Shown: one piece after another, positions 1-64,000 of the stretch
Numbering within the stretch: the first letter of the stretch is position 1
How the letters are laid out: each line of letters begins with the position of its first letter
Source: Scenedesmus sp. PABB004
Taxonomy: Eukaryota
Assembly: GCA_014905635.1 (NCBI GenBank)
Contig: JABVCE010000020.1
Coordinates: forward strand, 558,001-622,000
Reading direction: 5' to 3'
Length of the DNA: 64,000 nt
Position numbers and translations under genes: made by a program
Notes under the pieces: model-generated
Databases searched by the model: none
What the model saw: the letters and a program-made list of their open reading frames with translations, nothing else
Told to the model about the DNA's origin: nothing

Positions 1-82
1 CGCAGGGCGGCGGCGGGTGGCGGCGCCGGGGGGCGGATGGGCGGGCAGCGCGGCGGCGCACCGCTCGACGCGCTGCGCGGCG

Positions 83-1366
83 ATGCAGGCGCTCGCTGCG
101 TACCAGAGGGCCGCCGCCGCGGCCGCGGCGGGCGCGGACGCCGAGTACGCCGCGCGCGTCAAGGCGCTGACAAAGGCGGTCGGCCGGCGCGCCTCGACGG
201 CGGCCAAGGTCGCCAAGTCAAAGGCGCGCGACCGCGCGGCCGCAGGGGGACGCGCGGGCGCTGCGGCGCGGCGCCGCCGCAGCAGCAGCGGCGGCGCGAG
301 CCCCGCCCGCCGCCCGGCCGCGCCGCGCAGGCGCGGCACTCGCCTGCCGAGGCGGCGGCGCTGGAGTGGGCGGAGGCCAAGTGCGCGTACGCGCTCGAGC
401 GCGCGCGCGACGAGGGCACAGGCTTTGCGCCCGAGCTCCACTTCCTGCAAGGTGCGCGCCGGCGCAGGCGCTGGTGCTGGCCGGCGTGCCGCGCCAGCGC
501 CGGCGCGTGCTGCAGCGGCGCGGCCGCCCGAGCCGGCGCCGCGGCGCGCGCCGCCCGCGCAGGCCGCGGCACCAGCGGCGGCGGCGCCGCCGCCGCCAGC
601 GGCGAGGTCGCCGTGCGCGCGGCGCGCGCGTTTGACGCGCCGGAGGTGCTCGCGGAGTTCGTCGGCCAGGTTTGTGCGCCCGGGGGCAGGCTGGCGAGCG
701 CCGGCGAAGCGGGCGCGCCGTGCTGCCGCGCTCCCTTGCCCGACGCACGCGCCGCCGCGCCCGCGCCCGCGCCCGCCCCGCCAGATGCGCAGCAAGGCGG
801 AGGAGCTGGGCGCGCGGGCCGTGCTGCTCATCGCGCCCAAGCAGGCCGTGGCGTTCCCGCAGGCGCGGCTCCGCGCGCCCGCGGCCGGCCGCCTGGCGCA
901 GCTGCTCGCGGCCGGGCGGCGCGCGGGCGCGCCGACCGCGCCGCGCCGCGCCGCCCGCCCGCCGACGCGCGCCCGCTGTGCGTCCGCGTGTGCAGACGTG
1001 GCGCCGCGCCGACTGGCCGTTTGCCGCGCACGACGGCGTGTTTGTGCAGCTGCAGGCGACGGTCGCGGCGGCGCCGGCAGACAGCGCGGGCGGGCGGCCC
1101 GACCAGGCGGCCAAGGGCGCGGGCGAGGGCAGCAGCGTGCTGCGCCGCGTGTGGTTCATTCGCATGCGCGACGGCAAGCCCCCGCTGTGAGCGCCGCCGC
1201 AGCGCTCAGGCCGGGCGCGACTGCCCTGGGCGGCACCGCGCGGCGGCGCGCCGCGCCAGCCGCGCGCCTCACCGCCGCCCGCCGCGGCGCGCCTGCCGCC
1301 GCTGCCCGCAGGGAGGCGCAGGAGGTGGGCCAGGAGTTCGAGCTGCTGCCGCTGGTTCTGAAGTGA
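83..1366 (+). CDS. Spliced hypothetical protein; may begin upstream of the window
   Basis: Protein-like exons in different frames (EWAEAKCAYALERARDEGTGFAPELHFLQ; MRSKAEELGARAVLLIAPKQAVAFPQ; TWRRADWPFAAHDGVFVQLQ; EAQEVGQEFELLPLVLK*) are bounded by GT/GC..AG introns, with TGTAA just downstream of the stop. Family not recognised. Confidence 0.65.
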   Translation: MQALAAYQRAAAAAAAGADAEYAARVKALTKAVGRRASTAAKVAKSKARDRAAAGGRAGAAARRRRSSSGGASPARRPAAPRRRGTRLPRRRRWSGRRPSARTRSSARATRAQALRPSSTSCKVRAGAGAGAGRRAAPAPARAAAARPPEPAPRRAPPAQAAAPAAAAPPPPAARSPCARRARLTRRRCSRSSSARFVRPGAGWRAPAKRARRAAALPCPTHAPPRPRPRPPRQMRSKAEELGARAVLLIAPKQAVAFPQARLRAPAAGRLAQLLAAGRRAGAPTAPRRAARPPTRARCASACADVAPRRLAVCRARRRVCAAAGDGRGGAGRQRGRAARPGGQGRGRGQQRAAPRVVHSHARRQAPAVSAAAALRPGATALGGTARRRAAPAARLTAARRGAPAAAARREAQEVGQEFELLPLVLK

Positions 1367-1387
1367 CGCGGCGGCGGGCGCGTGTGT

Positions 1388-1392
1388 TGTAA
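1388..1392 (+). promoter_or_regulatory. Chlorophyte-type poly(A) signal TGTAA
   Basis: TGTAA lies 22 nt after the stop at 1366. UGUAA is the established Chlamydomonas near-upstream element. Confidence 0.5.
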
Positions 1393-1871
1393 CCGCGGGC
1401 TGCTTCGAGGTGCTTACCGCCGCCAGCAAGCAAGGGAGTGCATGCAGGCCTCAGTCTGCGGTCGCGTCGCAGCGACCGCGGCGCCCCCCCCCCCAGGCGG
1501 CGCCCGCGCCGCCGCGCTGGCGGCGGCGCTGGCGGCACACGAGGGCCGGCCGGGCCCGCGGGCCAAAAATGGATGTGCGCTCGTTGCAGCACAACGGGAC
1601 AAATCACTGCCAAGCCCCTCCTGCTCTAAACCTGCCCACGCGAAGCTCGCCGTCGCGCCGGGGCGGTGGCCCCGGCCGCGCGCAATAGGCACCGCTGCCG
1701 CCGCCCTGCTCTGCCCCCCGCGCGCTCGTGCTGCGGCGCCGTCGCGGCGCGCGCACATTCAAGTGATGCATGGGCGAGTGGCCAGACCCACCCGATGCCC
1801 CGCGGCGGCGCGGGCGCGGCTGCCGCTGCAGCCGCGCGCCGCGCCGCGCCGCGCAGCTGCCGGGCGCCGGC

Positions 1872-3133
1872 TCACGCGGCGCGCCGCCGCGTCGCCTCGC
1901 TCGCGCCGGCGTCGCGCGCGATCGCGCGCGCGATGTGGCGGCCGAGGCTGTCGTAGCCGGTCTCGGTCATGTGCAGGCCGTCGTCGAGCCACTGCCCGCG
2001 CGTGGCGTCGTCCATCGCGTAAAAGTCCATCGGCCCCGCCTGCAGGTCCAGCACCGTGATCGACGGCCCGCCCGGGCGGCGCGCGTTCTGCTCCGCCGCG
2101 ACCGCGGCGATGAGGCCCGCCAGCTTCTTGCGCTCGCTCTCCTTGTAGTCGTCCCTGCGGCGGCGGGGGGGGGGGGGGGGGGGGGCGGCGACGTGAGCGC
2201 GCGCGAGCCGCGGCGGCGAGCCCCGCGGCGCCGCGGCGGCCGGCCGGCTGCCGGGGCCCCGGCGCCCCGGGGCGCAGCGCCCGGCTGGCGCGGCGGCGCG
2301 ACGCGGCGCGCACTTTGAGACGAAGCCGGGCGCGGCGAAGGGCGGGATCGCGAGCACGCGCGCGCCCGAGTCGAGCGCGAGCTCGTAGATCTTCACCAGC
2401 CCGCCCTTGACGTCCTCGGCCGACCGGCCCTGCGGCGCGCGCGGGGCGCGTCAGGCCGCACGCCGCGCCGGCTGCTCGCGCCGCCCGCGCCGGGGGCGCG
2501 GCCGGGCCAGTCGGGGGCGCCTCGCGCCGCCCGCGCCGGCGCCAGACTTTGACTTTGAAGCGAGTCAAATTTGACTCACCTCGCGGAGGAGGTCGTTGAT
2601 GCCGAGCATGACGATGACGTAATCGTACGGCCGGCTGCGCCGCCTGCTCGCCTGGATCGCGCGCTCCGCGACGGGGATGATGGTGGTCGGGTTGTGGAAG
2701 CCCACTGCAAAGATGCCCGCGCCGCCCACGCCTGCGCCGGCGCGGCGGCGGCGCGCGCGCGCGCGGGTCAGCGCGCGGGTCAGCGGCGCGGCCGGCCGTG
2801 ACGGCGTTGCGAGCCGGAGGAGGCGCGGGCGCCGCCGCCGCGGCGCGCCCGGCGGCCTCCATGCTGTGCCCGGCGGGCGGGCGGGCGGCCTCGGGCGGGC
2901 GCGGGCGCACCCTCGTTATCGATGAAGACGCGCGTGCTGGGCAGGCGGCGGCGCAGCTGCTTCTCGAGCTCCAGCGTGTACGGGTGGTTCAGGTTCTTGC
3001 TCGGCACGCTGCCCTCGGTGATGGAGTCGCCCAGGGAGAGGATGCGCAGCTGGTCGCGCTGCATGCGCGCCGCCGAGGCGCACGCCGCGCACGCGGCGAG
3101 CAGCGCGAGCGCGAGGCACGTGGCGCGCGCCAT
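1872..3133 (-). CDS. Secreted SGNH/GDSL hydrolase (paralog 1), about 4 exons
   Basis: Signal peptide MARATCLALALLAACAACASA; block I LGDSIT; block II GVGG; block III MLGINDLL; block V DDGLHMTETGY. The 3' end is uncertain because the stop overlaps a possible GTGAG donor. Confidence 0.9.
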
Positions 3134-3626
3134 CGTGCTGCCTGCGACCGCGGGTAGTTGGCGGTGCGTGGTAGGAGTCGCTGGGAAGCCCTTTCGAGGC
3201 GCGAGGCCGCTGCGCCGAGCGGGGTGCCGGTAGGCGCGCCCGCCACCGGGGCGAACGCTGCTGCGGAGCCTGCTGGGCCTCGCCGGCGTTCCGAGAGCGC
3301 ACCTGCGTGACTGGAGAGCGTCGTGACCGTGCTGCGGGGGCGCGCCGGGGCTGGGTTGCAGACTTGCTCGCTGACTGCTGTCGACGCGGCCGGGTGTGTG
3401 CGGCGTATCGGGGCTGCGTGTGTCGCTGTGTGCGCATTGAGCTGCGTCTGAAAGTAAGGCAGGCGCCGCGCCGGCAGTTGAGTGAGCAGGCCGCGGGGGC
3501 GCGGGGATGGCCGCGGGGCGCGGCCCGCGGCACGGGCCCCTGCCGCAGGAGGCGACCGCACGAGCTGTGAGTCAAGTTCCTTGCACCAACCACGGCCTTC
3601 CGCAGCCGCCCGGTGCCCGCCAGCGC

Positions 3627-4933
3627 TCACACGACCGCCGTCGCCGCCGTGGGCGCGCGGCACACGGGCGGCAGGCGGCCGCGGCTCTTGGCGGCCAGGG
3701 CGGCGCACAGCACCTGCTTGAAGTCGTCGGTCTTGGTGCCGGCGGGGCAGTCTTTCCACTCGCCGCCGTCCCTGCGCGGCGTGTGGCGAGTGCTGTGCGC
3801 CGACGCCGCCGGGCCGCCAGCGCCAGCGCCAGCCAGCCGCGCAGCAGGCGCCTCCCCGCCACAGGCCCAGCCGCGCTGGCGCGCCCCACCTCACGCAGAT
3901 GGTGTTGCCGTCGACCTGGATCGTGCAGCTCGTCCCCACGCCCGCCGCGGCGGTGGCGGCGAGCTCGGCCTGCAGCAGCTCATCGTGGCCGGGGCCGTAC
4001 ATGCAGGCCAACATCTTCGTCGCGGCCGCCAGCGGGATGCCGGCGGCCTGCGGGCGCGGCGCAGGCGCGTGCGGGGCTGGCCCGGTCAGCTCCGGCCGGC
4101 GGCGGCGCGGCGCGGCGCGAGCGCGGCGCGCCGGGCGCGCGCGGGCGGCACCTTCAGGCACGCGGCGACGTTCGCAAACTCGCCCACTGCCTCGACGCCG
4201 TGCCGCGTCGAGCACAGCGCAAACCTGCGGCGACGACGGCGGCGCGCGCTGAGCTCGGCCCCAGGATGCGCGCTGCGCCCGCCCCAGCCCAGCCGAGCTG
4301 CCGCCGCCGCGGCTGCGGCGGCTCGGGCGTGCCGCCGCCCCCGCCGCAGCAGCGCCGCCTCGCCTGAAGGGCCAGTCAACGTAGGCCTTGCTGTGCGCCT
4401 GGACGCACAGCTGCTGCAGGTCGCCGGCGCACTCCGCGGGGCCGTGCTTGCAGGTGTAAGTCCCGTTCTTCTGCGGCCGCGCAGCGGCGCGGTCGGCGCG
4501 ACGCCGGCGGCGCGCGCGCGCGCGCGGGGGCCAGCCCGCCGGGCGGCGAGCTCCAGGGCCAGAGCTGCTCGCGAGCCGCACCTGCTTCTGCCCGATGAAG
4601 TGCAGCGTCACGGTCGTCACCGCCTTGAGCTCGCGCAGCACCGGCGCGAGCGCGTTTTCGCAGAACACGGCGTCGCTGCGGTGCGCCGACGGGCGGCCCG
4701 GGTCGGGTCACGCAGCGGCGCACGCGCCGGCTGAGCGTGGCGCCGGCGGGAGGAGCCCGGGCCACGACGCGGCGGCGCGCGTGCGCCGCCGCAGCGCGCG
4801 GCACTCACGGGCACTTGCTCATCACCCACAGCCCCACGTCGACAGCGATGCGGTTGTCGTGTCCATCACCCGCCGCCGCGCTGATCGACAGCAGGAGCAG
4901 CAGCAGCGCGCTCAGACGAGTGATGGCGGCCAT
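3627..4933 (-). CDS. GILT (gamma-interferon-inducible lysosomal thiol reductase) family protein, 6 exons
   Basis: Signal peptide MAAITRLSALLLLLLSISAAA; spliced VMSKCPDAVFCE; GILT signature CKHGPAECAGDLQQLC; SCTIQVDGNTICVRDGGEWKDCP. Confidence 0.88.
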
Positions 4934-6301
4934 TCTGGTGGCTGCTGGCTCCGGCGCGGTCGAAACCTCACGGCTCTGGTGCGAGTAGCGCGGGGGCGAA
5001 TGTCGGCGGACGCGAGCGCGGGCGGTCGCGGTGAAAATGACCTGCTCGATCCGCGTTCCCTGGGGCAGCGCGCCGTCACCCCTGAACCCGCGCCGCCACC
5101 GTCGCCGCCGCCCGCTTCGTTTCCGTCCCCGCGCGTGCTCACGACCGCCGTCACACCGGCTCAGCGAGGAGCAGTCGTCGCGCGGTCGCCGGCGGGCCGC
5201 GGCGCCGCCCGCGCGCGCGCGCTGGTGACGCCTCTCGACAAAGTACTGTGCACCCGCGTGGGTCCAGGGGATGCAGCTCTCGTTGCCGCCGCCCAGACAC
5301 TAACACACAGAACGTCGTCGCCGCTGCGCGCGGGGCCTCAAAACGCAGGCACGCGCCGCGCGGGCGCTGCCGACCCCGCCGCTCGTCGCCAGCAGGCACG
5401 CCCGCCCGCACAGGCGGCGCGGGGCGCAAGCTGCTCACTTGCAGGCCGGCACGTGGCATGGCCGCGGCTGCAGGCTGAGTTCTCGGGCCACACACGCCGC
5501 GGCGCACGCCGCCGCCGCGCCGCGCCGCGTCCAGCGCGCAGCCGCGGCGCCGCAGTGGCGGCGGCGCCGCAGTCGAGCCGACGCAGCAGCAATGTCCCAC
5601 CAACGCACCAACGCGGTTCTGTGCTGCGGCGGCCCGCGCGCTGCCGCCGGTGCCACGGCGCGCGATCCATCCATCCATCAATCCACGGATAATGCGCTGC
5701 AATGCAGCCAGCCAGCCAGCACCTCGACCCCGACCCTGCGTGGTCGACCCGCGGCGGCGGCGCGGCCCTCCGCCTGCCCGCCCGCCGCGGCCTGCCGCCG
5801 AGGCCCGGCCCGCCCGCGTGCTGGCGTTTGAAGGGACGCCAGCGCAGCGCCAGCGTGCAAGCGAAGTATGGCGATGGGCCAGTGAAAGAAAGTAGAGAGT
5901 ACGAGACATAGTGAGTGTAGAGAAGGCTTGGGTGATCAATTCGTGAATATCGAGCGCAGTCCGGGCGCTCGCTGCCCGTGCGAGCCGCTCCCGCTCCCCG
6001 CCGCCGCTGCTCCCGCGCCGGGCGCGCGCCTGTGCGTTCACGAGCACGCGGCGCGCGCCGCTCCCGCCTGGACTGCCCGGCAGCCGCTGCCAACGTCCCT
6101 ACCCTGCCTGCCGCGCGCGCCGCGCCGCGCACGCCGGGCGGCAGCAGGCGCAGCGGGCCGCGCCCGCCGCCGCCGCGCACGCCAGCGCCGCCGCGCCTGC
6201 CTGCCACCGCTCCTCCTGCCGCTCTCTCCTGCCGCTCTCGTGCTGCCCCTTAGACAAGTTTGCCCTCGCCGCCGCCGCCGCCGCTCCTTCACTTGGGCTT
6301 G

Positions 6302-6302
<1 letters not shown>

Positions 6303-6339
<37 letters not shown>

Positions 6340-6340
6340 G

Positions 6341-6373
<33 letters not shown>
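6303..6373. repeat. (GCT)n/(CAG)n trinucleotide microsatellite, interrupted
   Basis: Direct reading of the sequence. It could encode polyQ or polyA in a possible extra 3' exon of the SGNH paralog 2 gene. Confidence 0.9.
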
Positions 6374-6374
<1 letters not shown>

Positions 6375-6756
6375 TCTTGCGCTGCGCCGCGCCCTTCTGC
6401 TTGGAGCGCCGCATCTGTGCGGCCTCCCGCGCCTTGCCTGCGCGCCAGGGCGGCCAGCCGCGCGCACGGCGAGTCGGGGTCAAGGCGTGGCGACGCCAGG
6501 CGGGGGCTGGCCTGGAGGGTCAAACCAGGAGCGACGTCTGAGGGCCCAGCGGTCGGGCGGCCCGCAGCCACGGGGCTGGGGCGCGCCGCGTCCGGCGGCA
6601 CGTTGGGGTTGTTGGGTGGCCGGTGCCGCGTGGGTTATTGTGGTTGGTCAACGCCAGGTCAGTGGTCAGGTCAGGTGGTCATGTCAGGTGGCGACGCCAG
6701 GGCGGTGACCGGCCAGCAGCGGGGCGCGCCCGCGGTGGGGCGCGCCGGCGGCTGCC

Positions 6757-8914
6757 TCACGGCTTGACGGCGCCCGCGTGCGCGGCCGCCGCGGCGGCGG
6801 CGGCGGCGGCGGCGCCCGCCGCGGCGGCGGCGGCCTCGCGGCGCGCGCGCGCGCGCGGCCCGCCGAGCGTCGCGCCGACGACGTACTGCGCGACGTCGAG
6901 CACCGACGGCGGCGGCAACTCACACAGGTGCTTTGCCAGCTCCTGGTAAACATATGCGCCGAGTGCATCATAGGCAAACTCTGTCATGTGCAGGCCATCG
7001 TCGAGCCAGCGCGCGCGCTCGTCCGGCGACATCGCGTAAAAGTCCATGGGGCCGGCCTGCGGCGCGGCGCGGCGGCGCGCGGTGGGGCGCGGCGGCGGCG
7101 GCGGCGGCGCGAGCGGCGCGCGGGCGGGGGTGCCGGCAGCGCGCGGTGCGCGCCTGCAGGTCCAGCACCCAGATCTGGGGGCCCTGCCCGCTGGTGAGCG
7201 CCGCGCGCGCCGCGGCCGCCGCGTGGAGCAGGCCCGCCAGCTTCCTGCGCTCCGCCTCCTTGGCGTCGCCCCTGCGCCGCGGGGGCGGGCGGGCGGGGGG
7301 CGGGGCGCCGCTCGGCCGCGGGCGCGCGGCCGGCGCTGCCAGCTCTGCGGGCGCTCGCAGCCTGCGCTGCACGTGCGCGACGCCGCCGCGCCGCCGCCCC
7401 GCGTGGGCGCCCGCGCACGCGGCGGCGCGCACTGCGAGACGAAGCCGGGCGCGGCAAAGGGTGGGATGGCAATGACTGGGATGCCTTTCTCAAGCACATC
7501 ATCAAGCAGCGGCTGCAGGCCGGCCATGATGTCTGCCGCAGGGCTGCCGCCGCGCAGGAGGTCGTTGATGCCGATCGACACGACCACCGCGCCCCACGCC
7601 CTGCGCGGCGGCGGCGGCGGCCGCGGCGGCGCGCGCGGCGCGAGCGGGCGCTCGGGCGCGCGCGGACGAGCGGCGTGCCCGGTCCCACGCCGCCCTCAGG
7701 CCAGCCCGCCGCCGGCCCGCCGGCCCGCCGGCCCGCCGCGCCTGCTGGCGAGCTGCTCTTGGAAATAGGGCCCGAAGGTCTTGGGGATGGTGAACCCCGT
7801 CTGGAAGATGCCGCCGCCGCCGAGGCCTGCCGGCGCGGGCGAGCGCGCGGGCGTGGCGCCGCGTCGGCCGCGCCGTCGGCCGCGTCGGCCCTGCGCGCGC
7901 GCCCGCCGCCCTTCGCGCGCGGCGCCCGAGCCGAAAAGGGCGCGTGCGCGCACCCGCGTCGACGACGCTGACGCGGCTCGTCGCGAGGTTGGCCTTGAGC
8001 AGCTCCTCCACCTTCCAGGCGTACGGGTGATTGGTCATCTTGCTCGGCACGCTGCCCTGGGTGATGGAGTCGCCCGCGGCGAGTACATTGAAGGGCCGGC
8101 CGCGGCTGATGGGGATGCAGAAGCCGCCGGCGGCGGCGGCGGAGGACGGCGCCGCCGCGGCGGCGGGGCCCGCCTCGGGCGCCGCGGGCGGCGCCGCGGC
8201 CGGCGCCGGCGCGGGCTCGGCGGCGGGCGCCGCGGCGGCGACCGCGACGGCCGCGCCGTCGGCGCCGCCGCGGGCCGCGCGGCGCGTGGCGCCGCGCCCC
8301 GCGCGGCGCGCCGGCACCGGCGCCGCCGCGGGCGCGGGCGCGAGCGCGGGGCCGCCCCCGGCCGGCGCGGCCGTGCGCTGGCCCGACGCGCGGCCCGCCG
8401 CGGGCTTGGCCTGCGCCGCCTGCGCCGCCGCGAGCGCCGCCGGGTCGAGGGGCGTGTACACGCTGCTGCCGGCGCCGAGCGCCGCGCCGGCGCCGCCCCA
8501 GACGAGCGGCGCGGCGCCGGCGCCGGCGCCGGCGGTGCCGACGCCGGCGGCGGCCGCCGCGACGTACGCGGCGCCCCCCGCGGCGGGGTAGGTGTACGTG
8601 TAGGTGGGGCCGGTGGTGTAGGTGTAGGTGGTCACCCAGGGCAGCTGCGCCAGCCGCCTGCGCGCGACGCCGGCCGGGACCAGCTGGCGCCGGAGGTTCG
8701 CGCTGCCTCCCGCGGCCAGGAGCGGCCCGTCAGCCGATCCGGGCGGGGCGTTCACGCCTCCGGCTCTTCCGGAAGGCTCCGCGCCGTGCGTCGTGGCGCG
8801 GTGCGCGCCCTGCGCGCCGCCAGGGTGCGCTGGCAGCGCGTGGCATGCCGCGCCCGCGCAGGCCAGGGCCAGCACCAGCAGGCCCGCGCCGGCGCTCCAC
8901 GCCCGGCGCGCCAT
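6757..8914 (-). CDS. Secreted SGNH/GDSL hydrolase (paralog 2) with long Ala/Pro-rich N-terminal extension
   Basis: Signal peptide; AAGDSITQGSVPSKMTNHPY; GLGGGGIF; SIGINDLL; IPPFAAPGFVS; WLDDGLHMTEFAY. Clearly paralogous to 1872-3133. The stop at 6757 overlaps GTGAG, so another 3' exon is possible. Confidence 0.9.
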
Positions 8915-9317
8915 GTCAGCGGCCTCACGCCGCCCCGATCAGCCCGCCACGCCGCTGCGGGCGAGCAGGCTCAGCCGGCGCGCTCGATTGCGCCGGCGCG
9001 CGGGCCGCGATCGCGGGCGGTGCCGTTCTCCGAGCTCCCCTGAGACCACCGCGACGCTGCGCCGCGGTCTGCGCACGCGCGGGGCCGACAATTTCTGGCG
9101 CTCGCGCCCTGCGCGGCTGGGTGTGCGGCGGCCTGGTCGCTGCTGCGGCGCGGTTCACGTCGCCCGGCGTGCGGAGCGTCCGTCGGCGCGTCGCGGCGCG
9201 GGCGCGCGGGACCCGGGTTTCGGCGCGGGGGGGACCGCAAGCGGCTGGGGCAACCACCTCGCTGTCGGCGCCCCCTGGACCGACCGCGCTGCCGCGGGGG
9301 CGCTGAGGCTGCGCCAC

Positions 9318-9422
9318 GGCCCCTGTCGCGCCTGTGCCAGCGAGCTGCGCTGGCGCACCGGCCCGCCGCTGCCTGCGACGCGGTGACCCAGCGCAGCTCG
9401 CTGGCGCAGGCGCGACAGGGCC
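9318..9422. repeat. Long inverted repeat/hairpin: 40-bp stem, 20-nt loop
   Basis: 9321-9360 pairs with 9381-9420: 37 Watson-Crick pairs, one G-U on the + strand (9335/9406) and one 2x2 mismatch (9354-9355/9386-9387). Confidence 0.92.
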
Positions 9423-9725
9423 CACCGGCCCCCACCATCGAGGCCGGTGGCCGTCGTCGTGCACCGCCAAAACTCCAGCCCCGGCAGCCAGCCAGGGCGC
9501 CGGGCGCTCGCCCACGCGCACGAGCGCGGCGGCGTGCACGCAGTGTGTCAGCGATCAAACAAGAGTACACGCGGGTCCCTTGCTGGGCGAAGGGCCCGCC
9601 GCAGAGCGCAGCGCAAGAAGCGACAGTCAACTCGCTGGCAAGCTGCGAGGCGCCAAAAACACTGTTGGTACAGGCGTGCGCGGTGCCGCGCACGCGGCGG
9701 GGGCGCGGAGCGGGCGCGCCCCGCC

Positions 9726-12296
9726 TCACATCCACTCCAGCACATACTGCGGGACGCCGTCCTCCTCCTCCTCCTCCTCCGCCGCCTCCGCCTCCTCCAC
9801 CTCCTGCGCCGGCTGCGGCGCCCGCGCCGCGCCGCGCCACGCGGCCGCGCCGCGCGCCGGCACGGGCGGCGCGGGGGCAGGTCGGGGCCGCGCAGCGCGC
9901 TGCGCGGCGCCGGCGGCGCCGACGCGGCGACGTCGGGGCAGCCGCCGCCGCCGCCGCCCTCCTGCTCTGCCGCAAAGTTCGCAAACACGCGCCGGTCGAG
10001 CGCCGCCTCGTCGTCGCCGCCCTCCGACAGCCGCGGCAGGCCGCGCCGCGCCGCGGGCGCGGGCGCCGCCGCCGCGGGCGCCGCCGCGGGCGCGGGCGCG
10101 GCCCCGGCGGCGAGCTTGGCGGCGCCGGGGCCGGCCGCCGGCTCCCAGCGCTCCGTGAGGGCGTCGAGCGCGGCGTAGAGCAAGCCCGCCGCGGGCGGCT
10201 GCGGCACGGAGCAGTCGACGAGCAGCGCGCGCGCGGGCGCTGGGAAGCCGTAGAAGCGGCGGTTCAGCGCGGCGCGCGCGACCATGACGCTGCCCTGCAG
10301 GCCCACGCCCGCAAACGCGCCGCGGCTGACCGACCAGCCGACCACGCCGCCGCGCGCCGCGGGCAGCCCGCCGACGCGCAGCGAGGCCTCGGCGCTGCGC
10401 CCGAGCGGCCCGAGCGCGAGCCCGGCCGCGCCGCCGAGGCCGAGCGTCGCGCCAGCCGCAAACGCGCGCACGGCCTCGTCGGTGCGCAGCACGAGCAGCA
10501 CGTCGGTCAGGTCGCCGCCGAGCTGCAGGCCCCAGCCGAGGCCGTACGCCGCGGCCGCGCACGGCGCCGACCACGCGCCGCTGCGCTGCCGCGACACGAC
10601 GACGCCTGCGGCGCGGCGCGGCGCGGTGCGGCGCGGGTGGGCGGCCGCCCCCTGCCAGGTCCCCGCCCGCCGCCGCGCGGCCGCGGCGCGCGCCCAGCCG
10701 GCTCGAGGCAGAGCGCGCCCACCCGTGCCGGCGGTGCACGACCAGCCCGCGCCGACCCGCGCGACGCTGAGGATGGCCAGCCCCTTGGCGCCCGCCAGCA
10801 GCGACGCCGGCAGGCCGCGCTCCGCCTCCAGCCGGAAGGTCTGCGCGGGCGCGGCGGGTGCGGCAGGCCGGCGGGGCACGCACACTGAGCGCGCCGGCGC
10901 GCGCTGCCGCACGCCACGGCGCCGCCGCCGCCACCGCCGCGTCGTCTGCCGCGCCTGGTTGAAGGTGCGGATGATGTTTGAGGCCTTGTACACCTCCGCC
11001 GCCATGTCGCCGCCCCAGGGGCTGTTCAGCCAGCTGCGCAGGCTGACGGCGTCGAGCGCGTCGTGCACCGGCGGCTGCACGCTCGCCGCCGCTGCGCCGA
11101 CCAGGAACGCCTGCAGCGGCTCCAGCAGGCCCGCGCACATGTCGCACACGCGCTGCGGGTCCCTTTGAGAAAGGCGGGCGCGGCGGCGGCGGCGGCGGCG
11201 GCGCGCGGCGGCGGCGCGGCGCGCGCGTCGGCGGCGGCGCGCGGCGCGGCGCGCGTGACGGCGGCGGCGCGCGCCGGGCGCGCTGCGCAGCGCGCGCGGG
11301 GCGCCGCCGCTCACCGCTCCTTGAACCGGGGCGGCAGCAGCAGCTGCCGCGCGGAGCAGGCGTGGCAGAAGAGCCGGCCGCAGAGGCGGCAGTGGTGGCG
11401 CAGCCGCATCAGCGGCTTGAACGGCTGCATGCAGTTCCCGCAGTGGCTGGCATAGCTGTCGGGCAGCCACTGCGGCGGCTCCAGCCGCAGCACGTCGCGC
11501 TGCGGGCCGCCCGGCGCGCTCTGGGGCAGCCCCGGGTGCGCGTGGAGCGGCGCGGCGTGGTGCTGCTGCAGGCCGCCGCCCGTGTGCCGGCCGCCCGCGA
11601 CGTCGCCCGCGCGCACGCCGCCCGCGCCGACGCCCGCCGGCAGCGCCGGCGCGCTCGGGCCGCCGCCGTCGTCGTCGCCGCCGCTGTAGCTCGCCAGCAG
11701 CGCGGCGAGCGGCGCCGCGGCACGCTGGACCTCGTGCGCGTAGTGCTCCGCGGTGGCCGAGGCGGTGGGGAAGGCCTCCCAGCCCTCCTCCTTGGTCTGC
11801 GGCGGCGGCCGGCGGCGGCAGCCGGCGGCGTCGGCTGCGCCGGCGCAGCGGGGCGCGCCCCGCCGCAGAGCAGGGCCGAAGAAACAGGGCGTGCGCGCGC
11901 GGGGCGGGCCGCCGCCCTAAACCCTAACCCCGCGCACCGTGTCGTCCATGAAGGCGGCGGTGGCGAGCGCGATGAGGTCTTTGAGCTCGTGGTTGGTCGC
12001 GAGCGCGGCGCGCGCGTCAAACGGCGCGCGGCAGAGCGGGCAGCACGCGCCGCGCGCCTGCACCGCGCCGAAGCAGTCGCGGCAGCCGTTGTGCCCTGCG
12101 CGGCGCGGGGCGCGGTTGCGGGGTCGGCGTCGGCGGCGCGGCGCGGGCGCGGCACTGGCGCTGGCACGTGCTCCGCGGCGCCGGGCGGCGCACCGCAGGG
12201 CAGCGTGGACGGTCCGCCGTTGCGGCCGAGCAGGTCGCAGCAGACGGGGCAGATGGGGAGCTCGCCGCTCGCGGCAAGCTTGACCGGGCCCGCCAT
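9726..12296 (-). CDS. RING + FYVE + SYLF (Ysc84/DUF500) domain protein, similar to plant CFS1/FYVE2
   Basis: RING CPVC..LPCGHNGCRDC..CPLCR; FYVE WLPDSYASHCGNC..RHHCRLCGRLFCHACS..RVCDMC; SYLF AKGLAIL..GAGWSCTAGTG..WSAPCA..GWGLQLGG..SRGAFAGVGLQG. The last exon needs a frame correction near 9875. Confidence 0.9.
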
Positions 12297-12676
12297 CGCG
12301 CCCGCCTGCGAACGGGCGCCGCCGCTGCCGCGCCCCGCGCCGGCGCGCTCGGCCGCCGCGGGGCTGCCGCCGCTACGCCAGCTGGTGGCGGTGGTCGGGG
12401 GGACGGCGGTGCTGCACTGCGAAGGCCGGGAGCGGCCGAGGTGGCGCAAATTTTGGCCGGCGAGCAACTGCGCTGCGCGGAGCGCCCGGGCGCGCCCGGC
12501 GGGGTGTGGGGGTGAGACCAGCGCGCAGGTGGAGACCTGCGAATGCAGCGGGGCAGCTGGAGGGCCGGGCGTGTGAACTCGGGCTCAGCTGTGCAGCTGC
12601 GCCTCAGCACCGCGACACGGTCAGATCCGCTCGCTGTGAGGCGGCCCACCGACCTGCTTGCCGAGCGCGGCGCGAG

Positions 12677-13668
12677 ATGGACGGCGGCGGCGGCAGCAGC
12701 GACGACGCGGGGTGGGCGCAGCGCGAGCCGCAGCCGCCGCTCCTCGAGGAGGAGTTCACGCTGCTGGACGTGCCGGGAGCGGGAGGCAGCGCCAGCGCCG
12801 CGGTGCGCGTCGCGCACGCGCGCGGGCGCTCGCCGGCGCGGAGCGCCGACAGCCGCGCACGCGCACGCGCCGCAGGCCGTCGGCGGCGGCGGCGGCGGCG
12901 GGCGGGAGGAGGCGCTGTCGCTGCGCCTGAGCAGATACGCGTTCACGGCGCTGAACGTGACCATCAGCTGCGGCGCGCTCGCCGTCGCCAAGCAGGTCGG
13001 CGCGCGCCCCGCCCCGTACGCGCGTCTGCCGGCGCCGACCGGCGGCGCTCGCGCCGCCGACCGGCCGCGCCGCGCCGCGCCGCGCCGCGCACGCTGCAGG
13101 TGCTGAACCCGGCCAACTTCAGCCAGCCCGACCCCGCAGCCCAGGAGGCGGCGCGGCAGCTCCCCGCATGGTTTGCCCGGCAGTATGAGACGCGGCGCAT
13201 GGCCACGGTGCGCGCGCGAGCCACGCCGCGCCCGGCCAGCCGGCCACACGCGCGCGCGCGGGAGCCCGCGGCTCACGCAGCCGCGCCGCGCCGCGCCGCG
13301 CAGGGCTTCACGCGCGCGGTGCTGCAGGACACGAGCGCGCTCATGGCTGCCAGCGCGACGTGGTATGGCGTGCAGGCGCGTGGCGGGCCGAGGGCGCCCA
13401 CACAGCACAGCACGCAGCAGCGAGCGCAGCGCGCGCGCGGCGCCGCGCGCGGCATGTGCCAGCGCTGCATGGCCGCGGCCGCGGCAGCGCGCCGACGTGC
13501 GCGCCGGCCGGCGCGCAGATGGGCCTGCGCGCCGCGCGCGGCGTCGACGACGCCGCCAACGTCACGACCGCGGGCGCGCTCTCGGCGGGCCTGCTCGGCG
13601 CGACGTGTGAGCGCGCGCTGCCGCCGCGCCTGCCGCCGCCTGCCGCGCCGCCGCCGCCTGCGTCCGTC

Positions 13669-13732
<64 letters not shown>

Positions 13733-14266
13733 CCGCCGCGCTGGGCCGCCGGCGCCTCGCCCGCAGTCTTCCAGCCGTTCCGGGCGAGCCGCGTGGGGGT
13801 GTGGGGCGCGGTGGGCGGCCTCGCCGGCTACGTGGGCTTCAAGCAGCAGGCGGCGCTGCGCGCCGCGCTGCTCGAGCGGCAGCAGCAGCTGGAGCAGAGT
13901 GCGTGCTGTCGTCCGCGCGCGCGCGCGGAAGGGGGGAGCATGCGCGGGGGGGGGGGGGGGGGGGGGCCGCGCCCGCCGCCGACCGCCGGCGCCCGACGCG
14001 CGCCGCGCCCCGCCAGAGCACCTGCACCGCGGGCCAGGGGAGATGTCTGCCAAGCTGGACGGCCGCCTGCTGAAGCAGCTGCTGGAGATGGAGCAGGCGG
14101 AGCAGGCCGCCGCGATGAAGGCGACGCAGGCGCGCGCGGCCGCGCGCAGCCGCGCCGACTCGGAGGCCGGCGGCTCCGACAACTGGCGCGAGCTCATCAA
14201 CAACCCGCCCTGGCTCACGCAGTCGCCGCCGTGGGTCGCCGACGAGGCTGCGCAGCAGCAGGCGCA

Positions 14267-14298
<32 letters not shown>

Positions 14299-14336
14299 AG
14301 CTCGGGGACCGCGGCGACGGCGACGGCGACGGGTGA
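12677..14336 (+). CDS. Tim17/Tim22/Tim23 (PRAT)-like membrane protein, 7 exons
   Basis: Spliced WYGVQ-MGLRAARGVDDAANVTTAGALSAGLLGAT matches the PRAT R..D..N...G pattern. Gly-rich TM segments (VWGAVGGLAGYVGF) and a C-terminal coiled-coil follow. Confidence 0.65.
13672..13726. repeat. (CT)n microsatellite in an intron
   Basis: About 27 CT units read directly. Confidence 0.95.
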
Positions 14337-14889
14337 GCGTCGAGTCGTAGTTGGTGCTGGAGCTCTGAGAAGGCGCGGCCGCGCTGCTGGCGGTTTGCAG
14401 CCCCGCCGATTCGCTCGGGTTCGAGCGGGCGGCGGCGGAAGTTGGAACCCTGGCTCCCTGACCCCCGCTGGCCCGCCCTTGCGCCTCCACCTCGAGCTCC
14501 AGCAGCGCCACAGCAGTTCGGCACGCGCGCGCAGCCAGCCAGCCGAAAGCGACCCGGTCGCGCCATCTGCTGCTGCGGCCGCAGCTGCAGCGCCACCGCC
14601 ACGCCCGCCCGCCACAGCGCGCCTCCGAGCAGGCTGCGCGCCGCATCGCGACCGGGCCGCGCCCTGATCGCCCGGCGGCAGCTGCGCTCGCGCGCAGGCG
14701 GCAGCGATGGAGGCTTGCCGCCCCGCTCGCGGGCTACCGTAGCCGCTGCGCCGCGGGGCACCGTCGGCGACCGACGCTCTGGCGGCGGCCCGGTCGCGAT
14801 GCGGCGCGCAGCGCCGCGCTAGTGCTCCGATGGCGCCGCCCTGCACCTCTCGCCTCGCCGGAGCGCTTGAGCCCGCCCGCGGCGCCGTC

Positions 14890-16210
14890 ATGGCCGCGTC
14901 CAGCCTCGGCTACGTTGGCGGGCCCGTGCCCGACGCCAGCCGCATGGGGCGCCACAAGCAGCGCTACGCGGAGACAGGCGAGCGCCTGGTGGCCGGGTGA
15001 GCGCCCGGGCGCGCCCTCCCGCCGCCCCAGGCCGCGCCCCGCCGGCCCGCACGCCGGGAGGCGCGGCGCGGCGGCCGCGCGGCGCGCCGGCGGCGCCGCG
15101 GCGGCCGCCGGACCGCGCGCCGCTGCTGCTGCTGCTGCGCGCGCGGCGGCCGGCCGCCGCCGCCGCCCGCCGACGCGGCGCCGCGCCGCGCCCGGCTCGG
15201 CGGCGCAGGTGCATCCCCATCCGCTACCCCGGCGCCGCGCCGACGCCGGCGAGCGTGGAGGTGATGCTCATCTCGAGCCGCGGCGGCAAGGGCTGGGTGT
15301 TCCCCAAGGTGCGCCGGCGGCGGCGGGCGCGGCAGCAGCGGCAGCGGGCGCGGCGGCAGCAGGGGGCGCGGCGGCAGCAGGGGGCGCGGCAGCAGCAGGG
15401 GGCGCGGCAGCAGCGGGCGCAGCAGCAGCAGCGGGCGCGGCAGCCCGCAGGGCGCCCACGCGCCGCGGCCTGCACCGCCGCGCAGGGCGGCTGGGAGGAC
15501 GACGAGACGGTCGAGGCGGCGGCGCGGCGGGAGACGGTGGAGGAGGCGGGCGTGCGGGGGAGCATCGAGGTGCGCCGCGCTGCTGCTGCGGGCGCGCCGG
15601 CGACGCCCACCCCGCCGCGCCGCGAGCGCCTCGCCGCGCACCGCACCGCCGCCGCGCCGTGCGCCCCCGCCGCGCCGCCCACCCCCGCCGCTCGCCGCCC
15701 GCGTGCGCCGCGGCCGCCAGGAGCCCATGGTGGGCGCGTTCTGCTTCCTCTCAGGCAAGCGGGAGCAGGCGGGCACCACGCACCGGGGCTGCCGCGCCCA
15801 CATGTTTGTGCTCCGCGTCGCGGAGGAGCTCGAGAGCTGGCCCGAGCACGAGCGCCAGCGCTGCTGGGTGCGCACGCGCGCGGGGCGCGGGGCGTGCGGG
15901 CGGGCGGCAGCGTGCGGCGAGCAGCGGGCAGCCGGGAGCGGGCGGGCGCAGCGCTGCCGCGGGCGCGGGCGCCAAGCGCTCCGCGCCGCGCCGCGCCGCG
16001 CCGCGCCGCGCGCAGGTGCCGCTGGCGGAGGCGGTCGGCAAGTGCCGGCACCAGTGGATGCGCGACGCGCTCAACACGTGGGTCGTCAGCAAGGGCTGGA
16101 CGCTGGAGCAGGACCCCACGGGCGGCGCCGCGGCGCCGGCCGGCGACGGCGACGGTGCGGCGGCGGTGGGCCTGACCTCCGACTCTGGCGGCAGCGCGTG
16201 CAGCTGCTGA
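14890..16210 (+). CDS. Nudix hydrolase, plant NUDT12/13/16-like (DIPP-type), 5 exons
   Basis: MGRHKQRY..ERLVAGCIPIRY; EVMLISSRGGKGWVFPK spliced to the Nudix box GGWEDDETVEAAARRETVEEAGVRG; VAEELESWPE..RCW..CRHQWMRDAL. Confidence 0.93.
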
Positions 16211-16441
16211 GCCCGCCAGCGGGCGGCGCGTGCGCTGGCGCACTGGCTGCCATGCCTGCCTCCCTCGTTCGTTATGCACGCGACACCCCAACAAGCTGCA
16301 CACTGCGGCTGCCGCGCCGCGCCGGGCGGCAGCCGCGGCAGCAGCCCCGCGCCGCGGCGGCGCCGCGCCCGCCGCGCGGGCACGGCGGCGGCCGGCCGGG
16401 GACTTCATTTCTGCTGCTCGGCGCTGGCGGACTAGGAGGAC

Positions 16442-16446
16442 TGTAA
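16442..16446 (+). promoter_or_regulatory. Candidate poly(A) signal TGTAA of the Nudix gene
   Basis: TGTAA about 230 nt downstream of the stop at 16210. Confidence 0.45.
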
Positions 16447-16846
16447 GTGGTTGGCGGGCACGCGCCATGCGGCGCGGCTGCGGCCCATTTTTCATGGCGG
16501 TCGGGACTTGTGGGGGCGCCGCGCGTCATTGGGTTGCTGGGCCGTAACCACCACCGTGCTAAGCTGCGCGGCTCCTGTGCGGCGGCGTCGTGCGCGATCG
16601 CCGCGGCGGCGGCGCGCGCTCGGAAGCTCCGCGGTCGCCGCGAGCGAAACCGCTGACAGCGGTCGCCCCAGCTCGCTCGCCCCAGCTCGCCGGGACGACC
16701 TAGGCCGCTGCCCCGGCGCGCCTGGCATATTGAAAACCGCACGCTCACAGCGCTTGCCGGCCCTGGCGCGGCCCCGTCGCCGCGGCGCCCGCAGCAGCGC
16801 GCGCTCCCATCACAACCGCGCCGCCGCGCCGCCGGGCCGCGTCGCC

Positions 16847-18147
16847 ATGGCCGACGACGGCGAGGAGGACGCGGAGCTGGCGGCGCTGCTGGACGACGAG
16901 CTGTTCGGGGGCGGCCTGGGCGAGCAGGGCGGCGGCAGCGGCGGCGCAGCAGCGGAGTGCGGCGGCGGCGCCGACCCCAGCGCGGCGCCCGCCGACGGCG
17001 AGCAGGCGGCCAAGCGCGCCCGGCGGGAGGCGGGCGAGCCGCCGGCGGATGAGCCGGCGCAGTGCCCGCCGCACCCGGGCTGGTGGATGGGCCTCTGCAT
17101 CCGCTGCGGCGCGCCGCGCAGCGCCGACGAGGCGACGCCGCCCGGCGGGGGCGGCACGCCGCCGCGCGGCGGCGCTTCCCGCCCCGACGCCACCACCACG
17201 ATCAAGCACCTCCACGCGCGCTCGGCGCTCGAGGTGTCGGCCGACGAGGCCGCGCGCGTCGCGAGCGGCGCCGTGCAGCGCCTGCTCGCGAGCCGGCGGC
17301 TCGTGCTGGTGCTCGACCTCGACCACACGCTGCTCAACACGGTGCGCGACGCGGACCTGGTCGGCGAGGAGCGCGCGCTCGCGGTCGCGTACCTGCAGCG
17401 CCAACACGCGCAGCTCGCGGCGCGCGCGGCGCAGCGACAGGGCGGCGCCGCGGCGGCGGCGCCGGGCGAGGCGCAGCCGCAGCAGCCGGGCGGCGAGGCG
17501 CAGCAGCCGCCGCAGCAGCCGGGCGAGGGGCAGCAGCCGCAGCAGCCGCCGGGCGGCGAGCAGCAGCAGCCGCAGGCGCCGGGCGGCGAGCGGGCGCCGC
17601 TGCCGCCGCTCGCGCTGCCGGCGGGGCGGCCGCGGCTGTACCACCTGGCCGACCGCGGGCTGTGGACGAAGCTGCGCCCCGGCGTGGAGGCGTTCCTGTC
17701 CGCCGCCGCGCCGCTCGCGGAGCTCCACATTTACACGATGGGCGACAAGGGCTACGCCCGGCTCATGGCCGACCTGCTTGACCCCGAGCACCGCCTCTTT
17801 GTCGGCCGCGTCGTCTCGGCGGTGCGCCGCGCACGTGCAACACCGCGCGTGTGCACGTGCAACACCGCGCGCGCACGCGCCGCGGACGCGCACGCGCGCC
17901 GCGGGGAGGTCTGCGGGGGTGCCGACGCCGCGGCGCCTGCGCCGACGCCGCCGCAGAGCGACAGCACGCGCGCGGGCGTCAAGGACCTGGACGTGCTGCT
18001 CGCCGACGAGTCCCTCGTGCTCATCCTGGACGACACCGAGCACGTGTGGGAGAAGCACCGCGCCAACCTCGTGCAGGCGCGCGTGGGCGCGCGGCCGCCC
18101 GCCGCCGCGCGCGCCGGGAGCGCGCCCGCCGCGGCGTGCGCCGCGCG

Positions 18148-18178
<31 letters not shown>

Positions 18179-18470
18179 TCGCCGCGCGGCGCCCGCCCGC
18201 CCGCCCGCCCGCCCAGGTGGAGCGCTACCACTTTTTCGGCTCGAGCGCGCGGCTCTTCCACCCCGGCTGCGCGAGCCCGCTCGAGGCCGGCCGCGACGAG
18301 CCCGAGGCCGGCGGCGTGCTCGACACCGCGGCCGCGCTGCTGTCGCGCATCCACCGCCGCATGTTTGGCCCGCCGCCGGACGGCGCGGGCGCGCAGCCGG
18401 AGCAGCAGCCGGAGCAGCAGCCGGAGCCGGCGGCGGCGGGCGAGCAGCAGCAGGCAGAGCCGGAGCAGCT

Positions 18471-18503
<33 letters not shown>

Positions 18504-18528
18504 CGAGCAGCAGCAGCAGCAGCAGCCC

Positions 18529-18594
<66 letters not shown>

Positions 18595-19143
18595 GCCGTG
18601 CGGCGCGTGGTGCGGCGGCCCAAGTCGGCCGGCGCCGGCGGCGGCGGCGGCAGCCGGCCGGGCACGCCGGCGGCGCGCGACGTGCGGGAGTGCCTCGACG
18701 AGGAGCGGCGCACCATCCTCGCCGGCTGCACCGTCGTGTTCAGCCGCTGCTGGCCGACGCACCAGCGGCCCGCGGAGCATCCGCTGTGGCAGCTCGTGCT
18801 GCGCCTCGGCGGCACGCCGTCGCTCGCGTTCGAACCCGGCGTGACGACGCACCTCGTCGTCGCGCCGGTCAAGGGCGAGGCGGGCGGCGTGCCGCTCACG
18901 GACAAGGTGCAGGCCGCGCAGCGCGCCGGCGTGCCGGTGCTGCACCCGGACTGGCTGCTCGCGTGCAAGTTTGGCTGGGCGCGCGCGCCCGTGGCGCGCT
19001 TCGCGCTGCCAGGCTACGACGGCGTCGGCCCGGGCGGCTTCCAGGCCGACCGCCTGCTCGGCCCCACGCGCGCGCTGCTGGCGGCGGTGGAGCGCGAGCG
19101 CGCGGCGGTCAAGGCCGGCGCCGGGCGCGCCGACGCGGCGTGA
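16847..19143 (+). CDS. CPL4: RNA polymerase II CTD phosphatase-like protein (FCP1/CPL4 type), 3 exons
   Basis: N-terminal CPPHPGWWMGLCIRCG; catalytic LVLDLDHTLLN; TKLRPGVEAFL; IYTMG; ILDDTEHVW; C-terminal BRCT (LAGCTVVFS..TTHLV..TDKV..LHPDWL); polyQ insert. Confidence 0.93.
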
Positions 19144-19401
19144 GGCGGCGGGGCTTTGGACGCCGCTGCGCCGCCGCCGGCAGCCGCTGGCCTCTCCGGT
19201 CCCGTGACCGGGCGAGTTGTGACAGACCTTGATCGACCGCGTGCGTCGTGCGCCGCCGCAAAGTGTGGCCGCGTGCAGCCCCGGCTGGCAGCAGCTCCCG
19301 CGCCCCAGTGCCTGATCGCAACCGGCGCCTGCGCGCTCGCTCACGTGACCCCACAGCTTCTGGACAGCGCCTGTGGGGCCGCCGCGGCGCGGGCGGGCGG
19401 C

Positions 19402-20519
19402 ATGGCGCGGCCAGGGCCTGCTCTCGCGCATCGCGCCCTCGCGCTGCTCGCCCTGGCGGGCTGGGCGGCCGCCTACCCCTCCCTGTACGTGGCGCGCTAC
19501 GCCGAGAAGTGCACCGACCACCCGGCGTCAAACTTTGGGAAGGTGCATGGCTTTGAGCCGGCGCCAGACCGGTGCGGAGCACGCCGCCGCTGTGGCGGCG
19601 CGCCGCCGCCGGCACAGCGGCCTCGCAGCAGCAGCTGCAGCACCGGGCAGCCCCCTGGTGGCGCGCCGGCGTGCCGCGGCGGCGTGCCGCGGCGCACCGG
19701 CACGCCGCAGCGCGCGCCAGCAACTGCCCGCCGCCCCGCCCCGGCGCGTGGCTTTGCCCGGCTTGGCGGCGCCCGGCGCCGCCGCCCGCGACGATCCCCT
19801 CTCCGACACGCACGCTCCCCTCCCGCCGCGCCGCAGGAGCGTGGCGTTCGCGCTGCGCTCGGCCGCGACCGGCGCGCTCGCGGCGCCGTCGAGCGGCGGC
19901 GCGACGCGCGTGTGCGGCGGGCAGGCCTACCGCGTGTCGTTCGCGTTCGGGTCCACGTCTGGGGTGGCCGGGCAGCCGCCGCGCAACTACCTGCTCACGA
20001 GCAGCCACGGCAGCTTTGCGTACGCAAGCAACGACTGCGACGCGTGGTGGTGCGCCGCGCCGCGCACCGCGCGGGCGGGCGCGGGCCGCTGCTCCGGCGG
20101 CGGGGCGGGGCGGGGCGGGCCGGCCGCCGACGCCGCCGCCGCCGACGCCGCCGCCGCCGCCGCGCCCGCGCAGCCCCAACCGCGTGTGCTCGCCCGCGCC
20201 GGCCGCGAGCGGCGAGGCCGTGCTGAGCATTCCCTGCTCCGTGGGTGAGCCCGGCGGGGCGGGGCGGCAGCGGGGGGCGCCGGCCGCGCTGGCGGGCGCT
20301 GCGCGCGGGCGCAGCGCGCACGCTCACACCCGCGCTCGCACCCCGCGCCGCGCCGCAGCGCCCGGCACCAAGGTCACCGTGCGGCTGACCTCGGCCAACG
20401 GCCGCACGCCGACGCCGGGGTCGTCGCTGCGCACCGCGAGCGTGAGCCTGGTCGTGGACGGCGCGTGCTCGGTCAAGTGCGGCGCCGTCACGGCTGAGAA
20501 GGGTAGGCAGCTGAACTGA
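19402..20519 (+). CDS. Small secreted Cys-containing protein, possibly reeler-like, 4 exons
   Basis: Signal peptide ending AGWAAA|YPS; C..HP..H; RVCGGQAYRVSFAF; YLLTSSHGSF; VTVRLTSA. Exons are bounded by GT..AG. The reeler fold is an inference. Confidence 0.65.
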
Positions 20520-20778
20520 GCTGGGCTGGGCGTGAGCGGCAGGAGCGGCGCTGCGAGTGCGCGAGCGAGCGAGCGTGGGCGGGGGACTGTGTATTGGCCG
20601 GCTGCTGCCAAGCAGCTGGCCCCGGCGCGCAGCGGCGGAGCTGTGTGACACAGCCCGAGCTGGCCCGGCAGCGCTGTCGACGGCGCCCGACCCGCGCGCC
20701 TGCGAGCAGTTTACTGTACACGCGCAGCTGCGCCCGCCGCGGTGCCGCCGGCGTGCGCCACCGCGCCGGGCTCCTCGC

Positions 20779-21636
20779 TCACTGCTGCGTGAGCACGCCC
20801 TTGCTGCTCGCGACGCGCCCGCCGCGCCGCGGGTCGGCCTCGCACGCGCGGCGCAGCGCGCGCGCAAAGGCCTTGAACGTCGCCTCGATGATGTGGTGGC
20901 TGTTGCGCCCCGCGAGCTGCCGGATGTGCAGCGTCGTGCCGCTCGTGCCCGCCCAGGAGGAGAAAAAGTGCTCGACGAGCTCGGTGTCAAACCCGCCGAC
21001 GCGCGCCGCCGGGATGGCGAGGTCGCACGAGAGGTGCGCGCGGCCGCTGAGGTCGAGCACGACGTGCGTGAGCGCCTCGTCAAGCGGGGCGGTGAACTCG
21101 CCGAAGCGCGCGATGCCGGCGCGGTCGCCGAGCGCCTGCGCGAACGCGGCGCCGAGCGCGAGCGCGACGTCCTCGACCGTGTGGTGGTCGTCGATCCACG
21201 TGTCGCCCTCCGCGCTCACGTAGACGTCGAACAGCCCGTGGCTCGCGAGCTGGTCGAGCATGTGGTTGAAGAAGCCCACCGGCGTGTTGGCGACGCAGCG
21301 GCCGGTGCCGTCGAGGTCGAGCCGCACCTCGACGCGCGTCTCCTTTGTCGCCCGCGCGACGACCGCGACGCGCCGCCCCCGCACCTCCGGCAGCTCCAGC
21401 CCCGGGTGGCTGCGCCCCTCGCGCACCGCCGCCTCGGCCAGGTGCCGCGCGCGCGCGTACGCGTCGTCGGCGTCGGCCGCCGCCGCCGGCTGCTGCTGCT
21501 GCTGCTGCGCCGCCGGCGTGCCGCCCGCCTGAACGCTGGCCACGCGCGCCACCGTCAGCGACGCTCGCCGGCGCACGGGGGCGACGGCAACGGGCGCCGC
21601 GGGCCGCGGGGCGCGGCAGGCGGTGCTGCCGCGCAT
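20779..21636 (-). CDS. HISN5: Imidazoleglycerol-phosphate dehydratase (HisB/HISN5), plastid-targeted, intronless
   Basis: [70 protein letters not shown]. The N-terminus is a Ser/Arg/Ala-rich transit peptide. Confidence 0.97.
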
Positions 21637-21953
21637 GTCTGCTGCTCTCGCGCGCGGCGGGGCGGGCGAGCGCGGTCGAGGTGCCGTGCGCGACAGTGGT
21701 GGCCGGACAGCTGCTCTGGGAAGGCGGGCGGGGGCATGCGCGCATGGGGCACGCGCGGAGAGCAGCAGGCGCCCCCCGCGCCCCAAAGCCCGCGCTGAGT
21801 CGCGTGACTTCGCGCTGGTCCGCCCCAGTTCATCCTCAGCTCGACTCCAGCTCCCACGCCAGCCGCCGCACCCCCGGCGCTCCCGCGCCGCCCGCGCCGC
21901 CAGCGCGCGACCAGCGCGACTAGCGCAAGACCAGGCGCGCGGAAGGGGCGAGC

Positions 21954-22661
21954 ATGGCCGACGACCCGCTGGCCGCGAGCGGCTCCTTCTTTGGATTCAC
22001 GTGCGGCGCCGCGCGCGCACGCGCGCCGTGCCGCCCTGGGCCGCGCGCTGCGCGCCACGCCGCGCCGCGCGCTCTGCTCGCCGCCAGGGCGCTCGGCGCG
22101 ACGGACCCCTTCTTCGACGCCGCCGCGACCACGACCGCGCTGCCCTTCCACGCCATCCCGGAGGGCGCGTTCCGCGCCGCGTTTGACGCGCACGTGCTCG
22201 GCGCGGGCTCGCCCGTCGCGGCGGCGCTGCAGGTCGACGGCAGCAGCCACGCGGCGCGGGCCGCGCTCGGGGACATGCTCAACGCCCTGCTCGGCCGCCA
22301 GGCGAGCCGGGCCGAGCTGCAGGCCTGGTTCAGCCGCCTCGACTTTGACGGCGCGCCTGTGATCGGCCGCGCCGAGTTCGACGCCGCCGTGTCGGCGCTG
22401 CGGGCCTTCTCCGCCGCGCCGCAGTCGGCGCGCCAGTTTGACAGCCACGCGCGCTGGGCCGCGGAGCGCGCGCGCCACCGCCGCGTGGGCTGGGAGCTGC
22501 GGTCGTCGCTGCGCGAGCCGCTCACGAGCGCGCAGTGCGTCGGCTGGCACGCGGCCAAGCCGCGCGGCGGCGGCGGCGGGGCGCGGTTCCCGCTCTCCCA
22601 CACCGACGTGACGCGCGTCGAGGGGCGCAGCGCCGCGCACTACTACGGCCAGCTGCCGTGA
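21954..22661 (+). CDS. FAP85/TEX49(SPMIP11)-like EF-hand microtubule inner protein; one in-frame intron 22001-22087
   Basis: Spliced [15 protein letters not shown]-hand-like [43 protein letters not shown]. These resemble FAP85/TEX49 motifs as I recall them. Confidence 0.7.
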
Positions 22662-24971
22662 GCTCGGGGGCGCGCGGGCTGCGAGCGCGCGCGCGGGCCG
22701 AGGGCGGCGTGCAATCGAGCCGCCGGCCCCGCCGTTGCGCGGTCGCCGCTGCCAGCGGCTGCGTGCGCGAGCCGTGTCTGCTGAGCCGCCGAGGTTCAGG
22801 GGTTCAGGCCGCGCGTCGCGCCGCGGCGCGCTCACGCGGCCCGATCGTCAAGCGTCCTCCACTGCCTGCTCTCCCAGCGGCAGCGCCCGGCGCTCGCGCG
22901 ATCGCCTGCAGCGCGGTGCCGCGCCGCGCGCTCGCGTCGCCGCCGCCACCGCCGCCGCGCCAGCAGCGCTCACCGAGGCCGGAGTGCCGGGGCGCCCACA
23001 ACCAGGCGCGTGGCGAGGGCGGGAGGCCCAGATCCGCGCGCCGGGGGCGGAGGCGGCGCGCGCCGCCGTCGCCGCTGCCTCACCGCCTGCGTGCTGCGGC
23101 CCTGGGCTGCGCCCACACGCGCGCACGGTGCTCCGCCCCCTGCGGCACCGCTGGCCCTGGGGCCCACAGCGGCGGCGCGGCGCGCGCGCCGCGTGGTCGG
23201 CGACCTCCGCCGCGTTCTTGCTGTTTGGTGCGAGATCGAGAGCGAGGCCGCCGACCGTGCGGCCCACGCGCGCGCCGATGCCGGCCCGGCGGGGGCGCGC
23301 AGGCCGGCTGCGCCCGGTGGCGCCCGGCGCGCGCCGCCCCCGGGCGCGCCGCCCCGGGGGCGCGCCCATCGCGCAGCTCGCGCCCGCCGCCGTTGGTCGC
23401 GCCCGGGCGCCGCTCCGCCCCGCGCTGCGCGAGCTCGCGCCCGCGCGGGCGCTCGCGGCGCGCACTCATCGGGGGTTGATCCTCGGCGCCGGCTCCTCGG
23501 CCTTGGTCTCTGCAGTGCCTGCGGGCGAGGCGGAGCCGGCGCTGCGGATTAACCCCCCGGGCCGCTCACCGCGCTCGCCGTGAGCGCGGCGATCGCCGCG
23601 CCTGCGCGGGCCGGCGCAGCACGTGCCCTCACGCCCCGGCCGCCCGTCCGCCCCGCCCCGCGCGCGCGCGCGCGCCCACAGGCGCTGCTCCGCGTTGGAT
23701 TTGATCCCAGCACGCCGGGCGTGCGGCCGCCGGAGGTGGGCACCTCAAACGTGTAGAGGGCGACCTGAGCAGGCCGCGGGCGCTCTGAGCGCGTGCGCCG
23801 ACCCCCGAGAGACGGCGGAGACGCTGCTGCTGGCGCGGCCGAGTCGCCGGCCGCCCAGGTGTGCAGCGCGCGGGGGGTGCACGGCGCAGGCGCGGCGGTG
23901 GCCCCGCAGGCATATGCGCGGCGCACGGCGCAGGGGCGCGGCCGTGGCCTGCGCTCACGCCTGCGCTCGCGCGCGCGCTCGCGCCGCCGCGCAGGCCGCC
24001 CAGGGCTGCTCGCGCCCGGACGCCGCCTTGAAGTTCGCAGGCGCGGGCTGCGCGGCGCGGGCTTCAAGGTGGCGTCCTGGCGTGAGCAGCTCTGGGTGAA
24101 CCGCGCGCCAGGCGTGGAGAGAGAGAGGATGCCAACTGAGGTCCACGCTCTCGAGGCCGACCCCGCCCGTCCGGAAGGGGTCACCGACTGCGTACGGGAC
24201 GCCTTGCGGTCGGGCGGGGTCGGCCCGAGGCGCGTGCGTGCGCGTGTGCAGCGCGCGCGCCCAGGCGCCACCTGGCAGCCCGCGCTCCCCACGGCCTGCG
24301 CGGCCGGGGGAGGCGCCGCCAGGGGCGCGCGGCGGGTGGAGCCCGCGCGGCGGCCAGGTCGAGCCTTTGACGCCGCGCGCCGCCCGCACGGCGCGGCACC
24401 GCGAGCCGGGTGCCGCTGCGGAGGCCGCGCTGGCCCGCGCGCGCTGCGAGCCCCACCAGGCGCAGCAGCGTGCCCTGCTGGCACAGGGCGGGCACTTCCA
24501 CGTCCACGTCATCAACCAGCAGGGCGCGCTGCGGCGTCTGACCGAGCTGGCCCCGCACCGGCGGCAGCGGCGGCACCGGCGCGCGGGGGCGGGACGGCAC
24601 GGGCGCGTGGGCGGCGGGGGCGCGCGCCGGGGGCGTGCGGCGCGGGGGCGGGTGGGGCCGGCGGGGGCGCGCGCCGGGGGCACGGGGCGCGCGCCGGGGG
24701 CACGGGGCGCGCGGGCGACGGGGCGGGGCAGGCCAGGTGTGATTGGCTTGGGCACGCGGCGGTCAGGCGCGAGCACCAGCGCGGCGGCGAGAGAGAGCGG
24801 GCCGCGCGCGCGGGCGAGCGAGGGAGGCGTGCAACCGACTTCCCGGCTCCGCCGTTGTCCGCGCGGCCGCATCGCAGCGGCGCGCCCCGCGCCGCGCCGC
24901 CGCCGCGACCAAGCTCGGGCCGGGCCCGGCGCCCGACCCACGGCCCGGCGCTCAGCAGCGCGCGCGGGCGC

Positions 24972-25218
24972 CTCGGGCTCGCAGCGCGTCAGACGTCGAG
25001 CTCGCAGCGCCTCAGAAGTCGAGCTGCCAGCGCCTCAGACGTCGAGCTCGCAGCGCCTCAGACGTCGGGCTCGCAGCGCCTCAGGCGTCGGGCTCGCAGC
25101 GCCTCAGGCGTCGGGCTCGCAGCGCCTCAGACGTCGAGCTCGCAGCGCCTCAGACGTCGGGCTCGCAGCGCCTCAGACGTCGGGCTCGCAGCGCCTCAGA
25201 AGTCGAGCTCGCAGCGCC
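24972..25218. repeat. 23-bp minisatellite, about 10.7 copies (GTCGRGCTCGCAGCGCCTCAGAC)
   Basis: Head-to-tail units start at 24972, 24995, 25018, 25041, 25064, 25087, 25110, 25133, 25156, 25179 and 25202 (partial), with no spacers. Confidence 0.95.
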
Positions 25219-27800
25219 GGCCGGTGAGGAAGGCGTCGAGCTGGGCGTAAAACTCCAGCATGACCGTGTGGTCGAGGTGCCGCGCCGTGCGGCGCAGCGG
25301 CAGCTTGGCGCACTTCCACGTCTGCACGACGTCGGGCACCTGCGGCGCGCACGGGCGGGGGCGGGGCGGGCGACTGAGCGGCGGCGCGCGCGCGCGCGTA
25401 CCCCCGAGCGCAGCGCGCGCTGCCTCAAAAGCTGCATCACGCAGAAACATGACAAACGAAACGCTCGTGACACCTAAACACGCGCCTTCTCGTCGCTATA
25501 GTGCAGGAACGCGCCAAAGAGGTTGCTGAACGTCTCCATCAGCTCGCCGCGCTCCGCGCCGCGGAACGGAAACTCCTTCAGCTGCCACGCCTTGCCCTGG
25601 GGTTGAGGAGGCGCGCGCGGCGCGCGGCGCGAGGCGCGCAGGGGGGTGGGCGGCGGCACCCGTGGCGCGGGCGCGCGCAGCCGGCGCGCGGCGCGCCGCG
25701 CCTGGCGCTCGCCCGGCCGGCGCGCGCGCGGACCTGCAGGATGACCGCGACGACGCGCTGCCAGTCGGGGTGGCCCGCCTTGGGTACCTTGTCCGTGATC
25801 TGGTAGCTGCGGCGACGCGTAGGGCGGCGCGGAGCGGGGCGCGGCGTCGGCCCGGGCGGACACGCATCTGCGCACACGCAGCGGCGCGGGCCGCGCGCGG
25901 CGGCGGCGGCGCGCACCGCGGGAAGCGCGGCCCCGTCCGCAGCGCGGTGCGGTTGAACTCCAGCGCCTTGGCCGGCTTGACCCCGCCTGCCGCCGCCGCG
26001 GCCTCGTCGCTGCGCGCGCGCGCGCGGCGCGGCGTCGACGGCGGCGGCGTCGGCAGCGCCGGCAGCGCCGGCGCGAGCAGATTCAGACTCACATTCACAC
26101 GCCGTGCACGCACGCGCGAGCAAACCTCCCCACCCACCTGCGCACGAAGCGGCCCTCCTCGAGGAACTGCTTGGCGTTGAAGATGTTGACCATCGCCGTC
26201 ACGCCGTTTGGCACGAGGATGATCGGCGGCCCGCTGCGCTGCCGCCCGCCCGCGCCGCCGCCGCCGGCGCCGGCGCCGCCGCCCGCCGCGGCCTTGTGCG
26301 ACGCGCTGCCCGGCCGGCCGCCGCTGCCCGGCCGGCTGCCGCCGCTGCCCGGCCGCCCGCCCGCCGGCGCCGGCGCCGGCGCGGGCGCGCCGCCGGCGGC
26401 CGCCGCTGCGGCCGGGCGCCTGCTGGCGGGCGCCGCGCCGCCGATGCCGTAGCCGAGCTGGCCGACCACCGCCGCGTCGGCGCCGATCGCCCCGACGTCC
26501 TGCTCGCGCTCCATGCGGCCGGAGGGCTTCATGAAGGCTGGGGCCGCCTGGGCGCGGGGCAGCGCCCGCGCGGCGGTGCGGTGCGGGGCGGCGGTGAGCG
26601 CGGGCGGGAGGGACGGCTGTGCGCGCGGGCGGACGCGGGGCGCCCCGGTCGCGCACCTTTTGCTGCTGCTGCGCCGCCGCCGCCCGGCCGCCGCCGCCCT
26701 TGCCGCCGCTGCCGCCCGCGGCCGGCTTGGCCGCCGCCGCGGCGTCGAGCGTCTTGCGCGCGGCCAGGACCTGGTGGGTGTGCGACGGTGGGTGCGCGTG
26801 TGCGTGAGAGAGCGTCCAGGCGGCGGCGCGGGTGCGGGCGGCAAGCAGCGGGCGCGCGCGCGACCCACCTTGTCCAGCATCTCAAGGACGGGCTTGAAGT
26901 TGGCGCCCGGCGCGCACTGCACGCGGTGGCGGCGGCGGCGTGCGGGCGAGGGTCAGCCGGCCGCCACGTCGCTGGCGCGGGCACCGCCAGCCACCGCGCG
27001 GGCGCGCGGGGCGCACCAGGAGCGAGTTGCGGTCGCGCAGCTGCTTCTCCTGCTCAAAGAGGTGCTTCAGCGCCGCGGCCTCGCCCTCGCTTGGCTCTGC
27101 ACGCGCGCCCCGCGGCGGGCGCGGCGCGTGGGCGCGCCGCGCCGCTGCCGCCTGCCGCGCCGGCGGGGGGCACTAGCAGCGTCGGCGCCGCCGCCCTGTC
27201 GCCCTGCCGCCGCTGCGCCGCGGCGCCGCGCACCCTCGACGCGCTGCTTCTTGGCCGCCGGCTCGTCAAAGTGCGCGGTCGGGACGACGTCGGCGATGTG
27301 GTTGGTGTGGCTGAGCTTGCCGGTCAGGTAGTCTCGCAGCGCCTGCGCCGGGCGGGCGGGCGGGCGGGCGGGCGGGGGGGCGCGAGCCTGGGCTCACGCA
27401 ATGCCGGGCGCGCGCGCCCGCTGCACGCCGCCGCTGCCCGCCGCCGCTGCGCGCCGCGGGCTCTCGCCGCTGCCGCGCCGCCGCGCCGCGCGCCGCCAAG
27501 CGCGCGCCGCCGCCGCCGCCGCCGCGCCTCGCGGTCCTTGAGGTCGATCTGCCCCGTCTTGCTGCGGATGGCGGCGGCGACGTACTGGCCCATGTTGTTG
27601 TTGGAGGTGATGGCCTTGATGAAAAAGGCGACCGCCGCGAGGCTGTAGTGGTCGCCCGCGCCATCCTTTGCCCGGAACGCCGTCGGCGCCGCCTTTGGGA
27701 AGCTGTACTTGTCGCTGAAGCGCACGCGGTCGCCCTCGAGCGAGACCTGGTCGAGCTGGCCGGCCAGGCAGTACTCCTTGAGGATCGCGAGCGGGTCCAT
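25196..27800 (-). CDS. CDC73: CDC73/parafibromin (PAF1 complex subunit), about 9 exons
   Basis: MDPLAILKEY..RVRFSDKYSFPK; DRE-ALRDYLTG; PIILVPNGVTAMVNIFNAKQFLEEGRF; DWQRVVAVILQGKAWQLKEFPF; RHLD..FYAQLDAFL. Confidence 0.95.
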
Positions 27801-27812
27801 GGCGCCCGCTGC

Positions 27813-27854
<42 letters not shown>

Positions 27855-28656
27855 GCGCGCCGCCGCCGCCGCCCGACGCGGGCGAGGGGCGGCGCCCCCG
27901 CCGGGGTGCTGGGCCGGGGAGGGCGGGGCTCCGAGCGGCGGCCGGCTGCGCGCGCGACCGGCGGGCCGCGCAGGGCAGGGGGCGCGGCGCGCGCGGTGGC
28001 GACTGCTGCTGCTGCCGCTGCTGGGGGGGTGGTTGCGCGTGAGCCGCCGCCTGCGCTTCCGGCGTCGCGGGCTGCGTGTGGAGGAGGGATCCACGCCGGG
28101 AGCTCGCTGCTTGTTCCAGGAAACGCGGGTCTTGCCGATGCGAAGCCCCGGCCCCCGCGCTGCCCTCGCCGCCCGGCGCCGCGCCAGCGCCCCAGTCGGC
28201 GCGCAAACCGCACCGCGCCTCCCTTCCGACACCGCAGGGACCGCCGCAGGCCCCCAGCGCGGCGCAGCGCTCCCGCGCTCGCGGCGAGGGCAGCAGCGCG
28301 CGGCCGCGGGCTCCGCCGCGCCCCCGGAGAGGCTTCAGGTGGCCCTCTTACGGCCGTGCTCGGTGCCAGCAGCGCCCGCGGCGGGAGCTCTGCGCCCTCG
28401 GCTCGCTTCGGCGCTCACGGCCTCGCCACGGCCTGGCAGTCGGCTCTGCGCGCGGCCCCGGTTGCGGACTAGGGCCCCTGTGCGCGACAGCGCCGGGCGG
28501 CGCCTGAGCGCGCGCAGGTGCGGCGCCAGCGGGGGGCGTGGCCTGCCTCCGAGCTGGCAGGCGGCAGCGCGGCCGCCCCGGCCCCCGCCCGGCCGGCCCC
28601 GGGTCGCAGCGAGCCCGTGTCTCGCGTGGGGAGCCGCCGCGCGGGGAGCCGCCGAC

Positions 28657-28693
<37 letters not shown>

Positions 28694-28719
28694 GCCGCGC
28701 CCCGCAGAGCAGCGCCGCC

Positions 28720-29291
28720 ATGGCGGCCCGCCGCCAGCAGGAGAGCTGGCTGGCGCGCAACCGCACGGCCGTGATCCTCGCGGCCGCGGGCATCGCGGGC
28801 GTGGCGGCGTGGCGCGCCGCCGCGCGCTCGGAGCGCGTGCGCGCGACGCACGAGGCGCTCGCCGCGGCGGCCGCGGCGCTCTCGCGCGCTGCCGACGCCG
28901 CGGCCGCGGGCGGTGACATCGTGAGCACGCTCGCGACCGACCTGCGCGCCTTCCTGTCGAGCGACGACGCCGAGCTGCCGCCGAGCCTGCGCCAGCTCGG
29001 CCGCCTCGCGCGCAGCGACGAGGTGCAGGCGACGCTCGCGGCGTGCGTCGCGTCGGCGGCGCGCGGGCTCGCGAGCCCCGCCGCGGGCGACGGCGGCAGC
29101 GGCGGCGTCGTCGACCGCGTCATCGCGGCGCTGCTGAGCGAGCAGGGGCACAGCCTCGTCGGCCTCGCCGTGCGCAGCGCGGCCGCGGCGTCGGGCGACG
29201 CCTTTGTCGCCGCGGTGCGCGCGGGCGTCGAGGCGGCGATGCGCGGCGCCGGCGACGGCGCCGGCGCCGGCGCGGCCAGCCCGGCGCGCGC

Positions 29292-29349
<58 letters not shown>

Positions 29350-30558
29350 CGGGAGCAGCAGCAGGGGCAGGAGCAGGAGCAGCAGCCGTTCAGCCCGGGC
29401 CTGTCGCTCGTCGGCAGCCCGCTGCGCTTCCCGCAGCGCGGCGCGGGGGGCGCGGGCGCGCTCGCCGGCGTCGACGGCCTCGACGGCCTGCCGCCGCTCG
29501 CGGCCGCGGCGCTCGGCGCGCTGGGCAGCCCCGCGGCGCTGTCGCTGCTCAACGCGCTCGTGTCGACGACCGTCGGCGCCGCGGTCGGCGCGTACGTCGA
29601 CCGCGCGGGCGGCGAGAGCATGCTCGCGGCCTCGCTCGACGCGCTGTCGCGGCCGGCGAACAAGGCGCTGATCATCGACGTCATGTCGAGCGTGTCGGCC
29701 GCGTTCTGCCGCGAGGCCGCGGCAGCGTGCGTCGCGCCCGCCGCCGCGGTCGCGTCGCGCCCGCCGTCGCGGCTCGACGCGGTCGGCGACGCGGCGGCGT
29801 CGCCGCCGGCGCACGCCGCGCTCGCGGCGGCGGCCTCGGCCGCGGCCGCGGCGCGGCACCACCACGGGCACGCGCAGCAGCACCACGGCCACGCCGCGCC
29901 GCACGCGCTGCTCGCGGCGCCCGCGGCCGGCGGCGGCGGCAGCGCCGCGGGCAGCCCGCTCAAGCCGCTCGCGTTCCCGCAGCCCCCGCGCAGCGCGGGC
30001 GCTGCGGGCGCGGGCAGCGACGACGGCGGCAGCGGGCCGAGCACGCCGCAGAGCGGCCCGAGCACGCCCGAGCCGAGCGTCGCGGCCGACCCCGGCGCCG
30101 GCCTCGCCGGCAGCGCCGCCGCGGGGCTCGTCGTGCGGCGCAGCAGCTTTGGCGGCCTCGTGCGCAGCTGGGGCGTCGGCGGCGGCGCCGGCGCGGGCGA
30201 CGCGGCGGGCCTGGGGCCGATGAGCACCGCGGTCACGCTCTTTGTGCAGGCCGCGCGCTTCCAGGAGTTTCGGTCGCTCATGGTTGACGTCAGCCGCAGC
30301 AGCACGCGCGAGTTTGTGCTCTCGCTGCTGCCGCCGGGCTGGCACGGCGCCGCGGCGGCGGCGGCCGCGGGCGGCGGGCGCGGGCGCGCGCGCCGCGGCG
30401 CCGGTGCCGGCGGCGGCGAGCTGGCCGGCGGCGGCGCCGCCGGCGCGGCGCTGACCGCCGCGCTGTACCGCGTGTACAGCAGCGTGTGCGTGCTGCTGCT
30501 CCTGGTCGTCTACGCGCTCGGCCCGCGTGCGATGCTCGCCGACGCCGGCGTCGCGTGA
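28720..30558 (+). CDS. PHLOEM PROTEIN 2-LIKE A10 family protein, intronless
   Basis: An N-terminal TM segment followed by DLRAFLSSDDAELPPSLRQLGRLARSDEV, matching the plant family pattern DL..FL.SD..E.P.SL.Q as I recall it; AVGAYVDR; C-terminal TM segment. Confidence 0.8.
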
Positions 30559-30649
30559 GCCGCGCGCGCGGGCTGTGCCGCGCGGCGCGCAGCGGTCGTG
30601 TGTTCTGTCCCTGAATTCGTCCGGCCTCTCGACCCTGACCCTGACTGAC

Positions 30650-30696
<47 letters not shown>
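30650..30696. repeat. (TGCG)n tetranucleotide microsatellite
   Basis: About 12 units read directly, downstream of the 30558 stop. Confidence 0.95.
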
Positions 30697-31010
30697 CACT
30701 GCCCCCCGTGCCGCGCGCAGCTGGAGCGTTTGACGGCCCGATTGCCCTGCGTGCGGCGCGAGAGCGAGCGGCGACGGTGGCGTCCGGGGCCGGCGGCGCG
30801 GCGCGTCGTCCACGCCGCGGGCGCCGTGGTGCAAAGCCCCGAGCTGCGCTTCGGCGGCGGCGGCGGTCTGCGCGGCGCGGCGTGCAGCGGTCAGCGCACG
30901 CAGTGGCACGCCCGCACAGCTCTCTCCGGCTCCACCAGCGCAGCCAGCGCGCCCCCTCCCGCCCGCCTCAGCCCGCGAGCAGCAGCCCGCTCATCGCGGC
31001 CAGGGCCGAA

Positions 31011-34000
31011 ATGCTGGCCCAGCAGCGCGTCGCCGCGCCGGGCGGGCGCACGGCCGAGCGCCGCGCCCGCGCGGGCGCAGCAGCGCCGGCGGGCGTTGGC
31101 TCGGGGCGGGCGCGGACCACCATCAGGGCTTCGCCCTGCACGGCCGGCGCCGCGCGCTCCCGCGTCGTGCGCCTGGCGCCCGTGGCATCCCAGGTGCGCG
31201 CGCGCACGGGCGGCACGCGGCCGCGCCAGGCGCGTGGGGCCGGCGCGCCGGCGCTGCTCCGACGGCCGCCGGCGCGGGGCGCGGCGGCGGCCGCGCGCTG
31301 CGCGCGCGCCCCGGGCCGCCACCCACGTCTGAACACGCACAATCGAGCTCCCCGCGCGGCGTGGGGCAGCCTTCGCCGCCGAGCAGCCGCGGGCGGCGCC
31401 GCGGCCAGCCGCCGGGCACGCTGCGCGCCGGGCCCGCGCGGCGCCTCCGACGCCAGCCCCCGCCGCCGCACCGCCGCCGCGCCGCGCCCGGGCCGCCTCC
31501 CTCATTGGTGCAGGCGGTGGAGGAGATCACAGTTTACACCTCGGTCGACTCCATGTCGGTCAAGGACGAGCAGGTCGGCGCTTGCAGGACACGGCGGCGG
31601 CGGCGGCGGCGGCCGCGCGCGCACAGGGCCGCGGCGCGTGGCGCCCGCAGGACACCGCGCGGCGGCGGCCGACGCGCCGACGCGCCCGCGCACGCGCACG
31701 CAGGTGCGGCTCGACAAGCCGCGCGTCGTCGTGCTCGGCAGCGGCTGGGCGTCGGCGTCGTTCTTCAAGGCGCTGCCGAGCAGCATCAAGTGCGCCGCCG
31801 GCGGCGGCGCGCGGCGCGCGCGCGCGCGCGGAGGCAGCGGGCGGCGGCCGCGCGGCCAGCGAGGCGGCGCGAAGCCTGGGGCAGGGTTCGAGCCGCCGCC
31901 GCTAAACCCTTGTGTGTTGCCAGCTAGCTAAACCCCCGTCATCGCGGCGCAGGGACAAGTACGAGGTGGTCATGGTCTCGCCCCGGAACTATTTCCTTTA
32001 CACCCCGCTGCTGGTGAGGCACGGGAAGCCGGGCGGGAGCCGGGCAGACGGGCGGCGGGCAGGCGGGCAGGAGGAGGGGCAGGCGGGAGCAACGCGGGCG
32101 GCGGGCAGTGGAAGAGTGGAAAGCGGGAGGGCGGGCCCCTGGAGGAGCGGCGCTGCTGGCGCGGGGCACGCCGGCGCAGCGCAGCGCAGCGCAGCGGCGG
32201 CGAGCCTGCGCCGCGCAGCGCGGCGCTCACGCCCCCGCCGCCGCCGCCGCCGCCGCCGCGTCGTCGTCGCAGCCCGCGGTCGCGGTGGGCACGATGGAGG
32301 AGCGCAGCATCGTGGAGCCCGTGCGCAACCTGGTGCTGGGCAAGGGCGCCTACTACGAGGCGGTGTGCAAGGCCATCGACCCCGCGCGCAAGGAGCTGGT
32401 CGCCTGCTTCCCCAAGGACGCGGGTGCGCGCCGCGCCCGCACGCACGCCGCCGCGCCCGCGGCGCGCTGCCGCCCGGCGCCGCCCGGCGCCGCCTGCGCT
32501 GCCGGCTGCCGCCCGGCGCCGCCTGCGCTGCCGGCTGCCGCCCGCGCCGCCCGTGCTGCCTGCGGCACGCTGCCGCCGGCCGCCGCGTGCGCTGCTGGCT
32601 GCCCCCCGCCCCCCGCACACCCACACCCGCACCCACCCGGGCCGCGGCGCCGCGGTTCAGGGTTTGACGAGGCGTGCTTCAAGATCAAGTATGACGCCCT
32701 CATCATCGGCGTGGGGTCGGTCAACAACACGTTCGGCATCGCTGGCGTGCAGGAGGTGCGCGGGGGGCAGGGCGCGGCGTCGCGTTCACCTGCGCGCGTG
32801 CGGGGCAGCGGGCGCGTGCGGGCGCGCCGCCGCCCGCGCCGCGCCCGCCCGCCCGCCAACCCCAACCAACCTCAACCCATCAAACCCACGCCGCAGTACT
32901 GCCAGTTCTTCAAGTCCATCGAGGACGCGGGCGCGCTGCGCCGCCGCATCTCAGAGTGCTTCGAGCGCGCCGCGCTGCCCTACGTGCGCGCGCGCCGCGC
33001 CGCGCCTGCGGCCGCGCGCCTCTGCGCACGCCGCGCGGCCTCCCGCGCCCCGCGGGCTCCCTCCCGCCCACACGGCCTCCCTCGCTCACCCCCCCCCCCC
33101 CCCCCCCCCCCCCGCCCCCTCCCCCGTGCCGCGCGCGCGGCCCGCAGACGCCGCCCGAGGAGCGGCGGCGGCTGCTGTCGTTCGTCGTGTGCGGCGGCGG
33201 CCCCACGGGCGTCGAGGTCGCGGCGGAGCTGCACGACTTCATCTTTGACGACCTCTCGGTGCGTTATTTTTGTCATATGTTGTTCCTTTCTGTTTTCCTT
33301 GCTTTCAACGACCCGCGGGCGCGCGGGCGCGCGCCGTGCACCCCCCGCGGCAGCGCGCGCTCCCACCCCCCCCCCCTCTTGTCACCCGCGTGCCCTGTCC
33401 CCCGTCCCCGGGTTGCCCCCCGTGTGCCCCCGCGTGCCCCCCACGTGTGCCCCGCGTTGCCCCCCGTGCGTCCCATCCACCGCCAGGAGCACTACCCCGA
33501 CCTCATGAGGGACGTCAAGATCCGCGTCATCGAGCTCATGGACTACGTGAGCCTTTGTTCAGGGCCTTTTTGAAGGACTTGGGGCTTAGGGTTCAGGGTT
33601 GCGACTGACCGCCGCGCGCCGCACGCCCGCCCCGCCGACTCGCGCACGCACGCGCCCACACACGCCCTCACGCGCACGCACGCACGCACGCACGCACGCG
33701 CCCTCACGCCCCCCCCCTTCCCCAAACACACCCACACGCGCGCGCCCAGGTGCTGTCCACGTACGACCGCAAGATCGGGGAGTTCACCGCGCAGCAGTTC
33801 TCACGCGCCGGTGCGGCGCCGCGGCGCGCCTCGGCCCCTCCCCCCCCCCCCTGAGCGCTCGGCCCCCGCCTCGCGGCGCTGCCCCGCCTGCCACGCCATG
33901 CCAACCCCCGTATCGGTCGACGGCGATGGCTCACCACCACCAGGCATCGAGCTGGTGCTCAACACGCGCGTGGCGAGCGTGCGCGACGGCTACGTGAGCG

Positions 34001-35905
34001 TGCTGCCCAAGTCGGGGGAGGGCTTTGAGATCCCCTTTGGCGCGTGCGTGTGGGCGACCGGCATCGCGATGAACCCGCTGGTCAAGCAGCTGCAAGAGCT
34101 CTTCCCCGACGAGCAGACGCACTTCAGGCGCGCCGCGGCGCGGCCGCGCGATGCGCCGCGCGATGCGCCGCGCGATGCTGATGCGGCGCTGCGCGGGAGG
34201 GGGCGGCGGCAGCCTGGGCTGCGGGGAGAGGGAGGGGAGCGTCCGAGGCTGGCCGCGCGCACACGCCGCGCGCGGCGGCCGCACGCGCGCATCGTGTCCC
34301 ACGCGGCGCGCGGCGCGCAGGTCGGTGCTGACGGACGACCACCTGCGCGTGAAGGGCGCGGACGGCAGCATCTGGGCGTTTGGCGACGCCGCGACGATCG
34401 ACCAGCCGCGCGCGCTGCAGCGCGCGGACGAGCTCTTCGAGGCCGCCGACGTGGACAAGGTGCGGTGCGCAGGCCGCGCGGCGCGGCGCGCGGGCGCGGG
34501 GGCGCGACTGCGGGGCGGGCGGAGGGTCAAACGTGGTGCGCGTGGCCGCGGCGCGCCCGCCCTCACCTGCCCCGCGCGCGCCGCGCCGCGCGCCGCGGCG
34601 GCGCAGAACGGCACCGTGTCGCTGGGCGAGCTGCAGGCGATGCTGCGCGAGGCGAGCAAGGAGTTCAGCCACCTGGAGGAGCACGCGCGCTTCCTGGAGG
34701 CAAAGAACAACAGGTGCGAGGCTGTTGCTTTGACTGGAAGATAACACATGTTGTTTCTTGTGTTATTGCTTTGCTACTCTCGCCAGCGCCGCGCCGCCGG
34801 CCCCGCTCTGATCAGCCCGCGCCCCGGCTGCCGCGTACGCCGCGGCCAGGTTTGGCGGCCTGCTGCGCCGCGTGATGGACTCGGGCGCCGGCGGCAGCGG
34901 CGGCGCGTCGGTCATGGCCACGGTGGAGGAGAGTGACGAGCTGAGCAAGGAGCAATTTAGGGAGTTGTTGGCGAAGGTCGACAGCGGCCTGCGCGCGCTG
35001 CCCGCGACGGCGCAGGCGCGGCGCGGCGCGCGGCGCTGGGCGCGGCGCGGCGCGCGGCGCTGGGGCGCGGCGCGGCGCGCGGCGCTGGGGCGCGGCGCGG
35101 CGCGCGGCCCGCGCTCCGCGCGCGCGCGCCCGGCCCGTGTCGCCCCGGCCGGCGGCGCCGGCGTGTCCGCCGACAGCCGCGCTGCCTGCTCGGCGGCCGC
35201 CGCCTGCGCGCGCAGGTCGCGAAGCAGCAGGGCGAGTACCTGGCGAAGGTGCTCACGCGCGGCAGCTTTGACGCCGCCGCGGGCCGCGTGGCGCTCGCGC
35301 CGGGGCAGGCCGCGTTCAAGTACAACCACAAGGGCTCCCTGGTGCGCACCGCGCCCGTGCCGCCGCTGCGCCCGCGCCCACGGGCCGCCGCGCCCACAGG
35401 CCGCCGCGTTCGCGCCTCGCCGCGCTCCCTCGCCCGCGCTCCACGCTCCCTCGCCTCCCTCTCTCTCATCCTCACTCTCTCTCTCACTCTCTCTCGCTCT
35501 CCCTCTCTCTGTTTCACTCTCCCTCCCCCTCTTCCTGGCCCCCCGCAGGCGTACGTGGGCGGCGACAAGGCGGTCATGGACATCCCCCGCATGGGCCCCA
35601 TCATGGGCCAGCAGGCGGGCCTGCTCTGGAAGGGCTACGAGACGTTCGCCCAGATCTCCCTGCGCAACCAGCTCCTCGTCTTTAACGACTGGGTGCGCGG
35701 CGGGGGGGCTGGGAGGTTGTTTTTTAAAGTTTTTATAGGGTTTAGGCTTTGAAAAGGGTTCAGGGCCAAAGGTCGAGCTTTGAGGGCTGCCGCCCACGGC
35801 GGCGCGCGGGGCGGGCGAGCGCGGCGCTGACATGGCACGCCGCCGCCACTCCCCTCCCGGCAGGTGCGCACCAAGATCTTCGGCCGTGACATCAGCAGGG
35901 TGTGA
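31011..35905 (+). CDS. NDA2: Type II NAD(P)H dehydrogenase with EF-hand (Chlamydomonas Nda2 / plant NDB-like), intron-rich, probably plastid-targeted
   Basis: VVVLGSGWAS; SPRNYFLYTPLLP; VCGGGPTGVEVAAEL; IELMDYVLSTYDR; CVWATG; IWAFGDAA; EF-hand DVDKNGTVSLGE; LPATAQVAKQQG; FKYNHKGSLAYVG; C-terminus FGRDISRV*. Confidence 0.95.
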
Positions 35906-36133
35906 CGCGCCACGCGCCGCGGCGGGCGCGGCCGGCGGCGCGCGCGCTCGCGGGGGCTGCGCTGGCGCTGGGCTGAGAGACCTGGGAGAGGGGGCGCAGG
36001 AGGGGGGACGGAGTGCGGGCGCGCCAGGGGCGCGCCGCTGCGACGCAGCCGCCCCGCGCAGGCGCTCGGGGGGTGAACTGTTAACACAGGGCGACCAACT
36101 CCTCGCGCGGCGCAGCGGCCGTCCCCCGGGCGC

Positions 36134-37251
36134 TCACGCGTTCGCCGCCGCGCCGTCGGCGGCCGTGTCATAGCCGTCGCCCGCTGCGCCGCCGCCACTG
36201 CCGCCGCCGCCGTGCTTGCCTCCCTTCACGCCCACGCCGGTGGGCAGCAGCAGGTCGTCCACGACGTGCACGACGGACGCGCCGGCGACGACGTCCGGCC
36301 CGACCGCCCGCGCCTTGTTCGTCGCGCCTGGCGCGGCGGCGGCGGCACGGCAGGCGGGGCGGCGCGTGTGGGTGTGGGTGTGGGTGCGTGCACGCTCGCT
36401 GCTGAACCTTTCAACCCCCGCGCACCGATGAACTTCAGGCTGGGCGTGGCGCGCCGCGAGCCATCACTGTGCTTGGTCTTGATCTGCGCCAGCGTCACGG
36501 CGGCGATAGGCGCGCCACACGCGCGCACGGGGCTGTCGGCGCCGCGTGGCGCGCGTGTGGCACGGCCAGGCGCGCGCGCGCGCGGGCGCGCCTGGACGAC
36601 CAGCGGCGCGGCGCCGGCGAGCGCGGTGGTGAGGGTCATGCCGTCGGTGAGCTGCGCCGAGGTCAACGCCGCGGACCGGATGACGTGATAGCTCAGCACC
36701 TGGGCACGCGGCGGCGGACGTTGACCGCAGGTGTGAGGGCCGCGGAGAGTCGGGCGGAGAGGGGCAGGGCCGCCGGTGCGCAGCGCGCAGCATGCGGAGC
36801 ACACGCGCCGCGCGCGCCAGCCACGCACGCACGCCAGCGCGCGCGCCTGCAGCAGCAGCGTGCGGTTGGCGAGCAGCGCGGCGGGCGTGGCGCCGAGGTC
36901 CTCCGACAGCCGCGACGCAAAGGCCGCGTCGGTGGGCGCGAGGATTGTCCACGCGCAGTCGCTCGAGTTGAGCAGCGCGGACGTGCTTGAGGTCAGGCCC
37001 GCCGCGTCGAGCGCCGCGAGCAACGTGGCCATGCCCGACGTCTCATTGGCGGCCGCGATCGCGGCCGCCAGGCTGGAGAAGCGGCGGGTCGCGTTGGCGC
37101 CGCCCCCGCCGCCGACCGGCGGGTTCATCGCAGCGGCAGGGCCTGCCTGCGCCAGCCGGCGCGGGGCGCCCGGCGGCGCGGCCGCGGCCGCCCAGAGCGC
37201 GGCGGCGGCGAGGGCGAGCCCGAGCGTGCTGGCGGAGCGGCGGCGCGGCAT
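36134..37251 (-). CDS. Secreted single-FAS1 (fasciclin) protein, AstaP (astaxanthin-binding protein)-like, 4 exons
   Basis: Signal peptide; H1 WTILAPTDAAF; VLSYHVI; H2 AGASVVHVVDDLLLP; N-glycosylation sequons NAT, NET, NSS, NRT. Confidence 0.9.
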
Positions 37252-37531
37252 CGAGGTCTGTGCGCTGCTGCTCCCGGGCCTTGGCGCGGTCCGCAGGCTG
37301 CTGCGGCGGGCGGGGGCGGGCTGTGATGGGGCGTGGCGCGCGGCAGGCGCTCCGTCGTCGCGACCTGCCGCCGCCGCGAGAGCTGAGACCTGCCCGGCGC
37401 AGCCGCAGCTTCCCCGCCTCTCCCGCCACCGCCGGCCTCCCCGCGCGCTCTCCAGCGTCCCCGTGACGCAGGCACAGCCACCCACGCACAGCCGCACGCT
37501 CGCGCAGCGCGCCGGCACCCGCCCGGCCACG

Positions 37532-39174
37532 ATGCACGCCGCCCGCGCCGCCGCCGCCGCTGCGGCTGCACTGCTCGGCCTCGCCCTGGCGGCCCTGGCC
37601 GTCGAGGGCGCGCCGCTGCAGGGCGGACCCTGCGCCGGCGGCTCCTGCGCGAGCGCCGCCGCCGCGCCGCAGCTGCCCGCGCCGCCGCCGGGGCAGCGCC
37701 GGCTGCGCCAGTGGGGCACGGGCTTCGCGGGCTGTGAGTGCCGGCTGGCGCAGGCGACGGGCCCCGGGCGCGCCGATGCCCGCGCGCGCCGGGGCGGCGG
37801 CGGGACGTGGACCGCGCGCCGGCCGCGCTGCCCACGCCCGCCCGCGCGCGCAGGCGCCGGCCGGCCGCTCGTGATCGCGCACGGCGCGACGCCGCCGACC
37901 AACATCGACGACCTCGTGGAGGACATGCAGAGCCCGCTGACAAAAGTCGACGTGCGGCGGCGGCCGGCGGCGCCCGGCGCTCGGCGCGCGCCGCTCCTTT
38001 GCCGCACGCTTACAAGAGCACGCGCGCGCACACGCACGCACGCACGCGCCGCCGCCGCAGATCACGTCCAACGCCAACTTCCAGATGACGGTCAAGCCCG
38101 ACGCAGTGGAGCTTATCTCGCTGACCGACCCGGCCGCGTGCATCCGCGGCCTCACGACCGTGCGCGGCGCGCTCGCCATCTACGACGACGGGTCCATCCC
38201 CGACCTCTCAGCGCTCTCACGCCTGCGCACGGTGCAGGTGCGGGCACCGCCTCGCTGAGCCCCCTCGCGCTGATATCACGCGCGGGCCCTGCCCCGCCGA
38301 CCCCCGCCACCGATCTGCCGCGGCCGCCGCTGCTGTGTGTGCTGCGTGGCGGCAGGGACCGCTCTTCATCTACGGCGCGCGCGGCAACAGCAGCCTCACC
38401 AGCCTGGCAGGACTGGAGAGCCTGCAGGCACGCGCCGCGCCGCGCCGCGCCGCGCCGCGCCACGCCGCGCCGCGCCGGCCTGTCCCTTTGACATGCTGCC
38501 GCGCCCGTCGACGCTGCCACCACCGCGCCGCGCCGCGCGCCGCCGCCGCCGCGCGCCACGCGCGCAGTCGGTCGCGGGGCTGAACATCGCCCACATGCGC
38601 CTGCTCACCTCGCTGGAGCCCCTGTCCGGCCTCACCATCAACCAGGGCGACCTGGTGGTCCTGGACAACGCCAACATCACCTCCCTGGCCGGCGTGGGCT
38701 CGCCGACGCAGCTCTACGGCCGCGTGTGGCTCGACAGCAACCCCCTCCTGCGAGACCTGCGCGGCCTGGAGGCGCGGCGCGCCGCGCCGCGGCGGCCAGC
38801 CAGCAGCGGCGCGGGCCCGGCGGCTGCGCGCCCGGTCCTGCGCGCGCGTGCGCCGTGCGCTGCGCCGCCGCTGACGCCGCCGCCGCCGCCGCCGCCGCGC
38901 TGCGACCGCCCCGCAGGCGCTCACGACGGTGGACGGCGACGTCAGCATTCGCAACATGCCCAACCTCACCTCGCTGGCCGGCCTCGGCGGCCTCGTGAGC
39001 ACCGGGCGCGAGCTGGCGCTGGTCTCGCTGCCCAACCTCACCTCGACCGCGGCGCTCACCAACCTCACCTCCGTCGGTGCGGCGGACGCGGACGCGGCCG
39101 CGGCCGCAGCGGCGGCTGCGCGGCGCGCGGCGCACTGCCGCGGGGCGCCGCTGGGCGGCCGCTGAACCGCCGCC

Positions 39175-39237
<63 letters not shown>

Positions 39238-40370
39238 ACGCTCGCGCACGGGCAGGCCTGAGCCTCGAGCTGACGGAGCTGCCGGCGCTGCGCGACCTCG
39301 CAGGCCTGCGCCGCCTCAGGTCCGTGCCGGGCGACCTGATACTGTACCGACTCAAGACGCTGCCCACCCTGCGCGACCTCGCCGCGCTGCAGGCGCGCGC
39401 GCGCGGCTCGGCCGCGCCGCGCCGCGCGGCGCACCGGCGGCGGCGCGCGCTGGCCGGCCAGGCGGCCGGAGCGCGGGCACCGCCCTACGCGCGCGTGCGC
39501 CGCGCCCGCCGCGCCCGCCGCGTCCGCCGCGCCCGCCGCTGCAGTCTGTGGGGCTCAACCTGATCATTGGTGACGACGGCCAGCTCACCACGCTGGAGGG
39601 CCTGGGTGAGGAGGGCGCGGCGCGCCGCGGCGCGACGCGACCGCCGTCCCCGCTCGAGCCCGCGCCGCGGCCGGGGCGGCGCCGCCGCCGCAGAGAACGT
39701 GCGGTCCGTAGGCACGCTGCTGTCGGTGAGCTTCAACCCCAAGCTCACCAGCCTCAAGGTGACAGGAGCGACACGGCCAGAGCGGGGCGCCCGTTCGCCC
39801 GCGCACCCACCGCCCCAGCCGCGCGCGCCGAGCCGCCGCGCCGCCGCCGCTCGCACGCGCCCCGCTCCGCGCCGCCGCGCAGGGGCTGGGCGGGCTGCAG
39901 AGCATCGGCGAGGACCTGGTCGTGCGCGGCAATGGCGCGCTGATCACGCTCAGCGACCTGCCGCGCGCGCTGCGCGTGGTCGGGGCGCTGCGCGGCGGCG
40001 ACGTGTGGATCGAGGACAACCCGCAGCTCTCCTCGCTTGGGGGCTCGGCGCGGCAGCGCTGCAGGCGGTGCACGGCCACGTGACGGTCGCGCGGAACGCG
40101 CCGGCGCTGCCGGGCGGCGAGGCCGACGCGCTGCGCGCGCTCGCGGCGCCGCTGGTCATGACGCCTGCGCTCCTGCGCGGCGGCGTGGCAGCGGTGGCGG
40201 GGGCCAACGCCACCGCCCCGGCGGCGGCGGCCAACACGACCGCGCCAGCGGTGCCGGCGGCGGCGGCCAACGCGACCGCGCCGGCGGTGCAGGCGGCGGC
40301 GGCCAACGCGAGCGCGCCGGCGGCGCGGGGCGTGGCGGTTAACACGACCGCGCCAGCGGCTGCGGGCTGA
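37532..40370 (+). CDS. Secreted receptor L-domain repeat protein with Ala-rich N-glycosylated tail, about 10 exons; apparent frameshift near 40040
   Basis: Signal peptide; about 11 repeats of the type L..V.G.L.I..N..LTSL.GL (e.g. LTTVDGDVSIRNMPNLTSLAGL, LQSIGEDLVVRGNGALITL); tail with repeated NAT/NTT/NAS. Confidence 0.85.
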
Positions 40371-40524
40371 GAGGCGGTTGCGGGCTCGTTACTGGCACCG
40401 GTGCTGCAGCGCTCGACTGTGCTTGTCAAAGGGGCCATGCGTGGACACCCGGGTGTCCGCGGTGTTGAAGCAAACTGCTGCTCGCCTCCGTTCCCTTGCC
40501 CCGCGCGCTCACGCGCCCACAAAC

Positions 40525-43500
40525 TCAGCCGCGCCGCGTCCACGCGGGCGGCCGCAGCGGCGCGACGCCGCACTCGGCGCGGTGCCAGAGCATGAGGCAC
40601 TCCAGCAGCGCCGTCGCCGCGGCGCGCTCGCCGGCGAGCAGCGCCGCCTCGTGCCGCTGCAGCAGCGGCCTGCGCGCGGGCGGCGGCACGGCGGGTCGGC
40701 CGTCCGTCGCGCGGGCGCGGCCGGGGGCTGCTGACGCCCGGCGCGCGCCGCGCGCGCGGCAGCCGCATCTAGCGCGCGGCCGCTCACCCCAGGACCAGTC
40801 CCGGCAGGTGCCGCACCGCCTCGACGGCGAGTGCGACGTTGGCCGCGCGCGCGGCGGGCGCGACGGGGCGCTCTGTGACTCCCGGCACGGGCACGCCCGC
40901 GACCGCGGCGGCGACCTCGCACAGCAGCACGCCCGAGCAGAGCGCGGGGGCGAGCGCGCCAAAGCCAGCCGCGACGTCGCCCGCCGACGCGAGGCCGAGC
41001 TCCTGCAGCCACGCGAGCAGCTGCGCCTCCAGCCTGCGCGGCGGCGGCGGGTCGGGTCGGCGCTCGGCGCGCCGCGCCGCTGTGCGCGCTGCGCGCGCGC
41101 CCCGCGGCCTGCCCAGCCCCACTCACGCGTCAAGCTCCTCTCCCGAATAGGGCAGGCGGAAGGCCCGCCACGCGGCGCCCGCGAGCGGCCGCACCACCAC
41201 CGCCGCGCTGCCACAGCCGTAGCCGCCGGCGCGCCACGCGCCGCCGCCGCCACCGCCAGCGGCGGCGTCGTCGCGGCCGGCGCCGTCGCCCCGGCGCTGC
41301 TGCTGCCCCTCCTGCTGCGGCCGGCGCCGCGGCGCCGCGGGCTGGCGCGCCGCCGGCGCCGCGGCGGCGGGGCTGGCGGGCTCGGGGCAGCGCTGCTGCA
41401 GCGCCCAGAGCAGCCCCCACATCGCCGCGCCGTCGCCGGCCAGCACCGCCTCCAGCAGCTGGAACAGCGCGTGCTCGAGCATGCCGCTCCCCGGCGGCAG
41501 CAGCCCGCAGGCCCAGCAGTCGCACGCGCAGCGCCGCCCCGCGCCGACGCCGGGCGCGAGCCCGACGCCGAAGCAGCCGCTCGCCGCGGCTGCCGCGAAG
41601 CAGGCGCAGCCGGCGGCGTCGTCGAGCAGCGCCGCCGCGCCGCCACGCCCCGGGCTGGCGGAGCGGCCGCGCCGCCAGTCGCACTCCGCCGCGTCGAGTG
41701 AGCGGCGCAGCCGCTGCTCGCGGCGCAGGCGCGGCGACGTGGCGCAGCGGCGAGCGCCGCCGTGCGCGGGGCTGGCGCTGCGCGCGGCGCCGGCGCTGCG
41801 GCTCCGGCTGCGGCTGCGGCTCCGGCTGCGGCTCCTGCTGCGGCTGCGCCCGCGGCCGCCGTCCGCGCCGCCCTCCAGCGCCGCGAGCGCAAGCGCCTCC
41901 TCCCGGTCGGCCTCGGCCGCGGCGGCCGCCGCCGCCGCCGCCCACGCGGGCCGGCACATGCCGAGCCGCCCCGCGGCGCGCAGCAGGTTGTAGCGCGCGG
42001 TCGGCAGGTCGTGCGGCGGCGACGCGACGCCGTCGAGGGGCCGGCCCGTGAGCGCCGCGGCGACGCAGCAGAGCAGCAGGCCGTTGCGGATGGGGTTGGC
42101 CAGCAGCGGCGCGGCGGCCTCGGACGGCGTGAGGTCCAGCCGCAGCCGCGCGAGCCAGGAGGCCACGTCCTGCGGGCGCGAGCGTGCGCGCACGGGCGAC
42201 GGTCAGCAGGGCAGAGCGCGGCGGCAGCGGCGCGCGCTGCGCGTCTCCCTCGCACCTGCTGCTGCCAGCCGCGGCCGCCAAAGCCGGCTGCCGCTGCGCG
42301 CAGGGCCGTGATCGCAGTCACCGTCCCCGCCGGCGTGCGCCCAGCCTCGCCGTCGGTCCAGCCGGGCTGGTCCGTCCGCGCGCGTGGCAGCCCCGCGCCG
42401 CCGGGCGCCCCGGCTGCCGGCGCGCGCGGCTGCGGCGACGCCGGCCGCGGCGACGCGCCCGCGCCGCGCCGGCAGATGCGCGGCCCCAGCGGGCTCAGCA
42501 GCAGCCCTGCGGGCGTCGACACGGCCGCCAGGCCGCTGCGGGGGCTGGCGGCCGCCTTGGCCTGCAGGCCGGGCCGCAGCGACAGCCCGTGCGACCGGCC
42601 GCTCGGCACGGGGCGCGCAGGGACGCCGGCGCGCCCCGCGGGGGCAGGCGCCGCCGTGTCGGCCCACGTCACGCGGCCGCCGCTCACGACGCTGTCCGGG
42701 CTGACCATGGCGCCCCGACGCTGCGGCGCAAAGGCAGCCGCCAGCGCGCCGCGCGCCGCCGCTGCACCCTGGCCCTGGCCCGCCGCGGTGCGCGGCCCCG
42801 CCGGCTGCTGCTGCGGGGCGACCGCCCCGCTGCCGCCGCCGCTGCTGGCAGCTGGCTGGGCAGGGGCGGCCAGGCTCGCCGCCGCGGCCGGCTCGCCGGC
42901 GCCGGCACCGGCCGCGGCCTGCTTGGCCTTGCCTCGCTGCGCCGCCGCCGCCTGAAGGTCGGCCGCGGCTGCGGCGCGCAGCTTGCTGTACAGATAGCCC
43001 TGCTGCCTTGGGCGATCATAGATGGTCAGCGGGGCGGCCGGCCGCTGCGCGGCTGCGGGCCGCGCCGCGGCGGGCGCCGGCGCCGGCGAGCACCGCGGCG
43101 AGGGCGGCCGGGGGCCGCGGCGCGCGCCGGCACCGGGCGCGTGGCCAGCGACTCCAGACTGCTGGCTGCAGGCGACTGCGCAGGCGGCCGCAGGCGGCCT
43201 GCAGCTGTGGCAGCAGGCGAGCGCGCAGGTGGCGAGTGTGGCCGCTGCAGCTGCTGCTGCTGCTGCTGCTGCTCCTGCTGCTCCTGCTGCTGCTGCTCCT
43301 GCTGCTGCTGCTGCTCCTGCTGCTGCTGCTCCTGCTGCTGCTGCACGGCCGCCTTGACCAGCTGCGGGGACCCGCCACCGCCCGCTGCTGGCCGCGCCTC
43401 CGGCGACGGCGCGCGGTGCTGCGGGGCGGCCAGCGGCGCGGCGCGCACGCGCTGCGCGCCGTACAAGCTGCCGCTCGAGCTCTCAGGCGACAGCAGCGCC

Positions 43501-46500
43501 CCTGGCACGCCGAGCGCCTGGCGCCTTGCCGGTGGCGCCGGCGCTGGCAGCTGCCCGCTGACGCCCCCAGACGGCGGCGACCGCTGCTGCCACGACCAGG
43601 GGTCGCTGCCGTCAGCTGGCTGGGCGTGCGGTGGCTGCTGCTGCACCAAGAGCGCCGCCGCCGGCGGCGTGGCCTGCGCGGGCCGCAGCTTGGCGGCCGC
43701 TGCCAGGCGGTCGCGCACGGCGCGCCGCGCCGCCTCCTCTGCGGCCTGCAGGCTCGGCAGCGGCCGAGGCGGCCCGTGGGCCCCGCCGGCCGCCCGCACG
43801 GCACCCTCGCGGCGCGCGCCCTGCGCCGCCGAGCTGCGCGGCGCGGCCGCGGCTGCCTCGCTCAGCGCCGCGGCCTCCGTGAGCTCCCGCTGCTCCTGCG
43901 CGCACAGCTCCAGGCCCGCCGCAGCCTCGTCGGCGGCCGCCAGCAGATCCTTGATCTGGCTACGCCAGCGCAGCTGCGCCTCGGGCGCCGTGCGGCGCGC
44001 CTGCGGCGACGGCGCCTGCGCGTCCTGCGGCGCGGCGGCGGCCACGGGCGCCGACGGCAGCGCTGCGCTGGCCGTGCGCGCGGCGGCGGCGCCGCCGCAG
44101 GGGCTCGCGCTGCTGCAACGGCGCGCCCCGCTCGCGGCCCTGCTGCGCCCAGTGCTCGCCACGGCCTCCGGGCGCGACGCGGCGCGCCGGCCTGGCGAGC
44201 TCGCCGCAGCAGCGGGCGTCGCCAGCGCTGCGTCGCTGGGGCTGCACAGCAGCAGGCCCGCGGCGGTCGGGTCGCTTGCCGCCGACTGCGAGCCCCACAG
44301 CGGGCTGGCGCTGCGCCGGGTGGCGGTGCCTGCCGTGGCGGCCGCGCCGCTCGACGTGCCCGACTCTGCCGCCGCGCGCGCGCTGGTGCGCGAGGCGCCG
44401 TCGGCCGCCGCTGCGCCGCCGGGCTGCTGCGCGTCCGCGCCAGCAGAGTCAGAGCCCCACGCCGCGTCAGGCCCCGCCGCAGTGCTGCCCACGGAGCCCG
44501 CCGCTGCCCTCGGCGCGGCGGCAGTGGAGCTGTCCGCCGCGCTCAGCGTAGCAGCCGCGCCGCCAGGCTCTGCAGCAGGCGCTGCGCCGCTCGCCGCCGC
44601 GCTGGCGTCGCCGGGGGTCGCGGCGCCGCGCGGGCCCGGCGCCGCGCTGGCCGCAGAGTCGGCCGGCCCGCCTCGCGCGCCACTGCCGGCCGCGCTCGCT
44701 GCCGACGACGCCGCGGCGTGCGCTGCGCCCGCCATTGCCCCGGCGGCAGCCGCCGGCGCGCGGCCCAGCGACTCGACCGCCACCGGCTGGGCGACGCTGG
44801 CGCTGCCGCTGGCCGACGCGTCCGTCTGCTGGCTCCGGCTGGGGCTGTCTGTGGCGCCGGCGCCCTGCCTGGCCTTCTTTGGCCGCTTGAGACGCAGCTG
44901 CCGCAGCAGGCGCGCGATCTTGGACTCTGAGCTCTTGCTCTGCTCGCTCGCCTGCGCGACGCTGGATGCAGGCAGCTGCTCCTGCGGCTGCTGCTCCAGC
45001 GGCTGCTCTTGCTGCTGCTCCAGCGGCTGCGGCGCCTGCGGCTGCTGCTCCAGCGGCTGCTCCTGCTGCCGCTCCAGCGGCTGCGGCGCCTGCGGCTGCT
45101 CCAGCGGCGCCGGGTCTGCCGGCGGCTCAGGCTCCAGCGGCGCCTGGTCCGCCGGCTGCTGCGGCTCGCCGTCCACCGCGCCCTGCTCACGCTGCAGCGC
45201 CTGCTCCTGCTGCGCCGCCGCCACCTGCACGGCAGCAAGGCCCTTCTCCGCCGTCGCTGCGAGGCCTGCCTGCCACGCGGCGCGCTCGCGCTGCAGCTGT
45301 TCCAGCTGCTGCAGCGACTTGGACAGAAACACGGGGCCTGCCCGCGCTGCCTGGTCGCGCAGCAGCAGCGCGCCGGCGGCGGGCAGCAGCGGCGGCGCGA
45401 GCGCGCCGACCGAGGCGACCACCACCGGTGCCGGCGGCGCCAGCGCCTTGCCGCCCGCCGCAGCCAGCCCCGCCGCAGCGCCGTGCGACTCGAGCTTGCC
45501 CTTTGCGGGGGAGGCGGTGAGCGTCACAAACACCTCGCCGGCCGGGCTGCCGCCGGGGCTGCTCGACCGTGGCAGCAAGCCGCCCGGGGCCGTCGCTGCC
45601 TCTGCGGGCTGCTCCGCATCGGCGGCCGTCGCTGCCGTCGGCTCGGCTGCCGCTGCCGGCTCAGCTGCCTCAGCCTGTTTGGCTGCCGCCACCTGCTGGG
45701 CTGCCGCCGCCTGCTCCGCCTCCTCATCTTCCTCAAGCAGCGGCTCCGGCCCCTCGAGACCGCCGCTCACGCGCGCCACCGCGCCGCCGCCCGCGAACGC
45801 GGCGGGCAGCGATTCTGTCGACTCGCCGAACAGCGCGCGCTGCAGGGGGTCCTGCAGCGAGCCCTGCTTGCTGACAGCGCAGCTGTTCCGCCGATCCTGC
45901 GCCTGCTGCTCCAGCGGCGCGCCCTGCTCCAGCGGCGCGCCCTGCTCCGGCGCCTGCTGCTCTGGCTCCAGCTTCTCCCCTGCCGACGCGCCGCCGGCCT
46001 CACCAGACGCCGAGCGCGACGCAGCGGCGGCGGCGCGCGGGGGGCAGGTGACGCTGCGGCTGCCGCTGCTGTCAGCGCTCGCGTCGGCCTGCTGCGACGC
46101 CAGCGTGCCGGCGCTGCAGGTGTGCCACTCATCCTCTGTGAGCTGCCGCCGGCTGCCCGCGTCGCCGCCCGCGCCGCGCAGCCGCGCCGCCGCCGGCGTG
46201 CCTGCGCTGGCGCTGGCGCTCGCGCTGGCGCGCCGCAGCCGCAGCCGGCCGTGCTCGCGGACGGGCCCGTGGCCCGCGACCCCGGCGCCCCCGGCGTCGC
46301 TGTCGCAGTCGTGCTCGTCGCCAACGTCGGCAAACAGGGGGTTGATGCCCCGCCCCGCCTCGTCAGCAAAAAGCGGGTTGCTCACCACGCTGGTGCGCCC
46401 GCTGCTGGCGCGCGAGGGCGCCAGGCTGCGCGCGCCGCGGCCGCTGCGGGGCGCCGGCGAGCAGGCGGCGGCGCGCGCCGCCGCAGCGGCCGCCTCGGCC

Positions 46501-49172
46501 TCCCGCACCGCCGCGGCAGCCGCCGCCGCGGCGCTCTCCGCCGCCACGGCCGCGGCCGCGGCCGCCTCCTGCGCGGCGGCCGTGGCGGGCGTCGCCGGCG
46601 CGCCAGGCGGCTTCCCCCAAGCCGCCTGCAGGCAGGCAGGCGCGGGCGAGGCCGCGGCCACGCAGTCGTCCAGCTCCGCAGCGTCGACGTACGACGGCGG
46701 CCCGCGCGGCGCGACGCCCGGGCGCCGAGCGGGCGCGGGCGCGCCCGCCGCGCTCCCGCCCGCCCGGCGCCGCAGCTTCGCCGCCGCCTCGGCCGCTGCC
46801 AGCTGATCCATCTCCTGCTGCAGCGCCGCCTCCTCCGCATCGATTGCAGCCAGGCGCTGCTCGAGCGCCGCCGCCTGCTCCGACGCCGCCGCCTGCGCAG
46901 GCCCGGACGCCGCCGCGGCGCCGGGCTCCTCGTCGGCTGCAGCGCCATCCTGCGGCTGCTCTGGCGCCGACGAGGGCGCCGGCGCGGCCCGCTCCAGGCC
47001 CGAGCCGTCGCTGGCGGCGGTCGAGTCGGCGTCGCCGCCGCCGACCGCGGCCGCCGCCGCAGCCGCCGCCGCGAGCGCGCCCCAGCGCCGCCCGCTCGCG
47101 CTGCGGCTGGCGCGCCTGGACTCGCGAAGGCGGGCGAGGCCGTGCGACGACGTGCGCCCCCAGGCCCGCACCGACTGAGGCTGCTCCTGCTCCAGCTCCT
47201 GCAGCAGCTGGCTGGTGTCCACGCCCAGCGCCGCGCCCCCGGCGCCCGCCAGCCAGGTGGGCAGCGCCGCGCCGCTGGCCTCCTGGCTCGCGGCCAGCGA
47301 GAGGCTGGCGAGCGACCCGCCGCGGGCGTCGACAAACTCTGCGCCGTCGTCGCTGGGCCCGGCCGCGGGCTGCAGCTGCATGCTCGCCAGCAGCTCGGGC
47401 ACGCCCGCGCGCGTCAGGTCCCAGCTCTGCGCCAGCTCGCCGCCCAGCAGCTCCAGGCTCTGCCCGACGTCCTGCGCCAGCAGCTGGCGCGCGAGGCCTT
47501 CTCCCAGGCCCAGGCTGGCCTGTGGACCGGCCACGCGCTGCGCACCGCCAGGCCAGCCCGCCGGCGTGTGCGCCGGAAGCGGTGCCGGCGCGCGCGCCAG
47601 TGGCGTGGCCGTCGCCTCGCCGGCCGACGCGCAGCTGCCGCAGCTCGGCGAGCCCGCCGCCGCCGCCGCCGCCGGCTCCGGCAGCGGGCCCACGTCAATC
47701 TGCCGTGCCTCGGGCTGCTGCGGCGAGTCAGCAGCGGCGCCGGGCCGCGGCGTGCGGCAGGGCCCCCGCACCGAGCCCGCGCAGCTGTCGTCGTCGCCGT
47801 CCGCCGCGCCTTCGCTGCCGGACAGCCACTCGCTCAGCGCCTCGCTGCACGCGGCTGAGTCGTGCAGCACGGGCCCGACCAGCCCTGCCAGCGCCTCCAC
47901 CTGCTGCTGGCGCCGCTGCGGCGTGCCCTGCTCCTGGAGGCGGCGCAGCCGCGCCTCCAGCTGCTGCTCCAGCTCGTCCTGGTGCAGCTGCGCCTGCTCC
48001 AGGGGCTGCTCGCTGAGCTGCAGCTGCCGCCGCGCGTGGCCCTGCTCGTCGCCCTGCCGCGACTGCCAGAAGCGCTGCAGCTCCTGGTAGGACAGCCGCG
48101 GCTCCTGCACGCCGCCGCCGCTGCTGCTGGGCCGCTGCGCGGCGGCCTGCGGCTGACGCGCGGCCGCCGCCGCGGCGGCGCGCGGCGACGCCAGCAGCGA
48201 GCCGACGTGCGAGGCGGAGAGCTCCGTGAAGGCCGCCTCGCTTGGCGAGAACAGCAGCGAGTGCAGCTGCTGGCGCTGCCGCGCCGCCTCGTCGGCCTCC
48301 GCCGGCGGCCGCGGCGTGGTGGTGGTGGACGCGCCCGCCGGCGGCAAGGGCCATCGCTGCTGCTGCTGCTGCTGCTGCTGTGGCGTCGCGGCCGGCGCGC
48401 GGTCGCCGGCAGCCGCCAGCGGCGTCACCGCCGCCGCACCGAGCGGCGTGGCCGCCGGCAGCCCCGGCGCGGCGAGCGGCGGGCTGAGCTCCACGTCCGG
48501 CATCGCCTCCGGCAGCTCGCCCCCAAACGCCAGCCAAGTGCTGCTCGCACCCGTGGCGGGCGTGGCGCCGGCACCACCCGTGGTGGGCGTGGCTCCAGCG
48601 CCGCCTCCGCGCCGCGCCGCGCTCGCCGCGCCGGCGACGCAGCTGCTCGCGCTGGTGCGCTGCAGGCTGCCGCGCCGCGCGCCGGGCGGCGGCCGCGCGG
48701 CGCCGCGGCCGGGCGCCGGGTGCGGCGCCTGCGCCGCCGCCCAGCCGCCGACCGACGCCTCCGCGCTGCAGCTGCTCTCGCTGCTCGCCTGCAGCCGGAA
48801 CGGCAGAGGCCTGATCGCGCCGCCGTCGTCGTCCTCCTCCGCCGCCTCGGCTGCCTCGGCCGCCGCCGGCGCCGCGACCGCCGGCGCGCCGCTCGTGCCG
48901 GCGCCGCCGCCGGCGCCCGCGGCCGCCGCGTCGCGCAGCGCGGCGAGCACCGGCTGGACGACCGCCTGCTTGTCCAGCATCACGTCGACCGCCGCGAGGA
49001 AGAGCGACGAGCCCGGGCCGCCGGCCGCGAAGCCGCGCACGTCGCGCAGCAGCGAGAGCGCCGCCTCCACGCCCTGGATGCCGGGCGTGGAGAGGCGGGC
49101 GAAGGCCGGGTGGTCCGCGTGCGCCGCCAGCGCCGACGCCGCGAGGGCCGTGACCTCCGCCGCGCACGCCAT
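40525..49172 (-). CDS. Very large low-complexity protein with two C-terminal calponin-homology (CH)-like domains
   Basis: A first exon of about 6 kb from ATG 49172, then spliced exons DVASWLARL..IRNGLLLCCVAAALTG..ARYNL and LLAWLQELGL..LCSGVLLCEVAAAV..ANVALAVEAVR..LLAGE, which fit the CH-domain pattern. Confidence 0.72.
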
Positions 49173-49566
49173 CGGCTCGCGGCGCGCCAGCTGCTGTTTT
49201 TGCGCGCGAGCGCGTCGCGGCGGCAGCTGGGAGCGACGGACCGGCGCCGGCCGGCCGCAGGGCGGCGGCGTTTCGTCGTGCGGACCGCTGGAGACTGAAT
49301 TCCACTGGCGGCGGTGAAGCCCGGCGTATTCGCACTCAACCGCCGCCGTCACATCGCTCGGGGGGCTCCGCTGCTGTCCGAAAGCAGCTCCCCGCCCGAG
49401 CGTTGTGCGAAAGCAGCTTTCGCGGCGGCTCCCGTGCACGCCCTCCCCCCGATCCCAGCGCGCCGCCGCGGCACCCGCAGCAGCGCCGCAGCAGCAGCGC
49501 CGCAGCAGCAGCGCCGCAGCAGCAGCGCCCCGGCAAGCCGCAGCTGCTAGCAGCAGCGCCGCCGCG

Positions 49567-50617
49567 ATGGACCTGGCCGTGATCCTGCCGCTGGCGGCGC
49601 TGCTGCTGCTGCAGGCCCTGTTCTCGCTGCTGCTGCTCGCGCCGCGCGCGATTTCGAAGCACGCCGCGGCGGCGCTCGGCCAGGCGCGGTCGTCGCCGGT
49701 CGTATCGACAGTTCTCTCAACGCTCGCGGTTGCGGTCGCCGCCATGACCGGCGCGGCGCTGCTGCAGCTGCTCGGCGTGCGGCAGAGCATCGCGGCGAGC
49801 CAGTTCGGGGACAGGGCGATGGCCTTGACCGTGGAGGAGCTGCGCGCGCTGCTCGCCGTCGTGCTGGGACTCAGCAACCTCGTCGTCCTCTACCTCAACC
49901 GCTCGCTCGCCGCCGAGCAGCAGGCGGCAGACAAGGCCGCGCTCAACCTGGCGGTGCTGCAGAAGCAGGTCGGGGGCTGCCCTGGTCGGGGGCTGCCCTG
50001 AGGGCCCGCCCGCGCCCGCGCGCCGCGCCACGGTGGCGCGCGACGCGCGACGCGCGACGCGCGCCCCGCGCGGCGCGCGCGCCGCCGCCGGCGCGCAGGT
50101 CAAGGGCCTGCAGTCGGAGTACATGCGCGCGACGAGCGCGCCCAACGGCGGGGCGGCGGCCGCGCGCGACGGCGCCGGCGGCGCCAAGGGCGAGGTCAGC
50201 AAGCTCATCGCCGACAAGCACAGGCGCGCGGCGCCCGCCACCTTGCCAGCCGTTCCGGTCCACGCGGGGCCGGCGCGGCAGGGCCGCCGCCGCCGAGCGG
50301 CCCACGTCCCGCGCCGCGCCGCGCGCAGGCTGCAGGAGGCGCTCGAGGCAGCGCAGGCCGACGCCGCGGCGGCGGCCAAGGGCGTCGGCGCGCTGCGCGC
50401 GCAGTCGCAGGCGCGCGCCCCGCGCGCGCGCGCCCCGTGCGCGCGCGGCCGCCCCGCGCCTCCTGCTGACGCCGCCGCCGCGCCCGCCTCGCTCGCCACC
50501 CAGGGCCTCGAGCGCGAGTACGACCGCCTGCTGGCGGAGAACGACGAGCTCAAGCGGCGCCTCTCGCGCGCGGGCGACCCGCAGTACGCGCGCGGCGTGG
50601 ACAAGAAGAGCGCGTGA
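49567..50617 (+). CDS. BAP31/BAP29-like ER membrane protein, 4 exons
   Basis: Three N-terminal TM helices; coiled coil LQKQVKGLQSEY..ALRAQSQGLEREYDRLLAEN; C-terminal KKxx ER retrieval signal (DKKSA*). Confidence 0.9.
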
Positions 50618-50918
50618 GCGTGGGCGTTGATCCGTGTGAGCGTGCGAGCGCTTCAAGAAAAACCCTGAGCCCTGCGGCGGGTGCGGGCGAGCGCCCCAAC
50701 GCGCGCGGCGATGGGGGCCGGGGGCCGTCCCGCCGCCCGCCCATCGTGCCGCCGGCAGCGGGGCCAGCGCACGCGCCTCCCTCTTTGCGCCGCACGCGCG
50801 CGCCGACGACGCGCCGCCGCTGCCACTCCTGCCGCTTGTGAGGGCCGCCGCGCACGCCTGCCAGCCTAGCCACGCGCGCCGACTCACGCACGCCCGCCCC
50901 AGCGCATGCGCGGGGGCC

Positions 50919-53244
50919 ATGGGCGCGGAGGGCCAGGGGCAGCAGCAGTGGCCGACCGCGTGGCCGGCGGGCGCCGCGGCGTACAGCGCCCTGGGCGCCG
51001 CAGAGCCAACTGGAGACTCGCTGACGTCACCTGGCCATTGCGGGAGCCATGCGCCCGCTGACGCCCCGCCGGCGCCGCAGCGGCCGCCGCTGCCAGGCGC
51101 CGCTGCCGAAGCCGGGCTCGCGGCCGCAGAGGCCCCGCCGGGCGCGCTGGGCCCGCTGACGCGACTGCAGCGGTGAGCCGCGCGTGATGGGCCTGGTGGC
51201 GACGGCGGCGGCTGCCACCGCCGCGCTTCGCGGCCGCCCGCGGCGCGCCACCGCCGAGCGTCGCGGCCGCCCGCGGCGCGGCCACCCGGCCCGCCGACGG
51301 CCACCCGGCCCGCCGACGGCCCGCCGACGGCCACCGCCCGGCGCCCGCGGCGCGGCCGCCGCAGCGCGCTCTGGGCGTCGGGCTCGGCCTGCATCCTGCT
51401 AGCGGCCTTCACCTTCTCGCTCAGCACACTCTTCGTCAAGCTCACCGCCGGCCGCGTCCCGGTGCGCCGAGCCGAGGCGCTCAGCCGGCCCGCCAGCCGC
51501 GCGCCCCGACGCAGCGCCGCCCGACCGCGCGCCGCCCCGACGCCGGGCCCGCAGGTCCTGCAGATCACGCTGGCGCGCGCGGCGCTCTCCTACGCAGTCA
51601 GCTGGGGTGCGCGCCGCCCGGGCGCCGCCTGCCCGGCCGCCCGCCACCCGCCGCCCACGCGCGCCGCCGCCGCGCGCCGCCGCCACGTGCCGCCCACGCT
51701 CATCGCCGCCGCGCCGCGCCCGCGGCAGGCGTCATCCGCGGCCGGGGGATCACCCCCATGCTGGGGCGCCGCGAGAACATGCCCTGGATGGTCGCCCGCG
51801 GCGTGTTTGGCGCGGTGCGCGCGCGCGCGCGCCGCCGCGCGGCGCAGCTGCCGCCGCGCGGCGCAGCTGCCGCCGCCGCCCGCGCCGCCGCCCGCGGCTC
51901 CGACCTCTGCCGCGGCGCGCCGCCCGCCCCCGGCTCGTCACCAAAACAACAGGTCGCGATGTGCACCTTTTACTTCTCCATTCTGCTGCTGCCGCTCGCC
52001 GACGCGACGCTGCTCTTCTTTCTCAATCCCTCAATCACAGCCGCCGCCGCGTGGGCGATCAGGCGAGGCGCCCTGCGCGCGGCGCGGCGCGCGGCGGGCC
52101 CGCGCCGCGCCGCGCCCGCGCCCACGCCCGCCGCCGGCACGCGCAGGGGCGAGGCGCTGGGGCTGCTCGGCGTCGCCGGCTGCGGCGTGAGCCTCGGCGG
52201 CATGGTGGTGCTGACGCACCCGCCGATGCTCTTCGGCGGCCACGCCGACTGGGGCCCGCAGCGGCTGTGGGGCACGCTGCTCGGCGTCGCCGCGGCGTTC
52301 AACGCCGCCGGCGCGTTCATCAGCATTCGGTGACCAACGCCGCGCCCGCCGCCCGCCGCGCGCCGCGCGCCGCGCCCGCTGTTATGCCGCGTGCCGCGCC
52401 CGCGCGCCACCCACCACGCGCCCCCGCGCCCGCCGCGGCCGGCACAACTGCCGCTGTCGCGCAGCTTTGTGGGCAAGTCCGAGCCGGCCATCGTGCTCGC
52501 GAGTTACTTCCACGGCTCCACCGTGGTGCTCTCGGCCATCTCCATGGCGCTCGGCTGGCCCGACCGCCCGCGCGCCGTCGGCGGCGCCGACGCCGCGCTG
52601 CTGCTCGGCGTCGCGGCGACGAGCTTCGCGGGCCAGCTCCTCCTCACGAGGGGCTTCCAGCTCGAAAAAGCGAGCCGCGCGGCGGGGCTCAACTTCTCGC
52701 AGGCGCGCGCGCGCGCGCGCCGCGGCGGGGGCGCGGCGCGCGCGGCGTCGGCGCCGCCCGCGCGGACGCGCCGACCGCGCCGCGCGGCGCCGCGCGGCGC
52801 GCCGCGCAGGTGGTCTACTCGTGGGCGTTTGGCGTATGGTTTTTCGGGGAGCCCGTGACGCTGTTTGGGCTGGCTGGCACGGCGCTCATCGCGGGCGGCA
52901 TGTGGGCGGTCACCGCGCGGCCGGCCGCCGCGCAGCCCGGCGCCAAGGCCGACGCCGCGCGGCACGCGGCCGGTTTTGGCGCGGGGTCGCGCGTGTTTGC
53001 GCGCGGCGACGGCAGCTTTGCCGCGCGCGCGGCGAGCTTCCAGCGCCTGCTCGCGCGCGACGCCGACGACGGCTCCGGCGACGGCGCGCCGTCCGCTGCG
53101 CTCCCCGCGCTCGTGGAGCTCCAGCAGCCTCGCCAGAGCGAGGAGGACGGCATGGTGGAGGTGCTGCTGCATGACGGCCCGGCGGCGCCGCGCGCGGGCG
53201 CGGGCGGCGCGCTGCCCGGGTTGTGGGCCGCGCCGCACCGCTGA
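50919..53244 (+). CDS. EamA/DMT (SLC35G-like) transporter, about 8 exons
   Basis: SALGVGSACILLAAFTFSLSTLFVKL; WMVARGVFG; LPLADATLLFFLNP; FAGQLLLTRGFQLEKASRAAGLNFSQVVYSWAFGVWFFGE; about 10 TM segments. Confidence 0.9.
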
Positions 53245-53623
53245 ACCGCACGCCGTTAAGCCCCGGCCCTTTCCGAGCGCCGCGATGCGCCGTGCAGTTG
53301 CCGAGCAGCCTGGCAGCGGCGCCCCCGCGCTCAGGACCAGAGGGACGGACCGCGCAGGCGCGCGCCGCCGCTGCTCCGCCGCCGCCAGCGTGCTGCGTTG
53401 CAGTCCGGATCGCTGGTGCCCCGCTGGCGTGCTGACCCGGCGCTCAAGCCGGCGGGGAGACCGCGAACTCGCTCAGCGAGCGCGCTGGGCAAGCGGCGAC
53501 GCTCTGGTCCGCCGCCGCTGCTCCGCGCGCCGCGCGCCCCGACAGCCCCCCGCCGGAGCGAGGCAGCCGAGGTCTGAGCAGCCCCAACGCGTCTGGCAAG
53601 CCAGAACGCGCACCAGGCGCGCC

Positions 53624-55260
53624 ATGGCGGCGCCGGCGCCCGCCGGCGCCGCTGGCGAGTCGGCGGCCCCCACGCTGGCGCTGCTCGAGCTGCCCGCCGC
53701 CCTCCAGCGGGCGGTGCTGGCGGAGCTCTGGCCCGACGCCCGTGGCGTGGCGGCCGCGGCGGCGGCCTGCCGCGACCTCGCGGCGGTCGGCGACGACCAG
53801 CTGCTCTGGCGCGAGCTGGTCCTCCGGCGGTTTGGCGGTGACGTCGTCCCCGGCATGCGCCCGCCCGCGGAGAGCAGCCAGCCCGCGCAGCTGGAGGGCT
53901 GGGTTTTCCTCCAGGGCCTCGCGCCGGCGGAGCAGCCCGGCGACGCGCGGCGCCCGGGGCTCGACGCGGCCGCGCTCGCCGAGGCGGCCGGCGAGGCGGG
54001 TGCGCCGTGCCGCCGCGCCGCCGTGGCGCGCGGCGCCGTTGCGCGCAGCGCGCAGCCGCCGACACACCCGCGCCCGCACGCGCGCGCAGAGGCGTTCACC
54101 ACCGACGGCCGGCTCGTCGCGGCGCTGCCGCCGCGCGCGGCCTGGCGGCGCGTGAGCTTCCGCCCGGCCGACGGCACCTACGTTCGCGCGGCGGCCGTGG
54201 CTGTCCGCGACCTGCCGCCGCTGGCAGACGACCCCGACGTCAACGGTGATGGATGCGCCGGCGACGCCGCGCGTCGCCGCGCCGCCGGCGCGCGCGCGCG
54301 ACCCGGCAGCGACCGCACACGCGGACGCGCGCACCGCGCCGCGCCCACGCCGCGCCCGCGCCGCGCAGGCCGGCCCTGGCCGCCGGAGGACGTGGCGGGC
54401 TGGACCTACTTTCCGTCGTGCGAGAGTGACGGCTACGTGCTGCACGAGGCCCCCGCCGCGCTCGCCGGCCACGCGAGCCTGCCGGCGCTGCTCGCCGCGG
54501 CGCCGCGGCGCGCGGTCGCGGTCACGACGACGGGTGCGTGCGGCGCGCTCACATGCGCTGCTGCCCCGCGGCCGCGCACGGCGGCGGGGTCCACTCAACC
54601 CGCCCGCCCACGCGCACGCCCGCACGCGCCCACCGCCCTCAGGCGAGACCAAGACCCGGCTCCGCCCCCAGGCCTGCTGGGGGGTCAGCTGCAACTACGA
54701 CTGCGGCCTGTACGTCCGAGACCGCGTCGTCGCGGAGCTCGGCCTCGTGCCCCAGCCGCCAGGTGCGACGGCGCGGCGCGGCGCGGCGCAGCGTGGTGCG
54801 GCGCGGCGCGGCGCGGCGCGGCGCCCAGAAGCGCTCCCTCGCAGTGCCCGACTTTCGCCGCCTCTACGCCGAGCTGCAGCGCCTGCGCGTCGACGCGGCG
54901 CGGCTCGGCGCGACCTGGCTCAACAGTGAGTACCTGGAGCTGCAGCCGGCGGCCGACAGCCCCGCGGACAGCGGGATGGCGCTGATTCTGCACCACGTTT
55001 GGTGGCTGGACGTCTGGGCCAGCATCCCGGGTGCGGGGCGGCGCGGTGGGGGCAGCCCGCACCGCCGACGGCGGCGGCAACCGCCCCGCGTCGCAGGCGG
55101 CGCCTCTGTGAGCGCGTCGCGCCCTCGGCTGCGCGCCCGCGCGCAGGCGTGCCGCCCGGCCGCTACGAGGTCTTGTGGTGCCTCGACGCGACGCGGGGGA
55201 GCGCGGGCCACGATTCGACCGTCACCCTCAAGGCCGAGGCCTCGCCGCTCGCGCCGCCAC

Positions 55261-55297
<37 letters not shown>

Positions 55298-55622
55298 CTC
55301 CGCGGCGCCCAGCGGCGGCAGCGTGGTCGAGGCGGCGGTGCCCTCCGCAGAGATAAAGGAGCTTGGCGACGCGTGCCGCATGCGCGGCGTGGCCTGGGGC
55401 CTGCTCCCGGGCGGCGTGCTGCATGTCGAGGCGTTCAGCCGCGTCGACCTGCGCTTCACGTGCACGCAGAGCTCGTACAAGTACGACCTGCGCTGGGCCT
55501 TTGCGGAGCTGCGCCCGCTCGCGCCCGGGGCGGCGCCGCCGGGCGCGCGGCCGCTCGTTGCGGGCGGCGCAGGCGCGGGGCAGGAGGCGGGCGGTGCGGA
55601 CCAAGTCTGCGCTGTGGCGTGA
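53624..55622 (+). CDS. F-box protein with a duplicated central module and a C-terminal PP2 lectin-like domain
   Basis: F-box LLELPAALQRAVLAEL..ACRDLAAVGDDQLLWREL; PP2-like ARLGATW..ALILHHVWWLDVWASIPGVPPGRYEVLW. Confidence 0.75.
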
Positions 55623-55728
55623 CGCGCCGCCGCGGCAATTGCAGTTGCAACTCTGCTCCCAGTCTGCGCTCGGCGGCGCGCGGACTCGCGCGCGCTGCCT
55701 GCCTCGTGTGCCGCCGCGCCAGTCCCTG

Positions 55729-58700
55729 TCACATCGTGGCGTCGCCGAGGACGAGCCGAAAGTCGTCAAAGCCCCGCTCCAGGTCCAGCTCCCCGCCGGA
55801 CAGCGCCGCCTGGCGGTCGCGCAGCTCCTCTAGCAGCGCCGCCGCCTCGGGGCCGAGCTCGTCCACGCTCGGCGCGGCGCGCGCGTCGTCCTCGTTGGAC
55901 ACGGCCTCGGCCAGGACCTGCGCGCGGCCGGCGGCAGCGTCCGACCGGCGGCGCGTGTGTGCACGGGCCGCGCGCAGCGCGCGAGCCGGGGGCGGCCGCG
56001 CCGCACCTCCAGGTGGCTCTTCTCGGGCCCGCCCTCGAACAGCGCGCGCCAGTAGCGCCCGCCGACCTCCTTGGGCAGGAGCAGCAGCAGCTCGATGAAT
56101 CGCTCCGCGCCGCCGTCGCTCGAACCGCCCCCGCCGCCCGCGACCGCCGCACCGCCCGCGCCGCGCTGGCCGCCGCCCGCCGGCGCCGCGCCCAGGTCGA
56201 CGGTCACCCCTTCAAGGGACCAGCACGCCTCGCTCGGCTTGACGCGCTGCGCCAGCGGCGCGTCGAGCACGCGCCCCGCCCACGCGAGGCGCACGGTGAG
56301 GCGGTCGGGCGCGATCGACACCGCCACGTCGCGCCGCCGCGTGTCGGCGGGCAGCAGCAGGCGCACGTCCAGGTCGGCGGCGCTCTGGCTCCAGGTGAGC
56401 AGCCGGCCGAGGTCGTGCCGCCGCCACGCGCACCGCGCCGCGGCCGCGGCGGGCGAGGGCCCGCTGCTCCACACCTCCCTGCAGACGGCGCCGCCGGGGG
56501 TGGGGAGGGGCGTGAGGTGCGGTGATGAGTTGGGCGCGGTGCCCCCGGCGGGAGCCCCGGCCCCAAACCCTCGACCCTAACCCAAGGGCCGCCCCGGCAC
56601 CTGAGGCCGTCCTCGTCATAGCCGCCGCTGTCGCCACCGGCCAGCGCGTTGCTGCCCGAGCCCGCCGCCGCCGGCCTGGCGCCGCCAGTGCGGCGGCGGC
56701 CGGGCGAGCCGCTGGCCGCCCCGGCGCGCGCGCCGCCGGCGGGCGCCGGGGCGACGGCGGCGCCAGCGCCCGGCTCGGCGGCGGACGGCCCCCCGTCGGC
56801 CCTGGCTGCCGCATGCGGCGCCGCGGCGGGCGCCTGGGGCGCGCCGGCGAGCGACTCCAGCGCGCGCACGGCGGCGCCACCCAGCTGCGACCACACGCCG
56901 CCGCGCGGCGCCTGCGCCGCGCCCAGGCGCTGCATGCGGCGGCAACGATCCAGCGCAGCCAGGAAGGCCTGCGGCGGGGCGGCGCGTGCAGCGCGTGTGG
57001 GCGCCACCGCGTGTGCTGCGTGCGCTCCCCGACCGCGCAGGCGGTCCCCGCACCCACCCACCTGTGCCGCGGCGGCACGCGACCGCGGCTGCTGCGCGGG
57101 CGCCAGCAGCGCCGCGACGACCGCCGCCAGGCCGCTCCCGCTGCGCGCCGCGACCGCGGCCGCGTGCCCCTCCGGCGACGCCGGCGCGGCGGCGCCCGCT
57201 GGCGCGCCGCCGGCTGGCTGCGACGCGCCCACAAACCAGAGCACCTCCGCCGCCGGCGCCGCGTCCATCGCCGCGACCAGGCGCTGCAGCGCCGCGGCCT
57301 GCAGCCCGGCGGCGGCACCCGTCCGGGGCGCGGCGGCGGCGGCGACGCGCAGCAGGCCTGCCAGGCCCACCACCGGGCCTTCCTGCAGCACCTCGCCACG
57401 CAGCTGCGGGCTGGCGAGGCAGAGGCGGCCGTAGAGCGCTTGCGCAGCGGCCAGGACCTCGCGCGAGCCCGCAAAACCCCGCAGCCGCTCCAGGCTGGCG
57501 CTCACGTCGGCGGCGTAGAGCGCGGACGCCGCCGCCCGGCCGCCGCCGTCGCACAGCGCGCACAGCGCGCGCAGCGCGGCGCCCAGCAGCGTTCGCTGCG
57601 GCGACCCGGGCGGCGGCGCGCCCGCGGCGGCGGCGGCGGCCGCCGCCGCCCCCGGCCCGGCCCACGCGGGCGCGTGCGCGCACGCCGGCGCCGCGCGCTC
57701 GGCGCCGCCGCCTGGCGCCACGGCTCGGCAGCTGCAGGGCTCCGCCGGCGCAGGCACGAGGCGGAAGCCGCTCTGGCGGCCGCTCCAGTCCAGCTGCCGC
57801 GCGGCCTGCTGTGGGCTCGCCTCAATCAGCCGCGCCACGAGTGCGTGCAGGCCTGCGCACGGCGGCGGCGGCGCGCTCAGCGGCGGTGCGGCAGGCCGCT
57901 GCAGGCCCCCGCGCGGCCGTTTGCCGCTCACCGCGCGCAACGCCCGGCTCCGCGGCAAGTGCAGCGCCGCACTCGCGCGCCAGCGCGGCGACGCAGTCCA
58001 GGACCACGAACCCCGCCTGGCAGCACGGCGCGGCGCGACGCGCGAGCCCGGGCGCCAGCTGGTCCGCGCCGCAGACGTCCGTGCTCGCGAGCGCCCGCAG
58101 CTGCAGCGTGCAGGCGCTGCACGCAGCCACGGCCGTGTCACCGTCGGGCGGCGCACACGCGCTGCGCCGCCGGGCGGCGGCCGCGAGCGCGCGCTCCAGC
58201 GAGGCCAGCGCGGGTGGGGTGCGGCGGCGGCGGGCGGCTGCAGCGCCGCGGGCGCGTGCACGATGCGGCCAAACAGCTCCAGCAGCAGCCCGGCGGCTGC
58301 GCCCGGGGTGAAGCCGCCGCCCGGCGCGCCACCGCCCTGCCCGGCGTGACGCGCCGTGCAGAGCGCGCAGCTGCGGGGCACCCGGGCGAGCGGCGGCGGC
58401 GAGGGGGACGTGGGCAGCTGCGGGCGCGCGGGGCGCACGCGAGGCTGCAGGCGAGCGCCGCGGCGCTCACTGCGTCGCGAGGGCGGCGAGCGCGGCGACG
58501 CCAGCCGCGCCCAGCCTCTCCAGCCAGGGCGGCTGGCCGGCCGCGGCCGCGGCAGCCGCGATCGGCGCCAAAAGCCCCGGCGGCAGCGCTTGCGCCGCGC
58601 CCGGTCCCGCCAGCGCGGCCGCGGCGACCGCCAGCAGGCGCAGGCACATCACTGCGGCGGCGGCGGCGGGGGGCTGGGCGCGGCGTGGCCCGCGGGCGGC

Positions 58701-59238
58701 GCAGTGCCTGTGCGGGCGGGTCACGTGATCGCAGGTGCACCTGCGATCGCCGGCTCGTGTTGTGCGTCAACTGCGAGCGCCGACAGGCGGCCCACCACCA
58801 GGTCCGGCCACGCCAGCCCGCTGCCGCCTGCTCGTGGTGCCTGCTCGTGGTGCAGCTGCAGGAGCAGCAGCAGCTGGCCGGCCTCGGGCCGGCCGTCGGC
58901 GAGGCACGAGAGCAGCAGCGCGTACGCGCACGCGTGCGCGCCGCTCGTCGCGCCGAACGCCGCCGCCGCGGCCGCGGGGGCCAGCGCGCACGCCTGCGCA
59001 CGGAGAAACCTCGTGAGCGGCCATCGAGGCAGGCGGGAGCGTCGGTGACGCTCCTGCCTGCGAGAGCGGCGCGCGGCGGCGGCGGCAGCAGCGGTCGCGC
59101 CTGCAGGAGCCCGGCCAGCAGCTCCCCCGCCGTCTGGGATTGCAATGGCTCGTCGTCGTCCTCGGCCACCAGCAGGGCGCGTAGCTGGGCGAGCAGGCCA
59201 GCAATCGCGTGCTCGTCCGCGAGCGCTGACCCGGCCAT
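55729..59238 (-). CDS. Helical (ARM-like?) protein with C-terminal CS (p23/NudC, HSP20-like) domain; joining both parts into one gene is uncertain
   Basis: CS domain LTWSQSAADLDVRLLLP..DVAVSIAPDRLTV..LAQRVKPSEACWSL..LPK..YWRALFEG; the last exon ends FRLVLGDATM*. Upstream Leu/Ala-rich exons run from ATG 59238. Confidence 0.7.
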
Positions 59239-59403
59239 CGCTGCCACGCGTGGCTGCGTGCAGCAGCTCGTGTGAGAGTCGGCGTGGCTGAAAGCTGGCG
59301 GCATGGGGAGCCCGGCGGCTGCGCGCCAGGGCGCAGAGACCCGGCCAGAAACGCAGCGTCACAACGTCGGGGCACGCCCACGTCAAACACTCGACCGAGC
59401 TTC

Positions 59404-60504
59404 TCACGAGACCGGCGCGCGCTGCGGGGCGATCAGGCGCCGGCGCTTGACCAGCTCCGGGCGCGCCGGCAGGCCGCCGCCGCCCGGCCGCGCGAGCGCG
59501 GCCGCCGTGCTGCTGGCGCCGCTCGCGCGCCGGCAGCGCAGCCCGGACCTGGTGACGAGGTCGGACTCGCTCCCCCCGCTGCTGCTCCCGCTCGCGCCGC
59601 CGCTCCCGCCGCCACTCGCCGCGCTCTGGCGGCGTCGCGCGCCGCGCGTGCGCGCGCAGCCGTCGGCGCCGCCGCACGGCCGGTTGTTGTCGGGGCTGCT
59701 GACGCTGCCGCTCGCGTCCGCGGAGCGCTCGCGCTCGGCGCCGGCCGCCCGCGCCGCCGCGTTGTTGCGCCGCGCCGCGGCGGCGTCTGGCGTGCAGGCG
59801 CGCGAGGCGCCGGCCGCGCCCTCCGAGGACTCCTCGGCCGCCGCGGGCCGGCCGCGCGCGGCGCGCTGCGCGCGCGCGGGTTCCTGCCCCCGCGCGGCGT
59901 CGGCCCGGCGCCGCCTCTCCTCCCGCGCCGCCGCCGCATCGGCGCGCGCCGCCAGCCGCGCCCGTCGCGCGTCCTCCCACTCCTCCAGCAGCTGCAGCTG
60001 CGCCAGGACGCCAAACTGCGCATCGACGGACAGCCGCGAGAAGCGAGCGCGCAAGCTGCTGCGCGGCGCGCCCTCGTCGCCGTCGGCCGAGGCCGCCGCC
60101 GCTGCGGCCGCGTCGCTGACAGCGCCGCCGTCCTCGCCCTCGCGCTCGCGCCCGCCGGCGGTCGCCGCGCCGGGGCTCGTGCGTGAGTCGCACGAGCCGC
60201 TGGGCTGGGGTCGGTCAGCGTCGGGCGACCGCTGCCCCGCCAGCCGGGGGCTGCCGCTGCGCCGCGGCCGCCGCCGCGCCCGCGGCGGCGGCGTCGCGTC
60301 GGCCAGCAGCTTCAGCGGCAGCAGCTCCTCGTCTGCTGGCTGCTCGGGCCGCCCGCCGCACCCCGGCTGCGCGGCCGCCTGCGCCCAGAGCTGCGCAAGC
60401 GCCTCGGCCGCAGCGGCCAGCGCCGCGCCGGCGCCGCGCCGCGCCGGGGCCTGGCGCGTCGCCGCCGGTGTGGGCCCCGCCGCGGCCCGGCTGCGCGTTG
60501 TCAT
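59404..60504 (-). CDS. Hypothetical low-complexity protein, single exon
   Basis: ORF from a GCC-ATG with a protein-like core (LRARFSRLSVDAQFGVLAQLQLLEEWED) and a C-terminal NLS-like LVKRRRL. Family not recognised. Confidence 0.55.
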   Translation of the reverse strand: MTTRSRAAAGPTPAATRQAPARRGAGAALAAAAEALAQLWAQAAAQPGCGGRPEQPADEELLPLKLLADATPPPRARRRPRRSGSPRLAGQRSPDADRPQPSGSCDSRTSPGAATAGGREREGEDGGAVSDAAAAAAASADGDEGAPRSSLRARFSRLSVDAQFGVLAQLQLLEEWEDARRARLAARADAAAAREERRRRADAARGQEPARAQRAARGRPAAAEESSEGAAGASRACTPDAAAARRNNAAARAAGAERERSADASGSVSSPDNNRPCGGADGCARTRGARRRQSAASGGGSGGASGSSSGGSESDLVTRSGLRCRRASGASSTAAALARPGGGGLPARPELVKRRRLIAPQRAPVS

Positions 60505-61251
60505 GGCCCCCCGACGGCCAAGCCGCGCGAGTGCGTGCGGGCCTCGCCTGCGGCGGGCACGCGGCGCGCAGCGTGCGGGTCCGTTGCGCTCGCGCCGAGT
60601 CCCGCGGCTGCCGCCGGTCGGCGGGCGCGCCGCAGCGCGTGCGGGGGCTTCTGCAGCGGCCAGGGGCCCGGGCGCAGTGCGGCGCGCGGCGCGGGAATGC
60701 GCGGCCGGCCGCCGCCGCGGCTGCTGCCGCCGGCGCTGCCGCCGCCGGCGCTGCCGCCGCCTCCCACTTGGCCAGCGCACCGTGGGAGACGTCGAGGGAG
60801 CTGGCGGTTGCGGTGTGCTGGGCCTCCGCTCGCCGCGATTGCGGGTGGGCCCGGTCAACCGGGCGGTGATGCCGTAGATTGAGCGATTTGCGGGCGGCCC
60901 AAACTATGCGAGTTCGCTCACAGGCTGCGCCAAGTCTGGCGGGCGCGGGCGGAGCTCGAGTCCGTTTCTGCCGCCAGCGGCGAGCTCGCTGCTCGTGCGA
61001 GCGTCCGGAGCTGCGTCACAGCTCTGGGCTGAGCGCACGCTCGCGTTGAGCTGCGGCGGGAGCAGCAGCGCCGCGGCGGCTTGGCGGCGCGGCCCGGCGG
61101 CGCACGCAGCGCGTGGGCGAGACGCGCGAATTACTCTGCCGCACCCCGCCACCGCATCAGCAGTGCTACTGCAATGCGCGGACCGAGCTCCGCACCGCTC
61201 GCGCGTCCCTCTCTCGCTCGCGCGCGCGCGCGCGCGCACGCGCACGAGGCG

Positions 61252-62354
61252 TCACGCGCCGAGGCCCGGCTGCGCGCCCCAGCCCCACGGCAGCGGCTGC
61301 TCCAGCGGCCACGCGTGCCGCGGCGGGGCCGCCCGCGCCGGCTGCTCCGCCGCCCCCGGCGTGGCGGCGGCGGCGGCGGCGGCCTGCAGCAGGCCCAGCA
61401 CGTCCGCGCCGAGCGCCTGGCTGATGGGCGCCGAGCTGTGCGCGCTGCCGCCGCTGCCGCTGCCGGGGAGCGGGTGCGAGGCGGGCGTGAGGGACCGGTA
61501 GACGCCGGGCCCGCCCACGGCGGCCGCCGGCGCCGGCTGCGCGAGCCCCGCCGCCGCCGGCGCCGCCGGCTCGCCGCGCCCGCCGCCGCGCGACGGCCCC
61601 GCGTCGCTGCAGCGCCGGCTCTTGCGCCCGCCCCCGCTGGGCGGCTCGCCGCCGCCGGCGGCCAGCCGCTGCGCGGCCGCGGCCAGCAGCGCGTGCGAGG
61701 GGCTGAGCACGGCTGCGGCGTTGAAGAAGGCCCCAGGCGAGTGCAGCGCGGCGCCGCCGGGCGCGGGCGCGCGCTCCGCCTGGCCCGCGCGCGCTCGCGC
61801 CGGCGCGGCGTCGGCGCAGCCGAGCGCCTGCTGCGCGGGCGCGTGCTTGGGCGCGCACCTGCGCGCGCGCGCGTGCGCGGGTGAGAGGGAGAGGGCGAGC
61901 GTGCGGCTCTGCGCAGCCAGCTGCGCCTGCCCTGGAGCGCCGCGCACCTGCGGCACAGCGGCACCGGCCTGCCCGCGGCGTCGGTCGCGGCAAACGCCGT
62001 CCAGGAGCGGCACGCCCTGCGTGCGGCGGCGGCGGCAGTGGCAGTGGTGGTGGGTCGGCGCTGCGCCCGGCGGCGGGCAGCTGCAGCTGCGCCGGCCTGG
62101 CCAGCCGCTGGCCAGGCCTGGCCGCGCGCCGCGCGGGCGGCGCCGCACCGACACGAGTGCAGCCAGCCGTCCATCGGGATGGAGGTGCCCGGGTAGTACT
62201 GGCCAGGTCCAGTCGCTGGCGCCGGCGCCGCGAGGTCCGCTGCGCGCTGCTCACGCTGGTCGCTCTCGCCGCGGGCCGCGCGGCCGGCGGCGGCGCCGGG
62301 CAGGGTCGCGGGTTCGCGCAGCTTGCGCTTCGACCGCGGCGCGCCCAGCAGCAT
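61252..62354 (-). CDS. Hypothetical protein with putative C4 zinc finger, 3 exons
   Basis: Spliced YYPGTSIPMDGWLHSCRACRSWT..VPLCRRC (CxxC..CxxC) and a basic N-terminus (RSKRKLR). Confidence 0.6.
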
Positions 62355-62693
62355 GGCGACGCTCGCGCGGGGCGCGGGCGGGCCGCGGGCGCGGGCGCGG
62401 GAGGGCGCGGCCCTTGCGCACGCGTGCCGGCCGTGCCTGAGCGTGAACCCGTGAGGAGGAAGCTGAGGGTGTCTTTTCAATGGCGCGCGCTGCCTAGCGG
62501 GGCATGCGCACGCGCGGCGGCGGCGGCGGTACGTCACAGGCGAGTTTCCCGACGCGCCCCGCCGCCACCGCTCGCCCGCGGGCCGGCGCCGCCGGGCGAC
62601 GCTCGCCGCACCGCTGTCCCTGCGCCACGCCCGCGGGGCGGCGCCGCCGGGCACCGCGTCGCCGCTGCCGGTGCCGCCGGATCGCCGCCGCGG

Positions 62694-63589
62694 TCACAGC
62701 GCGAGCTCGTAGACCTCGACGTGCTCCGGCGCCCAGCCCTCCGCCAGCTCGCCCGGCGGCAGCCGCGCCGCGGCCGCACCCGCGGCGGCCGCCGCGGCGA
62801 GCAGGCCGGCGCGCAGCGCGTCGCCGCGCGCCTCAAACGTCACGAGCGCGCGCGTGCGCCCCGGCGCCGCGAGCGCGCGCATCGCGGCGAGCAGCCCCTC
62901 CGCGCTCGGCACGGAGCCGTCGGGGTCGGGGTAGACGCAGTCGCTCGCGAGCAGCAGGTCCACGCCGCCCCCGGCCGCGCCGGCGGTGATGGCGCCCGCC
63001 GCGGCCGCCACGCTCGCGGGGTCCTCCCAGTCAAGCGCCAGCACCGACACGCGGCCGCCGCCGCCGCCGCCGCCGAGGCCGCTCTTGGCGGCGTTGACGC
63101 GCGCGTGCACCGTCACGGCGGGCTGCAGGGGGGCGGGGGTGGTTGCCGTTGGGCGTCGCCCGCCCGCGGCGCGGGACCGGGCCCCGTCGCCAGGCGCTGC
63201 GCCCGGCCGCGGCCGCCAGCCCTCACACGCACCTTGTCGGTCAGCCACACGTGCGCCGCGCCGAGCCGCGCCGCGGCGAGCCCCGCGAGGCCCATGCCGG
63301 CGCCGAGCTCAACCACGCGCGCGCCGGCGAGCCCGCCGCGGCGCGGGCCGTCGAGCAGCGCCGCCAGCACGAACGCGCCGTCCCACGCCGCCGCGCCGAC
63401 GCGCACGCCGCCGCCGGGGCCGGGGCGCAGCGCGGTGGGGTTCTGCTTGAGGGTCACGCAGCCGGCGCCGCCGCTGAGCGCCACGGTCACGAGGTCGGCC
63501 GCCTGGCTCTGCGCGCGGTCGACGCCGTGCAGCTCGCCGCGCACGGGCTGGCGGTCCACGGGGTCCCAGCCCTCCGTTGTCACGAGCAT
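62694..63589 (-). CDS. METTL21/Methyltransf_16-type protein lysine methyltransferase, 2 exons
   Basis: VGAAAWDGAFVL; motif I VVELGAGMGLAGL; VWLTD; LDW; DLLLASDCVY (DxxY). Confidence 0.92.
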
Positions 63590-64000
63590 GGCCCGCCGCC
63601 GCCGCCGCCGCCGCAGCGATCAAGGGGCGGCGGCGGCGCCGGCAGCAGCAGCAGCGGCGGCTGGCCGCGGCGCGCGGCGGGGTCGCGCGCCCGGCGCCAC
63701 TGCCCGGAGCGACGAGGAGAGGCTGGCGCCGACCAGCACGGCCGCGAACGGCAGCGCAGCGCCGAGAGCAGGCGGGCGCGGCGGCGCACCGGCGGCGGCG
63801 CTGCTCGCGGTGCTGCTCGCGGGGCGCTCGTCGGGCGGAAGCGAGCTGAGGAGGGCGCGACGCGATCCCGCAATCCGAGGGGGCGGGAAGCACAGCGGCT
63901 GAGCAGTGGCCGAGCAAGCGGCGGCGGCGGCTCAGCGGCTGGGCCCTGCGACGCCGGCCGCGAGCGGCTGGCGACGCCCGTAAACTGCAGCAGCGTCCGC

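Follow-up and report, generated by a model that had tools for sequence, protein, structure and literature searches.

The window analyzed here, a 64-kb stretch of the Scenedesmus sp. PABB004 genome, is 79% GC overall, ranging from 76 to 82%, and belongs to a genome of 39.8 Mb and 78.5% GC (PMC12571836; the words intron and splice are both absent from the accessible part of that text). It carries genes for NDH-2, CDC73, a BAP31-like protein, an EamA-type transporter, two SGNH/GDSL lipase paralogs, a leucine-rich-repeat-like protein, an FCP1-type CTD phosphatase, a fasciclin-domain protein and a RING-FYVE-Ysc84 protein, together with a gene at the window edge. Genes in the window have up to 15 introns each. 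Six-frame translation of the whole window yields 278 open reading frames of at least 150 aa, which makes open reading frames uninformative at 79% GC, and an Rfam search of the 64 kb returned no RNA family and no snRNA. Genes were modeled by spliced alignment of homologous proteins and with an ab initio gene finder that has an opposite-strand state and a bounded intron length.

An earlier note on this DNA had listed 18 introns with a GC rather than a GT donor. All 18 coordinates do read AG/GC on the strand claimed, 11 on the plus and 7 on the minus strand (Table 1). The donor is AG/GCGCG at 16 of them, AG/GCACG at 38428 and AG/GCGAG at 52063, and when each junction is slid through its equivalent positions GC-AG is the sole recognized splice pair in 18 of 18 cases, with no GT-AG or AT-AC. 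The AGGCGCG motif occurs 78 times in the window, more rarely than in dinucleotide shuffles (117 +/- 8.7); the motif alone is thus uninformative here and the claim rests on the gene models. The depletion might reflect selection against cryptic donors, but strand asymmetries of a general kind are seen in its sense and antisense counts and in control 7-mers.

Table 1. GC-AG introns and candidate introns in the window (window positions; a slash marks the exon junction in the protein).
Gene	Intron	Strand	Donor	Junction	Support
SGNH/GDSL lipase gene 2	7057..7153	-	GCGCG	VLDLQ/AGPMDF	in-window paralog, exact
SGNH/GDSL lipase gene 2	7601..7741	-	GCGCG		in-window paralog
CDC73	25340..25485	-	GCGCG		2/2 homologs
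CDC73	27343..27527	-	GCGCG	DRE/ALRDYLTG	2/2 homologs
NDH-2	34128..34320	+	GCGCG	QTHF/R, phase 2	12/12 homologs
NDH-2	35016..35215	+	GCGCG	LPATAQ/VAKQQG, phase 0	12/12 homologs
leucine-rich-repeat-like, 37776-40370	38428..38567	+	GCACG		own-repeat model
leucine-rich-repeat-like	38772..38916	+	GCGCG		own-repeat model
leucine-rich-repeat-like	39393..39544	+	GCGCG		own-repeat model and ab initio
BAP31-like, 49567-50613	50224..50328	+	GCGCG		exact in 6/11 homologs
BAP31-like	50411..50503	+	GCGCG		exact in 4/11 homologs
EamA-type transporter	52063..52146	+	GCGAG		2/16 hits
EamA-type transporter	52703..52809	+	GCGCG		3/16 hits span junction, all agree
gene 1-1366 at window edge	863..995	+	GCGCG		candidate, ab initio
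RING-FYVE-Ysc84	10841..10954	-	GCGCG		candidate, ab initio
FCP1-type CTD phosphatase	18077..18216	+	GCGCG		candidate, ab initio and Pfam
fasciclin-domain	36484..36591	-	GCGCG		candidate, ab initio and Pfam
fasciclin-domain	36700..36846	-	GCGCG		candidate, ab initio and Pfam

Spliced alignment of homologous proteins of other species places eight of the 18 sites (NDH-2, CDC73, BAP31-like and EamA) with single-base precision. When the two NDH-2 introns are denied their GC donors, GT-only alignments lose 103-162 points with all 12 homologs. A further NDH-2 GC donor, at 34716, was discarded because only one of 12 homologs speaks for it and 11 favor GT at 34714. Over both CDC73 sites a GT-only alignment costs 73-75 points, with two homologs that include the public Scenedesmus sp. 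PABB004 model itself. That public protein is 100% identical over 484 residues to our spliced model, and its gene model already uses the two GC donors, 25485 and 27527. For the BAP31-like gene, one further homolog gives the 50411 donor with another acceptor, and the remaining homologs of the 11 do not span the two junctions. Only two of the 16 EamA hits are full-length (P0032 and P0037), and both give the donor at 52063.

Two more sites are placed by the SGNH paralog within the window, in which VLDLQAGPMDF runs unbroken across the position of the 7153 junction; using GT at 7168 instead, a donor with T at +5, would remove five residues. At 7741, alignment to the paralog with GT donors only scores 78 points lower and leaves out an exon. 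The consensus donor at 7741 and another at 7732 are scored by the paralog with 7732 no worse, and as the latter is also GC, a GC donor is needed either way. All three junctions that the earlier note regarded as fixed by conserved motifs (LPATAQ/VAKQQG, DRE/ALRDYLTG and VLDLQ/AGPMDF) are thus borne out, by homologs or by the SGNH paralog.

Three sites follow from the repeat register of the leucine-rich-repeat-like protein, scored with a model of its own internal repeats. The junction at 38428 ranks first of 8 frame-compatible junctions, all 8 with GC donors, and 38772 leads 14 candidates by 8 bits and yields an exact 24-residue repeat. At 39393 the junction is second of 16; the leader, 39399, likewise a GC donor, is ahead by 0.5 bit. 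The ab initio finder prefers 39393 by 7.2 nats.

The remaining five sites (863, 10954, 18077, 36591 and 36846) come from ab initio modeling, accompanied at the last three by Pfam collinearity. Deprived of the donor at 863, the model is 7.1 nats worse, and the runner-up donor, 923, is again GC; a GT-only parse skips the exon there, and the acceptor score is weak (2.5). At 10954 the cost is 9.4 nats, with a GT-only alternative at 10912 that adds 14 residues, and a Pfam search of the flanking exons gave no match. In the FCP1-type gene, 18077 is preferred ab initio by 6.2 nats over the in-frame GT at 18083, which adds 2 residues, and the NIF Pfam match (profile 96-130) reaches the last residue of exon 17957-18076. 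When the long open reading frame of this gene is aligned with fission-yeast Fcp1 from the PDB, the match stops at the end of exon 1; the Q-rich exon 3 gives low-complexity PDB hits only and no Pfam match, and the two short exons have no PDB match at E up to 10. In the fasciclin-domain gene, forbidding 36591 costs 9.4 nats and GT at 36600 is a poor-scoring substitute; the exons around it are collinear with the Fasciclin profile (58-84, then 98-123). The 36846 donor is ahead ab initio by only 3.1 nats of an in-frame GT at 36828 that adds 6 residues, and the distance between the Pfam matches (profile 2-42, then 58-84) agrees slightly better with the GC version, the shorter of the two.

These in-frame alternatives (18083, 36828, 10912 and 7168) raise the question of whether the GC donors are artefacts of modeling, with the transcripts using nearby GT donors, skipping exons or retaining the segments. 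Because sequence of 79% GC contains few stops, retaining a segment is often compatible with the frame (the length is divisible by 3 in 7 of the 18), and the ab initio finder does over-call GC donors: it places a GC intron at 26419, within a CDC73 exon, that both homologs contradict. We nevertheless regard an artefact as very unlikely. At eight sites, homologous proteins of other species run unbroken through the exact GC-AG junction, and GT-only models lose residues; the top-ranked frame-compatible donors at the three leucine-rich-repeat junctions are all GC; and introns occupy orthologous positions in other algae. In the window, a GT-only parse skips exons or adds spurious residues. The segments also lack the periodicity of coding sequence: the flanking exons have GC1/2/3 of 0.72/0.50/0.95, whereas the 18 segments are flat at 0.89/0.87/0.90. 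Judged by the continuity of the proteins, the GC-AG introns would be spliced out as modeled. Mistaken reading of a true T at +2 as C, in sequencing or in assembly, is less credible still, to the point of being negligible, because at least 18 substitutions of the same kind at one functional position do not form an error pattern and the orthologous NDH-2 donor is GC in the independent metagenome assemblies L045, L047 and L051.

GC donors account for 10 of 39 evidence-modeled introns (26%), a share biased upward because the genes were picked for holding the claimed sites; three introns of this set, in the first SGNH gene, rest on ab initio modeling and collinearity with the paralog. Ab initio, GC donors number 48 of 142 before filtering and 26 of 99 after it. 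By the evidence-modeled and the filtered counts, the earlier estimate of about one intron in five is fair for the window, and the GC-AG excess in this one 64-kb window is confirmed at roughly 17-26% of introns. In eukaryotes generally, by contrast, about 98% of annotated introns are GT-AG (animals 98.3%, fungi 98.7%, plants 97.9%; accessible part of PMC7072748).

The two donor classes in this set share most of their anatomy. G stands at +5 in 38 of the 39 introns and at +3 in 36, the acceptor is CAG in all 39, and C is found at +4 in 30 and at +6 in 25, so that both classes read GYGCGC. Positions +3 to +5 are GCG in 9 of 10 GC donors and in 20 of 29 GT donors, the remainder of the GC donor thus matching the GT-class consensus; as the earlier note had remarked, GT donors here often read GTGCG (the same 20 of 29). 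The classes differ on the exon side, where AG precedes the donor in 10 of 10 GC introns vs 10 of 29 GT introns (Fisher p = 4e-4): among donors that follow AG one in two is GC, and the other 19 are all GT. U12-type introns have an extended donor of the [AG]TATCCTT type, and the donors here are instead GCGCG, GCACG or GCGAG. The introns belong to no common sequence family; an all-vs-all comparison of the 142 ab initio introns for introner-like families yielded 8 weak matches of low complexity, none of which reached 50 bits.

We compared NDH-2 introns across metagenome loci of differing GC content. Stringently supported GC donors make up 0 of 61 introns in loci below 60% GC vs 9 of 66 in loci of at least 60% GC, and GC donors rise with GC content (Spearman 0.58, p = 0.003, 24 loci), in counts that include the window and loci that are phylogenetically non-independent, some being one organism repeatedly sampled. 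Exonic AG precedes all 9 GC donors. C at +4 climbs with GC content from 6/34 to 17/23 and 11/14; with rising GC content C gains ground at +2, +4 and +6, and +1, +5 and the exonic AG stay as they are. Positional homology with GT introns was compared at two NDH-2 sites, 34128 and 35016. The intron at the position of 35016 has a GT donor in 8 distinct loci (47-70% GC) and a GC donor in L045, L047 and L051 (68-70% GC), and the position and phase of 34128 recur in locus L033 with a GT donor and an identical exon end. GT at orthologous positions in less GC-rich loci points to a GC-driven change from T to C at tolerant donors.

Our preferred interpretation, which we consider probable, is that these are ordinary U2-type introns whose donors have become GC through GC-biased substitution and are compensated by other contacts. 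GC-biased substitution pressure would drive T to C at +2, as at +4 and +6, and a GC donor would survive only where exonic AG at -2/-1 and G at +1, +3 and +5 are in place. Such donors would be compensated rather than specially recognized, by a splicing machinery that is probably standard. The donors would have changed in the direction of GC, presumably by mutation bias or biased gene conversion. Exonic-side compensation is usual for GC donors elsewhere, and U2-type GC-AG introns generally likewise combine a GC donor and AG acceptor with the extended consensus of the GT class and a stronger exon side. Compensatory signals at human GC 5' splice sites are the topic of PMC3167603, as its accessible part indicates.

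The earlier note had proposed that 5' splice-site recognition is relaxed or adapted. The GC-AG excess on which this was built stands; a change in recognition does not follow, and the data lean against it, as exonic AG is stricter in GC than in GT donors. If the machinery were adapted, a changed U1 5' end, U6 ACAGA box or U5 contacts would accept GYGCGC, and GC would serve as well as GT. Canonical U1 pairs with A and U at donor +4 and +6, positions that are mostly C here in both donor classes, and GC donors amount to about a fifth of the introns in the window, both of which would suit adapted machinery. Possible snRNA changes have also been raised for the GTGCGTG donors of Ostreococcus (accessible part of PMC2483917). 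An adapted U1 would make exonic AG unnecessary, however, and AG is needed in the GC class. Sense-strand copies of AGGCGCG are left unused (12 exonic and 6 intronic by ab initio labels), so other donor determinants must exist, and among unrelated loci the drift at +2, +4 and +6 grows with GC content, as substitution pressure alone predicts. We therefore think an adapted machinery unlikely. The extended form of this idea, that the lineage is part-way to an Emiliania-like majority of GC donors with U1 (perhaps also U5 and U6) re-tuned to GYGCGC, we hold to be just as doubtful; were it true, the alga would be a natural system for 5' splice-site recognition co-evolving with base composition.

An excess of GC donors has company among other GC-rich algae, in which the phenomenon has already been described. 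The haptophyte Emiliania huxleyi has about 60% GC donors in a genome of 65% GC, which its authors attribute to GC content (accessible part of PMC4028052). It resembles PABB004 in being a GC-rich protist with AG acceptors in which ab initio models mis-predict junctions, but GC is the majority donor there at 65% GC, whereas in the chlorophycean PABB004 GT is still the majority at 78.5%. Among pelagophytes, GC-AG introns are predicted to make up 14-17% in Aureococcus anophagefferens and Pelagomonas calceolata, for which high GC is held responsible, and a lower-GC relative has 0.32% (accessible part of bioRxiv 10.1101/2024.10.30.620910). In size, this excess closely resembles that of our window, although pelagophytes are stramenopiles with few introns per gene and their figures are genome-wide predictions, compared here with one 64-kb window. 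The green alga Ostreococcus lucimarinus shares the GTGCG core in its GTGCGTG donors (Irimia and Roy 2008, PMC2483917) but is intron-poor with a rigid branch motif, unlike the intron-rich genes described above, and the term GC-AG is absent from the accessible text of that paper. A literature search for GC-AG excess in green algae (Chlorophyceae, Chlamydomonas, Scenedesmus and relatives) returned no report, in part a weak negative because of ranking by taxon name. The earlier note's remark that the excess may already be documented therefore holds for other GC-rich algae in print and for the public CDC73 model; for this species and for green algae no paper was found.

With a green alga joining the haptophyte and stramenopile cases, the GC-AG excess seems to be something that extreme GC content brings about in general, not a peculiarity of one lineage. 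In the PABB004 genome and others like it, about one junction in five will be modeled wrongly by gene finders restricted to GT donors. Together with the metagenome loci, the window forms a series that shows which 5' splice-site contacts are dispensable under mutational pressure.

The window has a GC content of 76-82% throughout its 64 kb, in keeping with the 78.5% GC that a comparative paper (PMC12571836) reports for the Scenedesmus sp. PABB004 genome (39.8 Mb, 77 contigs), and open frames are present in all six phases. Reading frames were located by codon periodicity and Pfam matches, which gave two SGNH/GDSL lipases, GILT, a RING-FYVE-Ysc84 gene, a NUDIX gene, an FCP1-type phosphatase, imidazoleglycerol-phosphate dehydratase, CDC73, NDH-2, a fasciclin gene and a CS-domain gene; because stops are rare, gene ends are hard to place.

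Homologs drawn from protein collections were aligned with a purpose-written protein-to-DNA spliced aligner that pairs AG acceptors with either GT or GC donors and charges both the same. Against 12 homologs NDH-2 has 15 introns, 13 GT and 2 GC. The two GC sites, 34128 and 35016, were selected with all 12, and disallowing GC cost each alignment 103-162 points. A third GC candidate there, 34716, was rejected, being chosen with one homolog while the other 11 used a GT at 34714. CDC73 has 9 introns, 7 GT and 2 GC (27527 and 25485), each of these two backed by both homologs, one of them the public model. Our spliced model is 100% identical over all 484 residues to the NCBI CDC73 protein of Scenedesmus sp. 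PABB004, which was retrieved with a CDC73 exon as query; the source of the window is therefore this chlorophycean green alga or a strain nearly identical to it. Since the public model uses 27527 and 25485, GC-AG introns are already in the deposited annotation. The BAP31-like gene has 3 introns, 1 GT and 2 GC: 50224 was selected in 6 of 11 homologs and 50411 in 4, a fifth pairing the 50411 donor with another acceptor; the remaining homologs do not span these junctions. In the EamA-type transporter, which uses GT donors at 51462, 51607, 51815 and 52330, the GC donor at 52063 was found with both full-length homologs (16 hits in all) and that at 52703 with 3 of the 16 hits.

Paralogs and internal repeats support further junctions. 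The SGNH/GDSL genes share two intron positions and differ at two others, and alignment of the second to the first requires one GC donor at 7153 and another at either 7741 or 7732; over the 7153 junction the paralog sequence VLDLQAGPMDF runs unbroken, and a GT-only model loses 78 points. For the leucine-rich-repeat-like gene, with its 24-residue repeats, we made a profile from its own repeats lacking any GC junction. This ranked 38428 and 38772 first and 39393 second by 0.5 bit, after another GC donor; among the top candidates listed for these junctions, the donor was GC in every case.

Support for 863, 10954, 18077, 36591 and 36846 comes from our ab initio gene parser, which recovered all 18 donors proposed in the earlier note when trained on NDH-2 and CDC73 alone, and which incurred penalties of 3.1 to 19.4 nats when individual sites were disallowed. 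Single-exon Pfam matches are collinear in the FCP1 and fasciclin genes. The least secure sites are 18077 and 36846, because in-frame GT alternatives exist at 18083 (+2 residues) and 36828 (+6 residues). GC donors are over-called by the parser: within a CDC73 exon it set one at 26419 that both CDC73 homologs contradict, and it inserted many low-scoring GC introns, stop-free and with lengths in multiples of three, into the long open frame at 43029-49889, where they are probably false. Five further GC donors are plausible, with site scores on par with those of confirmed GC donors (Table).

Table. Features located in the window and on two metagenome contigs; candidates are AG/GC donors additional to the 18 sites.
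Feature	Position	Strand	Remark
SGNH/GDSL lipase gene, first	1872-3133	-	paralog of the second; GILT gene lies between
SGNH/GDSL lipase gene, second	6870-8098	-
Intron of second SGNH gene	7057-7153		missing from first copy
Long glutamine-rich tract of FCP1-type phosphatase	18217-19113	+	between phosphatase and BRCT parts
Single open frame	43029-49889	-	2287 residues, codon-periodic; no match in Pfam search
Parser join of BAP31-like gene to downstream EamA transporter	50614-51364	+	two weak GT introns; BAP31 homologs stop at about 50613
Candidate	224-330	+	gene at window edge; site score
Candidate	4225-4363	-	GILT gene; site score
Candidate	13376-13518	+	site score
Candidate	53358-53616	+	site score
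Candidate	58994-59100	-	site score
NDH-2 ortholog, L045	3305-6399		contig of ~68-70% GC
NDH-2 ortholog, L047	4823-7917		contig of ~68-70% GC

GC donors make up 10 of 39 evidence-modelled introns (10 of 40 counting the homolog-supported GT intron at 51462), a share biased upward because genes were picked for containing claimed sites. Over the whole window the parser called 94 GT and 48 GC introns, or 73 and 26 once calls had been screened for site score and for flat periodicity; a long low-complexity ORF held many of the GC calls that failed the screen. The earlier figure of 18 in about 100 is fair as a lower estimate. The 18 segments have a flat composition, with GC1/2/3 of 0.89/0.87/0.90 against 0.72/0.50/0.95 in flanking exons; window introns are about 89% GC, far above exon codon positions 1 and 2. 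When all 18 junctions were slid to equivalent positions, GC-AG was the sole recognised splice pair, and comparison of the window introns revealed no repeated intron family.

The donor consensus in the 39 modelled introns is AG/GYGCGC, with G at +5 in 38, G at +3 in 36 and C at +4 in 30, and the acceptor is CAG in all 39. An exonic AG precedes 10/10 GC donors but 10/29 GT donors (Fisher p = 4e-4). Judged from these sequences, the stricter AG points to compensation rather than to the relaxed 5' splice-site recognition proposed earlier. AGGCGCG is under-represented in the window (78 observed, 117 +/- 8.7 in dinucleotide shuffles), and AGGTGCG is not (26 observed, 19 in shuffles); the parser used 16/26 AGGTGCG copies as donors against 20/78 of AGGCGCG.

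Scanning metagenome contigs with the NDH-2 alignment gave 64 loci, and donors were counted in deduplicated loci at introns with well-aligned flanks. GC donors numbered 0/61 below 60% GC and 9/66 at or above it, the window included and the loci being non-independent, and all nine were preceded by AG. At the LPATAQ/VAKQQG intron the donor is GT in eight distinct loci, which span 47-70% GC; apart from the window, it is GC only in loci at 68-70% GC. The 34128 intron has GT in metagenome locus L033 with an identical exon end. Positions +4 and +6 shift to C along the same gradient. The L045 and L047 genes apparently use GC donors in most well-aligned introns (2/5 and 2/3 under a strict filter), and in the other GC-rich green alga behind them the proportion of GC-AG introns may be higher still. 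The simplest reading of the excess is that GC-biased substitution would turn GT into GC at donors able to afford the change.

Typical genomes are put at about 98% GT-AG in one study, which also gives a weak correlation between splice-site and genome GC content (PMC7072748). GC donors are reported at about 60% in Emiliania huxleyi (PMC4028052) and 14-17% in pelagophytes (bioRxiv 10.1101/2024.10.30.620910), and Ostreococcus donors as GTGCGTG (PMC2483917). Our literature search found no report that GC-AG introns are in excess in green algae, or in Scenedesmus sp. PABB004 itself. Insofar as splicing can be read from genomic DNA, the GC-donor excess in the window is real and sizeable; it belongs to an already known phenomenon, and it matters for annotation of the Scenedesmus sp. 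PABB004 genome.
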